Below are positions 1 to 64,000 of a DNA stretch of 64,000 nt, piece after piece (positions within the stretch are counted from its first letter, which is position 1; every line of letters starts with the position of its first letter). Source of the stretch: Paramoeba atlantica (lineage: Eukaryota > Protista > Discosea); NCBI GenBank assembly GCA_977017575.1, contig CDRNVI010000003.1, positions 372,001 to 436,000 on the forward strand, given 5' to 3'. The notes beneath the pieces are model-generated. The model had not been told where the DNA came from. It did no database searches and was given only the letters and a program-made list of their open reading frames with translations. Both the position numbers and the translations under genes were made by a program.

Positions 1-1937
1 ACCTTCCACGGCAGCTCCCTCATCGGAATCTCCCCCACCGGGTCAAACGACCCATTCCCCGGCATCGGGTACCGCCCCGTGTGCCCGGGTCGCCGAATCC
101 GGTGCCTCCCCGTCATCCCCCACCCATACCCCCCGGCGTGATCCCCCAGGACCACACTCAACGCGGGGGCCGCGATCCGTTCCAGGCAGGCCTCCCGAAA
201 CCCCCGGACCGTCGCCACCTCCCCGGTGACCATCAGCAGGAACCCCTCCAGGGTCCTTGCCGCACTGCCCCCTTGCAGGGCCGCATTCCACATGGCCAGC
301 AACACACCCGAGTTAGCCCCAGCCACCCCGGGAAGGTGATGAACCAGTGGCCCGTAGTGGGTGTCCCGAAGCTGGAGAGCCACGGGTCGTTGCTTCCCGC
401 GGACCACAACCCGTTCGTGTCGGGTGCGGTAGGGGAGGGAGGTTCCGTTGTGGAGGTAGTGGGACTGGGGGCGACTCGGGTCGGGGGTGATGACGTAGAG
501 GTCGCAGAGGTCGGTCATGGCCAGGGTGATGCCCCAGGCGAGGGTGGTGGAGGCCCCGACGGTGATCCCGGGGAGTCCCGGGGGGGAGGCCCCGAGGAAG
601 GTTTGGTTGGTGTCGGTGATGTGGAGGGCGAGGTAGTACCAGCTCCCGGGGAAGTACATCTCGAGGTGGGGGTCGCTGCCGAGGGTGGGGGTGGGGGCGG
701 TGGGGGAGCGGGTGACCCAGGCGTTGGAGCCGCCGTGGGGGGTGAAGGCGCCGGACCACCAGGATGCGCGGGGGGGAGGGAGAGGGGAAGGGTTGGGGGA
801 GGCAGGGGCGTCCGGCTTTAAGGTATTGTGGGAAGAAGGATCGGTGCCGAGTTGAAACCAGCTCAAGGTCATGTCTTCAATATAAGAACGGAAGGGTACG
901 AAATCAAAGAATTCCCAGCTTGAGTCGGATGGTTTTGGAGCAGGGTGTTTGTCCTCAGAATCATGAGATGTGCTGTGTGGGGATAAATTCAATCCGTCAG
1001 GTGCCGCAGACGCATCAAGCGGAGGCACAGGAGATATTGAAGGAATTTCTTCCGTGTGTGGCGTTTCGATTTGAAACGGCACTGTGCGTTGACGCCATTC
1101 GCCCAACATTTCGTCGTAAACAGCTTTTTCGCGTTGAAAGCTATGATCCTCCTCCATAGCTCTAGTGTGTCGACTTTTAGAAACGTGTGGAGTGCAGTAG
1201 GGACCCGCTAAATCCTCTTCGGTAACTGTTGTGGTAAACGGCTTGCCCTCAAAATCACGAAGATAACGGTGAAACGGGTAAAGTTGCTCAACTTTGTCGT
1301 AATCGGTTCCACGAGAGCTATTTGAAAATAAGGTAGACCAGCGATCGATTTCATTCTGACAGTTGCTAGATAGTTCTGACTGAATTTGTACCAAAGACAG
1401 ACACACATCATGCGCCGTCCACGGTTCCACCTTAGCCACGTTTTTAAAAGGTCCATAGTATAGTAACATATCGGGGGGAGGCTTCGGATGCCGGCTTCGG
1501 TATAGATTTACCCCCGCTGCGTAGGATTCGATACAAGACCGATGCTGTGGAGAAATCCCTTCACACATTGCCCGGGCGACAGCGTCAAAATTCAGCGTAC
1601 GGACCCGAATATCATTTTCCAAGCCGGCATTACCTAATATTTCGCTCAGGCGTCCTTGCGAAGCGGCGCGACTTAGAACGAGTTGAGAGAAACGCTCCTG
1701 GGCATGGATAAATCCTTGTCCAAAAAAGGCGTCACGATGTGATTTTGCTTGCAGCTTCGGTGTACCATCCTCTCCCCACTCAATTCGGATCGTCCCATCC
1801 AATCCCTCAACGTTCCCATGACTTCTCTGATAATTTGCGGAACTTTGAGAAACGTATATGAGAACGAAAGTCAGAATACCGCCTGATACGAGAGCTACAA
1901 TAAGTAGTACGAATATGGGAATGTACAGACCTCTCAT
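1..1937 (-). CDS. Penicillin acylase / peptidase S45 family Ntn-hydrolase, 3'-partial (runs off window start)
   Basis: Hand-translated, stop-free frame from ATG at 1937 (MRGLYIPIFVLLIVALVSGGILTFVLI, signal/anchor). Alpha-chain motifs DAFFGQGFIHAQER, SYAAGVN, EPWTAHD; beta-chain N-terminal nucleophile GSNAW (Ser codon 726-728), then SDPHL, PGSWY, AWGIT, DLCDLY, THYGP. Absent from the ORF track because it has no stop inside the window. Confidence 0.9.
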   Translation of the reverse strand, partial: MRGLYIPIFVLLIVALVSGGILTFVLIYVSQSSANYQRSHGNVEGLDGTIRIEWGEDGTPKLQAKSHRDAFFGQGFIHAQERFSQLVLSRAASQGRLSEILGNAGLENDIRVRTLNFDAVARAMCEGISPQHRSCIESYAAGVNLYRSRHPKPPPDMLLYYGPFKNVAKVEPWTAHDVCLSLVQIQSELSSNCQNEIDRWSTLFSNSSRGTDYDKVEQLYPFHRYLRDFEGKPFTTTVTEEDLAGPYCTPHVSKSRHTRAMEEDHSFQREKAVYDEMLGEWRQRTVPFQIETPHTEEIPSISPVPPLDASAAPDGLNLSPHSTSHDSEDKHPAPKPSDSSWEFFDFVPFRSYIEDMTLSWFQLGTDPSSHNTLKPDAPASPNPSPLPPPRASWWSGAFTPHGGSNAWVTRSPTAPTPTLGSDPHLEMYFPGSWYYLALHITDTNQTFLGASPPGLPGITVGASTTLAWGITLAMTDLCDLYVITPDPSRPQSHYLHNGTSLPYRTRHERVVVRGKQRPVALQLRDTHYGPLVHHLPGVAGANSGVLLAMWNAALQGGSAARTLEGFLLMVTGEVATVRGFREACLERIAAPALSVVLGDHAGGYGWGMTGRHRIRRPGHTGRYPMPGNGSFDPVGEIPMRELPWK

Positions 1938-2503
1938 TTTTCTTCTGAAAGGGAGTTCAATGTCATAAAACAGCGTGAAACGGTACGCAAGGAGAGGAAG
2001 ACACACGCAAGTAAGGACGCTTAGACAAATGGTCGGAATGGTCACCGCACCACACCATTTTGTGCATTCACAGTAGCGAGACACAATGACGTGAGACCAG
2101 GGACTTAGCACAAGCAAGACTAAACCAAGAAGAAAACAAAATACAGTGAAAACAACCATGGTGTAATCCACGTGATAAAATAAATGCTTCCTCGCACCAC
2201 TTTGTTCCGCAGATTTGGCTTGCATTGGTTGAATTATTTGTACTCGGATCTGCTCTATCTGGTGCCCCTACTGGCTCGTGTATTTTGGAGTCAACGCATA
2301 CCAAACGTGTATCAAGTATGGAAATTTGACAGGCTAAAACCTAAAAAACATGATAGAAAATCACATGACAGAATATGAGCAATATAGAAGTATTTGTCTT
2401 CCTAGGTCCGTTTAACTGAATATCTACTATGTGTCACCGTTAATCCCGGTGAGAGAATTCGACTATACATATTACAATGTCTCCATTCGATAATCGCACA
2501 AAT

Positions 2504-4489
2504 CTAGAGAAGCCTTCTAAGCGTTCTCACCTTAGTCTTGGAGGATATATCGTCTGCGTCATCCCAGTAGCTGTCAATAAGCCGGGGCGACGGAGCTCTC
2601 GCGGGCGAGCTTAACGTGTCGCCGCCGGGAGACAGCGATCTGTGATTTCTAGACTCGCGACAAGGACGACACAGTTCCAGTTCCCCTAGGAAAGGGCATG
2701 TGCGTAGCTCCCCTTGAGGCAGCAGATAACTCCCACAACTCACCTCGGACCAGAACGGGGCATCACATGGACGTTCCACCTCCTTTGAGTGCACCTCCGT
2801 ACCATTCACAATCGTGATATGTCGAAGCACGGCACAGTTCGTGGAGCCGGTATACTGCATCTTCTTCGACGGAGAGAGCTGCGCAAACTCCTCTCCACCA
2901 GGTGACTTACCCCGTGTTGGGGTCCTCCCAAACGAAGTAAAATTCAACGGCAACTTATCCCCAGAGGAGCGATGCAACGCCCCTCGCTCCGAACGCGCAA
3001 TCAACTCGTGCAACACCGAGGTCATCTCCTCCACCACGACCCCACTTTGTTGTGGCCCCAAGAGAGACCCCGAATCCCCCCGAACGTTTAGTTTCCCTCC
3101 TCCTCCTTTTTCCTCCCTCCTTTGCGGGGACGCCATCCCCCCTCCTTCCCAACCTTGTGGCTTCGGCTGTGACAGACTCCTGGTCACCACAAGCGTGTTC
3201 CCCACATTGCTCTCCGCACTCCGTCGCGGGTGTAACGGAATCACCAAATCCCGTGACGCCCTTCCCCGTTTTCGTTGGTCATCCGGGGCCGACCGGCGTT
3301 CCGTCACGGTTCGTACCAACGTAATTTCCGGAACCCCGTGTGGGTCGGAGGGGGCCGTTGTTGTTGTTGTTGTTGTTCCTATGTTATGCATTGTTCTCTC
3401 CTCACCCCTTCTTCCCCCTTTCGTCCTCTCTTGAGGACTCAACAACTCTCCCCCGATCTCTCCCTCCTCCTCCTCCTCCTCCTCCCCCGTACTCACCACT
3501 AAGGAAGGGGAAGTACCCGAGGAAGTGATCAGAGAAGAAGAGGAAGAGGCCATAGAAGAAGTCATCATAGAAGTCATAGAAGAAGAAGTAGTAGCAGTAG
3601 TAGTAGTAATAGTAAAAGAAGAAGAAGAAGAAGGGGAGGGGGAGAGGGGGGGGAACGAGGCGGCCCCTCCCAGCCTCTCCGGGGGCAGGGTGTGGAGTCG
3701 GGTACTGGTGGCCACACACGGGGAGGTGTCGGGGCTGGAGAACGAGCTGGAGAGGTAGGGGGGGGAGGGGGAGAGCGTGGGGGGGGTAGCCGTGAGAGGA
3801 GTCGTAGTGGGAGTAGGGGAGGTGGAGGCCGAGAGACGACCGTGGGCGGTGTGCGGGGGGAGGTTAAGGGAGTGGGCGGGGTGGGGGGCGGGGAGACGGT
3901 CGGGGGTGGTGGTGGTGGTGGTGAGGGTAGGAAAGGCAGGGGTGATGGGGTCCGTGCGTCGACGAAAGGAGGCGGTGAGGTTACGCCAGTGGGAACCGGG
4001 GCGGGTGGGGTGGCTGGAGACGGCGGCGAGGGGAAGATTGGGGGAGGGGTCGGGGGAGGGGGTGGTGGGAGTTCGGGTACGGTTCGGGGGGAGGGTACGG
4101 CGTGCACGGATGACTTTTTCGTACGGAGGAGGCTTGAGTTTTCCTGTTCCTCGTTCAGTGGGGATATCGGTGGATCCCCACCTCTTCATGTCGACGAGGG
4201 TGAGAGAGGGCTCGGAGGGGGCGGTCTCCTCTACGCACCACGAGACGCTCCTTTTAACATCAAACTTTATAGGTTGAAAAGGCGCGCTCCCATCAGTTTC
4301 GGCATTCGATGACTTGAATGTGGGCGGTGAAGAGATGGATACATCGCCAATAGGAATGTCAGGAGATGTATGAGGTTCCTGAAATGTGTGTGTCTTTGCT
4401 GCGCTGTCAGCCTCTGAGTCTGTACAGCCCCACTGTACAAGAATCACTACACAAATCAGCATGTCAGAGAGGCGTCTTCTGCTGAGCAT
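2504..4489 (-). CDS. Hypothetical low-complexity protein (Pro/Thr/Ser-rich then Glu/Gly-rich), 661 aa
   Basis: Long ORF on the cluster strand; no recognisable domain; composition follows the GC/skew island it spans. Confidence 0.55.
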   Translation of the reverse strand: MLSRRRLSDMLICVVILVQWGCTDSEADSAAKTHTFQEPHTSPDIPIGDVSISSPPTFKSSNAETDGSAPFQPIKFDVKRSVSWCVEETAPSEPSLTLVDMKRWGSTDIPTERGTGKLKPPPYEKVIRARRTLPPNRTRTPTTPSPDPSPNLPLAAVSSHPTRPGSHWRNLTASFRRRTDPITPAFPTLTTTTTTPDRLPAPHPAHSLNLPPHTAHGRLSASTSPTPTTTPLTATPPTLSPSPPYLSSSFSSPDTSPCVATSTRLHTLPPERLGGAASFPPLSPSPSSSSSFTITTTTATTSSSMTSMMTSSMASSSSSLITSSGTSPSLVVSTGEEEEEEEGEIGGELLSPQERTKGGRRGEERTMHNIGTTTTTTTAPSDPHGVPEITLVRTVTERRSAPDDQRKRGRASRDLVIPLHPRRSAESNVGNTLVVTRSLSQPKPQGWEGGGMASPQRREEKGGGGKLNVRGDSGSLLGPQQSGVVVEEMTSVLHELIARSERGALHRSSGDKLPLNFTSFGRTPTRGKSPGGEEFAQLSPSKKMQYTGSTNCAVLRHITIVNGTEVHSKEVERPCDAPFWSEVSCGSYLLPQGELRTCPFLGELELCRPCRESRNHRSLSPGGDTLSSPARAPSPRLIDSYWDDADDISSKTKVRTLRRLL

Positions 4490-4858
4490 ATTAATTTAGA
4501 AGATGAGAAAAAGCACTAAGATAAGCCTATAGAATTTCTTTAGTTTTGTAATACTTACATCACATATAGTTTGACTGATAAGCTGACTTGAATCAACCAG
4601 AAAAACTATAATTTGGTTAAAAGACAGCCGAACGTGCACCCATTCAATCGTTTTAGCATGTCCTTATTGTGTTCATGCATTTCATGTATGTTAGGTCTAT
4701 CATTTCTTTTATTTTCCGTCGTAATAGGTTTCGCATATTCGTGCTTTTTTGACCAGAGAATAGTTTATCTTCAGTGTTTTACCAGTTTGCTCTTGTAACA
4801 CGTACTGCTACGCTACTAACACTACTAACTACTATGCTACTTACGTGTAAAATTAGTA

Positions 4859-7800
4859 TTACCTCGCAAGGCCCATCTCACCAAACAGATCCGATAACGG
4901 AATATATTGTCCGACAGCACTGTGCTGATAACGCTGCGCTAGGTGATGCAAATCGAAGTAGTAATCGTAGCCTTGCGGGGGCAATGTATCCGAAGCGGAT
5001 CTTCTAACGGCTGCATCAAACTGAGCTACAGAAAGGGGCTGGCCGACCAAGTCACCCTCGACAAATTCCCTACAGATAGTGTGCTGGTGCACAACCCAGA
5101 CTAGGGCTTTGGCAAGTCCAGTCGCGTCGTGAGAGATAGATGGCGGGTGTAAGCGCTCAAGCACGGTGTACAGCGTCCCCCATACACCTTGGTTTTCAAT
5201 AATTTTATCTTGAATGCGACCTTCCACATATGACAAAATATGCCGTGTGCTAAACAGTGCTTCAAAATAATCGAATTGCTGACGAAGCACATCTTCAGTG
5301 ATCCGTTCACTTTGCTCATCCTCCAGCATCTCATCCTGAGTTAAGTGTAAAGAGAAGTTTACGTGTTTGGTGTAGTAGTTACCCTGCGCTTTTCGAGCGC
5401 TTAGCGTTACACAGTTCATCACGTATTTAAAAGGAATTTCGAAGCTGCAACCTGGACAAGAATACCAAGGATGAGGCTGGATCAACGATTTCATATTTGT
5501 GAGGTCTGATTTCGGATCCAAAAGGCGTTCTACTAGGGCGAATGCTTTTTCTAAAAAATATTTGTGGGGCTGAATGGTGATGGTAGAGCGACATTTTATA
5601 CGGGGACATTGTACAGAAAGGTGTGATGCTTTTACAAACACCTCTTCAGGATTTGCATATCGCTGAGCCTGTACAAATTTCTCCTTTTCTTGATCGATAT
5701 GAATCGCAGAGGTCGAACTTGTATGCACCACTTTTTTAGGATCTAGTCCCATAGCTTCAGCAACCATTTCAAGATTACACCCATCAATGTGTTCTAGAAG
5801 TCGTGTGACAGGGGGGAATAACTGCGTGTTTACGTACCACAAAATATCTGGCCCGATACTGGAATTTTCCTTCATTTCAAATGGATGAAAACAACGTTGT
5901 GATAACTTTGTACCATTGCTTGGCACAGAATCCGTAGTTTCGGCTTCACACACGATGTACGGAATCAGATCCCCGACTTGAACTGACTCGTTACGCTCTT
6001 TCATACGAAGGGCCACACATACATGAGGATGATCTGCGACGTTTTGATACTCCTTTGGTTCTTTCGCGAGACTCTTGTAAACAACAAGGTCATCTAATGA
6101 TATCTCATGATTCTTTATCCTTTCTGCGAGTTTCAAAAGGTAGTCTGTAATCATTTCTGAAGTTTCTTTCTCTTGCGGATTTTCAGTAAGAATGGCTTCA
6201 AGAATAAAATTGCATGCATTTTTCGATAGAGCACACCACTCTCGACGAACAACATCTAGTCCCTTGATTTCTCGACGCATTTTGATACCCTTTTCCATAA
6301 AATCCACCACTTGCAGGGCAGCATACTTTTTCTTTCGAACAAGCAACATTGTGCGAAATATTCCATCAATATCGATTTCCAAAGTTTTGTAGCTCTTGTT
6401 AACCGCGTCTTTTATTTGCTGCGCAACTGCACGTACTGCGGCCAAATCTTGTGTAATACCTGTGCTAATCATGACGGAGTCGGTATCACCATATATCACT
6501 TGCAAATTCGGATTAATTCGTGGAACAAGTTCTACAGCTTGTGTCAGTGCATCTCTACCTTGCTGCGTAATTAATTCAGCCAAAAATTGTGCGTAGAATC
6601 TACTGTAACAAAAACCTAAACAACCGTACATGGAATTTGCAGTAAGTTTTAGAGCTTTTTGTCTAATTTCTAGCTGCCTTCGTTTGTCTTCCTGTTTCAC
6701 TGAATGTATTAGCTTTTTGACCTCTCTTCGACTATCTACCAACTCTTTGAGAACTTTGGGAAGTATATTTCGATGTTTACAAGGTCCTTGTAAACTCTTG
6801 CGGGCACAGTCTTCACAAATCAATTGATCAGGGGTGGGTAAACTCGCTATTGCCGTCTCACTATCTGCACTGCTCAAAGTATGGCGTACTGTCGTAAAAC
6901 AAATGTTAAACTCTTGGATGATGCTAGGATACAAGCTATTAAAGTCGAGCAAAAGAACATAGTCGGTGTACAGACCACGTCGGGGTTCCAATACCATACC
7001 ACCCATATATTTAGCCTTCCGTTTCCCGCCGATTTCACGTGCCTCGGTGTCCTCTTCATTGTCCTTAGCATCATTTTGTAGAAGTCTGAAGGATGGCTTG
7101 TCCGGCAACACAAATTTGTTAGCGTAAAACTTATGTAACAAAAGAAATTCAATTCGCTCGGCGCGTGCGCCATTCATCGTGCGCGACCATACGTTACCAG
7201 CTAGTGTAGTCATTCTCTTGGTGAGCGGTATGATATCCAAAAACAAGGCCAGTCCGGTTGCATAAAAAGCTTTCTGCATACAATTTGATACGACGCCAAA
7301 AACACCATCTTTAGTGCTCATTTGGCGAGATGGAGGCTGTTCCTCCTCTGAACGTGCGTTTTCTTCATCTCCGGCTAAGTTCGAGATACCAGTTCCCGAC
7401 AAATTTAGCTGTGCAGCCAAATCTCCCAAATTGTAGCTTGTAGCTTTGACGTATTCCTTAGCAATCAAATATGTATCGCAACAAAGACGTCCAGCTAGCA
7501 CTTCACGCTCAGCAGCAGAGGACTCTGCCATACCCCCAACCCCTGCTTGAAGCTTTGGAATTTCATGCAGGCGAAGCCGACCCAACCGAGACCAATTGGC
7601 AACCTTAAGGGCACTCAAGCGATGCAGTAAAACATCTAGATGAAAGGAATAAAAATTGTGACCAACAACGATGTCGGGATCTTCCATAAGCAAATATGAC
7701 AAGAAATTTTCGAGCAGTGTTTTTTCATTGTTCATGATCTCTGGACTCGGAAGTTTACGGCTCAAAAAAGGCTCTTCTAGCCCAAATGGCAAAAGCGAAT

Positions 7801-9367
7801 CTGGTTCCGGTTTACGTAACCCGGTCCAGAAAACCTTTTGTGTGTTCTCCAACTTACTTCCTTGCTCAGTGTCCATGGAACGCAACGTTAGAACACTAAT
7901 GCCAAGAATTTCGTTCGTTTTTCGCTTCGCATTCAATTCAGTAATAAGATTGATGCTACATAAGCACAATTTTGGAGACGGACGATGTACATCACTTGAC
8001 AATGTGTGAATTTGTTTCATGCCTTCTATTTCGAACTCTTCACTACAATACGTAACACGGCGACCGGGCAAGACAGATATGGGATTGTCAATCTGTAACC
8101 AGCAAGGACCCATTATGCGCCTCTTCAGTAGAAGATTTTCTAGACATGAACGATGTTGTCCGAATACCTCTGTAAAAGTTTTATGCTTACGATTTTCCAG
8201 AGGCAATGAAGGATCCATTGCTGAATACCTCATTTTTACCCAAGTTGTTTTCTCTGTTGGTACGTTAGGCTTTCCAAAAGCATACCACCGTTCAACTTTC
8301 TTAAAATACCGACGACGTATGCCAACTTTCTGGCAAAGCTCAGTAAGTTCTTGCACAACAAGTTCAAACGAGTTTTCCGTTCCATCCTCCAGAGTGATGC
8401 GAGGCAAAATAAACAATACGTGCTCTGGATTGCGGACGCGAAGACTACAACTCTTCCACTCAGTGTTTCCTCTGCACATTTTACCGAAGAAATAAACATC
8501 TTTCGACCGCGGTAATTCCCGCGCATCAATCCAATACATTTCAAGCGATTCTCCGGAGGGAAGTACAGGCCCTGGCTCGACTTTAATCTCCGACTTCATA
8601 GGAGTTGAAATATGAGAAGACGACAAAAATTCCATTTTAACCTCATGCGTTGCGGAAGTCGAAGCAGCTTGCGAGACGTCTGGCACAATTTTCCTGGCTG
8701 CAGTAAATCGCGAGGGACCTGCGGGAGGAGAGGAACATTGAAGAACTTCTTTTGTGTTGTCGTTGCGAAACTGCCCGGTTGGGGATAAGTCTTGTGGCAT
8801 GTCATGGGCGACGTGCTTTGCGGACTCTGTGATAGTTGTCTTTATCTCTTCATCAGTTTCTTTCCTCAAATTGTCTCTAGGCTGATCTTTTTGTATTCCC
8901 GTTCCGAACAAAATCGCATTTAAATCTGGCTCTTCATCGCTTTCGTTGTCGTCGAACAGTGTATTATCCGAGTGCAACAGAGTATGTATACGTTGATCTA
9001 GGTCCTCTATTGCACTAGGTTCAAAAGCGATTCCCTGCATGCCACCGGAGAGTTGGGAGGTATTTGCAGGGGCAGAAGTAAGACTTTGTAGAATACTAAC
9101 CTTCGGAGCCGGTTTCACAGTAGATTTCATTTCTTTCTTTTGCTCCTTTTTTTCGTTCGCACGTGTTTCCTTCTCTTTTTTGACACGAGCCGCTCGATCT
9201 GCCCTCTGTGCCTGTCTGCGAGATTTCTTCCTCTCAGGTTCGCGGTACATACCGCTCTGAGTTTCAGGGTCAAAGTTTGGGTCAAACAAATCATCGTCTT
9301 CCTGAATGTTATCCAAAGCACTTTTTACGTTTGACTCTAAATTATTTTCTTCATCAGTTCCGCTCAT
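4859..9367 (-). CDS. POLA1: DNA polymerase alpha catalytic subunit (family B)
   Basis: DFNSLYPS, KLTANSMYGCLG and YGDTDS polymerase motifs; inactive exo-like region (DPDIVVGHN); C-terminal Cys pairs. Likely start MSGTDEE at 9367; the ORF is open to 9457. Confidence 0.96.
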   Translation of the reverse strand: MSGTDEENNLESNVKSALDNIQEDDDLFDPNFDPETQSGMYREPERKKSRRQAQRADRAARVKKEKETRANEKKEQKKEMKSTVKPAPKVSILQSLTSAPANTSQLSGGMQGIAFEPSAIEDLDQRIHTLLHSDNTLFDDNESDEEPDLNAILFGTGIQKDQPRDNLRKETDEEIKTTITESAKHVAHDMPQDLSPTGQFRNDNTKEVLQCSSPPAGPSRFTAARKIVPDVSQAASTSATHEVKMEFLSSSHISTPMKSEIKVEPGPVLPSGESLEMYWIDARELPRSKDVYFFGKMCRGNTEWKSCSLRVRNPEHVLFILPRITLEDGTENSFELVVQELTELCQKVGIRRRYFKKVERWYAFGKPNVPTEKTTWVKMRYSAMDPSLPLENRKHKTFTEVFGQHRSCLENLLLKRRIMGPCWLQIDNPISVLPGRRVTYCSEEFEIEGMKQIHTLSSDVHRPSPKLCLCSINLITELNAKRKTNEILGISVLTLRSMDTEQGSKLENTQKVFWTGLRKPEPDSLLPFGLEEPFLSRKLPSPEIMNNEKTLLENFLSYLLMEDPDIVVGHNFYSFHLDVLLHRLSALKVANWSRLGRLRLHEIPKLQAGVGGMAESSAAEREVLAGRLCCDTYLIAKEYVKATSYNLGDLAAQLNLSGTGISNLAGDEENARSEEEQPPSRQMSTKDGVFGVVSNCMQKAFYATGLALFLDIIPLTKRMTTLAGNVWSRTMNGARAERIEFLLLHKFYANKFVLPDKPSFRLLQNDAKDNEEDTEAREIGGKRKAKYMGGMVLEPRRGLYTDYVLLLDFNSLYPSIIQEFNICFTTVRHTLSSADSETAIASLPTPDQLICEDCARKSLQGPCKHRNILPKVLKELVDSRREVKKLIHSVKQEDKRRQLEIRQKALKLTANSMYGCLGFCYSRFYAQFLAELITQQGRDALTQAVELVPRINPNLQVIYGDTDSVMISTGITQDLAAVRAVAQQIKDAVNKSYKTLEIDIDGIFRTMLLVRKKKYAALQVVDFMEKGIKMRREIKGLDVVRREWCALSKNACNFILEAILTENPQEKETSEMITDYLLKLAERIKNHEISLDDLVVYKSLAKEPKEYQNVADHPHVCVALRMKERNESVQVGDLIPYIVCEAETTDSVPSNGTKLSQRCFHPFEMKENSSIGPDILWYVNTQLFPPVTRLLEHIDGCNLEMVAEAMGLDPKKVVHTSSTSAIHIDQEKEKFVQAQRYANPEEVFVKASHLSVQCPRIKCRSTITIQPHKYFLEKAFALVERLLDPKSDLTNMKSLIQPHPWYSCPGCSFEIPFKYVMNCVTLSARKAQGNYYTKHVNFSLHLTQDEMLEDEQSERITEDVLRQQFDYFEALFSTRHILSYVEGRIQDKIIENQGVWGTLYTVLERLHPPSISHDATGLAKALVWVVHQHTICREFVEGDLVGQPLSVAQFDAAVRRSASDTLPPQGYDYYFDLHHLAQRYQHSAVGQYIPLSDLFGEMGLAR

Positions 9368-9529
9368 TTTCGTCTTTTTTGTAGAGGAAATAATATAATA
9401 ATAATCGTTAGTTCGACGAATGAAAAAATAGAGCCTTGCACTGAATTGGGCAGACAACGAAATTTAGAAAAACAAATTGCATTTGCATGTGATAAAGTAC
9501 CAAAATTCGACATTGAAGTCGATAATGCG

Positions 9530-10285
9530 CTAATCCAAAACAAAGGGAATAGAAACATCTTCTATACGCAAAGTTAAGGTTTTTAAGTCTATACATGCTT
9601 GATGTCTCCGCAATTGGTCAATGCCTAGAATGAAATTTATGTCACTAGTACTGATTTTTTCTACAATGGTTAGCGTAATTGGAAGCGATGTATCGTGCAG
9701 TTGGAGCAGTGCCATATGTACCCTGCCGATGATACATCCAGATCCTATACCGCGAGCTATTCCCTGAAAGCGTCTATCAAGAAGCCGAATTAACCCACAT
9801 TTCTCTGCGCACTCCTGACTCATTATCGACATCTGAGCTCCGGTATCAATTAAGGCCTTTAGGGGGACTTGATTGATCATTCCCTGCACGTAGAGCAAGG
9901 GCATAGGAACTAAAGACTCGGGATTATGTTCGTAACCAAGGGCAATGTTATCCGATAGATTTTGAGCTTGAATTTTTTCATAGGCTATACGCTGTGATTC
10001 GGCATTAAAGTCATCTTGAGGTACCGAGTTGGTCAATCTAGAAACTGTCGAATCTGTTCTTTGAACGTAGAGAGTATTTTTATTGCTTAAAGAGAGATCG
10101 CTGATATTAGCGTTATTTGCCTGCTGTTCTGTGTATGTTTGCTGGTTGGGAAAAGTAATCTTCTGTTGACCAGTTGGTATATCAAGTTTTCTTTCTATGG
10201 CTTCAAAAATTCCTCTTGTAGAAATATTGTCATCAACGTCGAGAGTACATCCCATCATATCCGAGGTGAACACTATGAGATGCAT
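9530..10285 (-). CDS. DDI1: DNA-damage-inducible protein 1 (UBL + retroviral-like aspartyl protease)
   Basis: N-terminal ubiquitin-like segment; MLYV-like LLYVQGMINQVPLKALIDTGAQMSIMS, FQGIARGIG, LGIDQLRRHQACIDL. Start taken at MHLIVF. Confidence 0.92.
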   Translation of the reverse strand: MHLIVFTSDMMGCTLDVDDNISTRGIFEAIERKLDIPTGQQKITFPNQQTYTEQQANNANISDLSLSNKNTLYVQRTDSTVSRLTNSVPQDDFNAESQRIAYEKIQAQNLSDNIALGYEHNPESLVPMPLLYVQGMINQVPLKALIDTGAQMSIMSQECAEKCGLIRLLDRRFQGIARGIGSGCIIGRVHMALLQLHDTSLPITLTIVEKISTSDINFILGIDQLRRHQACIDLKTLTLRIEDVSIPFVLD

Positions 10286-12003
10286 CAAAATATACAGTGG
10301 AATAAGAAAAATACATAAGACAGTTTCGCGAAGCATATAATTTATAAGATCACAAGATAGATTCTGTAACTACTCCTCGCTTAATTTAAACGACGAACCA
10401 GTATGAAACGAAGCTTCACAAAGGAAAGCGTATTATTTCAAGGCGAGAAAAACTGATAAAAATAAAGACTTTAACAAAAGAAGCACAAAGAAGTTTAAGT
10501 GTCACATTACCAATTAAAAACCGATTTATACATTTGTATATTATCTTCATAGCTTCACAATTAGAGTATCAGACGTATTTTCGATCATCAATTAGACTGA
10601 AGTGAATAAGATTTCAAGGATTATTATGAATTGCATCAGATGGAACAAGAATGGAAACGACACTTACTCAACTTTATAAGACATAAAAAAAGATACTCTT
10701 TTTTTGATACGATATTGAATGAAACGATATTGTTTACTCCTTAAAGCCTTCCGTAAATATAAAAGCGTATAAATATACGTGTATTACTAAATATAAGTAA
10801 ATATAAAATCATATGTATATATGTATGTGTATAAGATTTTTTTTTGCTTTTACAATGTAATATTCCGCTTACATCACGAAGCGTTCAGAGAACTGAAAGC
10901 GAAAAAAATCATTGTGTTGTCTATGATTCTCATGCAAATTAAGATTTGCGCCCCAACAAATGGGGTTCCTCAATAGGTGGGAGACATTCTTAATCATTTC
11001 GTGAAGGAAACAACAGATCAACAGAGAAATCTTGAAACTCCGCCACAATTTCACGACTTTCAAATTTTTTTTGCTTACGAATATTATTACAATTCCGTAA
11101 TAAGTTTGTTTAAGACGCATGGCCGCACCATGGGGGCAAAGGGGTTTAAAGACAAGTGGTGTACAGTACAGCGCTATGGCACATTGGATGGATACGAGGT
11201 TTTGGTACACCTACAAAGTTAAGAACACTCGTAAAGTAAGTAGGTACACACTGCACGAGAAGTCTATTCTGCAGTTCCCACACATCACGTGTGTCGAAAG
11301 CAATGAATTTGTTTTGGAGCTCATGAATATTTTTGGTCTCGGGAACTTCTTGCATGAGAGAGCTAGGAGGTGTCGCACGCTGAGAGGTACGTAAAGTGGA
11401 TGTGGGCGCTAACTTGTCTCGCTTTCATTGAAGCCGCCCGCTCCACCGTAAAATTTTCTAAGCATGCGGAGAAATATAAATTAGGTCGGAGATGAAAAGA
11501 TTAAACTGATGTACACACAAGGAACTCTCTTAAATCTATAGATCATTTCTCAAGATGAAACTACTGCTGACTTCAATTTCGAATGCTCCCAAATTCACAA
11601 ATAAGATCAAAAAGTGCCAACTTTCGTACTTTGTACGAATAGTACAGTGCATGATATGGTACTGTCGTACTAGGGAGATTTACATGCATGTAAATAAGGA
11701 ATTAAGGGCAAGTTTGTAGTAAAAACACTTCGTTTTTTATTTATCAAAGAAATGGATCTCATTATTAAAGGGAATTCTCCGCTTCACGACACAATTCAAG
11801 AGCAGAACTCTCCATTTGTAGACCCACGCTGTGTCATCATGACCAGTAATAGTACCTTCAAATACAAACTTCTATAAAAACATCATGGCGAATACTGTAT
11901 TTCCTAAAACAACTTTTAAATCTGCTATGATTAGTCATATATTTCTGCTCTTTGAGAATTGATACTTTAGGCATCCACTTGGAGGAATCTATTAATGGAT
12001 AAA

Positions 12004-13854
12004 CTACGACAAAAAGTATGGTTTCAATTTGGAAACCATGTCGCTAGCCGAATTCTGCTTCTCACCGAACCACGATGCGGTAGATTCGCGACTAATCCTG
12101 GAAGATCGAGATGCTCGCATAGCTAGTTTTTCAACAAGCACCGAAGAACAGCTAGCAACCGAACTCAATGTCGATAGACCTTCAAGGATGCTTTGCGTCG
12201 CATCAACTTTATCCTTCTCCTGCACACTGAGAAAGTCGTCCCATATTTCTGCCACTACTTCTTTTAACGTTTCCTCAGCGCCTTCCACTGATCCGTTGTA
12301 CCGATAACAGTGTTTCATCGAAGCTGCGAGAAGATTGACCAGAAGGCTCAATTTACACTGGGTTAACTGACGACCAAGACGAAGCCAACGAGAAACAAAT
12401 CGGGGAGCGTCCACCATTGCCTCCTCGCTAATAGCAATGGAAAGCGCTGTACTTAACGCATCGTTTAAATCCATGATGTCCCATGAGGAATTAAAGAGGA
12501 AATTACCCACCGTATCCTCTCGTTTTCCAAGTAGACAAAAGTCATACATCACAGTAAGTAACGTGTTTCGCACGTCTGTTACGTTCAATGGATTGAGCTT
12601 CAGTGCGTCCGTCCGTGACTCACCTTCGAGTAGTCGAGGGGGCAATACTTTTCTAGCAACAGTGATTCTCCGAGGTCGAGAAGTAGATGGACTAGTTGTA
12701 GCTCGTGCCGCAATGTCAACCCTGCTAGAACTTCTTCGCATAGATGGAGGAAATCCGCTTGAGCGATTGGATCCTCCTCTTGTCGGAGTTTCTAACGTCG
12801 GAGTGGATGTCTTTCTAGAGTCTGTGTCTCCGTACGCGGAGAGAGAATCGCACGAATGTGCGGGACGCATCTCCACGTGCAGTTCATCTGCTTTTTGCAC
12901 CCGAGCTACCCATTTCGAATCTCGTGTCTCTAATACATCTTGAAGCATAAAATGAATACGTGGAGCATAGAAATCCAGTTGAATGAGTTCGCTAATAACT
13001 TCCATTGAGACACTCATTTGGTCTGGAAAATCAACCTCGAAGCGGCGTCCGACAATCTTCAAGAGTGTGCAGACCATTTCAAGCCATTTGACCTCCGGAA
13101 GATCTTCTTCGTACGTATTTAAGAGTCTGTCGGACACAAGTTTGATGGTATCGCGCGACAAAATACTTGCTAAATACAGTTCACCTATGAATTTCATGAT
13201 GGCATACTTTCGTCGTTTCCATTTGTCACTAGAAGTTACAGTTAACTCGTCTTCGGAAGGATTCTCTTTTGCCAGGGCGTCCATCATGTCTTCAAATTCA
13301 CGTTGTGTTTGATTAATAACTTGTCTTTTGAATAACAAAGCCTGTGACCCTCGGGCACCTTCAGGAGCTTGAAGAAAAATTTCCAAACAAAAATTGACAT
13401 AAATCTGCGAGTACATAGGCTCTTGCAACGCTTTCTCAAAGATTTGTTGTACGGTGATCATCATTTTGTTCTCGTCGTTATAGATCTGCTTCACATCAAG
13501 AGTACGAATAATATCATTGTAGTTGTTTGGCGCAAGTTTGTTTAGCATACTACGCATTTTTCGTTCGAATTCAGCGTTCGCTGACGTGTTTGGCTTCCGC
13601 CGAGAAGACCAAGCGTTGTGGCCGATCACAAGCGCGTTCGTACCAGTACGCATGGCATCGCGAGATAACACACTCGATCGCGCCTCCGCGCCTTCCCCCT
13701 CGTTCGTAGATACTCGTAGATGCTCGACATCGATCATGTCGGGTGGTGTTTCGCAATAAATTTTTCGGTAAGAACGTAGAGTAGCACAATCGTAAATGTA
13801 TGGGGCGATGCCGGCATTGGTAGTATCTTGGACGGAAAGCTCGCAATGACTCAT
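12004..13854 (-). CDS. EIF4G: eIF4G-family translation initiation factor (MIF4G domain)
   Basis: RSMLNKLAPNNY, IFEKALQEPMYSQIY, KFIGELY MIF4G HEAT motifs. Paralogue number not assignable. Confidence 0.85.
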   Translation of the reverse strand: MSHCELSVQDTTNAGIAPYIYDCATLRSYRKIYCETPPDMIDVEHLRVSTNEGEGAEARSSVLSRDAMRTGTNALVIGHNAWSSRRKPNTSANAEFERKMRSMLNKLAPNNYNDIIRTLDVKQIYNDENKMMITVQQIFEKALQEPMYSQIYVNFCLEIFLQAPEGARGSQALLFKRQVINQTQREFEDMMDALAKENPSEDELTVTSSDKWKRRKYAIMKFIGELYLASILSRDTIKLVSDRLLNTYEEDLPEVKWLEMVCTLLKIVGRRFEVDFPDQMSVSMEVISELIQLDFYAPRIHFMLQDVLETRDSKWVARVQKADELHVEMRPAHSCDSLSAYGDTDSRKTSTPTLETPTRGGSNRSSGFPPSMRRSSSRVDIAARATTSPSTSRPRRITVARKVLPPRLLEGESRTDALKLNPLNVTDVRNTLLTVMYDFCLLGKREDTVGNFLFNSSWDIMDLNDALSTALSIAISEEAMVDAPRFVSRWLRLGRQLTQCKLSLLVNLLAASMKHCYRYNGSVEGAEETLKEVVAEIWDDFLSVQEKDKVDATQSILEGLSTLSSVASCSSVLVEKLAMRASRSSRISRESTASWFGEKQNSASDMVSKLKPYFLS

Positions 13855-14480
13855 GACAAGTGATCAAATAAGTAAATAAGAAAATTACTACAAAATTGTC
13901 AATAAGCAACAATAGTGCTAATGAAAACATGCTATGTGAAACATTCAAAAAGTCAAGAACAGGAATATACTGTACCATGCCGTGCGAAAAAGCTGATTTA
14001 GAATACACACGTATCGTGCAGGCGGCGGTACCAATTCTGTACGACCACCTGTACGATAGCTGGGCGAGAGGTTAGGGGGTATAACATAAAAACCTCATTA
14101 CATACTACATCCCCCATACTGTGACCCCCTTTTGGTGAAAAGTGACGAATAACTAGGGGTAGCTTGGTACCGTCGAAATAAAGCCTCTTTTTGACCCAAA
14201 AACCAGTACAGAAACGTTATCTTTATCTATTTGCAAGCTGTTGTTTTATTAGATACACTTGTTTTATTAGATGCACTCATACATGAAGGGTTATATTCAT
14301 ATATGAAGGAGCCTATGGAGACTCTGCAGTTAGTAGTATGTATAGATGTTTTTCAGGCACGTTACTTATCACAATATCACTGATTTTGAGATCAAAACGC
14401 GAAATGTAAAGGGGGGACAACGGTATTAAGCCTTGCTTATTGTAGTTTAAGTGTGAAAGCGTCGCCCATGAGGCTACAAA

Positions 14481-14837
14481 TTACTCCCCGGTGAAGGAGT
14501 TCCTTAAGAGATTCAAATCTATCAAATGTGACGGCAATACATATAGATGCACCGGCCCTGTATGGTTGTTATGTGCAGCGGAGAACTTATTTACTGTCCT
14601 TGGTAGTGAATTCCATCGCAATGCTCCTGAAAGCATTCTTTCTCTCCAATTAATGTTTGTCACATGCTTACCGTCTTCGCATATAACGCCGTTCCACTCA
14701 CATGCAGGAGTAGATGTGTTCCATGATATATGGGAATTCTTAATACCTGAAATGAATTGTGCAAGTTCGTATTCCTGTGGCAGACCTACCCCTCTGACTT
14801 TTGCAGGACGTTGAATTTGTGAGTCTGTGTTATCCAT
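14481..14837 (-). pseudogene. Truncated plant-type LRR family paralogue (118 aa)
   Basis: Shares the N-cap LPQEYEL..FI..I.N...W...TPAC.W.G..C with the ORFs at 27023 and 44461 but stops after about 2 LRRs. Could be a short functional protein. Confidence 0.6.
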
Positions 14838-15099
14838 TATGTAAAATGTATCCAGACCAATAAACCTTAAAACTGCTGAGTGCAGTGTATGTATCTTACT
14901 ACTGTATGTTGAGGCATGGAGTCACAAAAGAGATTACAACCCCCAATATATTGTCACCCCCCCTTTATACTTCCGCCGGTTTCGGTACTTTTGGAAGTAT
15001 AAGGGGGGGGTCTGACTTTCGGAAGTATGAAGGGGGGGTCTAATTTTTTGAAAACTCCGCAAAACAAATGTTTTGAAAAACGGGCAAAAAAAAATGAAA

Positions 15100-15190
15100 T
15101 TTAGTGCAAGTTTCGTTGAACGCACATTAAAAAGTGTGCCAAACAGAATGAGGATTGTTCTAGAGAAGGAGGGGGGCACTGTGGGTACTG
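15100..15190 (+). mobile_element. Tc1-like transposase C-terminal remnant
   Basis: VERTLKSVPNRMRIVLEKEGG, then frameshifted HCGY; the same tail occurs at 15823, 24223 and 54191. Confidence 0.6.
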
Positions 15191-15562
15191 GGTTCGTCTG
15201 CTCAATTTTATGCCAAAAAGGTGAAATTTCTTAAAAAACTTGCAATTGACGTTTTTGGCCCTCTTACCATTTTACGATGCTGCTAAATATACGGGAAACT
15301 GTATAAAGAAAATGTTTCTTTTATGCGTTTTTAGATGTATTTTGATACGTTTTAGCATTTAGTACCCCCCTCTCATTAATAATTATAATCTGTAAACCTT
15401 TTTAGTTTATAATTATAATTATAGTTTATAATTATTAATGAGATTCGATAAGTGATTTTTCTTACTATGGACTTCAAATTCTTGATTTTCGAGACACTTC
15501 GTTCAACCTGGAAGCAATGTTTAGTGCAAAGTATGTGGTACAGGTGTCTTTCCAGATAAAAA

Positions 15563-16263
15563 ATGAAGAATTTGAGGTTTATAATTATAAAAGTGAGACT
15601 CAGAATTATAATCTCGCACAAGGTCACTGGGGGAGTGCTCCTTGACTCCTTTCAGAAGCCTAATGGGTTTTTACATTATCTCAAAGACCACGTTGACAAT
15701 GTGACTGTGCAAATGCATAATGCTACCACCCATAACTTGGCAAAAGGTGAATCGATAAAATGTCGTATTAAACAATTGTCTTGGCCAGCGAATTCGCCTG
15801 ATTTAAATCCAATAGAAAATGTTTGGAAACAAATGAAAAAAAAAATATTAAGCCCCACAATCATGCTACCCTCGCCGATGCCATTAAAAAAGTTTTTCAG
15901 ATTCTAAAACGTCCTCAAGAAAAACGTAAAGTGTGCAACACAATTGATTCAGTCCCAAATAGACTTCAAAAAGTGTTGCAAAACAATGGAGGCCATTCCG
16001 GATACTAGTTCTTTTCCTTCAGAGTTAACTTTTGGACACAAGTTCCCTTTTTTGTTCTATTTTTGATATGGTAAAAAAGTGTCTTTTTTTTTATTTTGGT
16101 CAACTTTCGGGTCACCCAGGGGGCACCAGGGAGTCTCTATGAAAAAAAGGCGGCAAAGCTCTTCGCTAGGGGAACGAGATCTCTCCAATGCTGCAAAGAT
16201 GAGCAAAAACGGATAAAAAAAATCAAAATTCCGAGGGGGGGCAAGATCAACTGAAACCACTGT
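15563..16263 (+). mobile_element. 5'-truncated Tc1-like element: degenerate DDE transposase plus right end
   Basis: QMHNATTHN...WPANSPDLNPIENVWKQMK and frameshifted tail VPNRLQKVLQNNGGHSGY. The 16060-16230 segment resembles the long TIR of the 51501-54627 element; it ends ...GAAACCACTG|TA. Confidence 0.8.
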
Positions 16264-16310
16264 ATAAACCCCCCCACAGCGAATAAGTCACCCCCCTCTT
16301 TTTTTTTGTA

Positions 16311-17108
16311 CAGGGGGGGTAAAGAGGGTTACGGCACCGCTTTCGTTCAAAATTTTGAGATCTCCACGTTCCCGCTGTTTTCAGCTCACTTTAAAAACTT
16401 CAAAAAAAAATTAAAATAAAAATCTTCACTTTTTCCCAAAAATGCCTAAATCTGCATATCGGTTGCCGAAAGGGGGGCTTACAAACAGTGGAAAAGTTCT
16501 ATTGAGGATGAGATACGGTCAAGGTGTGCAATTTACGTGATAAATAATCTGTGTTGCATTTTATTTGAAGTGCATGACATTGGCATCATTTCCCGTCGAG
16601 ACATTTGTGTAAATTGGGATCCTATAGCTCCCGATGTTTAGTTCTAACCCATGTTTGTTACTTGTTCGAAAGGCCATGAGCCGCGGGTATAAGCTCTTAA
16701 GGAATTGGTTATACTCCGATCGTGGAAAACGCCGCGGTAAATCTATTTTGTGGAAACCTCTTCTGACGGCCGCACATGGGCGCACCGCAAACCAGGGTTT
16801 TAAAGTCTTATACTTTATCACTTCTGGAAATAGCCGGCTATAGATCTCAACGGAGAAGTGACTTGGGGCGAAAGCGATCACTCGGCTGACAAACCCTTTG
16901 AGTCGTGCTTTCGAACAATGAAATTTCAAAAAAAGGTGAAAATCGATTTTTTTTCTAATTTCTTTCCAAACAAATTCAAAATATTCCGAAAAAAAGCACT
17001 TCGCTAGGGGAAAGAGGTCTCTCGAATGCCGCCAAACTGAGCAAAAACGGAGAAAAAAAACCAAATTTCGCCTCAGGAGAGGGGGAAGAAAATTTCCTTT
17101 CACCCTCA
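16311..17108 (+). mobile_element. Degenerate Tc1/mariner-like element
   Basis: Begins TA|CAGGGGGGGT and ends CACCCTCA|TA. Carries the shared subterminal motif TTCGCTAGGGGAA-GAG-TCTCTCGAATG...GAGCAAAAACGG at about 17000-17055. Coding remnants are fragmented. Confidence 0.45.
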
Positions 17109-17199
17109 TACAGTACAAAAAAGATGGGCCACAATGTGGCACAATAGCACACTCGGGCACAGGGCTTCGTCAAAGGGAAGTATAAAATACAAAATAACA

Positions 17200-18717
17200 C
17201 TATGCTGCGAGTAAATGACAACCATAAAATGGTTTACGGCGCATAAGGACCCCCATGTTGCGCGCTGAGAGAGAAGCCGGAAAAAATTTCCTGAGGGCGA
17301 CATCATACCTTTTACCGTGTTCCTCCATAATGTGAAGAACCCTATCAAAGTGTATCAGGTGTTCCAGTGACCGTCCCAAGAGTCTACTCTGGAAAAATCG
17401 AAAAGTTAATGCAGTATGAACTATAGATTTTGTTGCTGATTTATTAAAGAAGTCTTCTAAAAAGTTAACATCACACTGATCAATTTCGACAGTTTCTTTA
17501 TTGGGTGCACTGTCTAATCGATTTCGAGCGCGCAGGCGTTCCAAGTTGTGTACGTACTCCGCAAAAGACGAAACATTTAGATTTCGAAGGTTTGCTAATG
17601 GAAGGGGATAAAGTCGAGAATTGAACAGCTTACTCTGACCGCATAGATAGGCCAAAGCATATCTGTATTGTTTGCGAAGTAGTCGATCCCGGGCCTCAGT
17701 GACGCAAGGCCACGGCTCGTGACGAAGATTAGCCAGATGTCTTGCACCTAGATATGATCTTAAGTTAGTCATTTCGGCGTGAAGCGAAGAAATTCCAATG
17801 TCTGTGTTTTTTAACATATGGTAACAGCACGGTATGTTTAATGCAAGCGGTCCGCCAACTCGAAGAACAGAGCGAATGTGCTCGATAGCAAAAGAACCAC
17901 AAGTATGTAATCCCACGGATAAAACAAATGGTTTGGATATCAATCCATCTACTCTGGTACACGGTAAACGTGTTTGCAAAAAATCAGAAGATTTTCCTAA
18001 AGAAATTACGTGGCATAAATTTGGATCAGAACATGTACCTGTGTACGCTCTTCGTGTACGACCCAGATAATGCTTCCTGCTATCTTGATCAACACACAAA
18101 GCTCTTAGAGCAGGTGATACTTGTTGAACCGATTCGCATAAATCGCCTTGACCCCCTCCGACATCGACAATCTCAGTTAAATCATAGTCCCTACACCATC
18201 GAATCAAGTGCTTTGTTAATGCTGAAATTTCACGCTTTTTTCGCGTGTTCTTAAAAGCCCATGAAGGGCTGTTTGATGCAAATACGCTGCGGTCCATGGG
18301 ATAATACTCGGAGATCGGAGTTCCCAATGTGGAAAGCGTCTCTTCGGCTATATTTAGCGAGGAAAATGCATTTGTTGACTTGTGAAGCATGGCCCAATCA
18401 ATAAATTCTTCTTGGGACAGAGTATTGAGATGATTTAAAGCGTCCTCTACCGAAATACGATAAGATCCTAGACCGTAAACATCGCATGCATCCAACAATT
18501 GCTTAACAAAACGTTTCTGCAAAGAATCCAATGACTCGTCTCCAAGTTTGTGGGCTTCCGTCGGAGACTGTAGGACATCGAGTACATTAACCGCCGCAAG
18601 GGCAATAAGATTACCAGACCTAGATCGAGCCAAACCTCCTAAAATTTGCCTTGTGCGCCATTTGATGTCTCCATAATCATCCCAAGTTTCAATTGCGTGT
18701 GAAACCATTCTCTTCAT
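17200..18717 (-). CDS. METTL25/RRNAD1-like SAM-dependent methyltransferase
   Basis: IVDVGGGQGDL SAM motif, VGLHTCGSFA, IPCCYH, C-terminal SARN (cf. SPRN). Confidence 0.75.
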   Translation of the reverse strand: MKRMVSHAIETWDDYGDIKWRTRQILGGLARSRSGNLIALAAVNVLDVLQSPTEAHKLGDESLDSLQKRFVKQLLDACDVYGLGSYRISVEDALNHLNTLSQEEFIDWAMLHKSTNAFSSLNIAEETLSTLGTPISEYYPMDRSVFASNSPSWAFKNTRKKREISALTKHLIRWCRDYDLTEIVDVGGGQGDLCESVQQVSPALRALCVDQDSRKHYLGRTRRAYTGTCSDPNLCHVISLGKSSDFLQTRLPCTRVDGLISKPFVLSVGLHTCGSFAIEHIRSVLRVGGPLALNIPCCYHMLKNTDIGISSLHAEMTNLRSYLGARHLANLRHEPWPCVTEARDRLLRKQYRYALAYLCGQSKLFNSRLYPLPLANLRNLNVSSFAEYVHNLERLRARNRLDSAPNKETVEIDQCDVNFLEDFFNKSATKSIVHTALTFRFFQSRLLGRSLEHLIHFDRVLHIMEEHGKRYDVALRKFFPASLSARNMGVLMRRKPFYGCHLLAA

Positions 18718-18847
18718 AGAAATTCATGGATCTTCAGAATCATTAAAATTCGGCAAGAAAAAGAAGTTCGAAGTCGGTGTAAATGAAGTTGTTTCTCCAA
18801 AAGGAAAAGCCTATTATTATTTTTGAAAAATTAAATATTATGGTAAA

Positions 18848-19027
18848 CCGGGTTATTGTGCCCCCCGGCAAAATAACTGGATATAGGCACAATAACTAAA
18901 TATTGGAAAAAAAGACAAAAAAAGGTATTTTTTTTAAACCAATAACGACCACAATAATAGTGGTCGTTTCCACTTATCGTGCTCCCCCGGCATAATAAGT
19001 ACTGTAGCCGTAGGCACATTAACCCGG
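18848..19027. mobile_element. Putative 180-bp MITE
   Basis: 15-bp terminal inverted repeat CCGGGTTATTGTGCC / GGCACATTAACCCGG (1 mismatch), with a further internal GGCACAATAAC copy. No clear TSD. Confidence 0.45.
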
Positions 19028-19805
19028 AACAGGGTTTATTATGATGTGTATGGGGTTAACATTAAGCACGGTTTCTGTTTTCTTTAGTTCATCCTTTCCT
19101 TCCCCCACAACAGGCATACTCTTAGAGGGTTGAAAGGCAAAACCCGCTTAATCCTCATTGGCGTGGCGAAAAAAAGTACTTTGTCAAAAATAGTGAAGAG
19201 CATACTTGGTATCCATCGAGCGCTCCACTGTTAGAACCTGTACCTAAAGATGCAGCCTAAATCAAGGCTGGATGACCCCACTGTTAATAGCTAAGGTACG
19301 TGAAGCAGTGGGAAACACGTCCTACATGCGGTACTATGCAAACTTATTGGCAGGTTTGCGCGGTCCTTGGTTGTGACTGATTCTTGGCGTGGGTACTTGG
19401 GTATGGAGGACCCATTCGATTGAGTTCGTTGAACTCCATGGGTATCATGCCAACCATGCTGAGTTTGTGCACCGAATTATAAAAGACTGGACTAAGCGCC
19501 ACCACTATAATTTCGGTGCATCAGCGCAAGACCTCAAGCGCAATATTGCACTTCAATGTGTCGAATTCGGAAGCGTACTCAGTGATCCAGAGCGAGCTTG
19601 ATAAAACTAAGCGAGCTTGGCAAAACTAAGGTAAAACTATAAAGAATCACCACAAACATTGTGGTCGCGCACTGAGAACCTGTGTCTGCCACTTCCGCTG
19701 GATTGTGTATTTGTTTTCCTATACTGCGACACCTAGTTTCTGTGTAAAGGATTGTAAGGATTATTAGTTTCGAATCCAAGAATCCATCCTCTCATTCCTA
19801 ACTCT

Positions 19806-20771
19806 TTGCCTGTTTATTCTATGGATCAAGGTAGTCAGGAGCAGGACGCTGACCGCAAAAAACGCATGTTCGCACGATTTATGGCTCTACTCGAAAATGC
19901 TACTTACCAAGGGCCTCCAACTGGTCTCCGCGAACTTCCTCCTCCTCAGAATACGCAAATTGACTATTCAAATTGGCGCATGAGACCTGTTCGTCCTTTG
20001 TGTACTGGCTGTCCAGCTTTTAATTGTGTTTCTCGATGGCGCAGTGTAATGGATATTCTGCAAGGTCGCGATGCTGAAGAGTGGATGCGTTAAATTAGCT
20101 GGTGACATCTACATACCATCCGAACTTTCTGCCTGTGATTTTACCGATGCAACATTGTGCTACTTTGAGAATCTTTCATTTAATAGAGAGGACGTTTTTG
20201 CTGCCTTTGCTTTCCTGAGGGTCGGGGGGAATTATGAAGTCACATCGGACTATTTGACTGTCAAATTTGGTCGCGGCTGGATACGGGTGGTTTGCTGGAT
20301 ACGGTACCCATATACTTTGACGCCATTGAAAATTGTTTTCAGCATAAATACTCGGAGTCTGTAGCAAAAGCTATTGTAGCCTGCACGCTTGCCGGATTTG
20401 TATGCTTTTATGGCCAGGCATTGTATACAGGTAGCTCCCTTGATAGTGTCATCATGGACGACAGTGGTATTCTCAACATGTTACGAAAGTTTGGTGTCAA
20501 ATGTCAGGCAGACGGAGGTTTCTATGAGAATGCGAACGTCACCTTACCATACGAAAAACGTCAAATATGGCCTCAGGTTCGCATTTCAGCTCAATCGGAA
20601 AGCGATTACGAGAATAAGTCGCACGAAAAATTGGAGTTTAAGGAGCGTTTAGCGCACTATCGAGCGCGCGTTGAGCACGTGTTCGGACGCACCTGTATAG
20701 GCAGATTGTTAGTTTTAAGAACTGGACACATAACCCTGATCTTCTATTTTACCCCTTTGGGTGTGCTCTGA
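19806..20771 (+). mobile_element. PIF/Harbinger (DDE_Tnp_4-type) transposase pseudogene
   Basis: Three frameshifted pieces containing LDTVPI, YTGSSLDSVIMDDSGIL, CQADGGF and LAHYRARVEHVFGR, typical of Harbinger DDE nucleases. Termini not resolved. Confidence 0.8.
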
Positions 20772-21761
20772 TCGGTCACACTATTGAAATATGTATATGA
20801 ACGACACAAAAGTGCAGGTAAATAATGTGTATGTATAATGTGTGTATGTTGTAGCAGATATAGAAAAGCGACAAAGACTGGTAAATAAATTTAAGGAGAA
20901 TAAAAACATGAGTTCGCGATACCCTAGGTCAAATAATATGTCAGATAGCAATCAGGCAACTCTTTCTAAATACTTAAATTCATTCGAAAAAGTGGACTGA
21001 AACCTTCATTTCTTTAAAAGAATTCTTTTTTCTTTTTTTTTCTTTTTCCTATACCCACCCTGTTGAGAATACTCAGCCTCTAGCTCCCCACTCGAAAATA
21101 TTACCTACAACGACTGCCAGAAACTGTCAGAGTCAGCCAGTTCTCGCCAGAAACTGCCAGCGACCTTCAGCGATCTACAAGTACTGGCTACATACTCTCC
21201 AATGAAAACATTGCCGATGTAGGGACGAGGCCTGAAAAAGTGTATTGCCCCGAAGACTACAATTATAGGAAAACGAGCACGAAAAATCGCTTACAACACT
21301 CCTACGAAACACACCAAGCGCATGGCACGTGTGCCGCGAGAATTGAGGGGCTGCGGGTATAGTCTCGCGTGAACTCGCATGATCTCACGTGAAAATGTGG
21401 TGTTTCGCCAAGATGTCAATTGTTAACCTGTATTTATAATCTCAGGTATTTCTCTTGGGTTTTTTACGCTGATTCCTTCGGCAAACATACGACGCATTTC
21501 GAGATCTATCGAATGCCGAAGGAGTTACAGGTGTAGGTCAAAAGCTCTCACGACACAAAAGTTAGGAGGGAGACTGTTATCCTTTAAGGGGTCTCTAAAC
21601 TTACTTAACTTTACTATAAACTATTATTATCTTATAAATTAATAATCTTATAAATTCATAAGATAAAGTTATTAGAATTGGCGAGCATGGTGACAATCTT
21701 TTCTTGCGGTCACAAATCGATTGAGTTTATAAAACAAATAGTGCCCTGTATCAGTACGACG

Positions 21762-21836
21762 ACCAGTATCCCGTCTTACCAGTATCCCGTCTTACTGGTC
21801 TTACGACCAGTATCCCGTCTTACAGTATCCCGTCTT
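21762..21836 (+). repeat. Minisatellite, about 4 copies of ACCAGTATCCCGTCTT
   Basis: Copies at 21762, 21778, 21806 and 21822 (last lacks one C), with a short ACTGGTCTTACG interruption. Confidence 0.9.
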
Positions 21837-22061
21837 TGTTTCATGAGGATCTTTGACAAAAAAATGGCTCATGAGGATTTTCGTACAGGATTTCGACCAA
21901 AAATAGATACTTTACACAAGTACGAGAGAAAGCGTGCCGACAAAGTTGGGTCTTTGCCTCGATCCGATATTGATTCGCACTGGCTTGCGACCGAGGTGTT
22001 GATCAGCGAGAAAACACATTCTTTCGTATTGACGACAGATGCTACTAAATGTTATTTAGCT

Positions 22062-22979
22062 TTAATTTTCGCTCAGGTTCAAATAAGGAGGGTAGACATG
22101 CTTCTCGACGCATGCAGCGTTGACCATTGCACGAATTGAATTTATGAAGGGGTCAACTACCTTATCTCTCGATGCTCCAATAGTGTGCAAAAAGAGAACG
22201 ACAGCTTCTGCGGTAGAAACACCGCTAAATCGAGTTCTACGCCGAACAGGATGAAGTATGCTGTTGTGAGAAGCAACAAGTCCAGGGTCTAGCGCAACGC
22301 GAGGTACATAGTCTGGTATAACCTTTTCAAGGGCCTTCGATTGATTCCACGTAGAATCAATAAGAAAAATAACCCATGGCTTGGGTTTAATAGTTGTCTC
22401 CTTCGGTACTACAGTATAATAATTAGTGGAATCAATAAACTTCGGCGAATCTCTATTTTTTCCTAAAAGAACCGAGTTTATGTATGAGGGCATGCTAGTA
22501 GATTTGCTTCCGGGATACAATACACAACTGAAATGATATGCCTCCAATATTTCCGAAATACGTATCCTTGATGACTCAAGCCCTTCAAGCAGTATTTCAG
22601 CTGCAAAACATGCCCCTACCACCTTTCCTGAATTACTTACCCGCGAAAACTCATGGCTATGCATACAAAGAACGAATTTAATATCCGGAACCAAATGTGC
22701 TAAATAAACCATTTGTGGACAAACACAATGCTTCAATGAAATCCAACAATATTTGCAGCGCTTTCTAATATACAGTCCTTCAAGTGCAATACCCATCCGA
22801 CGTCGAATGTTTTCAACTAATTTAAAATTCCCATCTTTCTCTTTCTCTTTGCGCATGTATGCGCACCAGTCCGTATTAGACCACTGACTAGTGTAACAGT
22901 TTTGCTGATAATTTTTATTACTTGCGATACTTTCAATTCCGGCCCGGAACAAGTTTTCGGAGTCATATAGTGTTTTCAT
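22062..22979 (-). CDS. DTW-domain protein (tRNA-uridine aminocarboxypropyltransferase-like)
   Basis: RCKYCW..CVCP, HSHEFSRVSNSG, VLYPG, LIDSTWNQSK, STAEAV. Confidence 0.85.
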   Translation of the reverse strand: MKTLYDSENLFRAGIESIASNKNYQQNCYTSQWSNTDWCAYMRKEKEKDGNFKLVENIRRRMGIALEGLYIRKRCKYCWISLKHCVCPQMVYLAHLVPDIKFVLCMHSHEFSRVSNSGKVVGACFAAEILLEGLESSRIRISEILEAYHFSCVLYPGSKSTSMPSYINSVLLGKNRDSPKFIDSTNYYTVVPKETTIKPKPWVIFLIDSTWNQSKALEKVIPDYVPRVALDPGLVASHNSILHPVRRRTRFSGVSTAEAVVLFLHTIGASRDKVVDPFINSIRAMVNAACVEKHVYPPYLNLSEN

Positions 22980-23686
22980 GCGACAAATGGTCGGCGCAAA
23001 TGTAAATTATGTAAATTAAATAAGGGGAATACAGAACAATCAAACTAATGGGTGAACGTCTAATGTATTCGGTACCTGTGAAATCTTCACAGAAAATTTC
23101 GCCCGACCGTTTTTTCGGACTCCAATAAAACCAAGTTAATTTTTCTGTTTTTTGCGGTAACCTACAGTACTGACCTAAAACCAATCCACAGTCCGGTTTT
23201 AACGTTCCGGAGGAATATTAATTAGCTACAGTAATGTTAACTTTCCAAGGTTCTCTTGGGTAAGCCGTATATTCGGCGCAACCTGTTGGTAAAAAAAGCA
23301 CGTTGGTGTCGCCTTGGACAAGTAAAAACTGGTAGAGGAATTCCGTGTACATAAACTTAGCAAACTTTGTGCATGCGCTTTCTTTCCTTTCAAATACTTT
23401 AGCAACCAAAAAAATAGAAAAGTGTTGGGGAGGTAGGAAAAAAAGGAGGTACGAAATACTACGATCTGCAATAAAGACTTTTTGGGTATTCTATGGGGAA
23501 AAAGTACCCCAATTTTTTGGTTTTTCCCGTTTTTTACTTAATTTTTTAGAAACAACGATCTTTTATTGATCAAATTCGGTCGAATCTCCCTTTTTTCCCC
23601 CAAATTTTTAAAAATTTTGAAGGGCACTCCTAATACTAAAATTATTCACTTGTATTTCATCAGCTCATCTCTGAGGCTGAAATATA

Positions 23687-24626
23687 CAGGGGTGCGGGTC
23701 TAAAGGTGGGGGGGTCTAAAATTCGTAAAAGTTGTCGAATTTTGGAAAATAATAGCGCATTGGATAGCTCTCACAGAGTTGTGTGTTTTAGGCGAATTAA
23801 AATCCTGCGATTTTAACGTACATATTTTTTGTTACCATATTTCGCTTTTTTCCCTTGCAGAAATTACATTTTTTACTAGAAAATGCCCCAAAAGCGCGCT
23901 CGCTCGAGGACTTCCCGTGGAGTACTGAGCGATAGATCGTATTCTTCCCCCGCCCCCGTCAAAGAGAGCCACCGCATGCTTTTGGTGGCGGAATACGAGC
24001 GCACAGGATCGTACTCCGCTACGGCACAGCACTTTGGTGTTCATGAGAACACTGTAAAACGTTGGGTTGAACGTTTTACCCTTACGGGTGACGTGTTAAC
24101 GGCATCCCGAGAGCGTGTTTCGACGGTGGTTACTCCTGCGCTCCTGGATGTGGCTCTTAAGCTTGTCGACGAGGGGTATGACCTTGTTTACGGCGTAGAG
24201 AGCTGGAGCGCTCTTCTGGTCTGTGATGGACACAGACAAAAATCTTCTTCGACCCCGAAATCGACAGCAACTGAAAGCCGCTATTGAGGGGTCTTTCCTT
24301 AAATTGAAACAGACCCACTCTGCAACGGTTAAGAAAACGTTGAAGAGTTTCAGGAAGCGTTGTGAAATTGTTATTAGTCGGAACGGGGGGCACTGTGGTT
24401 ACTAATTGTCTTTTGCAATCCAAATTACAGAAATTATTGACACCACTAAAGTATTGCAATATGTGTTTTTGACCCTTACATGAAAGGGGGGTACCCCCCA
24501 AACCCCGGAAGCTACCTATCCTAAAACATACAACTCTGTGAGAGCTATCCAATGCGCTATTATTTTCCAAAATTGGACAACTTTTACGAATTTTAGACCC
24601 CCCCCACCTTTAGATTCGCACCCCTG
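23687..24626 (+). mobile_element. Internally deleted Tc1-like element (940 bp)
   Basis: TA flanks at 23685-86 and 24627-28. About 105-bp TIRs (CAGGGGTGCG..TCTAAAGGTGGGGGGG...TTTTAGG). HTH N-terminus (FGVHENTVKRWVERF) joined out of frame to the C-terminal tail (RKRCEIVISRNGGHCGY); DDE core missing. Confidence 0.9.
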
Positions 24627-25071
24627 TAGGCCATTCGTGCTTTCAATTTCCCATTTCGCTCGTTCACGTGTTATCCATACAGTATTGATACGCTACCGAA
24701 CTCTATAAGTGTGTCACACCTTTTGTCAATCTGGCGTGCCACAATTTGAGATCTAGTACTCGTATTTTCTATAAATGTCCCCGAGTGGCTTGGTGTAAGT
24801 AAGCCAATGTCTTCTCTTTCGTCAATACCAATCTAGAAGGATTGCTAAATCGCTGAACTCGAAAAAACATTGAAGTTTTTTTTTTTGAAAACATTTGGGG
24901 GAAAAAAGGGAGATTCCACCATCAAAAGCGGTTATTCTATTGACTTTTCATCCATTTTTGTCGATGTTTCGAATCCACTCTTCTCTCTATGAATCGTCTG
25001 GGGTGCACGATGTTTTCTTTCTTGGTGTTTGTCAGCTCAATCTTGCGAAAAACGGAAGAAAAGGCGCCTAG

Positions 25072-25275
25072 GTGTCTTTAGAAACACAGTTTGTGTGCCA
25101 ATGCATCCCGTATTACTACCCCCCCCATCCTAGCGTTGCCCCGGTAACCCCCCTCCAAGCGTTGCTTTGGAGGATGACGAAGTGCCATCCAGTGCCATCC
25201 AAAACAGAGCTATGGGAATCGAGGGAGGACCATGTCCGCCCGATGAGTGTAGAACAAGTGGTGGCCATGATATGA
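25072..25275 (+). mobile_element. Possible ancient Tc1/IS630-like C-terminal fragment
   Basis: YYPPHPSVAPVTPLQALLWRMTK...SKTELWES weakly resembles the LPPYSPDLNPIE..W..K / P.T..EL segment. Confidence 0.3.
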
Positions 25276-25855
25276 AAAAGCACATAAAAAACAAAGACTT
25301 TTCTAAGGAATTATAAATTCTTAGCAGTGACAGCAGGGGTTTCATACTGAACAACCAAGAACAGCAATTTTTTCCCCCATGTTTTCGCCGATCGCATTTT
25401 TATTTGTGGAAGTGTCTTTACGAACAATACGTGTCATTGTGAAAAATAGGAAATGTGAACTATAGTACTTTAACATTGCTAAAGAACGAGTGGGACATCA
25501 TAACATTCCCCCCGGAGTGTTATGAAGCTACAGGAATGTTAAACCGGACTGTGGTTTTCGTTTTTCCGAAACGTAGTGACTAGGGGGGGGGGCAAACAAC
25601 TTGGGGGAAAAGTACCACTATCTCGAAAGCCTTTCTCCTCTATTCAAATGAAGCACTTTCTCGCTGTCGTGAAAAGTTGCGTTTTTTTCGAAAGAGGTAT
25701 CGTTGCTTGCTTGCCTGCAAAAGCAGTATTTAGATTATGGCGTACTCTTCATATTATGACGTGATTATTTCACATTTTACTTCAAAATCTTAATCGTAAT
25801 AACGCCGTCAAATAAATACGTTATATCTAAGATAATAAACGACGCAAATAATCTT

Positions 25856-26737
25856 CTAAAAAGAGAATATGTTTTTTCTATCGTGTCCAATTCTATTGAG
25901 TAGCTGTTGAGATAGTCGTACTAGCCCAGATGGACCACAAATAAGAAATAATGTATCTGCGTGAGGACAAGGTAGGTACATGGAAATCATTGGCTCATCT
26001 ACTCGCCCCGTAATCTCCTTATCCTTACTGAAGTCTTTAGTTAATGTATACGTTACGGTAAAGCGTGAATCTTCCATCAAATTATCAAGCTCCGAACGAC
26101 ATAATATATCAGATTTCGCGCAATTTGAGAATAGAAGGTACATCGTAGTTTTATCTTTCGCATCTTTCAGCACGGCGTGAATTATTTGCAGCATGGGTGT
26201 TATTCCCGTGCCTCCTGCAATCATTCCAATACGTTTGCATCTTCGTATTTCTGTGTTCAATATACCATATTTTCCCATTCCATGATATACAAATTTCCCC
26301 TTTGGTCCCATAACGTCCAATGTTGATCCTGTTGAAAGTGATTTCAAATACTGTGTCATGATACCACCTTTCTTTTGGCCGTATGGTTCATAAACTTTCA
26401 CAAGAAGATCAAAGTATCCCTTTGCATTTACGGAAGATACAGGTGTATATGGCCGAGCTACCGTTTTCCCATCAATGCAGGTACGTAAAAATATATGTTG
26501 TCCTGCGTCCAATCCAAGAACTTCATTTTTGGGCAAAAGGAATCGAAAAACGTACGTATCGTGACTCAACGGGACTTTCAAAGCCAACTTGCACTGTCGA
26601 TAAAAGTTCTTTTGAAGAAACACAACTCCTCTTATTCTACGGTATATGACACATCCAATTAGAATAATTCCCGATATGACCGAAGGCAAATATGGACGTA
26701 ACCGAAAGTGCTGTGCCATGGAGTAACCGAAAGTCAT
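25856..26737 (-). CDS. NADH-cytochrome b5 reductase
   Basis: LGLDAGQHI, RPYTPVS, GGIMTQYL, GPKG, GMIAGGTGITPMLQ, ICGP. First in-frame ATG at 26737. Confidence 0.93.
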   Translation of the reverse strand: MTFGYSMAQHFRLRPYLPSVISGIILIGCVIYRRIRGVVFLQKNFYRQCKLALKVPLSHDTYVFRFLLPKNEVLGLDAGQHIFLRTCIDGKTVARPYTPVSSVNAKGYFDLLVKVYEPYGQKKGGIMTQYLKSLSTGSTLDVMGPKGKFVYHGMGKYGILNTEIRRCKRIGMIAGGTGITPMLQIIHAVLKDAKDKTTMYLLFSNCAKSDILCRSELDNLMEDSRFTVTYTLTKDFSKDKEITGRVDEPMISMYLPCPHADTLFLICGPSGLVRLSQQLLNRIGHDRKNIFSF

Positions 26738-27022
26738 AAAAGTTACTGTCGTTATCGTTACTTTGTGTTCCAAATTGTTGTCGGTGTACTGACTTACTTT
26801 GTGGGTCAAAATTTATGTTATAAATTTCTTTACTTCATTAATAAGAGTCCTTGACACCCAGAGTGGTAAAATTTCTTAAAAGTATATACAATGTGTATAA
26901 AATCTATCTACAATGACTCGGAACCGAATGCTCTCCATGTTCTTGAGCAAGGTCATTAAAAGAAACCACGACGTTAAAAAACAAGTAAGATCCCTCGACT
27001 TGTGAAGTGAACTCTCTGTTCA

Positions 27023-27778
27023 TTATTCTTTCCCCCATACGTCTTGTATCATAGTCTCAGACCAGTAACTTGCCCGAAGAGATCCCGGAAGTTCCCCGAG
27101 ATATACTAATCCGCAAAGCTCTTTATTCCTGCTTAAATCGATCCACCTTAGACTCCCAGGCAAATGAGAAAGGTCGACCTCGCCCGAGAATTGGTTTACG
27201 TGAAGAAAAATATCTAGTAAAGTAGGAGGCAACCGCGTTAGCTCGAGACTACCAGTAAAACTATTGCATGCCAGCGCGAGGGAAACAAGTTTGGGAGGAA
27301 GCTCTGCAAGGTTAACACTCCCCGATAAACGATTCTCAACGACGGAGATAGTAATTAGAGCACCTGGAATAGGTGGAGAAACTAAATCAAGAGATCCAGA
27401 GAACTGATTGCGCATCAAAGAAATCTCACTCAGTGACGAGGGAAGAGATCCAAGATTTATCCCACCCGTTAGAGCATTATTTTGGAGATGTAGTACACGT
27501 ACAGAGTGTGGTAGATAAGACCAATTTATCGAACCCTTGAGTTCCTTTCCACGAGACAATGCCGACACAGTAATGTGGGTTACTTCCTCTAAGGAAGAAC
27601 AAGCAATTCCAAACCAAGAGCATGCCGGAGTCTCAACGGACCACCCAGCTTCCGGGTTAATTATCTCCTGAAAGAAACGAGAGAGGTCGTACTCGGCCGG
27701 AAGCGGGATACCTCTAATCTTCTTAGGCCGAGTACCTTTTGCTTCTTCTCTAGTGTACAGAACCAATGTTTGAAACAT
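27023..27778 (-). CDS. Plant-type leucine-rich repeat protein (LRRNT cap + about 7 LRRs)
   Basis: Repeats of LPxxLxxLxLxxNxFxGx(L/V)xL; cap W...TPACSWFGIAC. Confidence 0.85.
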   Translation of the reverse strand: MFQTLVLYTREEAKGTRPKKIRGIPLPAEYDLSRFFQEIINPEAGWSVETPACSWFGIACSSLEEVTHITVSALSRGKELKGSINWSYLPHSVRVLHLQNNALTGGINLGSLPSSLSEISLMRNQFSGSLDLVSPPIPGALITISVVENRLSGSVNLAELPPKLVSLALACNSFTGSLELTRLPPTLLDIFLHVNQFSGEVDLSHLPGSLRWIDLSRNKELCGLVYLGELPGSLRASYWSETMIQDVWGKE

Positions 27779-28376
27779 TATTTAATAAAGTATACGAACT
27801 ATATTGAAGATGTATTCAAAAAGAACATGCGGCAGGAAATACGATTACAAAGCAAGTCGCAGGTACCTTACCCTAGTTTACTCTATTTTGCGGATCTGAT
27901 ATAATTTAGTTAGATTCTACTGCGAAACGAAATTTCGGACCAAGGCGTTTCCTGATATTCGCTATACATATTAGTTCTTGTGCTTTCTTCCTTATACATT
28001 TCCTTATACCACATAGACTACATGGTAGACTACATGACCACTACGGCATATTAGTCCGTAGGGTTTCAAGCAAGAACGCTTTCTAGATCACTTTAGTTCT
28101 TTAGCGAAGTAGTGGAACTATATCGTTTATATATATCGTTTATTCCATCATGTATGAACTAGAATACAAAACTCTCGCAACCACTCTACATAATTCGGCA
28201 CAGGTGGCTAAGACCAGTTACACGGATGAAACCGCAAGATCCTGACATGCTCTTGATCACGAAGAGAATGCAGCTCAGCCGCTCTGTCAGGCCAGTTGTG
28301 ACGTCGAAGCACTAGAAAAAAAAATAATTAACCAAAGCTTTATGAAAGTACCCCCCTAGGCCCACCGGAAGCCTAC

Positions 28377-28727
28377 TTATGAAAGACTATTATCATTTGA
28401 TTGAGAGTTAGTTGTGCTCCCAGAATTTGCGTCCTGCTGCTCTTCTACATGTATTCTCTCGGTGGTTTCTAAACCTCGATGAAGTGCAGCTGTTCCCTTG
28501 GCATAATACCGGTCGTGTCGCCTTGCCTCTGAAGCGCTGTGATTAATCTGTGTTGGGAATAAGAGACAATCCTTTGCAAAGTGACCTATTTGGTGACAAC
28601 GATGACACTTAATATCACGCCTGCACTCAAGATGAGTATGTCCATCAGAACCACATCGGGTGCAGTACGCAACATTTTTTTCATGATTTTTAAACTTGAA
28701 CATTATGGGGGTGAGATCAATAAACAA
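28377..28727 (-). CDS. Double CCHC zinc-knuckle protein or gag-like remnant
   Basis: CTRCGSDGHTHLEC and CHRCHQIGHFAKDC (CX2CX4HX4C twice). Confidence 0.6.
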   Translation of the reverse strand: MFIDLTPIMFKFKNHEKNVAYCTRCGSDGHTHLECRRDIKCHRCHQIGHFAKDCLLFPTQINHSASEARRHDRYYAKGTAALHRGLETTERIHVEEQQDANSGSTTNSQSNDNSLS

Positions 28728-29001
28728 TGTACGAAAAACTTAATGTATAAAACGAGAAACAAAATTTAAAAGAGAATGAAGAGAATATTTGTCAAAGTAA
28801 ATTTAATATGACCGAGATTCGTGGGACATACATGATCCGTATGATTTACATGTATAGCACAATTGACGATGCTGCAATGGTATACAGTGGATGATGTTTG
28901 TAATATGATTTTGCGCAACACGAATAAGACGTATTGCTGCGCTATCACCATGCTATGTACTTTGTGCGAGCCGCGACACATAATTTCACCCGTTCGTAGT
29001 A

Positions 29002-31158
29002 TTATTTTCTCGTCGCATTTCGTTTGCTTCCCGACAGTAAGTCTGACGAGACTAACGACTCAGGAAAACTGAGCCGCGACGCCATGCCAGAAGCAAGTTC
29101 GAGCCAGTCGGAGGCGATCTCAGGTGTGACACGAGAGTCATTCTGGTACGAATGGTGCCCTCTTACAAACTCTCTCATGAATGCAGCAGTAGTTTTCAAT
29201 TCCCCATTTGCTTTTCGACGTACGAATTCTACGTAACGAAGGAGAGTTTCCGCACTTTTTTCGTGCGATTCCAGTTTGGAAGTGACAGGTTGATTTTCCA
29301 AGGTATCGTGTACAACGCGCTCAACGTAGTGCGCTATGCCTTTAAAAGAGCCATCTTCGGTACCGCAAATAATTTCTTTGATAAGAAGTGGTTGAATCAC
29401 AGCCTCTCCGTCATCTTCGATGTTTACCCGCCAGCGGAAACTGCGCTCGCGAACGGCGTCTCTACGGTGCGCCTTGGCTAAGTTAATCTCTACCACGCTC
29501 AGTGGGACATAGCAATGCAAATTATACATCACTATTGCTCGTGCAAAGAGAACGACAAACACAGCAAAAGCAGCGTTCTCAAACGTACTCATCGATACTT
29601 CCATCACACGGAACTCCACCCGCCAGCCAATATCCGGACGTCCCGCAGGGGGAGGCTTAAAACGCACGGTTTGCCAGTTGGTGCTTTGAATATTTTCAAA
29701 GTGATCACTGCTCGGAATGTGCGAGGAATTACAATCCTCCGATCCCAATGCACCATCATACACCACCAACGGATCCCGTATAAACAAGTGCGCAAGGTGA
29801 CGCGCCAGTACCTCATCCACCCCAGCTTTCATCAACGCCTGCAGCGCACGCGCATCCACCTGCAACGGACAGTCATTATACCTCCCCAAATCCGGGGAGC
29901 GCTGGCCAATAAACGAACTGATACTGTCGTACCGCGACTTGGGAATCCGCGGGACCTCCTCATCCACGCGGTCATCCACGGAGGCACTGATCGTCATCCA
30001 CCGCACGTCGCTGTCGGTGAGCAGCCCTTTCTGCACGGCGGTGGCCGCGGTGAGGGCGAGCATCACGGGGCACAGCACCGCGAGCTGGTCGTACACGTGC
30101 CGGGCCTCCTCGATGTGGCGCAGCTGCAGGGTGACCTGCAGGCAGCAGCAGCCCATGCCGAAGGCCATGCAGTCCATGTAGACCCCGGGGTGGGAGACGG
30201 GGGGGAGGGTGGGGGTGCCGTTGGGATGTGTTGTGGCGGGTTGGCTCGGGTCCCCGTCGTACCGGTGCCGCACCCCGGCAATGTTGCCGTAGTACTGGGG
30301 GTAGTAGTACTGGGTGAAGGCGGGGGAGACTTGGAGCGCGGGGAGGGGGGAGGGGGGGGAGGGGGTCCGGGGAGGGGCCTGGGCGGCAGGAGGGGCGTCC
30401 TGGGCGTTCGTGGTGAGGGAGGATTCCGGGGAGGCGACCTCTGCCCCAATGTGTTGGTTTCGCGGGTCGAGGTCAATGTTGCGTACGGGGTCGATTTGTG
30501 TGCGGGGTTCGAGGAGTAGAGGGATTTGGATGCAGACTTTTCGTCGGCGGCGAAGGCGGATGTTTTGGGTGAGGGTGAGAAACCGTGGGTGGGGGTTGAT
30601 ACAGGCGTCGGGGATAAAGAGACTTCCGGAGTGTGTGTTGGTCGAGGGGTCCAGCTCAACGGGAGGATCAGTAAAAGATCCCACCCCGAGTAGTGGAAAC
30701 GTACTCAGAAGTAACGGAACGTCGTCGGTTGGCCGCAACCGGTTCCGAAGGTATTCGTAGCGCTGCTGCATGTTCCCCTCCACGGAGCGCAGAGAGAGAA
30801 GGGTGTCGTTGTACGGACGCATCGGGGTGCTTTCCATCATAAAGCTGGCGTACTCGGGAAGCCAGTGTCCCACTTGATCGCGTTCCTCCAGAGGCTGTAG
30901 CGTGTCGACCAGATTCGCAGCACGTAGACTCAGCGTGTAGCGTGGTTTCTGGTTGGATGCGCCTGTGGCCGACTGTCGGTGCGTTATAAGGTATTCGAGC
31001 TCGTCGCCCCACAAAAAAGGGTCCTTGTCACGATCACGGTTGTTGCAAAAGATTTCAAGCACCTGAGCAATACCTTGTTGGAGTACGTACTGGTTCGCCG
31101 CCGGGCGGCGAGCATCAGTCCACTTGATGGGTGCACCCAGACGTGACAGGAGCCCCAT
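29002..31158 (-). CDS. GSH1: Glutamate-cysteine ligase (gamma-glutamylcysteine synthetase)
   Basis: MGLLS start, LWGDELEY, PEYASFMMESTP, YMDCMAFGMGCCCLQVT, PKSRYDS, FENIQSTNWQTVRFKPP, GWRVEFR. Confidence 0.97.
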   Translation of the reverse strand: MGLLSRLGAPIKWTDARRPAANQYVLQQGIAQVLEIFCNNRDRDKDPFLWGDELEYLITHRQSATGASNQKPRYTLSLRAANLVDTLQPLEERDQVGHWLPEYASFMMESTPMRPYNDTLLSLRSVEGNMQQRYEYLRNRLRPTDDVPLLLSTFPLLGVGSFTDPPVELDPSTNTHSGSLFIPDACINPHPRFLTLTQNIRLRRRRKVCIQIPLLLEPRTQIDPVRNIDLDPRNQHIGAEVASPESSLTTNAQDAPPAAQAPPRTPSPPSPLPALQVSPAFTQYYYPQYYGNIAGVRHRYDGDPSQPATTHPNGTPTLPPVSHPGVYMDCMAFGMGCCCLQVTLQLRHIEEARHVYDQLAVLCPVMLALTAATAVQKGLLTDSDVRWMTISASVDDRVDEEVPRIPKSRYDSISSFIGQRSPDLGRYNDCPLQVDARALQALMKAGVDEVLARHLAHLFIRDPLVVYDGALGSEDCNSSHIPSSDHFENIQSTNWQTVRFKPPPAGRPDIGWRVEFRVMEVSMSTFENAAFAVFVVLFARAIVMYNLHCYVPLSVVEINLAKAHRRDAVRERSFRWRVNIEDDGEAVIQPLLIKEIICGTEDGSFKGIAHYVERVVHDTLENQPVTSKLESHEKSAETLLRYVEFVRRKANGELKTTAAFMREFVRGHHSYQNDSRVTPEIASDWLELASGMASRLSFPESLVSSDLLSGSKRNATRK

Positions 31159-31488
31159 GGAGAAAAGTAAAGCTGTATGACTTAAACTAGGGAAGGAAAT
31201 GAGATGGAAAATCACAAGAATTTTAATATACGTTCGACGCCAAAGGAAGAGTTTTTCCTTTCAGGAAGATTTCGCGATACAAAATTATTATTTTGATCAC
31301 AAAGAATTTTGTATATACTGTATTATTAATACGGCGTTCACATTTCATGGTACTTCTGTTAATGAAAACAAGCAAAGAATTGGTAGCAAAATCTGTTGGC
31401 ATAGCCACAATTCTAGTCAAGACATTTTCTCAATTTGCTTATTCACTCGCTGTGCCTTCAACGAACTTTTCATTCGATTAGTGAAAAC

Positions 31489-32670
31489 CTAGCGCAGCGT
31501 CTTTTGCTGAAAACCTTGATCACCTTTTACACGAAATTCCATCGGACTGTATTGCACTTGAGGGTACTCATGAATTCTGCGGTGATCTTCGAGCTTCGTA
31601 CCTCCGACCCAGATGTCCATCTGCTCCGGATTGACAGACTTCCCGGCACAAATCTCTCGCTTGACTTCCCACACGTACTTCATCGGGTCGCACATACGAC
31701 GCTCCGCCCCTGGGTACGGGTCAGCCATTAGTCCACCACTGGGCGACCCGCCATAGTTCATATTCTGACTGGAGTGTTGTGAGGAGGACTGATTCTGTTG
31801 TGTGTTTGTGGAGGAACGAGAACTTTCTTGGCGCTGTCTTTGCCGTTCTTCCTTAGCTTCAAGCTCGCGACGTCGGGCGGCTGCATCGGTTTCCTTTTGT
31901 TTTTGTACCGGTCTGTAGGCTCCCGACTTTACATCTCGATAACGCGCGCGAAGACTTTCGGCGTTGAAACAGTCAGAGAAGTCAACACCATTTTCATGAA
32001 GGTATTGTGTGATCTCGGAAACGGGGGTGGAGTCTTCTGCATTGTTTTCGCATTCCTTTTGTTGAGAATCGGGACTTGATTCGATCACAATCTCTGTTTC
32101 AGAAATCACTTCCGCGCTTATTGGAGTACCGTCTTCCGGGCTACTTGTTGTACAAGTGAATTCCCTGACTTCTTGTCGTACGATGCGGGGAGTTTCAACT
32201 GAAGCAGCTGGTTTGTCTTTGACACTTGTAGATGAACTCTCTTCAGGTTCTTTCATCTTTAAAAATTGTTGAATGTCGTCATGAAGTGAAGCAGCTTCCC
32301 CCTGAACAGTACCAACGCGAACACAATATGCCTTTATTTTTGACAGGAGCGTGTCCCATTTCTGTTTTAGTGTATCGGACGATAGAAGCTCGCGTTGATT
32401 CTGTTGTGCTATATCAACTGCCTCTTGCTTGACTACACGAGCGGCACTGCACATATCACGTAGATCAAGAGATTGTCCCTTAAACTCTTCCGCAGCTTTG
32501 AGGAGTGTTTCTCGGGTCATACGACCACTTGGATCAACTGCAGCGTAGGAACGAACCCCCGTGACTAATACGGGAAAGCACATGTTGGTATTTGTAGCGC
32601 GACGGTCCATTACAGAACGTTTGAATGGCGAACGAGCCATAGATTTAAACAAAGAATCTGCACGCAACAT
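31489..32670 (-). CDS. Conserved hypothetical protein, probable mitochondrial; helical motif + C-terminal ubiquitin-like region (paralogue A)
   Basis: Arg/Ser-rich N-terminus. Shares EIT.YL...G.DFSDC..A.SLRARY and DPYP...P.KY.WEVK.E.C...G..LED.R with the 32890 ORF. Confidence 0.75.
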   Translation of the reverse strand: MLRADSLFKSMARSPFKRSVMDRRATNTNMCFPVLVTGVRSYAAVDPSGRMTRETLLKAAEEFKGQSLDLRDMCSAARVVKQEAVDIAQQNQRELLSSDTLKQKWDTLLSKIKAYCVRVGTVQGEAASLHDDIQQFLKMKEPEESSSTSVKDKPAASVETPRIVRQEVREFTCTTSSPEDGTPISAEVISETEIVIESSPDSQQKECENNAEDSTPVSEITQYLHENGVDFSDCFNAESLRARYRDVKSGAYRPVQKQKETDAAARRRELEAKEERQRQRQESSRSSTNTQQNQSSSQHSSQNMNYGGSPSGGLMADPYPGAERRMCDPMKYVWEVKREICAGKSVNPEQMDIWVGGTKLEDHRRIHEYPQVQYSPMEFRVKGDQGFQQKTLR

Positions 32671-32889
32671 AATGAGTTTCAAAGGAGATCAAATCACAAA
32701 ACAAATGCTATTATTTTGCACTAAAGGTACGCGCTAAGACGACGTTATCCCTTTCAAAAACGATAAGCTTAGCCGTCAACCATGCAAAAACCAAATACTC
32801 GTCTATATGAAATATAGATATTATATCTATATTTCATATATAACTATATGAAATTATGAAGACATTATTTTTTTGCAATCCCCCCTTAC

Positions 32890-33552
32890 CTATCTCCTCG
32901 CCCGGCTCCGCATCTGTACCGGCGCTCCACGCTGTAGGTCAGGGTAATCCAGAACTTTTCGAAAATCCTCCAGCACCTTATCCCCGGCCAGCAATTCCAT
33001 CTGGGAGGGCTCGTACCCTTGCTGCCGGCACAGCTCCTCCTTCACCTCCCAGATGTATTTCCACGGAGCCACGGCGTAGCGAGGCATCGTGGGGTACGGG
33101 TCCGGGGTGATTGCGGTGCCATCATACTCGCTGGAGTAGCAGCGACCACTAGAGGGAAGGGAACCTCCCGTCAAGGGTACAGAGGATGCAGCAGATGCCG
33201 AAGAGGCCACACTCGAGGGCATGTGCTGCTCCCGTAGACTCCCAAGCTCGGTTCGTTTTTTAGCTTGCTTCGGGTTGACATAGGAACCCTCGCGTACGGC
33301 GGCATATCGTGCTCGTAAGCTCCTGGCGTCGGGGCAGTCAGAGAAGTCAATGCCCTTGTCATAGAGGTATTCTGTGATTTCAGTGATGGTGGCTTTGTCG
33401 GAGGCAGCGGGCTCGGATGGGGGGTAGAGGGAGCTGAGGAAGGCTTGTCGGGAGTGGGAAAGGAGCGGAGGATGGCGTTCGGAGACGAGGAAAATAGGTG
33501 TGGAAGATGAGGAAACGCGGAGAGAACGCCCACAGAAAAGCAAACGATGCAT
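32890..33552 (-). CDS. Conserved hypothetical protein, probable mitochondrial (paralogue B of 31489)
   Basis: Presequence-like start MHRLLFCGRSLRVSS; same two conserved blocks as the neighbouring gene. Confidence 0.75.
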   Translation of the reverse strand: MHRLLFCGRSLRVSSSSTPIFLVSERHPPLLSHSRQAFLSSLYPPSEPAASDKATITEITEYLYDKGIDFSDCPDARSLRARYAAVREGSYVNPKQAKKRTELGSLREQHMPSSVASSASAASSVPLTGGSLPSSGRCYSSEYDGTAITPDPYPTMPRYAVAPWKYIWEVKEELCRQQGYEPSQMELLAGDKVLEDFRKVLDYPDLQRGAPVQMRSRARR

Positions 33553-33903
33553 ATAGGCTAGATAATTAGGATAAAAATAGATTATTTTTTAAGAATGAAT
33601 AAATATTTGTTTCGGATAATAAAGAGGATAATTTTTATTAGGACAATCTGAAATAATGTGAATGGAGATAAACAGTGAAACTCTAAAGAACAAATTCTTT
33701 AGGATCCTTAAAGTTTATGGCGATGTCGAAGCACTACGTCTCATGTAAGAGCATGAATAATATGAAAATCCATGCATACACAATAAGAAAATAACCTAAT
33801 ACGAGTATTATACTGTACAAGTATCATGCCGATTTCTCCCCATTTTGATTCGAAGAAAAGATTACAACTCTACGGCGCCTCATTAGTCTTTAACCGTTGA
33901 CTC

Positions 33904-34197
33904 CTAATATTTGTTTCCATCATTGTCATCGTAGCGAAATTTCCAAGGTCGATAATTGAGATTATTTTCGAGCAAAAATAAATTGCGATTCCTTTGTGAA
34001 AAGAAGGTCAATCCCATAAACAAAGGTGTCCAGTAGGGAACAAACCAACGATCCAACAGAAAAGTTTTCACATCTAACCACTTGTCTATTACATCTTGCG
34101 TTTCCGCATGAAAAGAAACCAGCTTATGTCGTGTACGAAAATGATCAACAATACTGTTCCACATTTGTGGTGAATTCGAAAGAGTATCCTCAGCCAT
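33904..34197 (-). CDS. Small hypothetical protein (97 aa), possibly a membrane-complex subunit
   Basis: On the cluster strand; polypyrimidine tract and AG (TTTTTTACTTTTTTTATCAG) 9 nt before the ATG; aromatic-rich hydrophobic segment. Confidence 0.6.
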   Translation of the reverse strand: MAEDTLSNSPQMWNSIVDHFRTRHKLVSFHAETQDVIDKWLDVKTFLLDRWFVPYWTPLFMGLTFFSQRNRNLFLLENNLNYRPWKFRYDDNDGNKY

Positions 34198-34230
34198 TCG
34201 AGCAGTCTGATAAAAAAAGTAAAAAAGGGG
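34198..34230 (-). promoter_or_regulatory. Putative trans-splice acceptor (polypyrimidine tract + AG)
   Basis: Minus-strand CCCCTTTTTTACTTTTTTTATCAG immediately upstream of an ATG. Similar pyrimidine tracts precede other genes (e.g. 49044-49085). Confidence 0.5.
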
Positions 34231-34464
34231 AATTCAAAGATAGATTCAATTCAAAGATATTAAATTAAGGATTATAGTCTGTCGAGAAAATGTGAAGAGT
34301 AAAATGGCCATGCACAAACATACTTTAAATAAGATAAAGGGAAGCAAAAATAAAGGGAGCGCGGCCAAAACAAGTCATAAATACCAATACTAAATATTGC
34401 GTAACGTGTTTTTTCAGCAAAAACGTAACCGAGGCGACGCCAACACCACACAAAAGTATTTTCT

Positions 34465-36534
34465 CTAAAACAGTCCTTTAGAAAGTTCGTGTGTATCATT
34501 CTCCACAGAATCTACATCTGAAATCGCATCAAGACACTCCAAGATGTCACGAAGCTCTTCCTCCCTCTCCGAAAGATCGGTGGATTTGACGCCTTTGTCG
34601 AACGAAGCTATTTCTTTTGAAGAATCTTTTTCTATTGTGTTATCCATTAGAGAAGCACGTTCCTCATAAGCGAGTAGCTCCTTTGGAATGTAATCTTTAC
34701 TAATACTGGCAGATACTTGGCTCATCTCCAAAAGGCTTGAGGTTTCTAAATGAAGGCTCACAAAATTAACTCGTTCAACGTGTCCCCCATCATACTTATC
34801 AATTTCAACTACAACTCGTTGACCTACAGGCAAAATACTTGACAAGTTCTGTACCTGTGGGAATACTTCTCGTACCGATGCTATGGACATTCTAGCCGGT
34901 GCAGCTATTTTGTATCCTGTTCCCACGTAAACAAGCAAGTCCCGATAGAGATGCAGTGTTCCGATAATAATTCCGACAACGATTTCGCCTTTAGTTAGTA
35001 CGCGCGAAAGTGGAAGAATCATTGCTCGCTCTCGTTGAAGAAGAGATTGTTGAACCTCCTGGGACATCGAAGCAAAGTACTTATCATCCTCAAAGTGCGC
35101 GAGAATTCTTACAGAAAGGATACTACCAATTGGATGGAGTGACCTCCAATGCGGAGAAATATGGCGCGCCCCATGCTTATTTGCTGAACGATGGTCATCA
35201 TCGTCATAGTATTCAGTTTCTTCCGAACATGATACAATATCTTTTCTATGTACTCGTATTCGAGCAGAAAGATCTGATTCCGACCCGTGTTCGCCCTGCA
35301 GTGGTACGAGTTCCATGTCATGCACCCCGTAGGACTCAACGCGAGCAGATACAGTTTCATTCAACTGGTACCTCGAATGGAGCGGCTTACGTACCGCATC
35401 CTTTTCTTGGTCCATTTTCCGCATTCTTTTCATTCCTCCTGAACATTCGCTTCTAGAACTTTCCGTACTTACTGGAACCAAGGCGTGTGAAACTGTCATG
35501 TACTCTTTGTACTTTGTTTCTGTAACAATTTTTCCAGAAAGTTCGGGCTCTACAGCAGTGATTTCTATAAAAACGATTTCATTATGGGATTGTTTGACAG
35601 GCCGTTTATAGTTCTTAGAGAACGGATTTTTCAAGTCGTGTTTTATCCGTACACATTCAACACGTAAGGAATCCAACGGGTATGATACCTCCGATAAATT
35701 CTCTGCCTTTCTGTGGAGACCGATATCTATTAAGCGAGGTAGCGTTGATGTTCGTTGCTGTTCGCGTAGAAGGTGTTGTTGATATAGTTCAGGGCTAGCT
35801 TCATAACCCCGAGTAATTAGTCCAACATGTAAGTCGGATTCGCGTAAAAGTGAAAGTGTCCAATCGCATCGGGCGCTAAAATCTACATAATTATCGATGA
35901 ACATCATTCCAACAGGATCTTTGTAGGATGCTAACTGGTGATCCGAAAATGAAATTGCCCAATTCCGCTGAAATGCTTGAAGAAGAGCGGAGGCTTTTGC
36001 TATTGATTTTGTCCGAATGTGCCCAAAATAAACCGAATTATCTGGAGTTCCCAAGACCGGGCGAATGATTTCGCGAAGTTGATTGTTGTGTGTGCCTTGA
36101 AAGCTGTCGTGTACAACGTGGACACTGATGGATTCACCCGACTTCAAGTCCTTATCTAGAGTCCTAATTTTTTTCCTCAACTCAGAAACCTGAAGTGGAA
36201 GATATTTGCCCCATATGAGCAAACCCTCAGAACAGAGATCCTCATGCGGGGGAGAATACTGTACAGTGGCTTGCTGCGGAGAAAAAGATTCACCGCTCTT
36301 CTGGTGTTCCTCAACTAAATCAGCGATAAAACGTTTGGCGCTTGTGGTTCTTTGGAATTGAATGAGAATGCTATTCTTTCCCTCACTTGAGAAAATCTGA
36401 AGTGTTTCCACAACACCGTATGACGAGGCTGCAGCAAAAAACCGCGAACGCTGTTCATGCGCTTTAGGATGAAGAAATCCTGTTAATATAACTCGCCTTG
36501 TGGTTGACATGGTGAAGGGTATTTCATCATTCAA
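34465..36534 (-). CDS. Hypothetical RNA-binding protein (RRM-like N-terminus, S1/OB-like C-terminal repeats)
   Basis: RRVILTGF...YGVVETLQIF...ILIQF is RRM-like; GSILSVRIL, KGEIVVGIIIG, PVGQRVVVEIDK are S1-like. Confidence 0.55.
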   Translation of the reverse strand: MNDEIPFTMSTTRRVILTGFLHPKAHEQRSRFFAAASSYGVVETLQIFSSEGKNSILIQFQRTTSAKRFIADLVEEHQKSGESFSPQQATVQYSPPHEDLCSEGLLIWGKYLPLQVSELRKKIRTLDKDLKSGESISVHVVHDSFQGTHNNQLREIIRPVLGTPDNSVYFGHIRTKSIAKASALLQAFQRNWAISFSDHQLASYKDPVGMMFIDNYVDFSARCDWTLSLLRESDLHVGLITRGYEASPELYQQHLLREQQRTSTLPRLIDIGLHRKAENLSEVSYPLDSLRVECVRIKHDLKNPFSKNYKRPVKQSHNEIVFIEITAVEPELSGKIVTETKYKEYMTVSHALVPVSTESSRSECSGGMKRMRKMDQEKDAVRKPLHSRYQLNETVSARVESYGVHDMELVPLQGEHGSESDLSARIRVHRKDIVSCSEETEYYDDDDHRSANKHGARHISPHWRSLHPIGSILSVRILAHFEDDKYFASMSQEVQQSLLQRERAMILPLSRVLTKGEIVVGIIIGTLHLYRDLLVYVGTGYKIAAPARMSIASVREVFPQVQNLSSILPVGQRVVVEIDKYDGGHVERVNFVSLHLETSSLLEMSQVSASISKDYIPKELLAYEERASLMDNTIEKDSSKEIASFDKGVKSTDLSEREEELRDILECLDAISDVDSVENDTHELSKGLF

Positions 36535-36787
36535 GAAAACACTAGGAGACAGATGAAAAGGATGACTTCAGAGGAACGCTATGCAGCGCTTGAAGAATAT
36601 TTTTATACAATAGAGTCATCAAAAATGTCTTGTACCAAGAGAGTATCACAATGGACGACTCATTGCCGTATACTTTTTAATTCATACTATTTTGTTTACG
36701 TACAAATCTGGATCATGCAACGAGTAGCATTTATGTATCATTCTACATTCGGATTAAGAATACCATCTTATGTCCAAATTTTACTGA

Positions 36788-37387
36788 CTAGAACTCAACT
36801 AATCCTCTCTCTGATTGCATGTTCGTCCCTGTAGTTGAATCGTCGTTCATGCGTTCAAAAGGGAGTGAAAACATAGACCGTATCGTTGGCAAGTCGACAT
36901 TCTCCCAAAGTCGAGCTTTTAGTCTTTCTGCCCATGCTGTGTCTGTGGGATCACCACTAACCACAATATGAGAAACGTCCCGTTCTTGAGAAAGACGGTC
37001 TACAATTTCCATCATGGCTCCTGCGGGGGCCAAAATGGTGATCGGCACACTTGGAGGCAACTGCTCGTTGTACTGCCCAATTTCATATGTCATGCCAACA
37101 AGATGAGCATCTCCACGGCGAGATGGCGTTGAGTCAATTTCTATATTTTGTCTTTGTAGCAATGCATAGTAACTTGGCCGACCAGCGACGACCCGGTGTA
37201 ACAAAGTGTCATTGTTCGTAAACATGGAGACGAAGCAGTTGGGGGGAATAAGGGGTTTAGGGCTGTGAATGCGCTCATCCGCAACGCTAAAGAAGTTCCG
37301 AAGTGCATCAAGGTCCACAGCAAGAATTTGACCAAAATTGTCGCGTTCAAGAGTGAGGGTGGATCGACCGTGCTCCGAATTGTCCAT
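36788..37387 (-). CDS. Hypothetical protein (199 aa)
   Basis: Cluster-strand ORF with globular composition that fills the gap between genes; no motif recognised. Confidence 0.55.
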   Translation of the reverse strand: MDNSEHGRSTLTLERDNFGQILAVDLDALRNFFSVADERIHSPKPLIPPNCFVSMFTNNDTLLHRVVAGRPSYYALLQRQNIEIDSTPSRRGDAHLVGMTYEIGQYNEQLPPSVPITILAPAGAMMEIVDRLSQERDVSHIVVSGDPTDTAWAERLKARLWENVDLPTIRSMFSLPFERMNDDSTTGTNMQSERGLVEF

Positions 37388-37646
37388 ATTGTATTTATAC
37401 TATTTATGCTTGTTTGGATAAACGTGAAAGTTTTGTTTCGTGAAAGTATTTTGAAAACAATACAAACGTTAGTAAAAGTAATGAATTGCATTCTGTACGC
37501 CCTGAAAATAAGAAGGGAATTTTTACTCCTACACGACACGAGACATGTAAAATGAGTGATGTAAAATATCCCTCCGAATAGCGAAAAAAATAACTGCGTT
37601 CGTGCGCCTACCACTACTCATTAACATACATGTATGTACCGATCAA

Positions 37647-38432
37647 CTACTCTACCACCATGTCTTCATCTGACACAGAAGACACTTTGGCAAGCAATAA
37701 TGTTTTCATGTTTTCAGCACTTTGCATATCCCAAGGAAACACGTTGAGTTCCTTCGCCTTACTCACAATGCTGTCTACAACATTTATGTGTAACATTCGA
37801 CCGGCTCGCTGAAGCAGAGTAATGGCATTGTGTGTCCGAGCCAGCTCAATACGAGTGTCTGGACCTCCTCGACTGCTTAGCCAAATAAACCCGTTGACCC
37901 CGACCACAAGTCGAATCTCAGGAGCACAACTTAAAGAATGGAAATGCTTTCGGGTACGAGGAATCAGCTGTGGGCGTACGGTAAGCAAGAACCCGTCACT
38001 CATGCGTCCATACTTCTCCCCACTGCGCGTGTGCAACGAGATTGTGCCGTCGGGGAGCACACGCTGTACCTCGCACGCCACCACATCTCCCTCTGCAAAG
38101 ATGTTCCGCATCTGCAACTCATCCTCTCGGCCCCGACGACGGAGCACCCCGCCGGGTTCCGTGACATTGGAGAGCAGCATGAACGCGTCCTGGTGTGACC
38201 CGACGTGGACTTTCCACCGGGTACCACTAATTTCCTTCACACGTCCCACAATCACATCTCCGGTCTCCCCAAGATACCGGGATGAGGGAGCGCGTACCGA
38301 GACAACGCGATCGATGGCCTCCACGGTGCCACAAACGCAAGAGAGTATCCGCTCCCCTGAGGTGTAGGTGTTGTACCCGCGAAGGCTTTCGGAGGTGTTC
38401 CCAACCTCATCTCCTGTAATGGCAATATTCAT
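37647..38432 (-). CDS. RRP4: Exosome complex cap subunit RRP4
   Basis: SRYLGETGDVIVGRV, WKVHVG, GGVLRRR..EDELQMR, SLHTRSGEKYGRM, GVNGFIWL. Start at MNIAIT. Confidence 0.95.
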   Translation of the reverse strand: MNIAITGDEVGNTSESLRGYNTYTSGERILSCVCGTVEAIDRVVSVRAPSSRYLGETGDVIVGRVKEISGTRWKVHVGSHQDAFMLLSNVTEPGGVLRRRGREDELQMRNIFAEGDVVACEVQRVLPDGTISLHTRSGEKYGRMSDGFLLTVRPQLIPRTRKHFHSLSCAPEIRLVVGVNGFIWLSSRGGPDTRIELARTHNAITLLQRAGRMLHINVVDSIVSKAKELNVFPWDMQSAENMKTLLLAKVSSVSDEDMVVE

Positions 38433-38733
38433 GCGCCGAAAACACAAAGAAACCCAATACTTTCCTAGAAAGAAAAGTATGACTATGAATTTATAGAGTG
38501 GCATGAGGTTTGATCAACGTACACGATTTTGAGGAAATTATTTTTCCTCATTGAAAAATGGATTAAAAAACTTCGTCCACAATTCGAAATACCTAGCCTG
38601 AAATATCCCTGTGTAGCAAATGGGAGAGTACTATAGCAGAATCGTAACATTAAAATTTTTAACAAAAAAAAGAAATCTATAGCAGAAATATTTACAAGCA
38701 CGTACAAGAAATGATAAAGTACAAGGAAATTTT

Positions 38734-39405
38734 CTAGGATTTTTCTTCAAAAAAGTCGGTTTCATAAAGCGCACCTCTTGCAGTCCTAAAGGTGACGTTA
38801 TTGTGTGACACTTCAACGCTTGCCTCAGAGGAAAGTTTTTCTTTCTTATTTCTGCTCCATCCTATGGATACCACCTTTACCAGTCGCAATTTTCCAGATC
38901 TCTGAGTATAGTATTCTGATCCAATTTTTACTCTATACGCTGTCTTAAGATAAAGATGTCTTTCGGTTCCTTCTTCTCGTACAGCTACAAACTCTGAATT
39001 CGCGTATTTCTCGGATATTTTTCCACGAGAAGATTTGATGTTGATTTCAGATACATTTCTTGCAGTGCTGCGCTGTGAAGCGATATCACCGTGCCTTACT
39101 TCGCTACCTTTCTCCATATTTCTCTTGTTATTCCGATTTCCGACTTTTGTATTATTTATTGATTTCTTTGGAGCGTTTAAAATTGTATCCTTACTGGGTG
39201 ACTGTCTTGGAGTCTTTGTTGAACTCTTCGTAGTGCCTAAAGTCGTCTCCTTATTGGGCAACCCTGCTGAGTGCGTGCAAACTTTTTGCATAGCAGGCAA
39301 AGCCAATATTTCATAACACAAAGTCATAATTTTTCTTCGTCCAATTTCTTGATTGTCCGCCGCCGACTGGAAATAACCTCGAAGCTTCTCTACTTTGACT
39401 GGCAT
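38734..39405 (-). CDS. Hypothetical Lys/Ser-rich protein
   Basis: Cluster-strand ORF; first ATG at 39405; no domain recognised. Confidence 0.5.
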   Translation of the reverse strand: MPVKVEKLRGYFQSAADNQEIGRRKIMTLCYEILALPAMQKVCTHSAGLPNKETTLGTTKSSTKTPRQSPSKDTILNAPKKSINNTKVGNRNNKRNMEKGSEVRHGDIASQRSTARNVSEINIKSSRGKISEKYANSEFVAVREEGTERHLYLKTAYRVKIGSEYYTQRSGKLRLVKVVSIGWSRNKKEKLSSEASVEVSHNNVTFRTARGALYETDFFEEKS

Positions 39406-40807
39406 AGAAAAAATATGAAGTATCAATGTCAATTTTTGACCCAGAGAATAGTTTTAAGCACAACGTTTAGGAACAGATTTCGCGACCGTTCTATTTGCAG
39501 CCATCAGGGGAAAATGCTACTGTCCCCTCCCTTACACGCAACCGTTTGACCCTACGACTTATCGTAGCTACAATAATAATTATTGTAATAATATTTATTA
39601 ATAATAATTATTATTAAAAAAAGCAAATTATTAGTATTATCAATAGTTCAGTATGCATTTACGCGAGGGGCTGCGAGTGACACATGGGGAGCCCCTCGCA
39701 TGTAGACATATGGTCGGCGTCATTTGCAGCAGTATGATGGCAGCACCAGGGAAGACTGCGAGATCCAGAAAGCTCATTTTCGTTGCAACACATCATACAA
39801 ATACAGAGTTTGATATTTCCCGGCCCTCGATATCAGCACTCCACAAGGAGTTGTTGTTGGTACAGCACATTTACCTGCGTCAGGCGCAGGCTCCTACTTC
39901 CCGCGTAGGTTGAGGTGCATATAGTGATGCTCGAAGCATTAGCATCGACTCCATAAGGAGATCCCCATCAATGCTCCTTTTCGGCATGAAAATATTGTTT
40001 GATACAAAATTAAGGGGGAGAAATCTGAGTATAAAAGCCCAATAATAATTTATTAATAATCTATTAATAGTAATTGCGGTGGTTGTTTAACTACCGCTCT
40101 ACCCCCGATTATTGAAAAAAAGTGAAGAAAAACAGTGAAAATTTAAAGAGAAGCACAGCAATATAATAGAAGAAAAAAATATAAAAGTGGGCTCCGGTGG
40201 TCCAAAATTGAAAAAATTGAAAAAAATGGGGGGTCTAGGGGGGGGGTCCAGTAGGGGTCATGGTCGAGCAATTTTTTTTGAAAAAATTATTTTTCAAAAA
40301 AAAAGCGCAGAAGGGGTAGCCGGGATCTTGGCGCGTATTTTCCACCCCCCTACCCGGGGGTGACCCCCCCGCGTATCCGCAGGACGGGTCCGCCAAGTTC
40401 GGATTTTTTCGGAAAAGATTTTTTTTTGAAAAAACAATCGAGTTGGCGAAAAAAATGGCGAAAAAAATATTTTTTTCAAAATCCTTTGCCCTATTGTATT
40501 TTGATAGTTTAGGATCGATACTAGCCTTCCGCACCGTTGGTTTCGCAAGGTATCCCTTCTTGTAGCCGTGGTATGCTTCCCAAAATGACCCATTTTTGAC
40601 TAAAAAATGCGAAAAAGTAAGTTTCGGACCCAAAGGGGGCCTTTTTGTGTCGAAAGAGTGGTATGGTTGGAGTCGCATTCTCTACAGAATACGTTCCGTA
40701 CCCTTGAACGCATGCCTACGTGTGATTTCCCACACGCAAAAGTCGAATTTAGTGCTCGGAGAGCAAAAATACCCAAAAATCACCCCGTTTTCACCTAAAA
40801 ATCGGCT

Positions 40808-41004
40808 ATTTTGGCTCAAATCCTTCCTTTTTCTCCAGCTTTCCTGGCTAATTTTTTTAGTCTCTTCGTTAAACGCGGTGGTAGTTTTCAACGCGAAGCG
40901 CGCAGCATGAGTGACTTCTAAGTTTAACAACCACCGCGTTTAACGAAGAGTCTAAAAAAATTGGCCAGGAAAGCTGGAGAAAAAGGAAGGATTTGAGCCA
41001 AAAT
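40808..41004. repeat. Foldback / MITE-like inverted repeat (about 78-bp arms, about 40-bp spacer)
   Basis: ATTTTGGCTCAAATCCTTCCTTTTTCTCCAGCTTTCCTGG...CTCTTCGTTAAACGCGGTGG pairs nearly perfectly with 40925-41004. Confidence 0.85.
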
Positions 41005-41186
41005 TATTACCGAACTAATTATTAATAATCCTGCAGCACTTATGCGCAACGCAACGTTTGACGCAGTGCAAGAAAATGAAACGGGGCGATTTTTTTTTGA
41101 TTTTGTAAAAAATCAATTTCCCACTTAAGATTTTCTTGACTCGGCTACTTATGCGTAATATTAAGCCAAAACCGGGTTGCGTTTAA

Positions 41187-42779
41187 CATACCTTCCGCGT
41201 GTATGTGTGTACGTACACGTGTAAGTTAGCCACTTACACACTTTTTTGGTAACCCGTTTCGTAACAGGTGTACAGCAAAAAAATAATTATATGTACTTAC
41301 CAAACGAAACTAGTCAAATTTAATATAGTGTTTCATATGATTACATTCTTTCCTGACTTTCATTTCTCTTTTTGCTTTATGGGAAAGCGATCTCGCGTAA
41401 GCAGACGCGGACACACACAGACGAATTCACAGCCAACGGAGGAGAATGAGTCTCCTGAACATTTCAAGCTTGAACAATGTTGTGGATCTCCTGACAGCTC
41501 CAGCAATGAAAAATGCAAGGCCTATGCTCAGCGCAATACTGATGAGGTCCTCAGGAATAGTTTCGGGAACAGAGCACACTTTCAATGTAAACATTGTTCG
41601 TTCTTCTCGCATTCCCCCCCCAACAATGTATATTACAAACATCGCGTCGAATGTAAAGGGCCTGAAGAATCGATAAATTAAGAAAATATTGATTCTGTGA
41701 GCGTCTTTACTAGAAAGGTTTTACCGTGTTTGCTATCCTCCACCAATTTGTATTACTGAGATTGCTTGGAATGCTTTTGTTACCGCCGCTAATTATCACA
41801 TAAGCCCCGTCAAGCACACGAACGAGCACGTGTGGTGGGAGGACATCGGGCGAACAATGTTTCCGGAAGTGTATCGGGCAGCGAAACATTGGATTTGGCT
41901 TCCTTCTGTAGTAACGCAATGCGATTCGTGGCTTTCAGTGTTAAGTAACAAGTACAGTAGTCGACAAGCCATTATTGGAACATGTACAGTCGGAAATCAA
42001 ATGTTTTTACGAGGAAACATGTCATATTTACCTTATTTGGATAAGTCGATAAAACCTATTGAGCAGTGCAATACGCAAAAGGGAGAAACCAGTAGCTACT
42101 ATACTGAAGATAACACGTGCACATCTGAGAGTTCGCATTCTGAAGTTGAAACCGATAATATTATTGATTCGTAACTTTAAATGGTTCTACAATGCGTCGT
42201 ATATTTCATTGTATGTTTTGAAAATTAAAATTTCAAGATAATATATTTCAAGATAAGATAGGGCGGGGGGGAGGATAGGCTTCCGGTGGGCCTAGGGGGT
42301 GTACACCAAAAAACATATTCGTTATATTTGTATGTAATGTTTTGAATTTAAGCATTTTTATATCCTCAGATGCTAATTACGATAAAGTATACTTTTGTTT
42401 TCTCATTTTACGTGGGTTTTTCCGTCCGTTCTTCTGTTTTTCCCATTGTAAAAAATGGGAAATTATTTACATATTTTATAAACCTATACTACCCCTGTGT
42501 ATACAGGGGGATAAGAGTAGGAAAACTACTCAAACGAAAAAAGATAAAGATATTGTTTCTGTAAAGCTGCCTTCTCCGAAAGCTCTCGGACTTACCTGGC
42601 ACTACCATCTCATTGACGGTACGCGCGCCGACCAAAAACGTCATTGGTTCAAAAAACCAAAAGGTGGACAAAGAATATTTGATACTCTCTGTAAAGTGTG
42701 TAAGTGGCTAACTTACACGCGTGTAAGATCCCACTTACACGCTCATTGTGTAAGTGGCTAATTTAGCCCGGAAGGTATG
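41187..42779 (+). mobile_element. Internally deleted hAT-like DNA transposon
   Basis: Perfect 11-bp TIR CATACCTTCCG; flanking direct repeat GTTTAA; repeated subterminal TTAGCCACTTACAC/GTGTAAGTGGCTAA motifs at both ends. BED-finger-like QCKHCSF...KHRVEC (41379-41681) and hAT dimerisation-like WWEDIGRTMFPEVYRAAKHWIWLPSVVTQCDSWLS (41830-42174). Confidence 0.82.
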
Positions 42780-43117
42780 GTTTAAGTGGGGGGCAATATG
42801 TAGAAACTTTACATCCACTATTGCACCCTCAACTCAAAAAACTTTTGAAAAAAAGTTTTTTCCTGGAATGTGTACATGTAGATTGAAACAAAGGAAGTAC
42901 ACAGGCGCAAATTTAATGTATGTTGCATTATTTTCGCATGGGGGTATAAGAGACGAAATCCCTTGCCCAGGAGTAAAATGCTAAGGAAGGAATCAAATGT
43001 GGAGAAATGACCCAGTTGCAACCCGTTGTCTTCGTATCTCACACCGATGAGACCAAGAATTTGGAGTAAAACAGATGGAGGTCGTGCGTAACCTCGGTAG
43101 TGAACATATTTGCGAAT

Positions 43118-44143
43118 TTATGAATGTACTACGATCCATCGCGGTCTACCCGAATAATCATTATGCACGTATACACTTTCGTGCTTATTGTCTCTGCATA
43201 TAGTCTCTACGCTTTGTGCCTGAGTCCCAATTTCCACAACAAAATCCGGCATACCTCGCGGTCTAAGTGGTTTTAACCAACGTCTACTTTGCGATGCAAT
43301 TTCGCTGTAATAAAGTAAAGGATTGAGACTTCCATTTACACTTGTCTTTTTTGTTCCAACAAGACTCCGACAATCTTCATGCAATCTTACAACAGGTGGT
43401 AAGTCCTGATATTCTTCCGGTGTTATATACGGAGGATTAGACAAGATACAATCAAAGCTATGTAATGGAACATTGTTTATTTCCAGGGCTTGGAACATAT
43501 CCCCTTGAAGAATGTTCGCATTTGCGGCGTTACAGGTTCGCATATTTTCATTGGCTAGCGAGATAGCTTCATTTGATTGTTCAACACACGTAACTTTCCA
43601 ACTGGGTGACTTTTTTGCAAGGGATAGCCCAACACATCCCGAACCAGTGCAAAGATCTAAAAGGCAAAGCGGTACCTCGTGCAGAGATCGTAAATGAGTT
43701 TCGTAGAACCATTCAACCCATTGCTCCGTTTCAGAACGTGGAATAAAAACTGGAGGGCGACAAATAATAGGAATCCCGAAAAAAGGTTGAGAGCCTAAAA
43801 TATATTGTAGTGGTCTATGCTCCTCCACTCGTTGACAAACACATTCTCGTATCAATCTGTGTGCTACCTTCTCCTTTTGACATGTAGGATAACGTTTAAA
43901 GACGTAGTCCTTAATCCAGTTGAATTCTTGATGGGCAAAGCGAAAACCTGGCGAGTCCTGTCCAGTTGCATTACCCCCACCGGAATAATGAGAATGGTAA
44001 ATTGAATACACCATATCATCTTCCTCGTGTGAGGAAGTGATAATCGAATGCGCAATATTTTCTTCCCCGTGTGATATTCTGGTAGAGCTATGTGGTACAG
44101 ACCGAAATGCTGAAATCAATAGCATTTGAGTATTTTGACGCAT
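43118..44143 (-). CDS. hemK: HemK/PrmC family release-factor glutamine methyltransferase, probably mitochondrial
   Basis: RPLQYILG, VFIPRSETE, LDLCTGSGCVG, SNPPYI. Start taken at MRQNTQ. Confidence 0.9.
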   Translation of the reverse strand: MRQNTQMLLISAFRSVPHSSTRISHGEENIAHSIITSSHEEDDMVYSIYHSHYSGGGNATGQDSPGFRFAHQEFNWIKDYVFKRYPTCQKEKVAHRLIRECVCQRVEEHRPLQYILGSQPFFGIPIICRPPVFIPRSETEQWVEWFYETHLRSLHEVPLCLLDLCTGSGCVGLSLAKKSPSWKVTCVEQSNEAISLANENMRTCNAANANILQGDMFQALEINNVPLHSFDCILSNPPYITPEEYQDLPPVVRLHEDCRSLVGTKKTSVNGSLNPLLYYSEIASQSRRWLKPLRPRGMPDFVVEIGTQAQSVETICRDNKHESVYVHNDYSGRPRWIVVHS

Positions 44144-44460
44144 GTGCTGTATGTCAGACACACAATGTGTGAAATTTAGGCACACAAGATGGATTTTTTT
44201 AGCTATGAAGTATTTAACAATGTTCGGAAAATTTGTAATATTAGCATTGTAAATAATAGCATTGTACAATGTTGTGTATTGTAAAGTTGTGTATTATTAA
44301 GAATATACTAGAGAAGCTGAGAGTGAATAATAATAAAGCTGGGGAAGCAATAAAAGCAATAAAAATACTCCATGAAGATACGACATAATCACATTGACAT
44401 CCGTAAGTGGCAGTACCTCAAGGTGCTCCTTAATCACTCAAAAGGTTACGTACATGTATA

Positions 44461-45354
44461 TTACTTTGACATCGAAGTGATTTCCGTTTCATCATAAACA
44501 AAAGTTTGTAAAGAGTCAGGAAGCAGCGATTCATCAAATTCACCGCCTAGATAGGGGTTATATTCCAAGTTCAGTAATTTCAACTTTTTTGGTAGATGAT
44601 GAAGATGAACTACACCAGAAAAATCATTATTTAGTAAAACAAGTTCTTCAAGTGATTCAGGTAAATATCGTAACTCAGGAGTTCCATCAAAGTTATTGTT
44701 GGCCAAAATCAAAAACTTCATAGCAAAAGGTAAGTTAGCGAGATTCGCTTTTCCGGAAAGTTTATTACCCCAAGCGGAAAAATACGTCATGCTGGGTGGG
44801 AGGTCGCTAAGATTTATATTCCCATCAAAATCGTTGTCTCCTACTTCTAGTTTCGTCAGCTTCCTAGGCAAATCACATATATTTAAGGAACCATAAAACC
44901 GACTGTGTAATGAAGTGAAGCTCAGCATTGATGAAGGTAATGTATTAAACTGAACCGTTCCCCAAATTGTCTGCCCTATGGCGGTGAAAGTGTGTATCGT
45001 CGTAGGAAAAAAATCCCATTGCAGGGACCCTGAAAGCTCCCGTAATATCACTTCCTTCAGCCATTTGATCTCGATAATTTGTTCATCTTCATTGCAAATA
45101 ATTCCACTCCATTTACAAGCCGGCGTCGAAATATTCCAATACGGGTCTCTATTCTCAATGTTTTCAACAAAACGAGTGAGCTGAAATTCCTGCGGAAACG
45201 CAAGGCGGTTAACTTTACCAAGGCGGCTTTGCTGCACATTTTTTGGCATACCATGGATTAGTGACCCACCATTTTCCTTACTCAAACGTTGTTCGGGAAG
45301 CTCTGACATGTTGAGCTGTCGAAAAAATAAGGAAAGAGCCAAGTACCTTTTCAT
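44461..45354 (-). CDS. Plant-type leucine-rich repeat protein
   Basis: Cap FPQEFQL..F...I.N....W...TPACKWSGIIC, then LP..L..L.L..N.F.G repeats. An alternative start is MSELPEQ at 45309. Confidence 0.85.
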   Translation of the reverse strand: MKRYLALSLFFRQLNMSELPEQRLSKENGGSLIHGMPKNVQQSRLGKVNRLAFPQEFQLTRFVENIENRDPYWNISTPACKWSGIICNEDEQIIEIKWLKEVILRELSGSLQWDFFPTTIHTFTAIGQTIWGTVQFNTLPSSMLSFTSLHSRFYGSLNICDLPRKLTKLEVGDNDFDGNINLSDLPPSMTYFSAWGNKLSGKANLANLPFAMKFLILANNNFDGTPELRYLPESLEELVLLNNDFSGVVHLHHLPKKLKLLNLEYNPYLGGEFDESLLPDSLQTFVYDETEITSMSK

Positions 45355-45787
45355 TTAAAAAGGATTATCAGGCGAACAGATTTAACTTAAAAGGGAAAAC
45401 AGTTTTAACTCCGAAAATTGAATCACCACGCCGCTTAGTTTAAAAAATGTCCAATGAAGATCCTTTCTCCATACGAAGATTATATTGTAACGTTTTCGTT
45501 GTAGAAATAAGTTATTTCAAATAACACTGCAGGTAACGTCAGACTTTCCAGAGTTAGAAATATCAATTACGGTAAAGTGAACAGGATACAGAAATCAATT
45601 TACTGCCCATAATGTATCATAAGAGTGATGTCGACAACCGGTGACGCATAGCTACACACACGTACATAATCCTGATCTACTCATAGCGCACATAAGCCCA
45701 ACTACTAGTATACTGTTAAGAAATTACTAAGATGTTTGATGTAGAAAAAGTAAGTGGAATGTCATCTCGAAAAAAGATTACGTAAAG

Positions 45788-47191
45788 CTACTGCTTCGGA
45801 TTTCGAAGCACCCAATTAGTGGTTTGCAGAGCTTCAGATATCTCTTCCTTAGATTTGTGTCGAGTTTCGGGAAGGCATAAATAGAAAAAAACAGTACACG
45901 CGACACCAATGCCCGCAAATAACCAGAACACCCAGGGTCCCATAAGCTCATTCAGGGGAGGAAAAAAGAGTGTGACTAGGATAAGAAATAGCCACTGAGC
46001 AATGTTTACCACTGAAAATCCTTGTTGCGCGATTGAAGAAGGGAGTACCTCATTACACACAATCCAGAAATGAATCCCAGGTCCAAACTCGAAGGCCAAC
46101 AAATAAAGTGCAAGAAGAATAAATGCAAACGCAGTCTTCACCGCACCCTCTGCGCAAAAACGAGAGACTAAAGAAAGACACATCATGGAGAGTGACATTA
46201 TGGCTAGCGACGGTATCAGCATGCAGCGTCGCCCCACGCGGTCGGCGTAACCCAAGGCAATTGCGGTGGCAACAAAAGTGATGGCCATGACGATCACAGT
46301 TCCTAGCGCTCGCTGTGAGATATCTGCAGCCTCCATGAATTTTCCGCAGTAAAACATAATGGCGTTGACCCCTGTGAGTTGCAACGCCACGGCACCTGTG
46401 ATCGACAGTGCCATAGCTCGTGGGTAGGAAAAGATGGAACTCGATTTCGGAAGAGCGCATCTCGCTTCCTGGGTAGTTGGTGAAGCTTTATCGACCACCG
46501 TCACAGGCGGTTCGGTAGATTCCGCCCCGGAATCGGTCAGCTTACTCAAAGGAATCCACACTAGAATAACCAAAAGAGCGGCAAAAACCACCGGTATTAT
46601 CATCGACTGACGAAGGAGCAGCATAAGTGCGCGATCACCCTCCTCGTTGGGAAAGGGTCGGCGGAGATAGACCTCATCCACGCCCTGGTCTCGGTACTCC
46701 GAAAGCACGGCATAGGAAACCACTGAGGCAAGAAAAATACCGAGCGAGAGGGTGAGCTGAAACAGTCCCCCAAGTTTGCCCCGGTGCTCTGGGCGGGAGT
46801 GCTCCACTACAAAGGCAGGCCCTACGGAACTGACCGCCCCGATTCCCACTCCTGTAAGAAATCGGGCAAGAAATTGGACGGCGTAGTGAGGGCTCACTAA
46901 AGCTAAAACACAACCCAGGCCGCAAAGAGAACCCACACGAAGCGTTCCAATGGAACCAAGCCGCGGGACGAGCACTCCAACCCCTCCGGAACCTAATATC
47001 CCCCCGAAGGAGACGCTGGAGATTACAACGGCAATGTCCCAGGCGTGGTCCTTCTCTGGGACCAACGTGAGAAGGCAGGGGTGTAAGATCGTTAGAGCGG
47101 TGCTGAGCCCGATGTACGTGTAGCCAAAAATGAGTCCGCCGAGCCCATTAAGAGCCGCACACCACCAGAGTAAGGCGGTGGACTGCTGCAT
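45788..47191 (-). CDS. MFS sugar porter family transporter
   Basis: About 12 hydrophobic segments; RFLTGVGIG, PEHRGKLGGLFQL, LQLTGVNAIMFY, DRVGRR, PETRHKS. Confidence 0.92.
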   Translation of the reverse strand: MQQSTALLWWCAALNGLGGLIFGYTYIGLSTALTILHPCLLTLVPEKDHAWDIAVVISSVSFGGILGSGGVGVLVPRLGSIGTLRVGSLCGLGCVLALVSPHYAVQFLARFLTGVGIGAVSSVGPAFVVEHSRPEHRGKLGGLFQLTLSLGIFLASVVSYAVLSEYRDQGVDEVYLRRPFPNEEGDRALMLLLRQSMIIPVVFAALLVILVWIPLSKLTDSGAESTEPPVTVVDKASPTTQEARCALPKSSSIFSYPRAMALSITGAVALQLTGVNAIMFYCGKFMEAADISQRALGTVIVMAITFVATAIALGYADRVGRRCMLIPSLAIMSLSMMCLSLVSRFCAEGAVKTAFAFILLALYLLAFEFGPGIHFWIVCNEVLPSSIAQQGFSVVNIAQWLFLILVTLFFPPLNELMGPWVFWLFAGIGVACTVFFYLCLPETRHKSKEEISEALQTTNWVLRNPKQ

Positions 47192-47876
47192 GGAGTGTCA
47201 GACTTGGGTGAAAAAACTTACTGTCTCTTTTAAGTTACATAAATAAATTGGTTTATGTGCCAATGCACGTCTCTTTATTCTTGTAGAAACATTGAAGAAT
47301 AAGTTAAGAATTTGGTTCCGGGTACTCTTGAATGGAGCAATGGCCCAAATCAACGTGCTTAGAAGGAAAGAAGCAATTCTGTTTTGTCAAGAGGTGGTAT
47401 CACTTTGTTTTCTCCAAAAAATACTCTCTAAATAGTTAAAAAACCAAAACGAAAAGGTTTCAAACTTCAAGAAATCAACACTACAATGATGCCCATTGAA
47501 TGTTCCACAAAGCACTTGTTCTACAAATTTCATCACTCAATCATACACTTGAACTTGCACTAAACGTGCAGCACCGGAGAATTCGTTCAGTTTCTCTTGT
47601 TCAGCTTTTCAAAGGCAGACAACACTTTTAGTACCAGACGTCGAATGTTTTTGCCGAACACCAGACGTGTTCACAAGATGCCAAACTCACGAAGAACCAC
47701 GATGATGTACAAAGAAACCAGCGGAATTCCAATGAGTGCTGCTGATATCTAAAGCAGAAATCATCCGGACAGCATCGCACCAATAGGACATCCGATAGAT
47801 AGATAGCATGTTTGATGCTATCCGTTAGACAGTTTCAGTAGTGCAGTAGCCAGTAAGTCTAGTCCTCTGTGTGCCA

Positions 47877-48392
47877 CTACAACTGCTTACGCTTCATCCC
47901 TGGAAGAAGATGTGTGCGATTGTGCATTAGTTCAATATCTTCTAAGATATCTGGATTATACAGGAAACGATCCACGTTCATGTCAAGTGTCGTACGCATT
48001 GCCTCCTGCTCTAGTGTTTCTACCGGCGCTTTGGCTACGTATGGTCGGACTTCGATATGACGTCCGCGCAAAATGTGGTATGGTGGAGCATCTCGTGGGA
48101 GATAGTCATTCGCCGTGAACCCCCACTGGCCTTGCCCTACTTGTAACACATGCTGTGCCTCTTCAGGTGTGTTGAATTGCATAAAACAAATGCCCTCCGA
48201 AGTACCCCGAACGCGGTCCAGCGGCATAGCAATTTTAGCCATCCTTTCAATACTACATGTGGAAGTGATAAAATTTTTGCATTCCTGTTCCCACCAACGA
48301 GGAGGAATATTATTGAGCCGCACACAGCATGGCGCCAACTCGGCTGGGGGATAAAAGAAGCAGGAGAGCTTGAAAAGACTATTCCGAAGCAT
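47877..48392 (-). CDS. Single-RRM protein with presequence-like N-terminus
   Basis: CVRLNNIP (RNP2-like) and GICFMQF (RNP1-like). Confidence 0.7.
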   Translation of the reverse strand: MLRNSLFKLSCFFYPPAELAPCCVRLNNIPPRWWEQECKNFITSTCSIERMAKIAMPLDRVRGTSEGICFMQFNTPEEAQHVLQVGQGQWGFTANDYLPRDAPPYHILRGRHIEVRPYVAKAPVETLEQEAMRTTLDMNVDRFLYNPDILEDIELMHNRTHLLPGMKRKQL

Positions 48393-48572
48393 TGTTAATT
48401 AAGAGTAGTGTGAAACCTGTATGAACATTTTCTCAAAAGTAAGAACCCTGCCTACGATTCATAGTCAATGTGGAGAGGAAATCAGTAAAACAAAGTGATG
48501 CGCAACGATGAGACCCTATAACTCATAAAAGTTGTAAAATAAGACTGATACATGCAAAACAATAGAATGCCT

Positions 48573-49043
48573 TCACACGGCACCATCTTCGGTAGTATGT
48601 GTATCCACATCCATAGTGCCTTTCTCAAGAGTTGAACCCGGCCGCTTTTCACCGACGACGTTCAACTGCTCAGTGGAGGTACCCCCGCGCTCCACTGGTC
48701 TGGTAAGAAAGGCAAAATCAAGATACAACTTCCTCCCGCAAAACAGTTTGCCATGCAGCTCTGCAATAGCCCTCCGGGCATCAGCCTCACGAACAAACTC
48801 CACCACCGCGTAGCCTTTTACCAACAACGTAGCCTTGTCCAAGACAAGATGAAGATTTTTTAGAGCCCCATAATCCGCAAACAAATCTCGCACGTCTTCC
48901 TCTGTACATTCCTCGTGGAGATTGGCGCAAAAGATTGTCCATCCCTCCACACTACGTGCCGGCTTAATGGTTGTCGTTGCATTAGTACATTCCCTCGGGG
49001 ACTCATCTTTCGTTTGATCAGAATCTTCTATCACCGATGTCAT
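48573..49043 (-). CDS. RBM8A: Exon-junction complex RNA-binding protein Y14/RBM8A
   Basis: PARSVEGWTIF, DLFADYG..KNLHLVLD...VKGYAVVEF. Confidence 0.9.
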   Translation of the reverse strand: MTSVIEDSDQTKDESPRECTNATTTIKPARSVEGWTIFCANLHEECTEEDVRDLFADYGALKNLHLVLDKATLLVKGYAVVEFVREADARRAIAELHGKLFCGRKLYLDFAFLTRPVERGGTSTEQLNVVGEKRPGSTLEKGTMDVDTHTTEDGAV

Positions 49044-49302
49044 GAAAACAAAAGATAAGGAGAGATAAGCAAAAGCAAGAGTCTAAAATTTTACAAAACG
49101 ATGAGTAATTTTACGTTTAAAGGGTAACCTAGAGTGTAAGGCCAAGGGAAATGCACACTAAGTGTACTTTACCTTGCTACCCCTACTTTAGTGTGCCTTA
49201 CACTAACTACACCTTTGGTGAGGATTTATCCCTTTAGCAACACACTTTATCCCCCCTGTGCTCCCGGTACAAAACACTCCTGTTCAAAAAAGTCGTGTCC
49301 AT

Positions 49303-50571
49303 TCACGGGTTTACCTCACCCTCCCCCCCTCTCCCTATCTCCTCCATCACCCCCGCCATCAGCAGCGGAAACACCAATGTCGCCTCACACTCCACCACCG
49401 CCACCACCGTCCTCTCCCCCCCCACCCCCCCCACCCCCTCCCGCACCCCCCTCCCTGTGCTGCACCCCACCACCTCCCGTACCCCACACCCCACGTCCCG
49501 CACCGCGCTCACCATGTGGCTCCACGGCAGCCCCTCCCCCAGCACCACCACCCCCACCCCCATGGCGCCCCCCCCCGCCCGGAGCCCCGCCCGCAGCCCG
49601 GCCACGTCCCCCACCCCATCCAGCGCGAGCCCGGGGGACCGCGACGCGTGGAAGAAGACCATGTCCCCGAGGGAGCCGTCCGTGGGGGCGGGGCAGAACA
49701 CCGGGGCGCCGTGCCGGGCCGCGCCCTGGACGACGCTGTGGGGGTCGTAGGGGGGCGGGTGGGGGTCGCTCTCGTGTAGCCGTGGGTGCGTAGTTCCGGG
49801 GCTACCGGTTGGGGGGGGGGTACAGGGAGGGGGGTTGTTTAGGTTTTCGTGGCTACATGAGGGCGTGTTCGGGTTGTTCGTTTTAGGGCTACATGACGTG
49901 GTGTTGTTGGTTTCGTTTTTATTTCGATAGGTAGTATTAGGAGGACATGTGGTGTGATGAGGGTTCTTTTTATTTCTACATGTAGGATCATTGTTGTTGT
50001 TCTTTTCATTTCTACATGGACTTGTATTATTGTAGTTATTTTTATTCGTAAATTTAGGATTATTATTGTACCGTGCCGCTTGACTCAAATGCTCTACGAA
50101 TCGAGAAGGGGTAAGAGGGTTACCCTCGTGGACCAATTTGTCCAAAATCGGGTTAATAAAGTCCTCAAAAGCGGCATAGTGGGCATTAGGAATCAAGAGG
50201 TTTCCAATACGGTTAAGGCCACGGTTACGGAGCGTGTCCCCGGGGAGGGTGAAGGACCCAAGGAGAGTAGGACCGGCAAGAGATTTAATAAGATCCTCCT
50301 CGACGGCTCCGGCAGTGGTGACGATAGCATCAATGAGACCGGAGTGTGTGAGAGCAGCAAGGTGTTCACGAAGGCCGCAGGAGACCATGTTGGAGGTGAA
50401 ACCTAGGAGGATTTTGTATTCGCCGGGGTGGTCACGACGACGGCGGAGCATCTGGTGAAGGGTGCGGTGAGCGTGGTAGATTTCCGAGGCGGGGGGTCCG
50501 GCGTGCTGGTAGTCTTCCAGAAGTTCGGAGAGGGAGACAGTGTCGCGGGATAGCCAAGAGTTAAATCTCAT
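49303..50571 (-). CDS. Deoxyhypusine synthase paralogue, probably catalytically dead (prozyme-like), with Asn/Thr/Pro-rich insert
   Basis: FTSNMVSCGLRE, VTTAGAVEEDLIK, GLNRIGNL, PVFCPAPTDGSLGDM and EATLVFPLL are present; the GSDSGA..DEAVSWGK catalytic segment is absent. Start set at MRFNSW because the longer ORF overlaps the upstream gene. Confidence 0.8.
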   Translation of the reverse strand: MRFNSWLSRDTVSLSELLEDYQHAGPPASEIYHAHRTLHQMLRRRRDHPGEYKILLGFTSNMVSCGLREHLAALTHSGLIDAIVTTAGAVEEDLIKSLAGPTLLGSFTLPGDTLRNRGLNRIGNLLIPNAHYAAFEDFINPILDKLVHEGNPLTPSRFVEHLSQAARYNNNPKFTNKNNYNNTSPCRNEKNNNNDPTCRNKKNPHHTTCPPNTTYRNKNETNNTTSCSPKTNNPNTPSCSHENLNNPPPCTPPPTGSPGTTHPRLHESDPHPPPYDPHSVVQGAARHGAPVFCPAPTDGSLGDMVFFHASRSPGLALDGVGDVAGLRAGLRAGGGAMGVGVVVLGEGLPWSHMVSAVRDVGCGVREVVGCSTGRGVREGVGGVGGERTVVAVVECEATLVFPLLMAGVMEEIGRGGEGEVNP

Positions 50572-50779
50572 GGTGGGGAGGATGTACAATAACGCAGGTG
50601 TGGGAATTATTGTAGAAAAGAGAAGGTCATAGAAGCGCTCTACTGTAAATAAAAGCAGAATCTTCTTCTGTTTTGGAAGGGTCACCCTATGTAAAAAAGA
50701 CCCATTTTGTTCAACAATGGAGTAATTTTCGAAGTATGCTGTGGAAATTACTTTGTTATGTTTACAATGAAATGGCAAA

Positions 50780-51238
50780 TCAGAATGTATATCCAGAGCT
50801 TGGAAAGGATCGATCACGTTTGAATATGTCTGATGCAAGACGAGACCCAGCAGGAAGTCGATTAAATTTGTGTGGCTTCCACCGCGCAGGGTGTGGTCCT
50901 ACGTTTCCGAATCGTGGACCCAACAGCCCAACATTACAAAAAAGCTTGCGTACTGGTTTTCCATGCAGGTTAGAAGCGTTTAGTTTGTCCTCCATTAAAT
51001 GTTTCATAACAAAATAAACGCCATCCTTCGTATCACGATCAAACGGGTGAAATCGAGAGTCCCATGGAGTCATGCGTTTCGAAGTACCATACTCCACATA
51101 AGCTTTGTTTCCCGCCGCAAGCTTCAAAATACGGTGCTGCTGCCATTGATCTCTCCAGTCTTGCGCAGCACGAACGAATGCGGGGCTGCTCTTCGGACGT
51201 TTTTTTGGTTTCCTCAGAAACGAACTACATGTAAACAT
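50780..51238 (-). CDS. Basic hypothetical protein (152 aa), possibly mitochondrial/mitoribosomal
   Basis: Presequence-like, Lys/Arg-rich, cluster strand. Family not identified with certainty. Confidence 0.6.
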   Translation of the reverse strand: MFTCSSFLRKPKKRPKSSPAFVRAAQDWRDQWQQHRILKLAAGNKAYVEYGTSKRMTPWDSRFHPFDRDTKDGVYFVMKHLMEDKLNASNLHGKPVRKLFCNVGLLGPRFGNVGPHPARWKPHKFNRLPAGSRLASDIFKRDRSFPSSGYTF

Positions 51239-52408
51239 TTGTACCCAATTTAACAGCTAAGAACATAATACTCGAATCCCTATTTGATATAATATACTAG
51301 GAATCAGCTATAAGTCCCCCCCCGAATTTTAAAAAAACTGGTCTGTTTAATATCATCTTTCTTTTGAACGCGTAGAGAATTTTACATGCGTTTCCCGCCG
51401 TTTAAACTGGTTTTTCTCAACTCATTAGGATCGAATTATTTTTTGAAAAAAATGGGCCGAACAAATGATTTTGTTTACAAAAATGCTCCATATTTTGATA
51501 CACCCATGGACAGAAGTGTGCCCCCGGCCTGGCAAATGTCAATTTTTTTATCCGTTTTTGCTCATTTTTGCAGCATTCGAGAGATCTCGTTCCCCTAACG
51601 AACAGCTTTGCCGACGTTTTTTCGTAGGGACCCCCTGGTACCCCCCTGGGTCCAAAAAACATGGTTTTTGTGTCCATATTTTTAGAACAGTCAATTTTTC
51701 TAGTATATCATCCTTTTTTCTCCGTTTTTTCTGCATGAGGACCCCGCCTCGTATAAGTCACAAACGAAACATCGCTTTGTCCATTTCGGAGAGAACAGAG
51801 ATAGCTAAACAGCATAAATCTGGCGTCAGCATCACCCAACTTCATAAAGAATTTGGTCGTGGCCGCCGTACAATTAGAAAATTTATTAATCTCTCAAAAA
51901 CAAGGTAATGAATTGTCATCTCCACCGAAATCAGGTGGGCCAAAGCTTTCAAAAAGATTTGTATCAAAGGTGAAATCAATAGTTGATAAGGAAAATACAA
52001 AGGAAGAGGGTTGCTTGACGTACAACTTGGTTCATGATCAATTAAAAAGGAAAGGGTACAATTGTTCCATTAAGAAAGTCGTTCGTGTATTACATAACTC
52101 AGGGTACACGAGGATGGCCAAGGCACGGAACTGTGACCTCACCGAACGGCATAAAGCCCTTCGTGTCGCATTGGCTAACGATTTGCTTTCTCATCCCCCC
52201 CGAAAGTTGGATAATATAATTTGGACCGACGAAAAACTCTTTCTGTGTGTTGTTCATGGGGGTGGGCATTTTTTTATTGGGAAAAAGGGGGGCCCCAAAA
52301 AGCGAATTGCGGGTATGAGCCATGCAGACGCCCACAAAGTAATGGGCGAAACTATTCTAAGGGCCTTCAAAAAACGACAAGGATGCTTAGAGTATTTGAA
52401 GGAAAATG

Positions 52409-53649
52409 GGTGAAATTAAAGCAAAATTCGCCTTTCTTGAAAAAAAAAGGAAAGTCGTCCGCACTAAAAATAACTGTATTTTTTTTGTATCGTATCATGT
52501 ATTTCCACTTTTTCCTTTATTTTTCAGATTCATTTTTCAGATTCAGACTCCTCAACTCCAACACATGCCCTGTGAAGGATGCAACGGTTTCGCTTGCCGA
52601 GGAAATCTCACTTTGAGCAAAGTTTCTGTGTGGAGCGAATCGAAATGCAGGGAGTGGTTAAGAACCCATAAGTTGGTGGCTCAGAAGGTTGTATGTTATA
52701 AAAGACTACACAAGGCGCCCTATACTATGCACGTCACTGACGGGAAATGGAGATGTACTGAAAAATACAAAGGAATGTACGCCACCTTAGGACCTCTCGT
52801 ACCTGGAAGGGCACAAAGAAGTGCAAAGCAAACATTAAAGTACATAATTTTGTACGTTCGTGGTGGAAGACATTCGGATTCGGCAGCGGAGACAGAACTT
52901 AGTCAGCAGACCATTGTGTCTCTAAGGCAATGGATGGATGGCATGATGGCCACAGCTCATGTTCGCCGACGTATCAGGAATCGCGGCAGCGTTGCTTCAA
53001 TGCAATGCGATGAGACATTTTTTTCTGTACGGAAACGTCACCGAGGTTCTCATGGTGCAAGACGGGTGCGAGATGATGGTACAGAAGCTGCACAGACAAT
53101 TGCTGTGACTACTCGAGCGAACAATTTATCTGAAATGTTCATGGAAGTTGTACCTGATCGTAAGGCAAGCACGTTACTTCCTCGAATTGAAGATCTGGCG
53201 AGCGGGGGGAGGACACAAATTTGGACCGACGGGGCGCGTCACAATATCCGCCTTGGTGGACGCTATAAGTGGAATAGCGTGAACCACCGCCGAGAATGGA
53301 TAGCAGAAGAGGGTGTCCACACAAACACTGTGGAGTGCGCGAATTCGGTGGCGAAGAAGAGACTTAATCGAGAAGGAAACGTATTAGGAAGGAAAAAGGA
53401 TAAACGGGCAGATGGTGTGCAAGCCAATGCTGAAAAATGCAACGGCAGCCTACGGTACAATGGCGGCGATGTAATGCTGCGCATCCTACAGAATCTACAA
53501 GATCATTGTCATTGTATTCATTTGTAAGTCTTGTCCAAGTATTTAAGTCGAAAACTAGAAGCGGAAAGTGTTGATTTCATTGCACCAAATTTTTGAAAAC
53601 CGGAAAAAAACATTTTTTAAAAAAAGGCAAATTTTGCTTTAATTTAACC
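52409..53649 (+). mobile_element. Merlin (IS1595/IS1016-like) DNA transposon with intact transposase ORF
   Basis: TIRs GGTGAAATTAAAGCAAAATTCGCCTTT / AAAGGCAAATTTTGCTTTAATTTAACC; exact 8-bp TSD GGAAAATG (52401-08 and 53650-57). Confidence 0.95.
52565..53527 (+). CDS. Merlin/IS1595-family DDE transposase (320 aa)
   Basis: QCDETFF, VPDRKASTLLP, IWTDG, VNH, GVHTNTVE; Cys-rich N-terminus. The ORF-track ATG at 52406 lies in the TSD, so the likely start is MPCEGC at 52565. Confidence 0.9.
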   Translation: MPCEGCNGFACRGNLTLSKVSVWSESKCREWLRTHKLVAQKVVCYKRLHKAPYTMHVTDGKWRCTEKYKGMYATLGPLVPGRAQRSAKQTLKYIILYVRGGRHSDSAAETELSQQTIVSLRQWMDGMMATAHVRRRIRNRGSVASMQCDETFFSVRKRHRGSHGARRVRDDGTEAAQTIAVTTRANNLSEMFMEVVPDRKASTLLPRIEDLASGGRTQIWTDGARHNIRLGGRYKWNSVNHRREWIAEEGVHTNTVECANSVAKKRLNREGNVLGRKKDKRADGVQANAEKCNGSLRYNGGDVMLRILQNLQDHCHCIHL

Positions 53650-53730
53650 GGAAAATGTATGGGTTCAAATGGATAACGCCACAACCTATAATTTGGCAAA
53701 AGCTTGAGCTTATAAACTATACCATTCCTC

Positions 53731-54133
53731 GGTGAAAGTGAGGCATTATTTCACATAAAAAATAATTTGTTTCGTTAATTTTTTTATGTGTTCTAAGTGT
53801 TGCCTTATCATATTTTACGGGCACTGAAAGTATTTTTCTGACATTTGTTTACATACAGCTGTACTTTTTTCGCGGTGACGGTACGCTTGATAGTGGGAAA
53901 GAAGCGCGACATAATCGGCTGAAGTTCGGCGCAGAAATTGTGAAAAGTAAGCTAAGGAGAGGAAAACATGAAGATTATGCCCTCCGTCGCCTGTTTTAGA
54001 ACCTCAAATGACATTGCGAGAACGTAGAAATCGTTCTAGAACAAGGGCAAGAGAGTTAATTTTTTCTTTTTTACTAAAATAGGGCGATAATAAATGTTTT
54101 AAAAAAAGTGTGAAATAATGCTTCACTTTGACC
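53731..54133. mobile_element. Non-autonomous Merlin-type MITE (403 bp)
   Basis: 25-bp TIRs GGTGAAAGTGAGGCATTATTTCACA / TGTGAAATAATGCTTCACTTTGACC; 8-bp TSD CATTCCTC / GATTCCTC (1 mismatch); non-coding interior. Confidence 0.9.
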
Positions 54134-55555
54134 GATTCCTCTTATGAATTGGCCACCCAACTCTCCAGATCTCAATCCCATTGAGAACGTTTGGAGCGTG
54201 ATGAACAAATTGTAAAAAAAAAATTTAAGCCACACAACTATGTAACCCTGACAAAGGCCATAGAAAAGGCGCTTAATGCTCTAAAACGGGCCCCACACAA
54301 ACAAAAAGTGTTGAATTCCATCAATTCTGTTCCCAAACGTATGCAAATAGTTATTCAGACCAATGGGGAGCACTGCGGATATTGATACTTCTTCCTTTTT
54401 TCTCATTTTATCATTGAAAGGGTGATTTTTTCTGGATGTCTAATGTACCATTTTTTTGTTTTTGGTCTACTTTGGGGTCACCACCAGAGCACCAGGGTCC
54501 CTATGAAAAAAAGGCGGCAAAGCTCTTCGCTAGGGGAACGAGATCTCTCGAATACTGCAAAAATGAGCAAAAACGGATAAAAAAAATGACATTTGCCAGG
54601 CCGGGGGCACACTTCTGTCCATGGGTGTATATTTACCGGGTAAGCCCCCATAAATACAATCACTGCAGGAAAAGAAGATTGCGCAAAGACAAGCTTAATA
54701 TCCAATATGCCACCCCCCGCTCTCCAACACCTTGTTCATACGTTTTAAGTACTCTGAACACATTTATACCCATTTTCATACCATTTTTTATCAAGTTTAT
54801 ATTTTTTAGAGATGTAAGTAGTGGAAAAACCGCATTTTCGTTCAATAACAAACGAAATGCGCATCGTGCGCTCCGAGTTGAGGTAACTCGGCCTGTGGTT
54901 CCTCACCACGGGTATAAAAAGGGTAGCGTCGATGTGAAAAAACAGGGGAAATTTGACTGCACATTGGAAAATCTCATTTACCTAGGGCTGCACCGATAGC
55001 CTGCACCAACCCCTGAAAGGTTTCTTGTCTGGGCACACAAATCCGTCCCTCCGCAAGGGGGCCCAGGTGAAAATAATAATTTATTATTAGAGGTTAAAAT
55101 TATTAATAATTCTGCTACTATGACGTCAACACGGCTCACCCAAGAGGTGTGAGCCGGGTAAGGGAGCTGGTTCCCTGAGGGGAGGGTCCGGGACGGTCCT
55201 CCGAGTACTGAGCCTAGTCGGTTATCAGCCCGGCCTCTTAGAGTGAGGGCGCCAGGAACATTGCGATGAGCGGGTTTGAACTCGCCGTCTGAGCACCATG
55301 TGCTTCAAACTTTGAATTCTTGCCACTCCGCCACCTCCTCCTCTCCGCCATCTCCTCCTCCTTTAGCTAGAAGGGTACACCGAATTGGAATAATAATAAT
55401 ATGTAAAGTTTTGCCAGTTTTTCAACCTCTTCCCACCGAAAATACAAACCGCGGTCTCGGTGCGGTCTCGGGCGAAGTACTCGCGGCCCCTCAATTGTAG
55501 ATTGAAGCTAATGAATCCTAAGAACTAGACCTAACAAGAAGACCTAACAAGAAGC

Positions 55556-56179
55556 TCAAAACATCTCATTCACATCCAGACCGTCCATCGCCTGCTCGAT
55601 TCCTTGCCAAGAGTTTTGCAGCGATACTGTGCTATGTATAACTTTGTTACTATTCTGAGACTTGATCAGCGAACTTAGTTCCCTGTATTTCAGCTCGGCT
55701 TTATTCAGTACGCGAGCAATCAGCTCAAGAATTGATTCTGCAGTAACCCGGTATTCAGCTATCCACGGTTTTGAGAGAATGCACCTCTCACGCTTCCCAG
55801 CTGACCACCAATACTGACATTCTTTTAGAAGATCAAAAAGATGTCGGAAAAGTGTCAAAATGTACCAGGCCTTGGCTTTAACCCGGGCTTCAATAGAAGA
55901 AATTTTAATCTTCGAATTTTCGATGTCTTCATTCTGGGATATATCCGCCTCCAAAAGTTTAATGTCGCACATAATGTCGGATTCGCCTTCGGTTGAAATA
56001 TGCGGGTACAGAATTTTTATGCCTTCAAGAGACGTGTGGCACGTTTCACAGGTTTCATTTGCAATTTGCCTTGCAAATCCGAGGAGGTAACCTACTCGGG
56101 ACCCGATACTATGTGAATGCTGCCTTACACCGTCAAGGAAGCCTTGGTTGTAGCCGTCCTGATACGGATCCGTCATCAT
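55556..56179 (-). CDS. Yae1/Lto1-like protein (putative)
   Basis: DPYQDGYNQGFLDG....GSRVGYLLGF matches the Gly-repeat Yae1_N pattern; remainder helical. ORF is open to 56245. Confidence 0.55.
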   Translation of the reverse strand: MMTDPYQDGYNQGFLDGVRQHSHSIGSRVGYLLGFARQIANETCETCHTSLEGIKILYPHISTEGESDIMCDIKLLEADISQNEDIENSKIKISSIEARVKAKAWYILTLFRHLFDLLKECQYWWSAGKRERCILSKPWIAEYRVTAESILELIARVLNKAELKYRELSSLIKSQNSNKVIHSTVSLQNSWQGIEQAMDGLDVNEMF

Positions 56180-56461
56180 AGTATTGTACACGTTTGCATC
56201 TATAAAAGAACAGGAAAAGACTGTATTTACAGTAGGGTAGCGCAATCGTAGAAATCATTAATATATTTTATTATATTAATTATATTTTATTAAGTGATCT
56301 ATAGATAAACCTACAAATGTGAGCCCCAATTTTCCTATGCGCGTAGTGCGAATGTTATCATGCATATGAGCTTGTGTATTCTATTTCACCTTACAGAGAA
56401 TTCTTCAGATTGTTTTTCTGAATATCTGATTCAGTCCATTCACGATAATTTTCGTGAGTCA

Positions 56462-59400
56462 TTACTTTTCAAGTTTGGCCCATTCTGCTGTTTCACCGAA
56501 ACGCACAATGATGCCTTCTTCCTTGTGTGTTCCTTCTTTGTCTGCTTGATGCAAAACTTCGTAATACGCCTTTTGAATGATTTGTAAATCTCGTCTTGCT
56601 TGTGTGTCATTCGGGTTTTGCAATTTTCTCACGAGTGCAAGTACCATTGCGAGCTTTAGTTTTTTAATGACTTGACATGTGCGTTCATCGGCTAACACGA
56701 ACAACCAGTCATCGAGAATCATGAGGTGAGCTTTCTCCACAAAGTCAATACTATTGGTAGGAACACCAAAAAATAGGAGGGGCCATATAGTAATGCCGGT
56801 TACCTCCGAAATTTTGTACTGAATACCAGATTTCGTTTTCGGACTTTTCGTACAGGAGCGAAACACGTAGTATGGTGACTGATTCTTATCTTCGCCAATC
56901 TTAAATTCCATAATTTGTGCACAAATCGAAGTTGTATCAATTACAGTCTCAACAGTCTTGGTACGCAAGTATTTGGTCACTTTTTGCGCCACATTCGGGT
57001 ATAACATACATGTAATAAGACCTTTCGCGAGGATAATATCGCTTGAAAGAGTGGAGTGGATGGACTGATCAACGAAGGCGGCACGTTTCTTAGACGATTC
57101 TGGGTCGATGTCGGTCAGATATTTATTTTCTGCTAAAACATTATAGATCTGATGTTTAGTGAGTGACATTTGTTCAAGTTTGCTCAATACGAGTGTGTGA
57201 TCAGATAGAAACCGGGCCTCGTGTTCTGGAAAAATTCCCCTTACGTTTACCCAGGAATTATAAGCGTTTACACAGGAAAGGATATCACTCCTTGATTTTC
57301 GTCCCAAGATATCTCGATTGATTCGTGCTCCTTCCCTGCCATCAAAGGTATTGTCAAACGGTGAGATGCTGGTTGCTGCCGCAATGGTTAAGGCACAGTC
57401 CAGACATCCGAGAGCAAGCCCGAGAAGAATCATTTTTCCAGTACTTGGGTCTACAGGGAGCGGTGAGAGATATAACCCCAAAGGCGTGAGTTGCATATTC
57501 TCATCTACTGCCCCAGCGTCTTGCAGCTTACGCATGGCACTCTTAATCGAAATAGATTGCGGTACATCGAGCACATTATTGCTCAGATACTCCTCTGGGC
57601 TTTCAATTCCGAGGGTTAGCAACAGAAGACAGATGCCATCGAGGGGCGTTCTGACTAACTCCGGGCTTTGATATGTGGGTAAAAGTTCGTACGTTTCCCT
57701 TGTGTACATACGATAACAAATTCCGTTTTGAGTGCGACCCGCACGACCCGCACGCTGAATGCAATTCGCTTTGCTCGCATACATGACCTGTAGGGCAGTT
57801 TGATGTGTTGTTGCATCCAGTGAAAAGGTTGTGACCGCTTGTTTCAAACGCCCTGTGTCAATTACCACGCGGACATCGGGAATAGTAATGGAGCTTTCGC
57901 AAATGTTTGTGGATAAAACAACTTTTGTTTTCCCAGGAGATGCTGGAGCAAAGGCTTTCATCTGAAGGTCTTGAGCAACCGATGAATGTAGGGTTAACAC
58001 TTCGATTTCATCGCGCATGTGAGAAATTGCTTCGCTTGCTGCTACTATATCACCCCAACCCGGCAGAAATACTAGGATGGATGCGTTGGCAACCTCATGA
58101 TTTCGGATGCAGTGATCAACTAAAAATGTAAGGAGTCTAAAATCGATGGCGCTTGAAGCTTTACTCATTCCTTGGATACGCTGATCTGAATTAAGAAGTT
58201 CAGGTGGGGGTGCTAGATTTAGCATTGACGTTGTCACGACATTACGCTCACGCGCAAGACTAGCGATGTGATCGAGGTATTTGATGTCAACGTCATACAT
58301 TCCCCTGTTGCATTCTATCACTGGTGCATTGCTAAAATATTTCGAAAAACTGGATGAATGCATTGTTGCACTCATAATAATTAATTTGAGGTCCAAACGC
58401 TGTGACAAAATATCCCTCAAGAGCGTCAAACACATATCTGTGCTCGAGTCGCGTTCGTGCACTTCGTCAAAAATTATATGTGAATATTCGTGAGCAAATC
58501 GATCAGTGCGAAGTTTCCTAAGTAAAAGACCACTGGTCAAAAAGTTTAAATGTGTTCCAGGGCGATGCTCAAGGCGAATTTGATATCCTATACTATCACC
58601 CACCTCTTCTTGGCGCTCGTGGGCAACACGCTTCGCTACTGATATTGCACTAATCCGTCGGGGTTGGGTTACCACTATTCCACATGGTCGCTCATTTATT
58701 AAACAGTCGTCTAGAATGTACTGCGGGATTTGGGTTGTCTTTCCACTACCTGCGGCAGAACAAACAACGACAACCTGATTCTTTTGTATAGCGTCCAACA
58801 ATTCCTTCTTTATCGACCGGATAGTTAGCTCACGTCTTTGACGACCTATTCCGTTCTTATACGTCGGATCAAGTTGTCTGTCGAGAAGTTTTTGATGTAA
58901 GTCAGGACGAAATGCTGGAATTTCTAAGTCACGAAACAGCAACCGACGTTCAAGTTCCGTGTCTGTGATATTTCTACTTTCTTGCTCCAATTCATGAACA
59001 TCCTTCCATCGCCCCACAGCATCATGTAGTCGTTCCATCAGATCTTTATTGCTCCTCAGAAGTGGTGAAATGTTCGATACACCTCGCATCTGAAAATATG
59101 GATATCTTTGGAGCATTTGAATCATACAAGTGATATCTGCTGCACTTTTGTCACGATGCTTAATAAGAAAATTTACTAACTTTGATTGAGCTGCACCATG
59201 CGCTCCCACTCTTGTGCCGCTTGATCCCGCGACTTCAATAGACCCCATTTGGGGATCGTTTAGAGTAAGCCCTATTTCGTATACCCCAGTTTCCTTGTCA
59301 AATTTTACTAGGGTATTAACAGGGGAAGATTCCGCCGCTTTTTCATACAGCTGAAGTACCGTGTCGTGGCCTCCTGTGGTAAGCTCGCGTGCTTCCGCAT

Positions 59401-62400
59401 CCCAGTTGCACACCGATCCCAGTCGCTTTTCAAGGTTGTTTGCGCGATCGCAAAAGTCTTTGTCAAGCACGCGTAACATGTATACTGCATGTGCAATGGC
59501 TCTCTTAGCACTACTTAGCTTGGTTCGATGTATTCCGTGAGCTGTGTATTCCGGGAATCCTGGTACAGGAAAATACGTATGTATGTACGGAGTGTCTTGC
59601 AGTCGTCGCGTGCTCATTTTATCGGGATATCGAATTCCTGTACGTTCACACCAGTCTGAAAGAACACTTTTCATCCCACAAGTAGAAAATCCATCGCCCT
59701 CAACGCAGTCTAAAGCGCCGTCCGATACTGCGTCCCCCGTACGCGGTATTTTTCCTTGCTTCAAGTACTCAAAGTCCTTCGCCTCCTGTGCAGCTTGTAA
59801 ATATTCTATTGTTTGTTGAACAAAAAATAACCAATCTTCGATGGTCATGACCTCTTCGTCTTCGGAAGGAAGTTCAGGCCTGGAAGTCATTCCAAATGAT
59901 ACTTTTAGTTTAACAGGAGGTGGGCTTACAGTATTTGCTTCACTTAGTCCATGGCCTGGAAATGCAGCAGATCGCCCCTCTCGCATGACTTCTAACCTAT
60001 GTATAGATTGGGCGCTGGAATCAGAAAATACAGAAATTCCCAGCGCATCAAGTATTCTTGTGCCGTGTAAAATACACATGCTCTTCGCATCTGATACTTT
60101 GTTTGCTATCCCGATTGCCAAACGTTTTCCAAATCTTTCTGGAACAGGAAGCTCAAGTAGTGCTTGAGTTTGTCTGTGACCTTCTTCATGATATACACCT
60201 GTGCACTTTATGACTTGCAAAAGATTATCACAGCGCTTCGATTTGTCTCTAGCATATCGAAAATAATATTTACTCAGTGCAGCAAGATACTTCATTTTAT
60301 ACTGTTCTCTAGTGACTATTTCGTATACACCTTCACGCTTGACTGTGTACGGAATTAACCTGTCAAAATCAGTTGCGCTTTGTAATTTATAGCGCAAAGG
60401 TGGTGGAAGATTGTTCTTCGCATCCGGACGTACATCGTCAGTTGAAAATGGGGCCCACCGTCCGGACTTTCGCGTTAACTGCGCTCGCTTATTCTGTTGC
60501 TCTGTCCTGGTGAATAATTTACCACCAACATGATCAATTATTAGTTCTGCATGCATACATGCAATGATGAGCGCATCGTCCTCCATATAGCTTTCTCCTA
60601 TAGCTTTGATATTTCCTATACCATCAATGAATATGTTTCCCGAGAAACGATAGTATAGCTGTTGAAAACCAGGAACTTTTGGGTCCACAAGATTAAACTG
60701 CTCTTTCGTGAATAATTGCGCAATGCTAGAGCCCCGGCTGGCCAAATATTTTCCAATGCGGTGACGAGACATCTCATCCTTTTCGTATGGGCGAATAAGT
60801 GCGCTTTGCGACATTATTAGGGCTGAACCTCGTACAACGGCATATGAATCTGTGGTATCTACTCTCCAAGTTGTGGGCTCAAAGGCTTTTGCCTCGGTAG
60901 TTATTGTATCTAATTTTATCCCAATAGTTTGACCGTCTCCTTTCTTTACGTTATCCCCTTCTTCTTTATACTCTACCAGGTTTCGCGACAAAGGCCGGCG
61001 CTCTTCATTAAGATCATCAGACCCACCCGATTCTTCGTTCAACATACAAAGAGCAGGAGGTGATAAAGTCTCCTTATCAACGTTGAGGTAGTCTTCTTTG
61101 ACATTCAATATTTCTATGATTTTTAAGGCGTGCATGCAACAAAGAACTTCCGCAGTGGTACGATTGAGAGAGACACCCATTGCTGTTCGTACACCCACTT
61201 TTTCAGTGTTTATTGGTAGACGATAAATTGCTGTCACACTCCTGGAGTCCCTCCAGGAGCCTTTGTGATACAAATATTGAACATGCACTTTTTCGTCAAA
61301 ATAAGGCCAATAAAATCGCGAGTGCACCGTTTTTAATTTCTTAGCGGCATCCATTTGCAGAATGTCCACAGGTTCAAGAGATGTGTTTTGTAGCAAATCT
61401 GTATCTTCTTTTAGTGATTTGCTTTCAAGGTTCAGCGTAGTCTTCTTTAGTGGAAGAGGTGAAACAGCATAGGGTCGGGTCTGATCCCCAGGCATAGGGG
61501 CCCAGCGTCCCATTTTTCGAACTCCCTCGGCGTGCAGTCTTTGCTTTTCGTCGTTCCCGTATATTCTTATGCCTAGTGCGTCAAGCATGAGCTCCATATG
61601 CATTGCACATAGTGAAGATGCACTCCTTGCATTGCGCGCGATGCCCACTGACTCTCGCTTCCCGAATATCTTGTCTAATGGTAAGACAAGTGTAGCCGTA
61701 AACTCAGACGGCGTTTCTGTTGACTTGTTGAATACCTTTTCCGTTACATTAATCACAGTGTCCATCAATACGTGAGACCAGCGTGCGTAATACCGATGCA
61801 TCCGAGCGACAGAATTACTATCATAAAAATTTGGGCTGCGTATGTACAGGTTTGCATTAGCATGGCTCTGGGTAGCCAAGGCTACAAGTGTGAATTTTCC
61901 ATCCTCTGATTCTATTCTTTCATCTTCGCTACTTACTTGATTCACATATTGCACTGTAGTATTTACAAGCTTTTGTCGCGATTCTTGGTCCAGTCCAACG
62001 TATTCAAGAGCTGGGGGCATAGTAATCTCATGAAAAGATTTGCGCTTGGCGCCAGGCATGGGAGCTTTCTTTCCATCCTTTCGCTTTTGTGCTGCATATT
62101 TTATCTGTCCACTTGAAAGGGAAAATATAGGAATTTGTAATTCGTTCAAAATCGACTCTGCGTGCATACAACACACTACTTCTGCATCCTTTTCAGATTC
62201 CGCAATGCCACATGCAGTAACGTTGTAGCTCTCAATGGGAAGCTTCAAGTGTACTTCACATTTTTCTGATTGACTCTTTGCATCCACATTTTGAAAAAGC
62301 TTGTCCTTTTCCATTGCCGGGTGGTGCCGCGATATGTACGCTACTATTCGGGAACGTGCCATGTTATCAATCCGAAAAACATTTTCAACCTTTTGAGAAT

Positions 62401-62779
62401 TCATGTTACTTGTTTCTGCAGTAAAGGTTTTCTCAATTACTCTGTTTTCGATGACTACATCTTTGATCACAGTATTCTTAATAGATTCAGATGTATTCTT
62501 AGTAGAATCAAATGTAATCGTCGTGGGATTCAAATGCTTTGTAGTCACAGACAAACGTGGAACCGCAGCACGGATGCGAGATGTCTGAACCAGTCGACCA
62601 CTGTCTTGGAATGCGCATGTAGTCGCACGTATGGAGTTGTGCCGTCTACCAAATTGATATACGAAGCGATTTAAATAAACCTTGTGATGGATTACTATGC
62701 TTCGATGTTTCCTCAACCTTAAAGAGCCACCGGGACATAACATTCGCGGCATAAAGCTTTCGTTAGGTAAAAAACTCAT
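56462..62779 (-). CDS. REH2: Mitochondrial DExH RNA helicase, RNA editing helicase 2-like (2105 aa)
   Basis: Presequence-like N-terminus; five or more divergent dsRBD-like repeats (..CMHAE.IL..L..); helicase motifs AGSGKTTQIPQY, QPRRISA, DEVHER, MSAT, STNICESSITI, QRAGRAGR; HA2/OB tail. Size and layout match kinetoplastid REH2. Confidence 0.85.
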   Translation of the reverse strand: MSFLPNESFMPRMLCPGGSLRLRKHRSIVIHHKVYLNRFVYQFGRRHNSIRATTCAFQDSGRLVQTSRIRAAVPRLSVTTKHLNPTTITFDSTKNTSESIKNTVIKDVVIENRVIEKTFTAETSNMNSQKVENVFRIDNMARSRIVAYISRHHPAMEKDKLFQNVDAKSQSEKCEVHLKLPIESYNVTACGIAESEKDAEVVCCMHAESILNELQIPIFSLSSGQIKYAAQKRKDGKKAPMPGAKRKSFHEITMPPALEYVGLDQESRQKLVNTTVQYVNQVSSEDERIESEDGKFTLVALATQSHANANLYIRSPNFYDSNSVARMHRYYARWSHVLMDTVINVTEKVFNKSTETPSEFTATLVLPLDKIFGKRESVGIARNARSASSLCAMHMELMLDALGIRIYGNDEKQRLHAEGVRKMGRWAPMPGDQTRPYAVSPLPLKKTTLNLESKSLKEDTDLLQNTSLEPVDILQMDAAKKLKTVHSRFYWPYFDEKVHVQYLYHKGSWRDSRSVTAIYRLPINTEKVGVRTAMGVSLNRTTAEVLCCMHALKIIEILNVKEDYLNVDKETLSPPALCMLNEESGGSDDLNEERRPLSRNLVEYKEEGDNVKKGDGQTIGIKLDTITTEAKAFEPTTWRVDTTDSYAVVRGSALIMSQSALIRPYEKDEMSRHRIGKYLASRGSSIAQLFTKEQFNLVDPKVPGFQQLYYRFSGNIFIDGIGNIKAIGESYMEDDALIIACMHAELIIDHVGGKLFTRTEQQNKRAQLTRKSGRWAPFSTDDVRPDAKNNLPPPLRYKLQSATDFDRLIPYTVKREGVYEIVTREQYKMKYLAALSKYYFRYARDKSKRCDNLLQVIKCTGVYHEEGHRQTQALLELPVPERFGKRLAIGIANKVSDAKSMCILHGTRILDALGISVFSDSSAQSIHRLEVMREGRSAAFPGHGLSEANTVSPPPVKLKVSFGMTSRPELPSEDEEVMTIEDWLFFVQQTIEYLQAAQEAKDFEYLKQGKIPRTGDAVSDGALDCVEGDGFSTCGMKSVLSDWCERTGIRYPDKMSTRRLQDTPYIHTYFPVPGFPEYTAHGIHRTKLSSAKRAIAHAVYMLRVLDKDFCDRANNLEKRLGSVCNWDAEARELTTGGHDTVLQLYEKAAESSPVNTLVKFDKETGVYEIGLTLNDPQMGSIEVAGSSGTRVGAHGAAQSKLVNFLIKHRDKSAADITCMIQMLQRYPYFQMRGVSNISPLLRSNKDLMERLHDAVGRWKDVHELEQESRNITDTELERRLLFRDLEIPAFRPDLHQKLLDRQLDPTYKNGIGRQRRELTIRSIKKELLDAIQKNQVVVVCSAAGSGKTTQIPQYILDDCLINERPCGIVVTQPRRISAISVAKRVAHERQEEVGDSIGYQIRLEHRPGTHLNFLTSGLLLRKLRTDRFAHEYSHIIFDEVHERDSSTDMCLTLLRDILSQRLDLKLIIMSATMHSSSFSKYFSNAPVIECNRGMYDVDIKYLDHIASLARERNVVTTSMLNLAPPPELLNSDQRIQGMSKASSAIDFRLLTFLVDHCIRNHEVANASILVFLPGWGDIVAASEAISHMRDEIEVLTLHSSVAQDLQMKAFAPASPGKTKVVLSTNICESSITIPDVRVVIDTGRLKQAVTTFSLDATTHQTALQVMYASKANCIQRAGRAGRTQNGICYRMYTRETYELLPTYQSPELVRTPLDGICLLLLTLGIESPEEYLSNNVLDVPQSISIKSAMRKLQDAGAVDENMQLTPLGLYLSPLPVDPSTGKMILLGLALGCLDCALTIAAATSISPFDNTFDGREGARINRDILGRKSRSDILSCVNAYNSWVNVRGIFPEHEARFLSDHTLVLSKLEQMSLTKHQIYNVLAENKYLTDIDPESSKKRAAFVDQSIHSTLSSDIILAKGLITCMLYPNVAQKVTKYLRTKTVETVIDTTSICAQIMEFKIGEDKNQSPYYVFRSCTKSPKTKSGIQYKISEVTGITIWPLLFFGVPTNSIDFVEKAHLMILDDWLFVLADERTCQVIKKLKLAMVLALVRKLQNPNDTQARRDLQIIQKAYYEVLHQADKEGTHKEEGIIVRFGETAEWAKLEK

Positions 62780-63237
62780 AGAGGTATGAATACCTCAAGA
62801 TAACGAACTATAGTTAAGCATGAAGGTGTAAGACTGCTCAACAGTATTTTCTTGCATACGCGTGAAGAATTTTATGCACTTACGTAGTAAATGTCTAAAA
62901 AAAAGCAGTCCTATGATAAGCAGTGCGGCTTCGTGTATAGCTATACTGGTAACTGTGTATGTATGCTAGTAACTATTGTGTATATAACGCCCTCCATACT
63001 CTCGAATATTGAGAATAAAGTGGTCGAAAAAATGGAAAAGAACAAGAATACACTGATAATCTGTTGTAGGAACTCCTAAATGAACCACAAAGTATTTGCG
63101 AGATCGGGGATCCAAGAGTGCGTAGGAGGCATAAAGGATATTTCTTTTCGAAAAACGTTTTCCGAATCGAGCCCTAGGAAGGGTATTCTATTTTTAACGC
63201 CAGATAGCGATTGTACGCTATGAAGACTTTATGATAA

Positions 63238-64000
63238 CTAGATAGTTACATCTTCATCGCTGCGTATATTACTTTCGTCTTCACCTCTGCATACCACTAA
63301 GCGTTTCCTTCGCGTTTCTGTGCGTTTGTGCTGGTTTATTTTCTGCCGATGCAGCCTCGAATGTTGTGCAAAAAGAGTACCATTACTTTTTAAAAGGCTA
63401 AGAGTAGCTACTGATTCGTTCGCGTCGTGTGAATCAGTGTGTATTGCAGTACAACCCACTCGCCTCTTCTTTTGCCCGCTGACAAGAAAAGCATACCGGC
63501 TTTGACGTTTTTTTGAACGCATCATTGTCATGGTACGTGGTTTCCCTAGCGTGAATACAACGCTCGAATCGGATGTATGCAACAATGAGTGGGGCTCGGA
63601 ACTAGAATCAATGCTTGGAATCAGCTTGCTGAAATGTACGTTTTTGCGAGGAATCCGACGAGCTTGTTGTTGGGACTTATCCCAGGAGCGCAGCCACCGC
63701 ATACCGCTCCTGGACGAAACATCAGGAATGTCCAATCCTTCCTCTGTGTAGGCATTCTCCAACTGCATTCGGTAGTTTTCCAGGTGTCGTGCAGTGCCTT
63801 TTTTTTGCGAACGCAGAGACAGAATGATGGCGTCGAATCGCGTAACAAAAGCTCGACAGGCGGCTTCGACTTGATCAACCGACAGGAACAGCACGGAGGA
63901 GTGATTGTTTTCAACATAATTCGCGAACCATTCAACGGTGTCATACCATTCCTTCTCTCTACCCTTCTGAATTACTTTGGCGTCGCTCTGCTTCTCTCGA
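63238..64000 (-). CDS. Hypothetical protein, 5'-partial (starts beyond window end)
   Basis: The frame of the 63238..63894 ORF stays stop-free to position 63999 (REKQSDAKVIQKGREKEWYDTVEWF...), so the GTG start in the track is artificial. Confidence 0.6.
   Translation of the reverse strand, partial: REKQSDAKVIQKGREKEWYDTVEWFANYVENNHSSVLFLSVDQVEAACRAFVTRFDAIILSLRSQKKGTARHLENYRMQLENAYTEEGLDIPDVSSRSGMRWLRSWDKSQQQARRIPRKNVHFSKLIPSIDSSSEPHSLLHTSDSSVVFTLGKPRTMTMMRSKKRQSRYAFLVSGQKKRRVGCTAIHTDSHDANESVATLSLLKSNGTLFAQHSRLHRQKINQHKRTETRRKRLVVCRGEDESNIRSDEDVTI

Follow-up and report, generated by a model that had tools for sequence, protein, structure and literature searches.

Genes and GC islands in the window

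The window, the whole stretch of 64,000 nucleotides analyzed here, has a mean GC content of 0.44 and was searched for islands by using 200-bp windows with a GC content of at least 0.58. Such windows were clustered at positions 1–900, 3000–4200, 29800–30900, 32900–33300, 38000–38400, and 49300–49900, with a further shoulder at 50300–50600. The whole window was also scanned for sign changes of (G−C) with 300-bp arms, which gave true changes at 412, 3499, 30111, 33175, and 49622, corresponding to five islands. The top strand of all five was C-rich to the left and G-rich to the right of a GC-saturated center, as an earlier note on this DNA had described. No true flip of the opposite polarity (G to C) was found in the window, every negative flip being an island edge that returned to zero. 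At 100-bp resolution, C peaked at 69% (49400–49499) and G at 65% (3850–3949). The earlier note had counted six islands with a flip; this held for five, while the candidate near 38300 was a weak GC3 bump (0.70–0.77) lacking a clear flip. The measured sample comprises five or six islands from one 64-kb window, each approximately 1 kb in size and set in genes that are otherwise AT-leaning. All six centers were located within minus-strand ORFs, again as claimed before. ORFs of at least 200 aa cover approximately 56% of the region, giving a rough p of ~0.03 for six out of six centers in coding sequence. The islands and their associated features are as follows.

1–900, flip at ~412: island 1, truncated at the left by the window start; in minus-strand ORF 3–2225, a penicillin-amidase-family acylase (conserved beta-chain part)
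2950–4150, flip at ~3499: island 2; in minus-strand ORF 2504–4489, a low-complexity, unannotated ORF
29750–30650, flip at ~30111: island 3; in the minus-strand gene GSH1 (29002–31215), glutamate-cysteine ligase
32950–33500, flip at ~33175: island 5, weaker; in minus-strand gene 32890–33552, a small ubiquitin-like gene
38000–38400 (~38250–38300): possible sixth island, doubtful; a weak GC3 bump in the minus-strand gene RRP4 (37647–38504)
49250–49900, flip at ~49620–49650: island 4, the strongest; in minus-strand ORF 49303–50838, a deoxyhypusine synthase (DHS) paralogue
49849–50047, minus strand: degenerate ~36-nt repeats in the DHS insert, coding for an Asn/Lys/Cys-rich peptide
50180–50660: shoulder in skew only, adjoining island 4 on its right; top strand G/A-rich at silent sites, moderate GC3

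Island 1 had a GC content of 0.64–0.75 and a skew running from −0.32 in its C-rich left arm to +0.52 in its G-rich right arm (top strand); its GC3 was 0.83–1.00, with coding-strand four-fold sites that were C-only upstream and G-rich downstream. The acylase ORF matched Pfam PF01804 (E = 4e-82) continuously across this island. Island 2 changes the sign of its skew in a core of low complexity, (CCT)n/(GAA)n, with a skew of −0.48/−0.80 on the left and +0.83 on the right and a GC content of up to 0.74; no Pfam family was found for its ORF. Within GSH1, island 3 extends over the invariant YMDCMAFGMGCCCLQ core as well as over a Pro-rich loop that is variable, and the invariant columns were retained. 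Its C3:G3 ratio was 19:1 upstream and 2:17 downstream, and its center (30090–30180) exhibited a GC3 of 1.00 with G and C balanced. The weaker island 5 gave a flip score of 0.25 and a GC3 of 0.70–0.87, its top-strand four-fold sites counting C16:G4 to the left of the flip and C1:G23 to its right. For the bump in RRP4, a GC content of 0.58–0.62 and a skew near 0 were obtained, with four-fold sites of C13:G10, then C13:G18, and then C4:G9.

Island 4 reached a GC content of 0.84 and a GC3 of 0.90–1.00, with a skew running from −0.79 to +0.62 and downstream coding-strand four-fold sites of G25–27:C0–7. Its left arm covers the C-terminal domain of DHS, which is heavily recoded, and its right arm corresponds to a lineage-specific Pro-rich insertion. 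Alignment of this paralogue with solved DHS structures revealed an insert of ~110 aa and a Trp replacing the catalytic Lys. Beyond the stop codon of DHS, the C-skew of the island persists in non-coding DNA for approximately 150 bp. The ~36-nt repeats of the insert, on which Tandem Repeats Finder made no call, form a natural gradient: counted from far to near the center, top-strand G was 5, 6, 13, 16, and 14, and C was 4, 5, 2, 5, and 5, so that G climbs near the center with C flat, and GC content rises from 0.23 to 0.53. The adjacent shoulder exhibited a GC content of 0.58–0.63, a skew of +0.3 to +0.46, and a GC3 of 0.53–0.72, with 0–3 G and 10–14 C at coding-strand four-fold sites per 40 codons.

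The reading frames remain open across the islands, where they specify residues conserved in three enzyme families (acylase, GSH1, and DHS). In the upstream arm, Pro and Thr amounted to 15.4% and 11.8%, compared with 4.3% and 5.7% in background genes, and in the downstream arm Gly and Val amounted to 11.7% and 10.3%, compared with 4.7% and 6.4%. The reshaping of proteins previously proposed was hence observed for these residues, while the accompanying Asn-richness came from the single repeat of the DHS insert. The arms also contain lineage-specific low-complexity insertions and degenerate repeats. Canonical G4 motifs of the window fell into the islands in 17 of 18 cases with perfect strand polarity, the top-strand ones lying to the right of the center and the bottom-strand ones to the left. 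The CpG observed/expected ratio was ~1 genome-wide.

Silent sites and strand specificity

The GC3 of the islands was 0.9–1.0, compared with ~0.38 in background genes. Coding-strand four-fold sites were nearly all C upstream of the center and nearly all G downstream, A and T being nearly gone from them in the island cores, and the GC-skew flip was larger at silent sites than elsewhere. Restriction to four-fold sites had been set beforehand as a test that could refute the pattern, and the flip persisted. Codon bias and gene orientation are, as had been argued, inadequate explanations, and so is protein composition; the pattern is strongest at these sites. The islands represent a DNA-level drive and not protein selection, because GC3 is 0.9–1.0, a single base fills nearly all four-fold sites of an arm, and GSH1 and the acylase have kept their conserved residues. 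The former wording of C/A-rich and G/T-rich sides was not borne out, as A and T at four-fold sites just follow background codon usage; in island 4, the Asn/Lys-coding repeat makes up the T-rich tail on the right.

Along the profile, GC3 peaked and G and C were balanced at the center, the skew peaked 200–450 bp outward, and the four-fold-site skew was zero by approximately 900 bp (900–1200 bp); no sawtooth skew was found between the islands in 1-kb windows. Such a peaked profile is what conversion or resection tracts spreading from a break zone would give. The left arm (C 0.62/0.47) and the right arm (G 0.60/0.54) were equally strong, although all genes are transcribed in one direction, which fits an intrinsically two-fold symmetric event. 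Within the arms, A and T were reduced to 0.2–0.5× background, while the disfavored G/C base was still at 0.6–1.0×. Because A and T fall while that base is barely depleted, the drive is a W→S process like biased conversion, not an "anything to G" lesion bypass.

The strand that changes was identified from two-fold codons. In the upstream arm, NNY codons shifted to C (C/T = 96/39, p = 4e-13) and NNR codons did not (G/A = 19/28, p = 1); in the downstream arm, NNR codons shifted to G (G/A = 63/25, p = 1e-8) and NNY codons did not (C/T = 40/45, p = 0.14). Both types were shifted in the central 200 bp, where the bias was symmetric. The drive is therefore strand-polar, changing A/T to C solely on the inbound strand, whose 5'→3' direction points to the center, which equals A/T to G on the outgoing strand. 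Ordinary symmetric GC-biased conversion was ruled out by the response of the arms at one type of two-fold site only. The non-template strand of background genes showed no G-over-C excess despite sense transcription of the whole array.

Candidate processes

An 8-kb contig of run X1 spans island 3 with 0 differences to the window, and a 14-kb contig of run X2 (depth 55) spans it with 3 SNPs over 5.9 kb, where one of the two runs may be the source sample of the window assembly. A chimeric join at this island, for which the earlier note had allowed, was dismissed on the strength of these independent contigs. It is barely conceivable that the islands are some other artefact, such as polishing error or contaminant DNA: GC-extreme, homopolymer-rich DNA is prone to sequencing error, and short-read contigs of run X4 end within island 3, but that island was recovered in two runs, the frames stay open with the conserved residues of three enzyme families, and the flanks are continuous with genes that are syntenic in the relative L001. 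Synteny of L001 with the window holds, while its orthologous GSH1 region exhibited a GC3 of 0.30–0.57 and no comparable skew pattern. As island 3 is absent from this orthologous site, island positions are lineage-specific. In the sole RNA run (X5), contigs were confined to 31416–32661 and 33806–34205, with none over island 3 or island 5; such contigs show presence, not absence. Silent-site strength, the reach past the DHS stop codon, and the lack of an assembly join together indicate that a point-centered, two-fold symmetric, strand-asymmetric process at the DNA level, as formerly suggested, is the right class of explanation. Three members of this class had been put forward, namely replication origins, bidirectional R-loop initiation sites, and recombination hotspots with GC-biased conversion. 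The last was the best of the three, though plain gBGC is insufficient for a W→S drive on one strand.

In bacteria and in human skew domains, origins are classically marked by a left-to-right jump from C to G skew. The islands carry this jump together with two-fold symmetry and flanking G4 clusters, and bidirectional forks could give G-rich outgoing strands through leading/lagging mutation asymmetry or error-prone synthesis near the origin. This origin reading nevertheless fits poorly and is improbable: the skew vanishes within ~900 bp with no sawtooth between islands, while fork polarity should last for kilobases; nearly mono-base silent sites represent an amplitude far above known replicative skews; and GC saturation is unaccounted for by replicative asymmetry. 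In addition, more than 85% of mapped Trypanosoma brucei origins are intergenic (PMC13179062), whereas the island centers are all in ORFs, and the G4 strand polarity of the islands is the reverse of that at those origins (PMC13179062). Even less credit can be given to directly selected structural or regulatory elements in DNA or RNA, for example paired G4/i-motif modules, platforms for protein binding, or hairpins that the C-rich and G-rich halves would form in the mRNA. The concentrated, strand-ordered G4 motifs and the recurring architecture would suit them, but hundreds of single silent sites per island would need selection, the orthologous GSH1 site in L001 has no island, and the islands harm protein sequence, as in the recoded C-terminal domain of DHS. 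Furthermore, neither a common center motif nor a true inverted repeat was found at the islands, and the mRNA of island 4 folded no better than its shuffles (z = +1.3), which argues against a sequence-specific element.

A stronger competitor, still unlikely on balance, is intragenic divergent initiation with R-loops, in which the displaced outgoing strand would be exposed and its lost bases bypassed with C (the Rev1-type "C rule"), leading to a gain of G; a runaway could follow, as G-richness favors R-loops, G4s, and initiation. Here the proposed polarity fits, as transcripts diverging from the center would have the G-rich strands as their coding strands. Initiation in the start regions of T. 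brucei is driven directionally by G/T-rich elements located on the coding strand (PMC5579346), and human CpG-island promoters show co-oriented GC skew over ~1 kb (PMC3787257). If transcripts diverge from the center, the islands likewise carry a G excess on both non-template strands over ~1 kb with a GC-rich center. The location and polarity of the 17 G4 motifs agree with this, long runs of G and C are known to keep nucleosomes out (PMC5579346), and a one-strand drive is natural under lesion bypass. However, the unequal arms and strong loss of C that this process predicts were unseen: equal arms in a one-way array would require antisense initiation that matches sense, and single-strand damage should hit C most, whereas depletion on the G-rich strand is least for C. 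Background genes also lack the G-over-C excess on the non-template strand that array-wide sense transcription should leave. Finally, kinetoplastid-type genomes have few initiation regions, located between gene arrays, unlike islands that occur approximately once per 10 kb inside coding sequence.

We therefore favor, tentatively and at somewhat less than even odds, the reading that the islands are stable hotspots of DNA breakage or recombination at which heteroduplex repair is GC-biased and polar; R-loop sites and origins are weaker candidates. Each island would be the accumulated footprint of a recurrent DNA transaction that proceeds from a fixed point ~0.3–0.6 kb outward on both sides, a local repair or recombination bias with enough force to alter proteins. 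Once a central break has been resected 5'→3', the single-stranded DNA would be the top strand to the left and the bottom strand to the right. These 3' tails would pair with the homologue, forming a heteroduplex of the "inbound" strand of the broken chromatid opposite a donor-derived strand. Base-excision enzymes of the TDG/MBD4 and MUTYH kinds correct G·T and G·A mispairs to G:C. If such mispairs were corrected in this way and C-containing ones merely restored, the net conversions would be solely A/T to C on the tail strand, giving top-strand C on the left and G on the right, and scattered break positions would add both G and C at the center. Long repetition would saturate silent sites, and protein segments under weak constraint would shift to Pro/Thr upstream and to Gly/Val downstream, while purifying selection would keep conserved residues. 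Because all six centers fall in coding sequence, the extra assumption is needed that selection has purged islands from the regions of splice and poly(A) signals. The repair rule is inferred from general knowledge of mismatch glycosylases, and no report of it as a source of genomic skew was found; error-prone resynthesis that misinserts G would account for the data equally well.

The strand-asymmetric mutations documented in human meiotic hotspots deprive the 3'-tail strand of C and A (PMC7615360). This loss alone would give the opposite skew, and conversion bias must therefore outweigh single-strand damage under the break-hotspot reading. Break-prone hotspots also carry an excess of indels and repeats (PMC7615360), which the low-complexity insertions and degenerate repeats of the arms resemble. 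In gerbil Pdx1, local GC-biased substitution overrides a conserved gene, which is a precedent (PMC6573468). By extension, and rather doubtfully, break or recombination hotspots with heteroduplex repair both GC-biased and strand-polar may number in the thousands in this genome, long-lived and self-reinforcing. If so, each hotspot would write a permanent C-then-G signature into its host gene, and the genome sequence alone would record, at base resolution, the history of where initiation took place and of which strand formed the 3' tail. The polar rule might also add to GC skew at stable hotspots or CpG islands of other eukaryotes.

Comparison with known systems

No published description of such strand-polar GC islands was found. 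The T. brucei origins that stranded SNS-seq has located (eLife 2026, PMC13179062) share strand-specific G4s that flank a center with two-fold symmetry, but they are poly(dA)/poly(dT)-flanked and mostly intergenic with the opposite G4 polarity, whereas the island skew is short-range and saturating. Dispersed GT-rich Pol II promoters of this species carry directional, nucleosome-excluding G/T runs on the coding strand (Wedel et al. 2017, PMC5579346), and the island arms share their strand polarity for divergent transcription. Unlike the islands, these start regions are placed between the arrays of genes and are not reported to be coding sequence with saturated GC3, and their T component is no neutral-site feature in the islands. 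CpG-island promoters (Ginno et al. 2013, PMC3787257) are similar in being GC-rich over ~1 kb with a CpG-dense center and a G-rich non-template strand downstream of the start, so that a flip is expected at divergent promoters. In humans, however, they sit at the 5' ends of genes, and the genome is methylated and depleted of CpG, whereas CpG observed/expected is ~1 here and the present islands have a much larger amplitude inside the coding sequence of a one-way array.

Human meiotic break hotspots (Hinch et al. 2023, PMC7615360) exhibit a two-fold symmetric strand asymmetry over ~1–2 kb that is absent in the central ~100 bp, together with the indel/repeat excess. They differ in that the human 3'-tail strand loses C and A while the corresponding strand of the islands gains C, and in that the human signal is a weak mutational excess while the islands are saturated. 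With respect to gBGC, a local G+C excess at neutral sites was found in the islands, and a strand-symmetric W→S bias was absent from their arms. Classical gBGC acts W→S on both strands, in contrast to the one strand per arm and full C-to-G flip seen here, and no published description of a skew flip in gBGC tracts was found. In other respects, gBGC hotspots and the runaway GC regions of gerbils (Pdx1, ParaHox) resemble the islands, showing local extreme silent-site GC on a ~kilobase scale at lineage-specific positions, where amino-acid composition is dragged and conserved genes are overridden (PMC6573468).

GC islands within a one-way gene array

The GC content of the window is 44%. From position 1 to approximately 51 kb, intron-less minus-strand ORFs form a one-way array, which includes the following genes.

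3–2225, minus strand: penicillin-amidase-family acylase (Pfam PF01804, E = 4e-82), extending beyond the window edge
4859–9457, minus strand: DNA polymerase alpha
29002–31215, minus strand: glutamate-cysteine ligase GSH1
37647–38504, minus strand: RRP4
49303–50838, minus strand: paralogue of deoxyhypusine synthase (DHS)
Minus-strand array member: sugar transporter

The 200-bp windows with a GC fraction of at least 0.58 clustered at all six GC-rich places named in an earlier note, which are the strong islands 1–4 (1–900, 2950–4150, 29750–30650, and 49250–49900), the weaker island 5 (32950–33500), and a doubtful sixth site in RRP4 (approximately 38000–38400). A skew flip had been claimed for all six. 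When 300-bp arms were scanned for a sign change of G−C, true changes were detected only at 412, 3499, 30111, 33175, and 49622, each passing from C-rich on the left to G-rich on the right of the top strand (5/5), and the "negative" skew events were island edges only. The flip was hence confirmed at five sites, whereas at the site near 38300 GC3 was raised but no clear flip was seen. At 100-bp resolution, the GC content of island 4 reached 84%, with 69% C at 49400–49499 and 54% G at 49750–49849. All six centres are located in coding sequence, while ORFs of at least 200 aa occupy approximately 56% of the region (rough p ~0.03). The simplest reason for this placement, under any mechanism, is that intergenic islands would wreck splice and poly(A) signals and be purged by selection.

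A chimeric assembly join was excluded for island 3, which is crossed by an 8-kb contig of sequencing run X1 with no differences from the window and by a 14-kb contig of run X2 (depth 55) with three SNPs, one of these two contigs possibly being the window's own source. The X2 differences, only three over 5.9 kb, are 29121 C>G, 29716 A>G, and 29796 G>T; the latter two fall in the left flank of island 3, either on its edge or slightly beyond. Three differences are too few to test for a raised mutation rate. Contigs of other loci (X1, X2, and X4) align to a 30-nt G-rich segment at 30340–30372 and then diverge, so near-identical low-complexity G-runs are common to island arms elsewhere in the genome.

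Canonical G4 motifs are confined to the islands in 17 of 18 cases in the window, lying on the top strand in right arms (12/12) and on the bottom strand in left arms (5/5); the sole motif outside is at 40228–40257. No true inverted repeat was found in the islands, and a palindrome or foldback element was rejected because only compositional complementarity was present (71–83% over 17–41 nt). The island centres share no motif beyond C-runs. An mRNA hairpin pairing the C-rich with the G-rich half folded no better than shuffles (z = +1.3), and a CpG-methylation logic is contradicted by the CpG observed/expected ratio of approximately 1.00 across the whole window.

Strand polarity at silent sites

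The GC3 value was 0.33–0.46 in background genes and 0.83–1.00 within the islands (30-codon windows). Upstream of the centre, the coding strand has C at nearly all four-fold sites (20–28 of 23–30 sites in the acylase), with no G in the DHS shoulder; downstream, it has G at nearly all of them (25–27 of 27–34 sites in DHS, with C at 0–7). When the six sites were pooled, the top-strand four-fold fractions of C and G were 0.62 and 0.18 at −300 to −100, 0.33 and 0.41 at the centre, and 0.15 and 0.60 at +100 to +300, and parity was regained by 900–1200 bp from the centre. The flip thus persists at four-fold degenerate sites and is strongest there, so that the loss of the flip at these sites, which the earlier note had named as a refutation, did not occur; the C-skew also runs on for approximately 150 bp past the DHS stop codon. 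Together, these observations rule out a protein- or codon-driven composition. The description of the arms as C/A-rich and G/T-rich did not hold as a property of the process, since A and T at four-fold sites match background usage, with top-strand A slightly exceeding T on both sides of the centre. A single-strand deamination signature (G+T versus C+A) is likewise absent at neutral sites.

The T-richness in the right tail of island 4 corresponds to an Asn/Lys-coding degenerate repeat of approximately 36 nt. Its units, which were found by manual anchoring on ACATG and are useful only as a gradient, contain 5, 6, 13, 16, and 14 top-strand G toward the centre with C flat. A tandem-repeat origin of this island was rejected, as Tandem Repeats Finder made no call.

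The symmetry of the A/T-to-G/C drive was tested at two-fold codons.

Table. Counts at two-fold codons (NNY, C/T; NNR, G/A) in background genes and island segments.
Segment; NNY C/T; NNR G/A
Background genes; 533/849; 530/793
Upstream (C) arm; 96/39 (p=4e-13); 19/28 (p=1)
Downstream (G) arm; 40/45 (p=0.14); 63/25 (p=1e-8)
Central 200 bp; 51/10; 32/10

Each arm is driven on one strand only, namely the one whose 5'→3' direction points toward the centre (the inbound strand), where A/T is changed to C. The other G/C base remains at 0.6–1.0 times background in the arms, and A and T fall to 0.2–0.5 times. The process is therefore A/T-to-G/C and polar, not a change of any base to G, and the two-fold codon test rules out symmetric GC-biased gene conversion (gBGC) acting together with an independent G-versus-C bias.

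Encoded proteins and a syntenic relative

Upstream arms encode 15.4% Pro and 11.8% Thr, and downstream arms 11.7% Gly and 10.3% Val. Invariant GSH1 columns, among them the core YMDCMAFGMGCCCLQ together with dozens of others, are kept exactly where GC3 = 1.00, and the Pfam match of the acylase continues across island 1. The composition of the DNA drives the protein, not the reverse; weakly constrained segments are recoded and conserved residues survive. In DHS, an insert of approximately 110 aa separates residues that directly neighbour each other in the human enzyme, and Trp occupies the position of the catalytic Lys (human GGGVVKHH versus GEGLPWSH), so that, judged from its sequence, the protein resembles a non-catalytic paralogue. 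The regulatory (dead) subunit of T. brucei is a good match to its N-terminal half (6dft_B, E = 7.7e-42), and the catalytic subunit (6dft_A) matches the C-terminal part only, weakly (E = 2.4e-4).

Plus-strand ORFs lie exactly over the islands in antisense at 81–821, 3692–4312, 29515–30519, and 49191–49793. For these Gly/Arg- or Pro-rich ORFs of 200–334 aa, the best explanation is that stop codons are lacking where the DNA is GC-saturated, and they should stay unannotated as genes. The only other plus-strand ORF of at least 200 aa is located within 51501–54627, a stretch that has no island.

GSH1 is 42–45% identical to diplonemid and trypanosomatid proteins alike, and a search of 5.8 billion proteins gave a best match of 50% identity. 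The genes therefore look like those of a euglenozoan of kinetoplastid/diplonemid grade without a close sequenced relative. Substitution polarity is not inferable from homologues this distant. Exact-protein look-up gave no record for GSH1 or the ORF 2504–4489. Tandem minus-strand paralogues at 31489–32682 and 32890–33552 share the motif ITEYL..DFSDC..SLRARY and a ubiquitin-like C-terminus, with an island only in the shorter, downstream copy; at 35% identity over 179 aa, they are too old for polarising substitutions.

The best GSH1 match is on L001, a metagenome contig of a distant relative (ENA ERZ25072283), of which 1–18643 was compared with 4859–47191 of the window; it is syntenic, with the genes in the order sugar transporter, RRP4, GSH1, and a family-B DNA polymerase. 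The orthologous GSH1 region of L001 has a GC3 of 0.30–0.57 and lacks the island skew pattern, and the 18.6-kb contig contains mild C3-rich stretches at most. The spacing between GSH1 and the polymerase is approximately 5 kb in L001 versus 20 kb in the window, indicating extra genes or insertions gained or kept in the latter. A "half island" is located at 50180–50660, where silent sites of the N-terminal half of DHS are nearly all pyrimidine on the coding strand (G at 0–3 four-fold sites per 40 codons) with only moderate GC3; such C/T-only four-fold stretches also occur in L001, for example at 13595–13900.

Possible origin of the islands

A replication origin, divergent R-loop initiation, and a central break all have the right two-fold symmetry. 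Our leading reading, held tentatively, is a central double-strand break with biased repair. Resection would turn the inbound strands into 3' tails, an anatomy described around central breaks (PMC7615360), and would thereby give the heteroduplex a set polarity to the left and to the right of the break. Suppose that repair then turned G.T and G.A mispairs into G:C and restored those containing C, a rule that we infer; the tail strand would then undergo no net change other than A/T to C. This model accounts for the polarity, the counts at two-fold codons, and the near-background level of the other G/C base, as well as the balanced saturated centre, equal arms, ~0.5-kb scale, and indifference to coding. 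The recombination hotspot with GC-biased conversion proposed in the earlier note comes closest to it, but symmetric gBGC fails the two-fold codon test.

Divergent transcription initiation with putative R-loops, also proposed in the earlier note, appears unlikely. Bypass of abasic sites inserts C (the "C rule"), which would raise G on the displaced strand. The polarity also matches the coding-strand G/T-rich promoters of T. brucei (PMC5579346) and the skewed CpG-island promoters of human (PMC3787257). However, background genes have no skew despite constitutive sense transcription, the arms are equally strong within a one-way array, and C, which single-strand damage should remove before the other bases, is depleted least. 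The third candidate, a replication origin at each centre, is improbable. A left-to-right jump from C to G skew is the classical sign of an origin and is present here, but the skew vanishes within ~900 bp, its amplitude is saturating, and the GC enrichment is left unexplained. Moreover, the G4 polarity at T. brucei origins, of which >85% of those mapped are intergenic, is opposite to that of the islands (PMC13179062). Selected elements, an artefact, or some other cause take the share left by these three readings.

Full-text literature searches on kinetoplastids and bodonids turned up no prior description of such islands, and we could not find a report of the strand-polar signature. If the islands are initiation sites of recombination or repair, they would provide a sequence-only map of such sites, including strand polarity, for a lineage whose recombination, origins, and promoters are barely known. 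Biased repair could then be strand-polar besides GC-biased, which would affect how GC skew is interpreted in other eukaryotes, be it at promoters, at CpG islands, or at hotspots. The islands show the reach of a non-adaptive DNA-level force in rewriting proteins, its products here being Pro/Thr and Gly/Val tracts, a recoded DHS domain, and large in-frame insertions. They will mislead gene finders because of the spurious antisense ORFs in every island, and also codon-usage and selection analyses, phylogenies, and, in this genome, searches for new domains or "inteins". A precedent for local GC-biased substitution overriding conserved genes is found in gerbils (PMC6573468). A weak point of the break-and-repair reading is that the mutational asymmetry documented at human hotspots is opposite in sign to that of the islands (PMC7615360).

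Follow-up and report, generated by a model that had tools for sequence, protein, structure and literature searches.

What built the transposon nest at positions 51501-54627 of the 64-kb stretch of DNA analysed here (the window), and is the Merlin element inside it still able to move? A sequence-only reading had described three layers, a Tc1 element interrupted by an intact Merlin and by a Merlin-type non-autonomous element (MITE), and had connected them with recent or ongoing Merlin activity and with either a local target preference or a safe-haven effect. Our analysis makes it quite probable that three cut-and-paste DNA transposons accumulated here one after another, with a Merlin copy that is decaying and with guests that reside in tolerated spacer DNA.

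Structure of the three layers

The host layer is a relic of a Tc1/mariner-superfamily transposon on the forward strand (51501-54627), measuring 1,467 bp without its two inserts. TA target-site duplications were read directly on its left (51499-51500) and right (54628-54629), and an inverted-repeat pair defines its left (51501-51633, plus strand) and right (54495-54627, minus strand) terminal repeats. These arms reach 136 nt at 95% complementarity when taken from 51498-51633 and 54495-54630, with 133 nt inside the element bounds, and the first 27 nt of the element occur in only two places in the whole window, both of them its termini (chance expectation 0). In public run X3, an empty paralogous site carries a single TA (...TTTTTTGA-TA-TATTTACC), and TA stands on both sides of paralog L006 as well. 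The earlier description of an emptied host of about 1.47 kb with TA flanks and long inverted repeats is therefore upheld.

Relative to the uninterrupted 1,581-bp paralog (L006:3763-5343, 95.8% identity), the host has lost segments of 96 bp and 9 bp and acquired at least three single-base frameshifts, more damage than the sequence-only reading described. Excision of both inserts does rejoin the Tc1 frame, as had been proposed, but the one extra base that shifts the local frame, judged against the paralogs, lies in the A-run of GGCAAAAGC and not in TGAG. The rejoined frame is also three codons (KEN) short of the paralogs and of more distant Tc1 relatives. Resemblance to the Tc1/mariner (IS630-Tc1-mariner) elements extends from the TA duplication and long inverted ends to an N-terminal paired-like helix-turn-helix and a DDE_3 domain with the WPPNSPDLNPIENVW motif. 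In Pfam, DDE_3 scored 32.6 bits on the Tc1 paralog protein P0013 and 28.4 bits, just below the cutoff of 28.6, on a 23-aa fragment of the window Tc1, while matches to HTH_23 and HTH_Tnp_Tc3 in the Tc1 proteins stayed under the gathering score. Unlike classical Tc1 (DD34E) and mariner (DD34D) elements, the uninterrupted paralog has a D-to-E spacing of 32 residues, and judged by this feature the host is a spacing variant inside the Tc1/mariner superfamily and no classical Tc1.

The first guest is a transposon of autonomous type on the forward strand (52409-53649; 1,241 bp), enclosed by two identical 8-bp target duplications, GGAAAATG, read directly at 52401-52408 and 53650-53657. Its inverted ends (52409-52445 and 53613-53649) are 37 nt long and 89% complementary, begin 5'-GG in both arms (GGTGAAATT and GGTTAAATT) and are kept as well as those of other family copies; the termini read GGTGAAA and GGTTAAA, a G/T asymmetry at position 4 that is common to the family. 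The transposase gene (52565-53527, plus strand; 320 codons and a stop) matches PF12762 (DDE_Tnp_IS1595; E=2.2e-10, 41.2 bits, cutoff 27), as does the protein P0002 of Merlin subfamily 2 (E=6.4e-11). A longer frame of 373 codons takes its ATG from the final three bases of the left target duplication; the family-conserved start is the ATG at 52565, which gives 320 aa, and an M-x-C-x-G-C start is seen in four subfamilies. Residues D149, D222 and E257 occupy conserved columns of a 10-sequence alignment, spaced by 72 residues between the two aspartates and 34 between the second aspartate and the glutamate, and are the predicted catalytic triad. The 8-bp duplication, the GGT(G/T)AAA termini and the retained D, D and E residues of the sequence-only reading were thus all recovered. 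Residues 1-142 carry a conserved Cys/His pattern and gave no Pfam match, Zn_ribbon_IS1595 included, at E up to 0.1; the structure model is poor (mean pLDDT 46.8). At 52478-52557 (plus strand), 8-45 nt upstream of the Merlin ATG, a pyrimidine-rich tract followed by three AGs may represent a trans-splice acceptor, by analogy with kinetoplastid mRNA processing; the copies of the window, L002 and L001 all retain the tract.

Merlin transposons form a eukaryotic superfamily with bacterial relatives in IS1016/IS1595 (Lopes et al. 2021, citing Feschotte 2004), for which the published criteria are PF12762, a D-D-E triad, an 8- or 9-bp duplication, terminal inverted repeats of at least 24 nt with 5'-GG, and no Zn_ribbon_IS1595 (shared with the IS1016 group) (PMC8101967). 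With its IS1595-type DDE domain, D-D-E triad, 8-bp duplications, GG ends of at least 24 nt and single gene of about 320 aa, the guest belongs to this superfamily by its sequence characters. It differs in its occurrence in a kinetoplastid-like protist, in an identity of 25-40% to relatives outside this genome and in the N-terminal Cys/His pattern without a Pfam match. The nearest atlas clusters of its transposase are eukaryotic PF12762 proteins, and the only named relatives found were from another kinetoplastid, Papus ankaliazontas.

The second guest (53731-54133) is 403 bp long and has no open reading frame of 60 codons or more. Its target duplications, read directly as CATTCCTC (53723-53730) and GATTCCTC (54134-54141), agree at seven of eight positions. 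The 8-bp length and the GGT(G/C)AAA termini claimed for it stand (GGTGAAA/GGTCAAA), but with one mismatch between the duplication copies. The inverted ends (53731-53755 and 54109-54133; 25-27 nt, 2 mismatches in 25) share 15-17 of 24 bases with the ends of three Merlin subfamilies, as compared with a mean of 6.1 for random 24-mers, which reach 15 or more at a frequency of 9e-5. Short, non-coding, with related ends and the same duplication length, the element is classed on these traits as a Merlin-type MITE. Among five Merlin subfamily ends (approximately 130 kb of genome sampled), none came closer than 17/24 to the MITE's own ends as an autonomous partner; a closer one may lie in the rest of the genome. 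Read contigs over 53781-54059 (98.4% identity) have about six times the k-mer depth of unique flank, a rough guide to copy number that marks the MITE as multi-copy. A scan of the whole window found no Merlin-type elements beyond these two.

Empty sites and the order of insertion

Both insertion sites are empty in uninterrupted Tc1 paralogs of a different assembly of this organism, namely L006:3763-5343 and a copy in L008. The Merlin target is present there once, as GGAAATTG in L006 and GGAAAATG in L008, and is natively preceded in both by a 9-bp quasi-repeat that the window Tc1 does not have; the MITE site reads ACCATTCCTCTTATG in both. Contigs of public runs leave out precisely 52408-53649 and 53724-54134, with a joint 52407->53650 in three runs that represents Tc1 copies without Merlin and a joint 53723->54135 that bypasses the MITE. 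These paralogous empty sites prove both insertions. The gap between the inserts is 73 bp, and the second of the catalytic aspartates in the Tc1 transposase lies between them, in line with the roughly 70 bp inside the DDE core reported before.

All three layers are multi-copy repeats, and a second assembly of the same organism, from ENA, ends 89 bp into Merlin, as might be expected if the nest were an assembly chimera joining different repeat copies. Against this, each insert is bounded by matching duplications, the three pieces of Tc1 align with the uninterrupted paralogs in the same order and in register, and the left Tc1-into-Merlin junction is also found in ENA contig L005, a second sequence version of the locus. 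Two contigs of run X2, moreover, span the Merlin-to-Tc1 right junction (contig 14, 53526-53686) and the Tc1-to-MITE left junction (contig 15, 53657-53817) with 0 differences. We consider a chimera extremely improbable; exact boundaries, duplications and paralogous empty sites bear out the three-layer nest.

The nest occupies a spacer of about 4 kb in a gene cluster in which every large open reading frame is on the minus strand; the other 18 frames of at least 250 aa all lie on that strand, except one that overlaps a longer minus-strand frame. The transposon genes of the nest are antisense to this surrounding cluster. In transposon islands, younger elements pile inside older dead ones and the nesting order gives their relative age. 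In the order favoured here, a Tc1/mariner element inserted at a TA and then decayed, and two Merlin-superfamily elements later integrated independently in its transposase gene, 73 bp apart, a staggered 8-bp cut at each integration giving rise to the 8-bp duplications. Movement of the 403-bp MITE presumably occurred in trans. As a dead transposon within a spacer, the Tc1 would be DNA that tolerates insertions, and such a safe haven may be why the guests are found in it.

Divergence bears on this order, with 2.5% private substitutions in the Tc1 host as compared with approximately 1.2-1.3% in Merlin and 1.6% in the MITE from their respective majority variants. The nest could also have been built elsewhere and have arrived as a 3.1-kb composite Tc1 mobilised in trans. 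Such mobilisation is mechanically possible with intact Tc1 ends and TA duplication, and the read contigs, in which Tc1 ends stand at high k-mer depth, show many deletion derivatives that depend on trans movement; however, no other Tc1 copy with Merlin or MITE at these sites was found among the listed contig joints and pieces, the retrieved paralogs are empty at both sites, and the guests are younger than the private divergence of their host. Arrival as a composite is accordingly very unlikely, and we retain sequential insertion at this locus.

Whether the close spacing of the guests reflects targeting or tolerance was left as an alternative by the sequence-only reading. If Merlin-type transposases preferred this Tc1 segment as a sequence or DNA-shape hotspot, targeting would explain why two Merlin-type insertions are 73 bp apart and why both such elements of the 64-kb window fall within 1.47 kb. 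In another Tc1 copy (L008), a third element with an 8-bp duplication lies 86 bp further downstream, which places three insertion sites within 168 bp of 1,581 bp (p ~0.03 under uniform placement), and most Merlin target duplications are A/T-rich (GGAAAATG, GAAAGTTC, GTAGTTTT and, from further copies, ACATTTTG and AAAAAATT). These observations lend a local hotspot weak support, but the sample comprises four Tc1 copies only, the ends of the third element are unrelated to Merlin ends (6-10 of 24 bases), the A/T content of the segment is unremarkable relative to the rest of Tc1, and no clear consensus emerges from the six Merlin targets. Some Merlins also have hAT-like or other Tc1-like sequences as neighbours, and some have elements of Tc1 type in or against them. 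At five of the eight Merlin-bearing loci examined (window, L003, L004, L008 and L011), Merlins are in or beside other transposons, so that general piling in tolerated DNA is the simpler reading and a hotspot as the explanation of the spacing seems rather unlikely. A plain safe-haven effect leaves the three insertions within 168 bp partly unexplained.

State of the window Merlin and mobility of its family

Between the window Merlin and the majority variant of the read contigs there are 14 differences (~1.2-1.3%), 10 of them non-synonymous, which is the pattern of neutral change. Four replacements (C68Y, V175A, K187N and R218Q), private or of its lineage, fall at positions where all subfamilies have the same residue or very nearly so. 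In relatives down to 40% identity, Cys68 and Lys187 do not vary and position 218 holds a basic residue in eight of nine; the window copy has Tyr, Asn and Gln instead. In the best run, 63% of the 31-mers of the window Merlin were present, and collapsed contigs cannot confirm the interiors of repeats copy by copy. Tyr68 is shared with the L002 copy at another locus, and the C68Y lineage was thus still mobilised at least once.

Taken by itself, the window Merlin has much that an active autonomous element and current source of transposase would have: a 320-codon frame open with D149, D222 and E257, a perfect 8-bp duplication, ends preserved as in other copies, the conserved upstream pyrimidine tract and AGs, and a divergence of only ~1.2% from the majority variant. 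Set against this are a protein altered by 10 of the 14 differences, the loss of invariant or basic residues (Cys68->Tyr, Lys187->Asn, Arg218->Gln), a pN close to pS against the closest copy, a gene antisense to the surrounding cluster, and absence from every run recorded as RNA. It is improbable that this copy is active. The replacements instead indicate a Merlin that is open but probably decaying, with presumably impaired activity, and that is probably not the source of the family's mobility. The term intact, as applied to it earlier, thus fits its open frame and its DDE residues, but not a protein with four changes at near-invariant positions.

At the family level, perfect 8-bp duplications and GG termini were found in all six complete Merlins examined (window copy, L001, L002, L004, L011 and L012), and the genome harbours at least four Merlin subfamilies. 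Full-length relatives are 97.1% (L002, duplication GAAAGTTC) and 90.7% (L001, duplication GTAGTTTT) identical to the window Merlin, and contigs of the majority variant (597 bp and 368 bp) reach about 9x (run X1) and 6x (run X3) the k-mer depth of an adjacent unique contig, a rough copy guide. The transposase pN/pS between lineages is 0.071/0.358 (vs L003) and 0.275/0.858, as compared with a ratio of ~1 against the closest copy, L002. By these measures, the family is a diversified multi-copy resident whose transposase is under purifying selection and whose inserted copies then decay neutrally. Its mobility looks evolutionarily recent, and of the proposed recent or ongoing activity the multi-copy majority variant, the 97.1% copy and the perfect duplications sustain the recent part, for the family only. 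No empty allele of this locus, excision footprint, polymorphism or RNA evidence was found. Tentatively, we raise the possibility that the majority variant (Cys68, Lys187, Arg218; multi-copy identical contigs) still transposes today by cut and paste and has non-autonomous partners of its own.

Merlins in a kinetoplastid-like genome

No DNA transposons were found in 57 trypanosomatids (PMC12278014), and among the literature searched the only known kinetoplastid DNA transposons are the Merlins of Bodo saltans and Perkinsela (PMC8101967). Those Kinetoplastea Merlins have no recognisable inverted ends or duplications and are few and divergent, and inactivity or domestication has been proposed for them (PMC8101967). 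The elements described here resemble them in having Merlin-type transposase genes, often antisense to neighbouring genes (PMC8101967), but differ in being complete: all six examined have their ends and perfect duplications. At least four subfamilies are present, some variants are multi-copy and near-identical, there is a non-autonomous partner, and insertions are proven. For Tc1/mariner elements in kinetoplastids, the literature searched held no report.

As a structure, the nest is ordinary among the nested insertions of eukaryotes generally, apart from its setting in a gene-dense genome with unidirectional gene clusters, and its value is confirmatory and practical. It provides the classical proof of transposition, an insert with its duplication compared to an empty paralogous site, in a kinetoplastid-like genome, both for a Merlin that is complete and for a small element of Merlin type. 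Merlins, therefore, did move in a lineage in which they were thought immobile, and the nest orders the events in relative time, Tc1 preceding the Merlins. The variant to test for activity is the majority variant rather than the window copy. Should that variant prove active, Kinetoplastea would have their first known active DNA transposon, the window nest would record its recent hops, and it may offer a native tool for insertional mutagenesis.

A Merlin and a small element inserted within a Tc1 transposon

The Tc1 host (51501-54627) is bounded by inverted arms of 136 nt (95% complementary) with TA on both sides, and its 27-nt terminus is confined to these two places in the window, where chance would give 0. 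Its transposase gene is interrupted by a Merlin (52409-53649, 1,241 bp) with 37-nt inverted ends and a perfect 8-bp duplication, GGAAAATG, and, further downstream, by a small non-autonomous element (53731-54133, 403 bp) with 25-27-nt inverted ends and a duplication, CATTCCTC/GATTCCTC, identical at seven of eight positions. A search across all 64 kb of the window for elements with GGNNAAA...TTTNNCC ends and an 8-bp duplication returned just these two inserts, and tblastn with Merlin proteins as queries detected no further Merlin in the window.

Sister Tc1 copies from a second assembly of this organism (ENA ERZ24900291) were obtained by searching with pieces of the Tc1 ORF and fetching the encoding contigs. 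Look-ups by exact sequence located the window's proteins in that ENA assembly alone and gave no named relatives at 90% identity. Locus L006 (3763-5343) carries an uninterrupted 1,581-bp Tc1 with its own TA flanks and 95.8% identity to the window Tc1 minus its inserts. Both this copy and that in locus L008 contain the Merlin target once and read ACCATTCCTCTTATG at the second insertion site, a clean empty site that identifies CATTCCTC as the target of the small element. When contigs from four public sequencing runs (X1-X4) were aligned onto this stretch, a joint skipping the Merlin (52407->53650) was found in three runs and one skipping the small element (53723->54135) in one, whilst a loose contig end revealed a paralogous flank that has one TA and no Tc1. 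Contigs from X2 crossed the Merlin-Tc1 junction (53526-53686) and the Tc1-small-element junction (53657-53817) with 0 differences. The ENA version of the nest locus (L005) also spans the Tc1-Merlin junction, stopping 89 bp inside the Merlin, and upstream it departs from the window in clustered SNPs and an indel of 15 bp; therefore, the Merlin insertion exists in two sequence versions. Over 49090-49910 these differences comprise substitution clusters and the 15-bp indel, plus scattered single-base indels, and could stem from another haplotype or strain rather than from plain error. The three-layer nest described in the sequence-only reading is thus borne out by the sequence, the empty paralogous sites and the junction contigs, whilst the interpretation then placed on it is supported in part only.

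The host was placed in Tc1/mariner because of its TA duplication and WPPNSPDLNPIENVW motif; Pfam matches were to a paired-like HTH and DDE_3, and the second D and the E are spaced by 32 residues in the intact paralog. Relative to L006, the window Tc1 has lost 96 bp between the two D's and 9 bp adjoining the Merlin, and carries single-base frameshifts after the HTH, within GGCAAAAGC and near the C-terminus, in addition to its two transposon insertions. The earlier proposal that removing one base rejoins the Tc1 frame holds in effect, with the extra base lying in an A-run rather than in TGAG, and the rejoined frame is three codons shorter than those of the paralogs and of more distant Tc1 relatives. 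At the Merlin site the paralogs read GAAGGAAAAT-AA-GGAAA(A/T)TG, and the read contigs share the same AA joint. The 9-bp tandem unit here was considered as a Merlin excision footprint and ruled out, as the spacing is shared with distant Tc1 relatives: those at window 15.6-16.2 kb and in locus L009 have the same seven residues between YLK and VQM, so the quasi-repeat is native and one 9-bp unit has gone from the window Tc1, probably through slippage. With that reading gone, no evidence of Merlin excision was left in the paralogs or read contigs.

Further Tc1 remnants were present. A relic of a second subfamily (window 15614-16243 and 16993-17059; ~69% nucleotide identity to the nest host) retains end fragments and an identifiable DDE_3 region, and a weaker Tc1-like match lies at 24217-24402. 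Among the fetched loci, L007 (1994-2986) holds a Tc1 with an internal deletion, without positions 665-1251 of the L006 copy, and L003 (2206-2750) a 545-bp element with Tc1-like ends. In the read contigs, Tc1 ends reached 75-120x the unique k-mer depth, indicating that non-autonomous Tc1 derivatives are abundant. The Tc1 flanks (51387-51500; 54628 to at least 55000) stood at 7-27x unique depth, a paralogous copy of the flank exists without the Tc1, and these multi-copy flanks may form a fourth, outer repeat layer of the nest. No inverted or direct repeats bounding the flanks were found, and the flanks matched nothing else in the window or among the fetched loci. No Rfam families were detected in the nest, window or fetched loci.

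The Merlin transposase and its relatives

The 373-codon ORF listed for the Merlin starts at an ATG supplied by the three final bases of the left duplication. All Merlin subfamilies begin M-x-C-x-G-C, and the gene was therefore assigned to 52565-53527 (320 aa). The protein matched Pfam DDE_Tnp_IS1595 (E=2.2e-10), its residues D149, D222 and E257 occupy conserved columns of the Merlin alignment, and its atlas neighbours are eukaryotic PF12762 clusters. Exhaustive HMMER searching of 1.84 billion representatives returned only 131 clusters at E<=1e-3, and the sole named relatives among those looked up were transcripts of the prokinetoplastid Papus ankaliazontas (33-36% identity). All subfamilies here have in common a Cys/His pattern at the N-terminus, M-x-C-x-G-C-x2-F-x-C ... 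W ... H ... C ... W-x-C ... C (window 52565-52790, Merlin residues 1-75), for which Pfam gave no zinc-ribbon match; zinc fingers are said to be absent from published Merlins. An AlphaFold model built with 10 sequences had a mean pLDDT of 46.8, with the catalytic half below 50; fold searching with this low-confidence model gave only weak three-helix matches over residues 80-136 (Z <=4.3), and no solved structure matched the protein by sequence. Just upstream of the start, a pyrimidine tract with three AGs behind it (window 52478-52557; AGs at 52538-52557), kept in the three close copies, looks like a candidate kinetoplastid trans-splice acceptor borne by the Merlin itself.

Two further full-length copies resemble the window Merlin closely at the nucleotide level: L002 (97.1%; duplication GAAAGTTC), which is frameshifted, and L001 (90.7%; GTAGTTTT), which is broken; a third, L003 (85%), is truncated. 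Locus L004 represents a second subfamily (59% amino acid identity; ACATTTTG) with an open 319-aa gene, and complete elements of separate subfamilies occur in L011 (2110-3339; 64%; CTATGCGA) and L012 (66%; AAAAAATT). Perfect 8-bp duplications and GG termini were present in all six complete Merlins. A complete Merlin was also observed on a 1,293-bp contig from an unrelated public run (L010:36-1292), with a 354-aa transposase at 40% identity to the window protein and ends beginning GGTGAGACTGAACG and GGCTGGACTGAACG.

The small element has no ORF of at least 60 codons and is multi-copy in the read contigs at about 98.4% identity. Compared with the ends of three Merlin subfamilies, its own agree at 15-17 of 24 bases, whilst random 24-mers gave a mean of 6.1 matches and reached at least 15 at a frequency of 9e-5. 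Judged by its ends and duplication, the small element is of Merlin type; no Merlin with ends identical to it was found in the 12 loci (roughly 130 kb).

Decay, activity and relative age

The window Merlin had been described as intact, which holds for its open frame and for D149, D222 and E257. Against the majority variant, the most abundant Merlin version in the read contigs, it differs at 14 listed sites without indels (10 non-synonymous, four synonymous), and C68Y, V175A, K187N and R218Q fall on residues invariant or near-invariant in relatives down to 40% identity. Comparison with L004, L003 and L001 gave pN/pS of 0.275/0.858, 0.071/0.358 and 0.037/0.058, respectively, and with L002 a ratio of about 1. 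Transposon lineages usually stay functional while their inserted copies decay neutrally, and on these values the Merlin series follows that pattern, the window copy looking like an open-framed yet decaying tip. Y68 is also present in L002; after this change, the lineage bearing it therefore transposed on at least one occasion, possibly in trans.

K-mer depth indicates copy number only approximately. Merlin contigs of 597 and 368 bp stood at depths of 306 and 294 in X1, against 33 for the adjacent unique contig, and in X3 at 21.7 against 3.6, implying that several copies share one identical variant. Of the suggested recent or ongoing activity, this supports recent activity, at the level of the family, but neither the read contigs nor the fetched loci gave evidence of polymorphism or excision at the nest. 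None of the runs on record as RNA contained the Merlin. Private divergence was 2.5% for the Tc1, about 1.2-1.3% for the Merlin and about 1.6% for the small element, placing the Tc1 before its guests.

Genomic setting and significance

The nest lies in a spacer, antisense to the gene array: the window's 18 other ORFs of at least 250 aa are on the minus strand, except one that overlaps a longer minus-strand ORF. Its location had been ascribed to local target preference or a safe haven. We favour accumulation in tolerated DNA as the main cause, because transposons generally pile onto one another. The Tc1 in L008 carries an insertion of another kind 86 bp downstream from the second site, a 1,025-bp element (3901-4925; duplication AAAAATTT); all three insertion sites thus fall within 168 bp of the 1,581-bp Tc1 (p about 0.03), which would favour targeting of this segment. 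The ends of that third element (GGCTAGGGG.../...CCCCTACCC, with palindromic subterminal repeats) are, however, not Merlin-like, and Merlins adjoin other transposons in L003, L004, L008 and L011, leaving local preference the weaker explanation. Specifically, the L003 Merlin abuts a small element resembling a Tc1 end, and the L004 Merlin has a Tc1-like gene 350 bp away. Locus L008 (3493-6314) holds a 5'-truncated Tc1 with a subfamily-2 Merlin on the opposite strand; this Merlin abuts the Tc1 right end 5 bp past its last codon and its own 3' end is missing, an arrangement suggesting that the Tc1 inserted into the Merlin, reciprocally to the nest. In L011 (730-3339), a hAT-like ORF of 476 aa that weakly matches Dimer_Tnp_hAT has the Merlin at its 3' end.

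Merlin-related genes of Bodo saltans and Perkinsela were reported without ends or duplications, and inactivity or domestication was proposed, together with a call for long-read assemblies (Lopes et al. 2021, PMC8101967); a 2025 survey of 57 trypanosomatids recorded no DNA transposons (PMC12278014). No later description was found in the literature searched. In contrast to those genes, the present elements have both ends and duplications and are ordinary Merlins in each feature tested. Complete and with their mobility demonstrated, they occur in a genome we term kinetoplastid-like because of its single-strand, intron-free gene array and because the Merlin's only named relatives are from Papus ankaliazontas. 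Ultimately, the nest is ordinary as a structure; its worth lies in proving cleanly that Merlins have transposed in this lineage and in singling out the majority variant as the one worth testing for activity.
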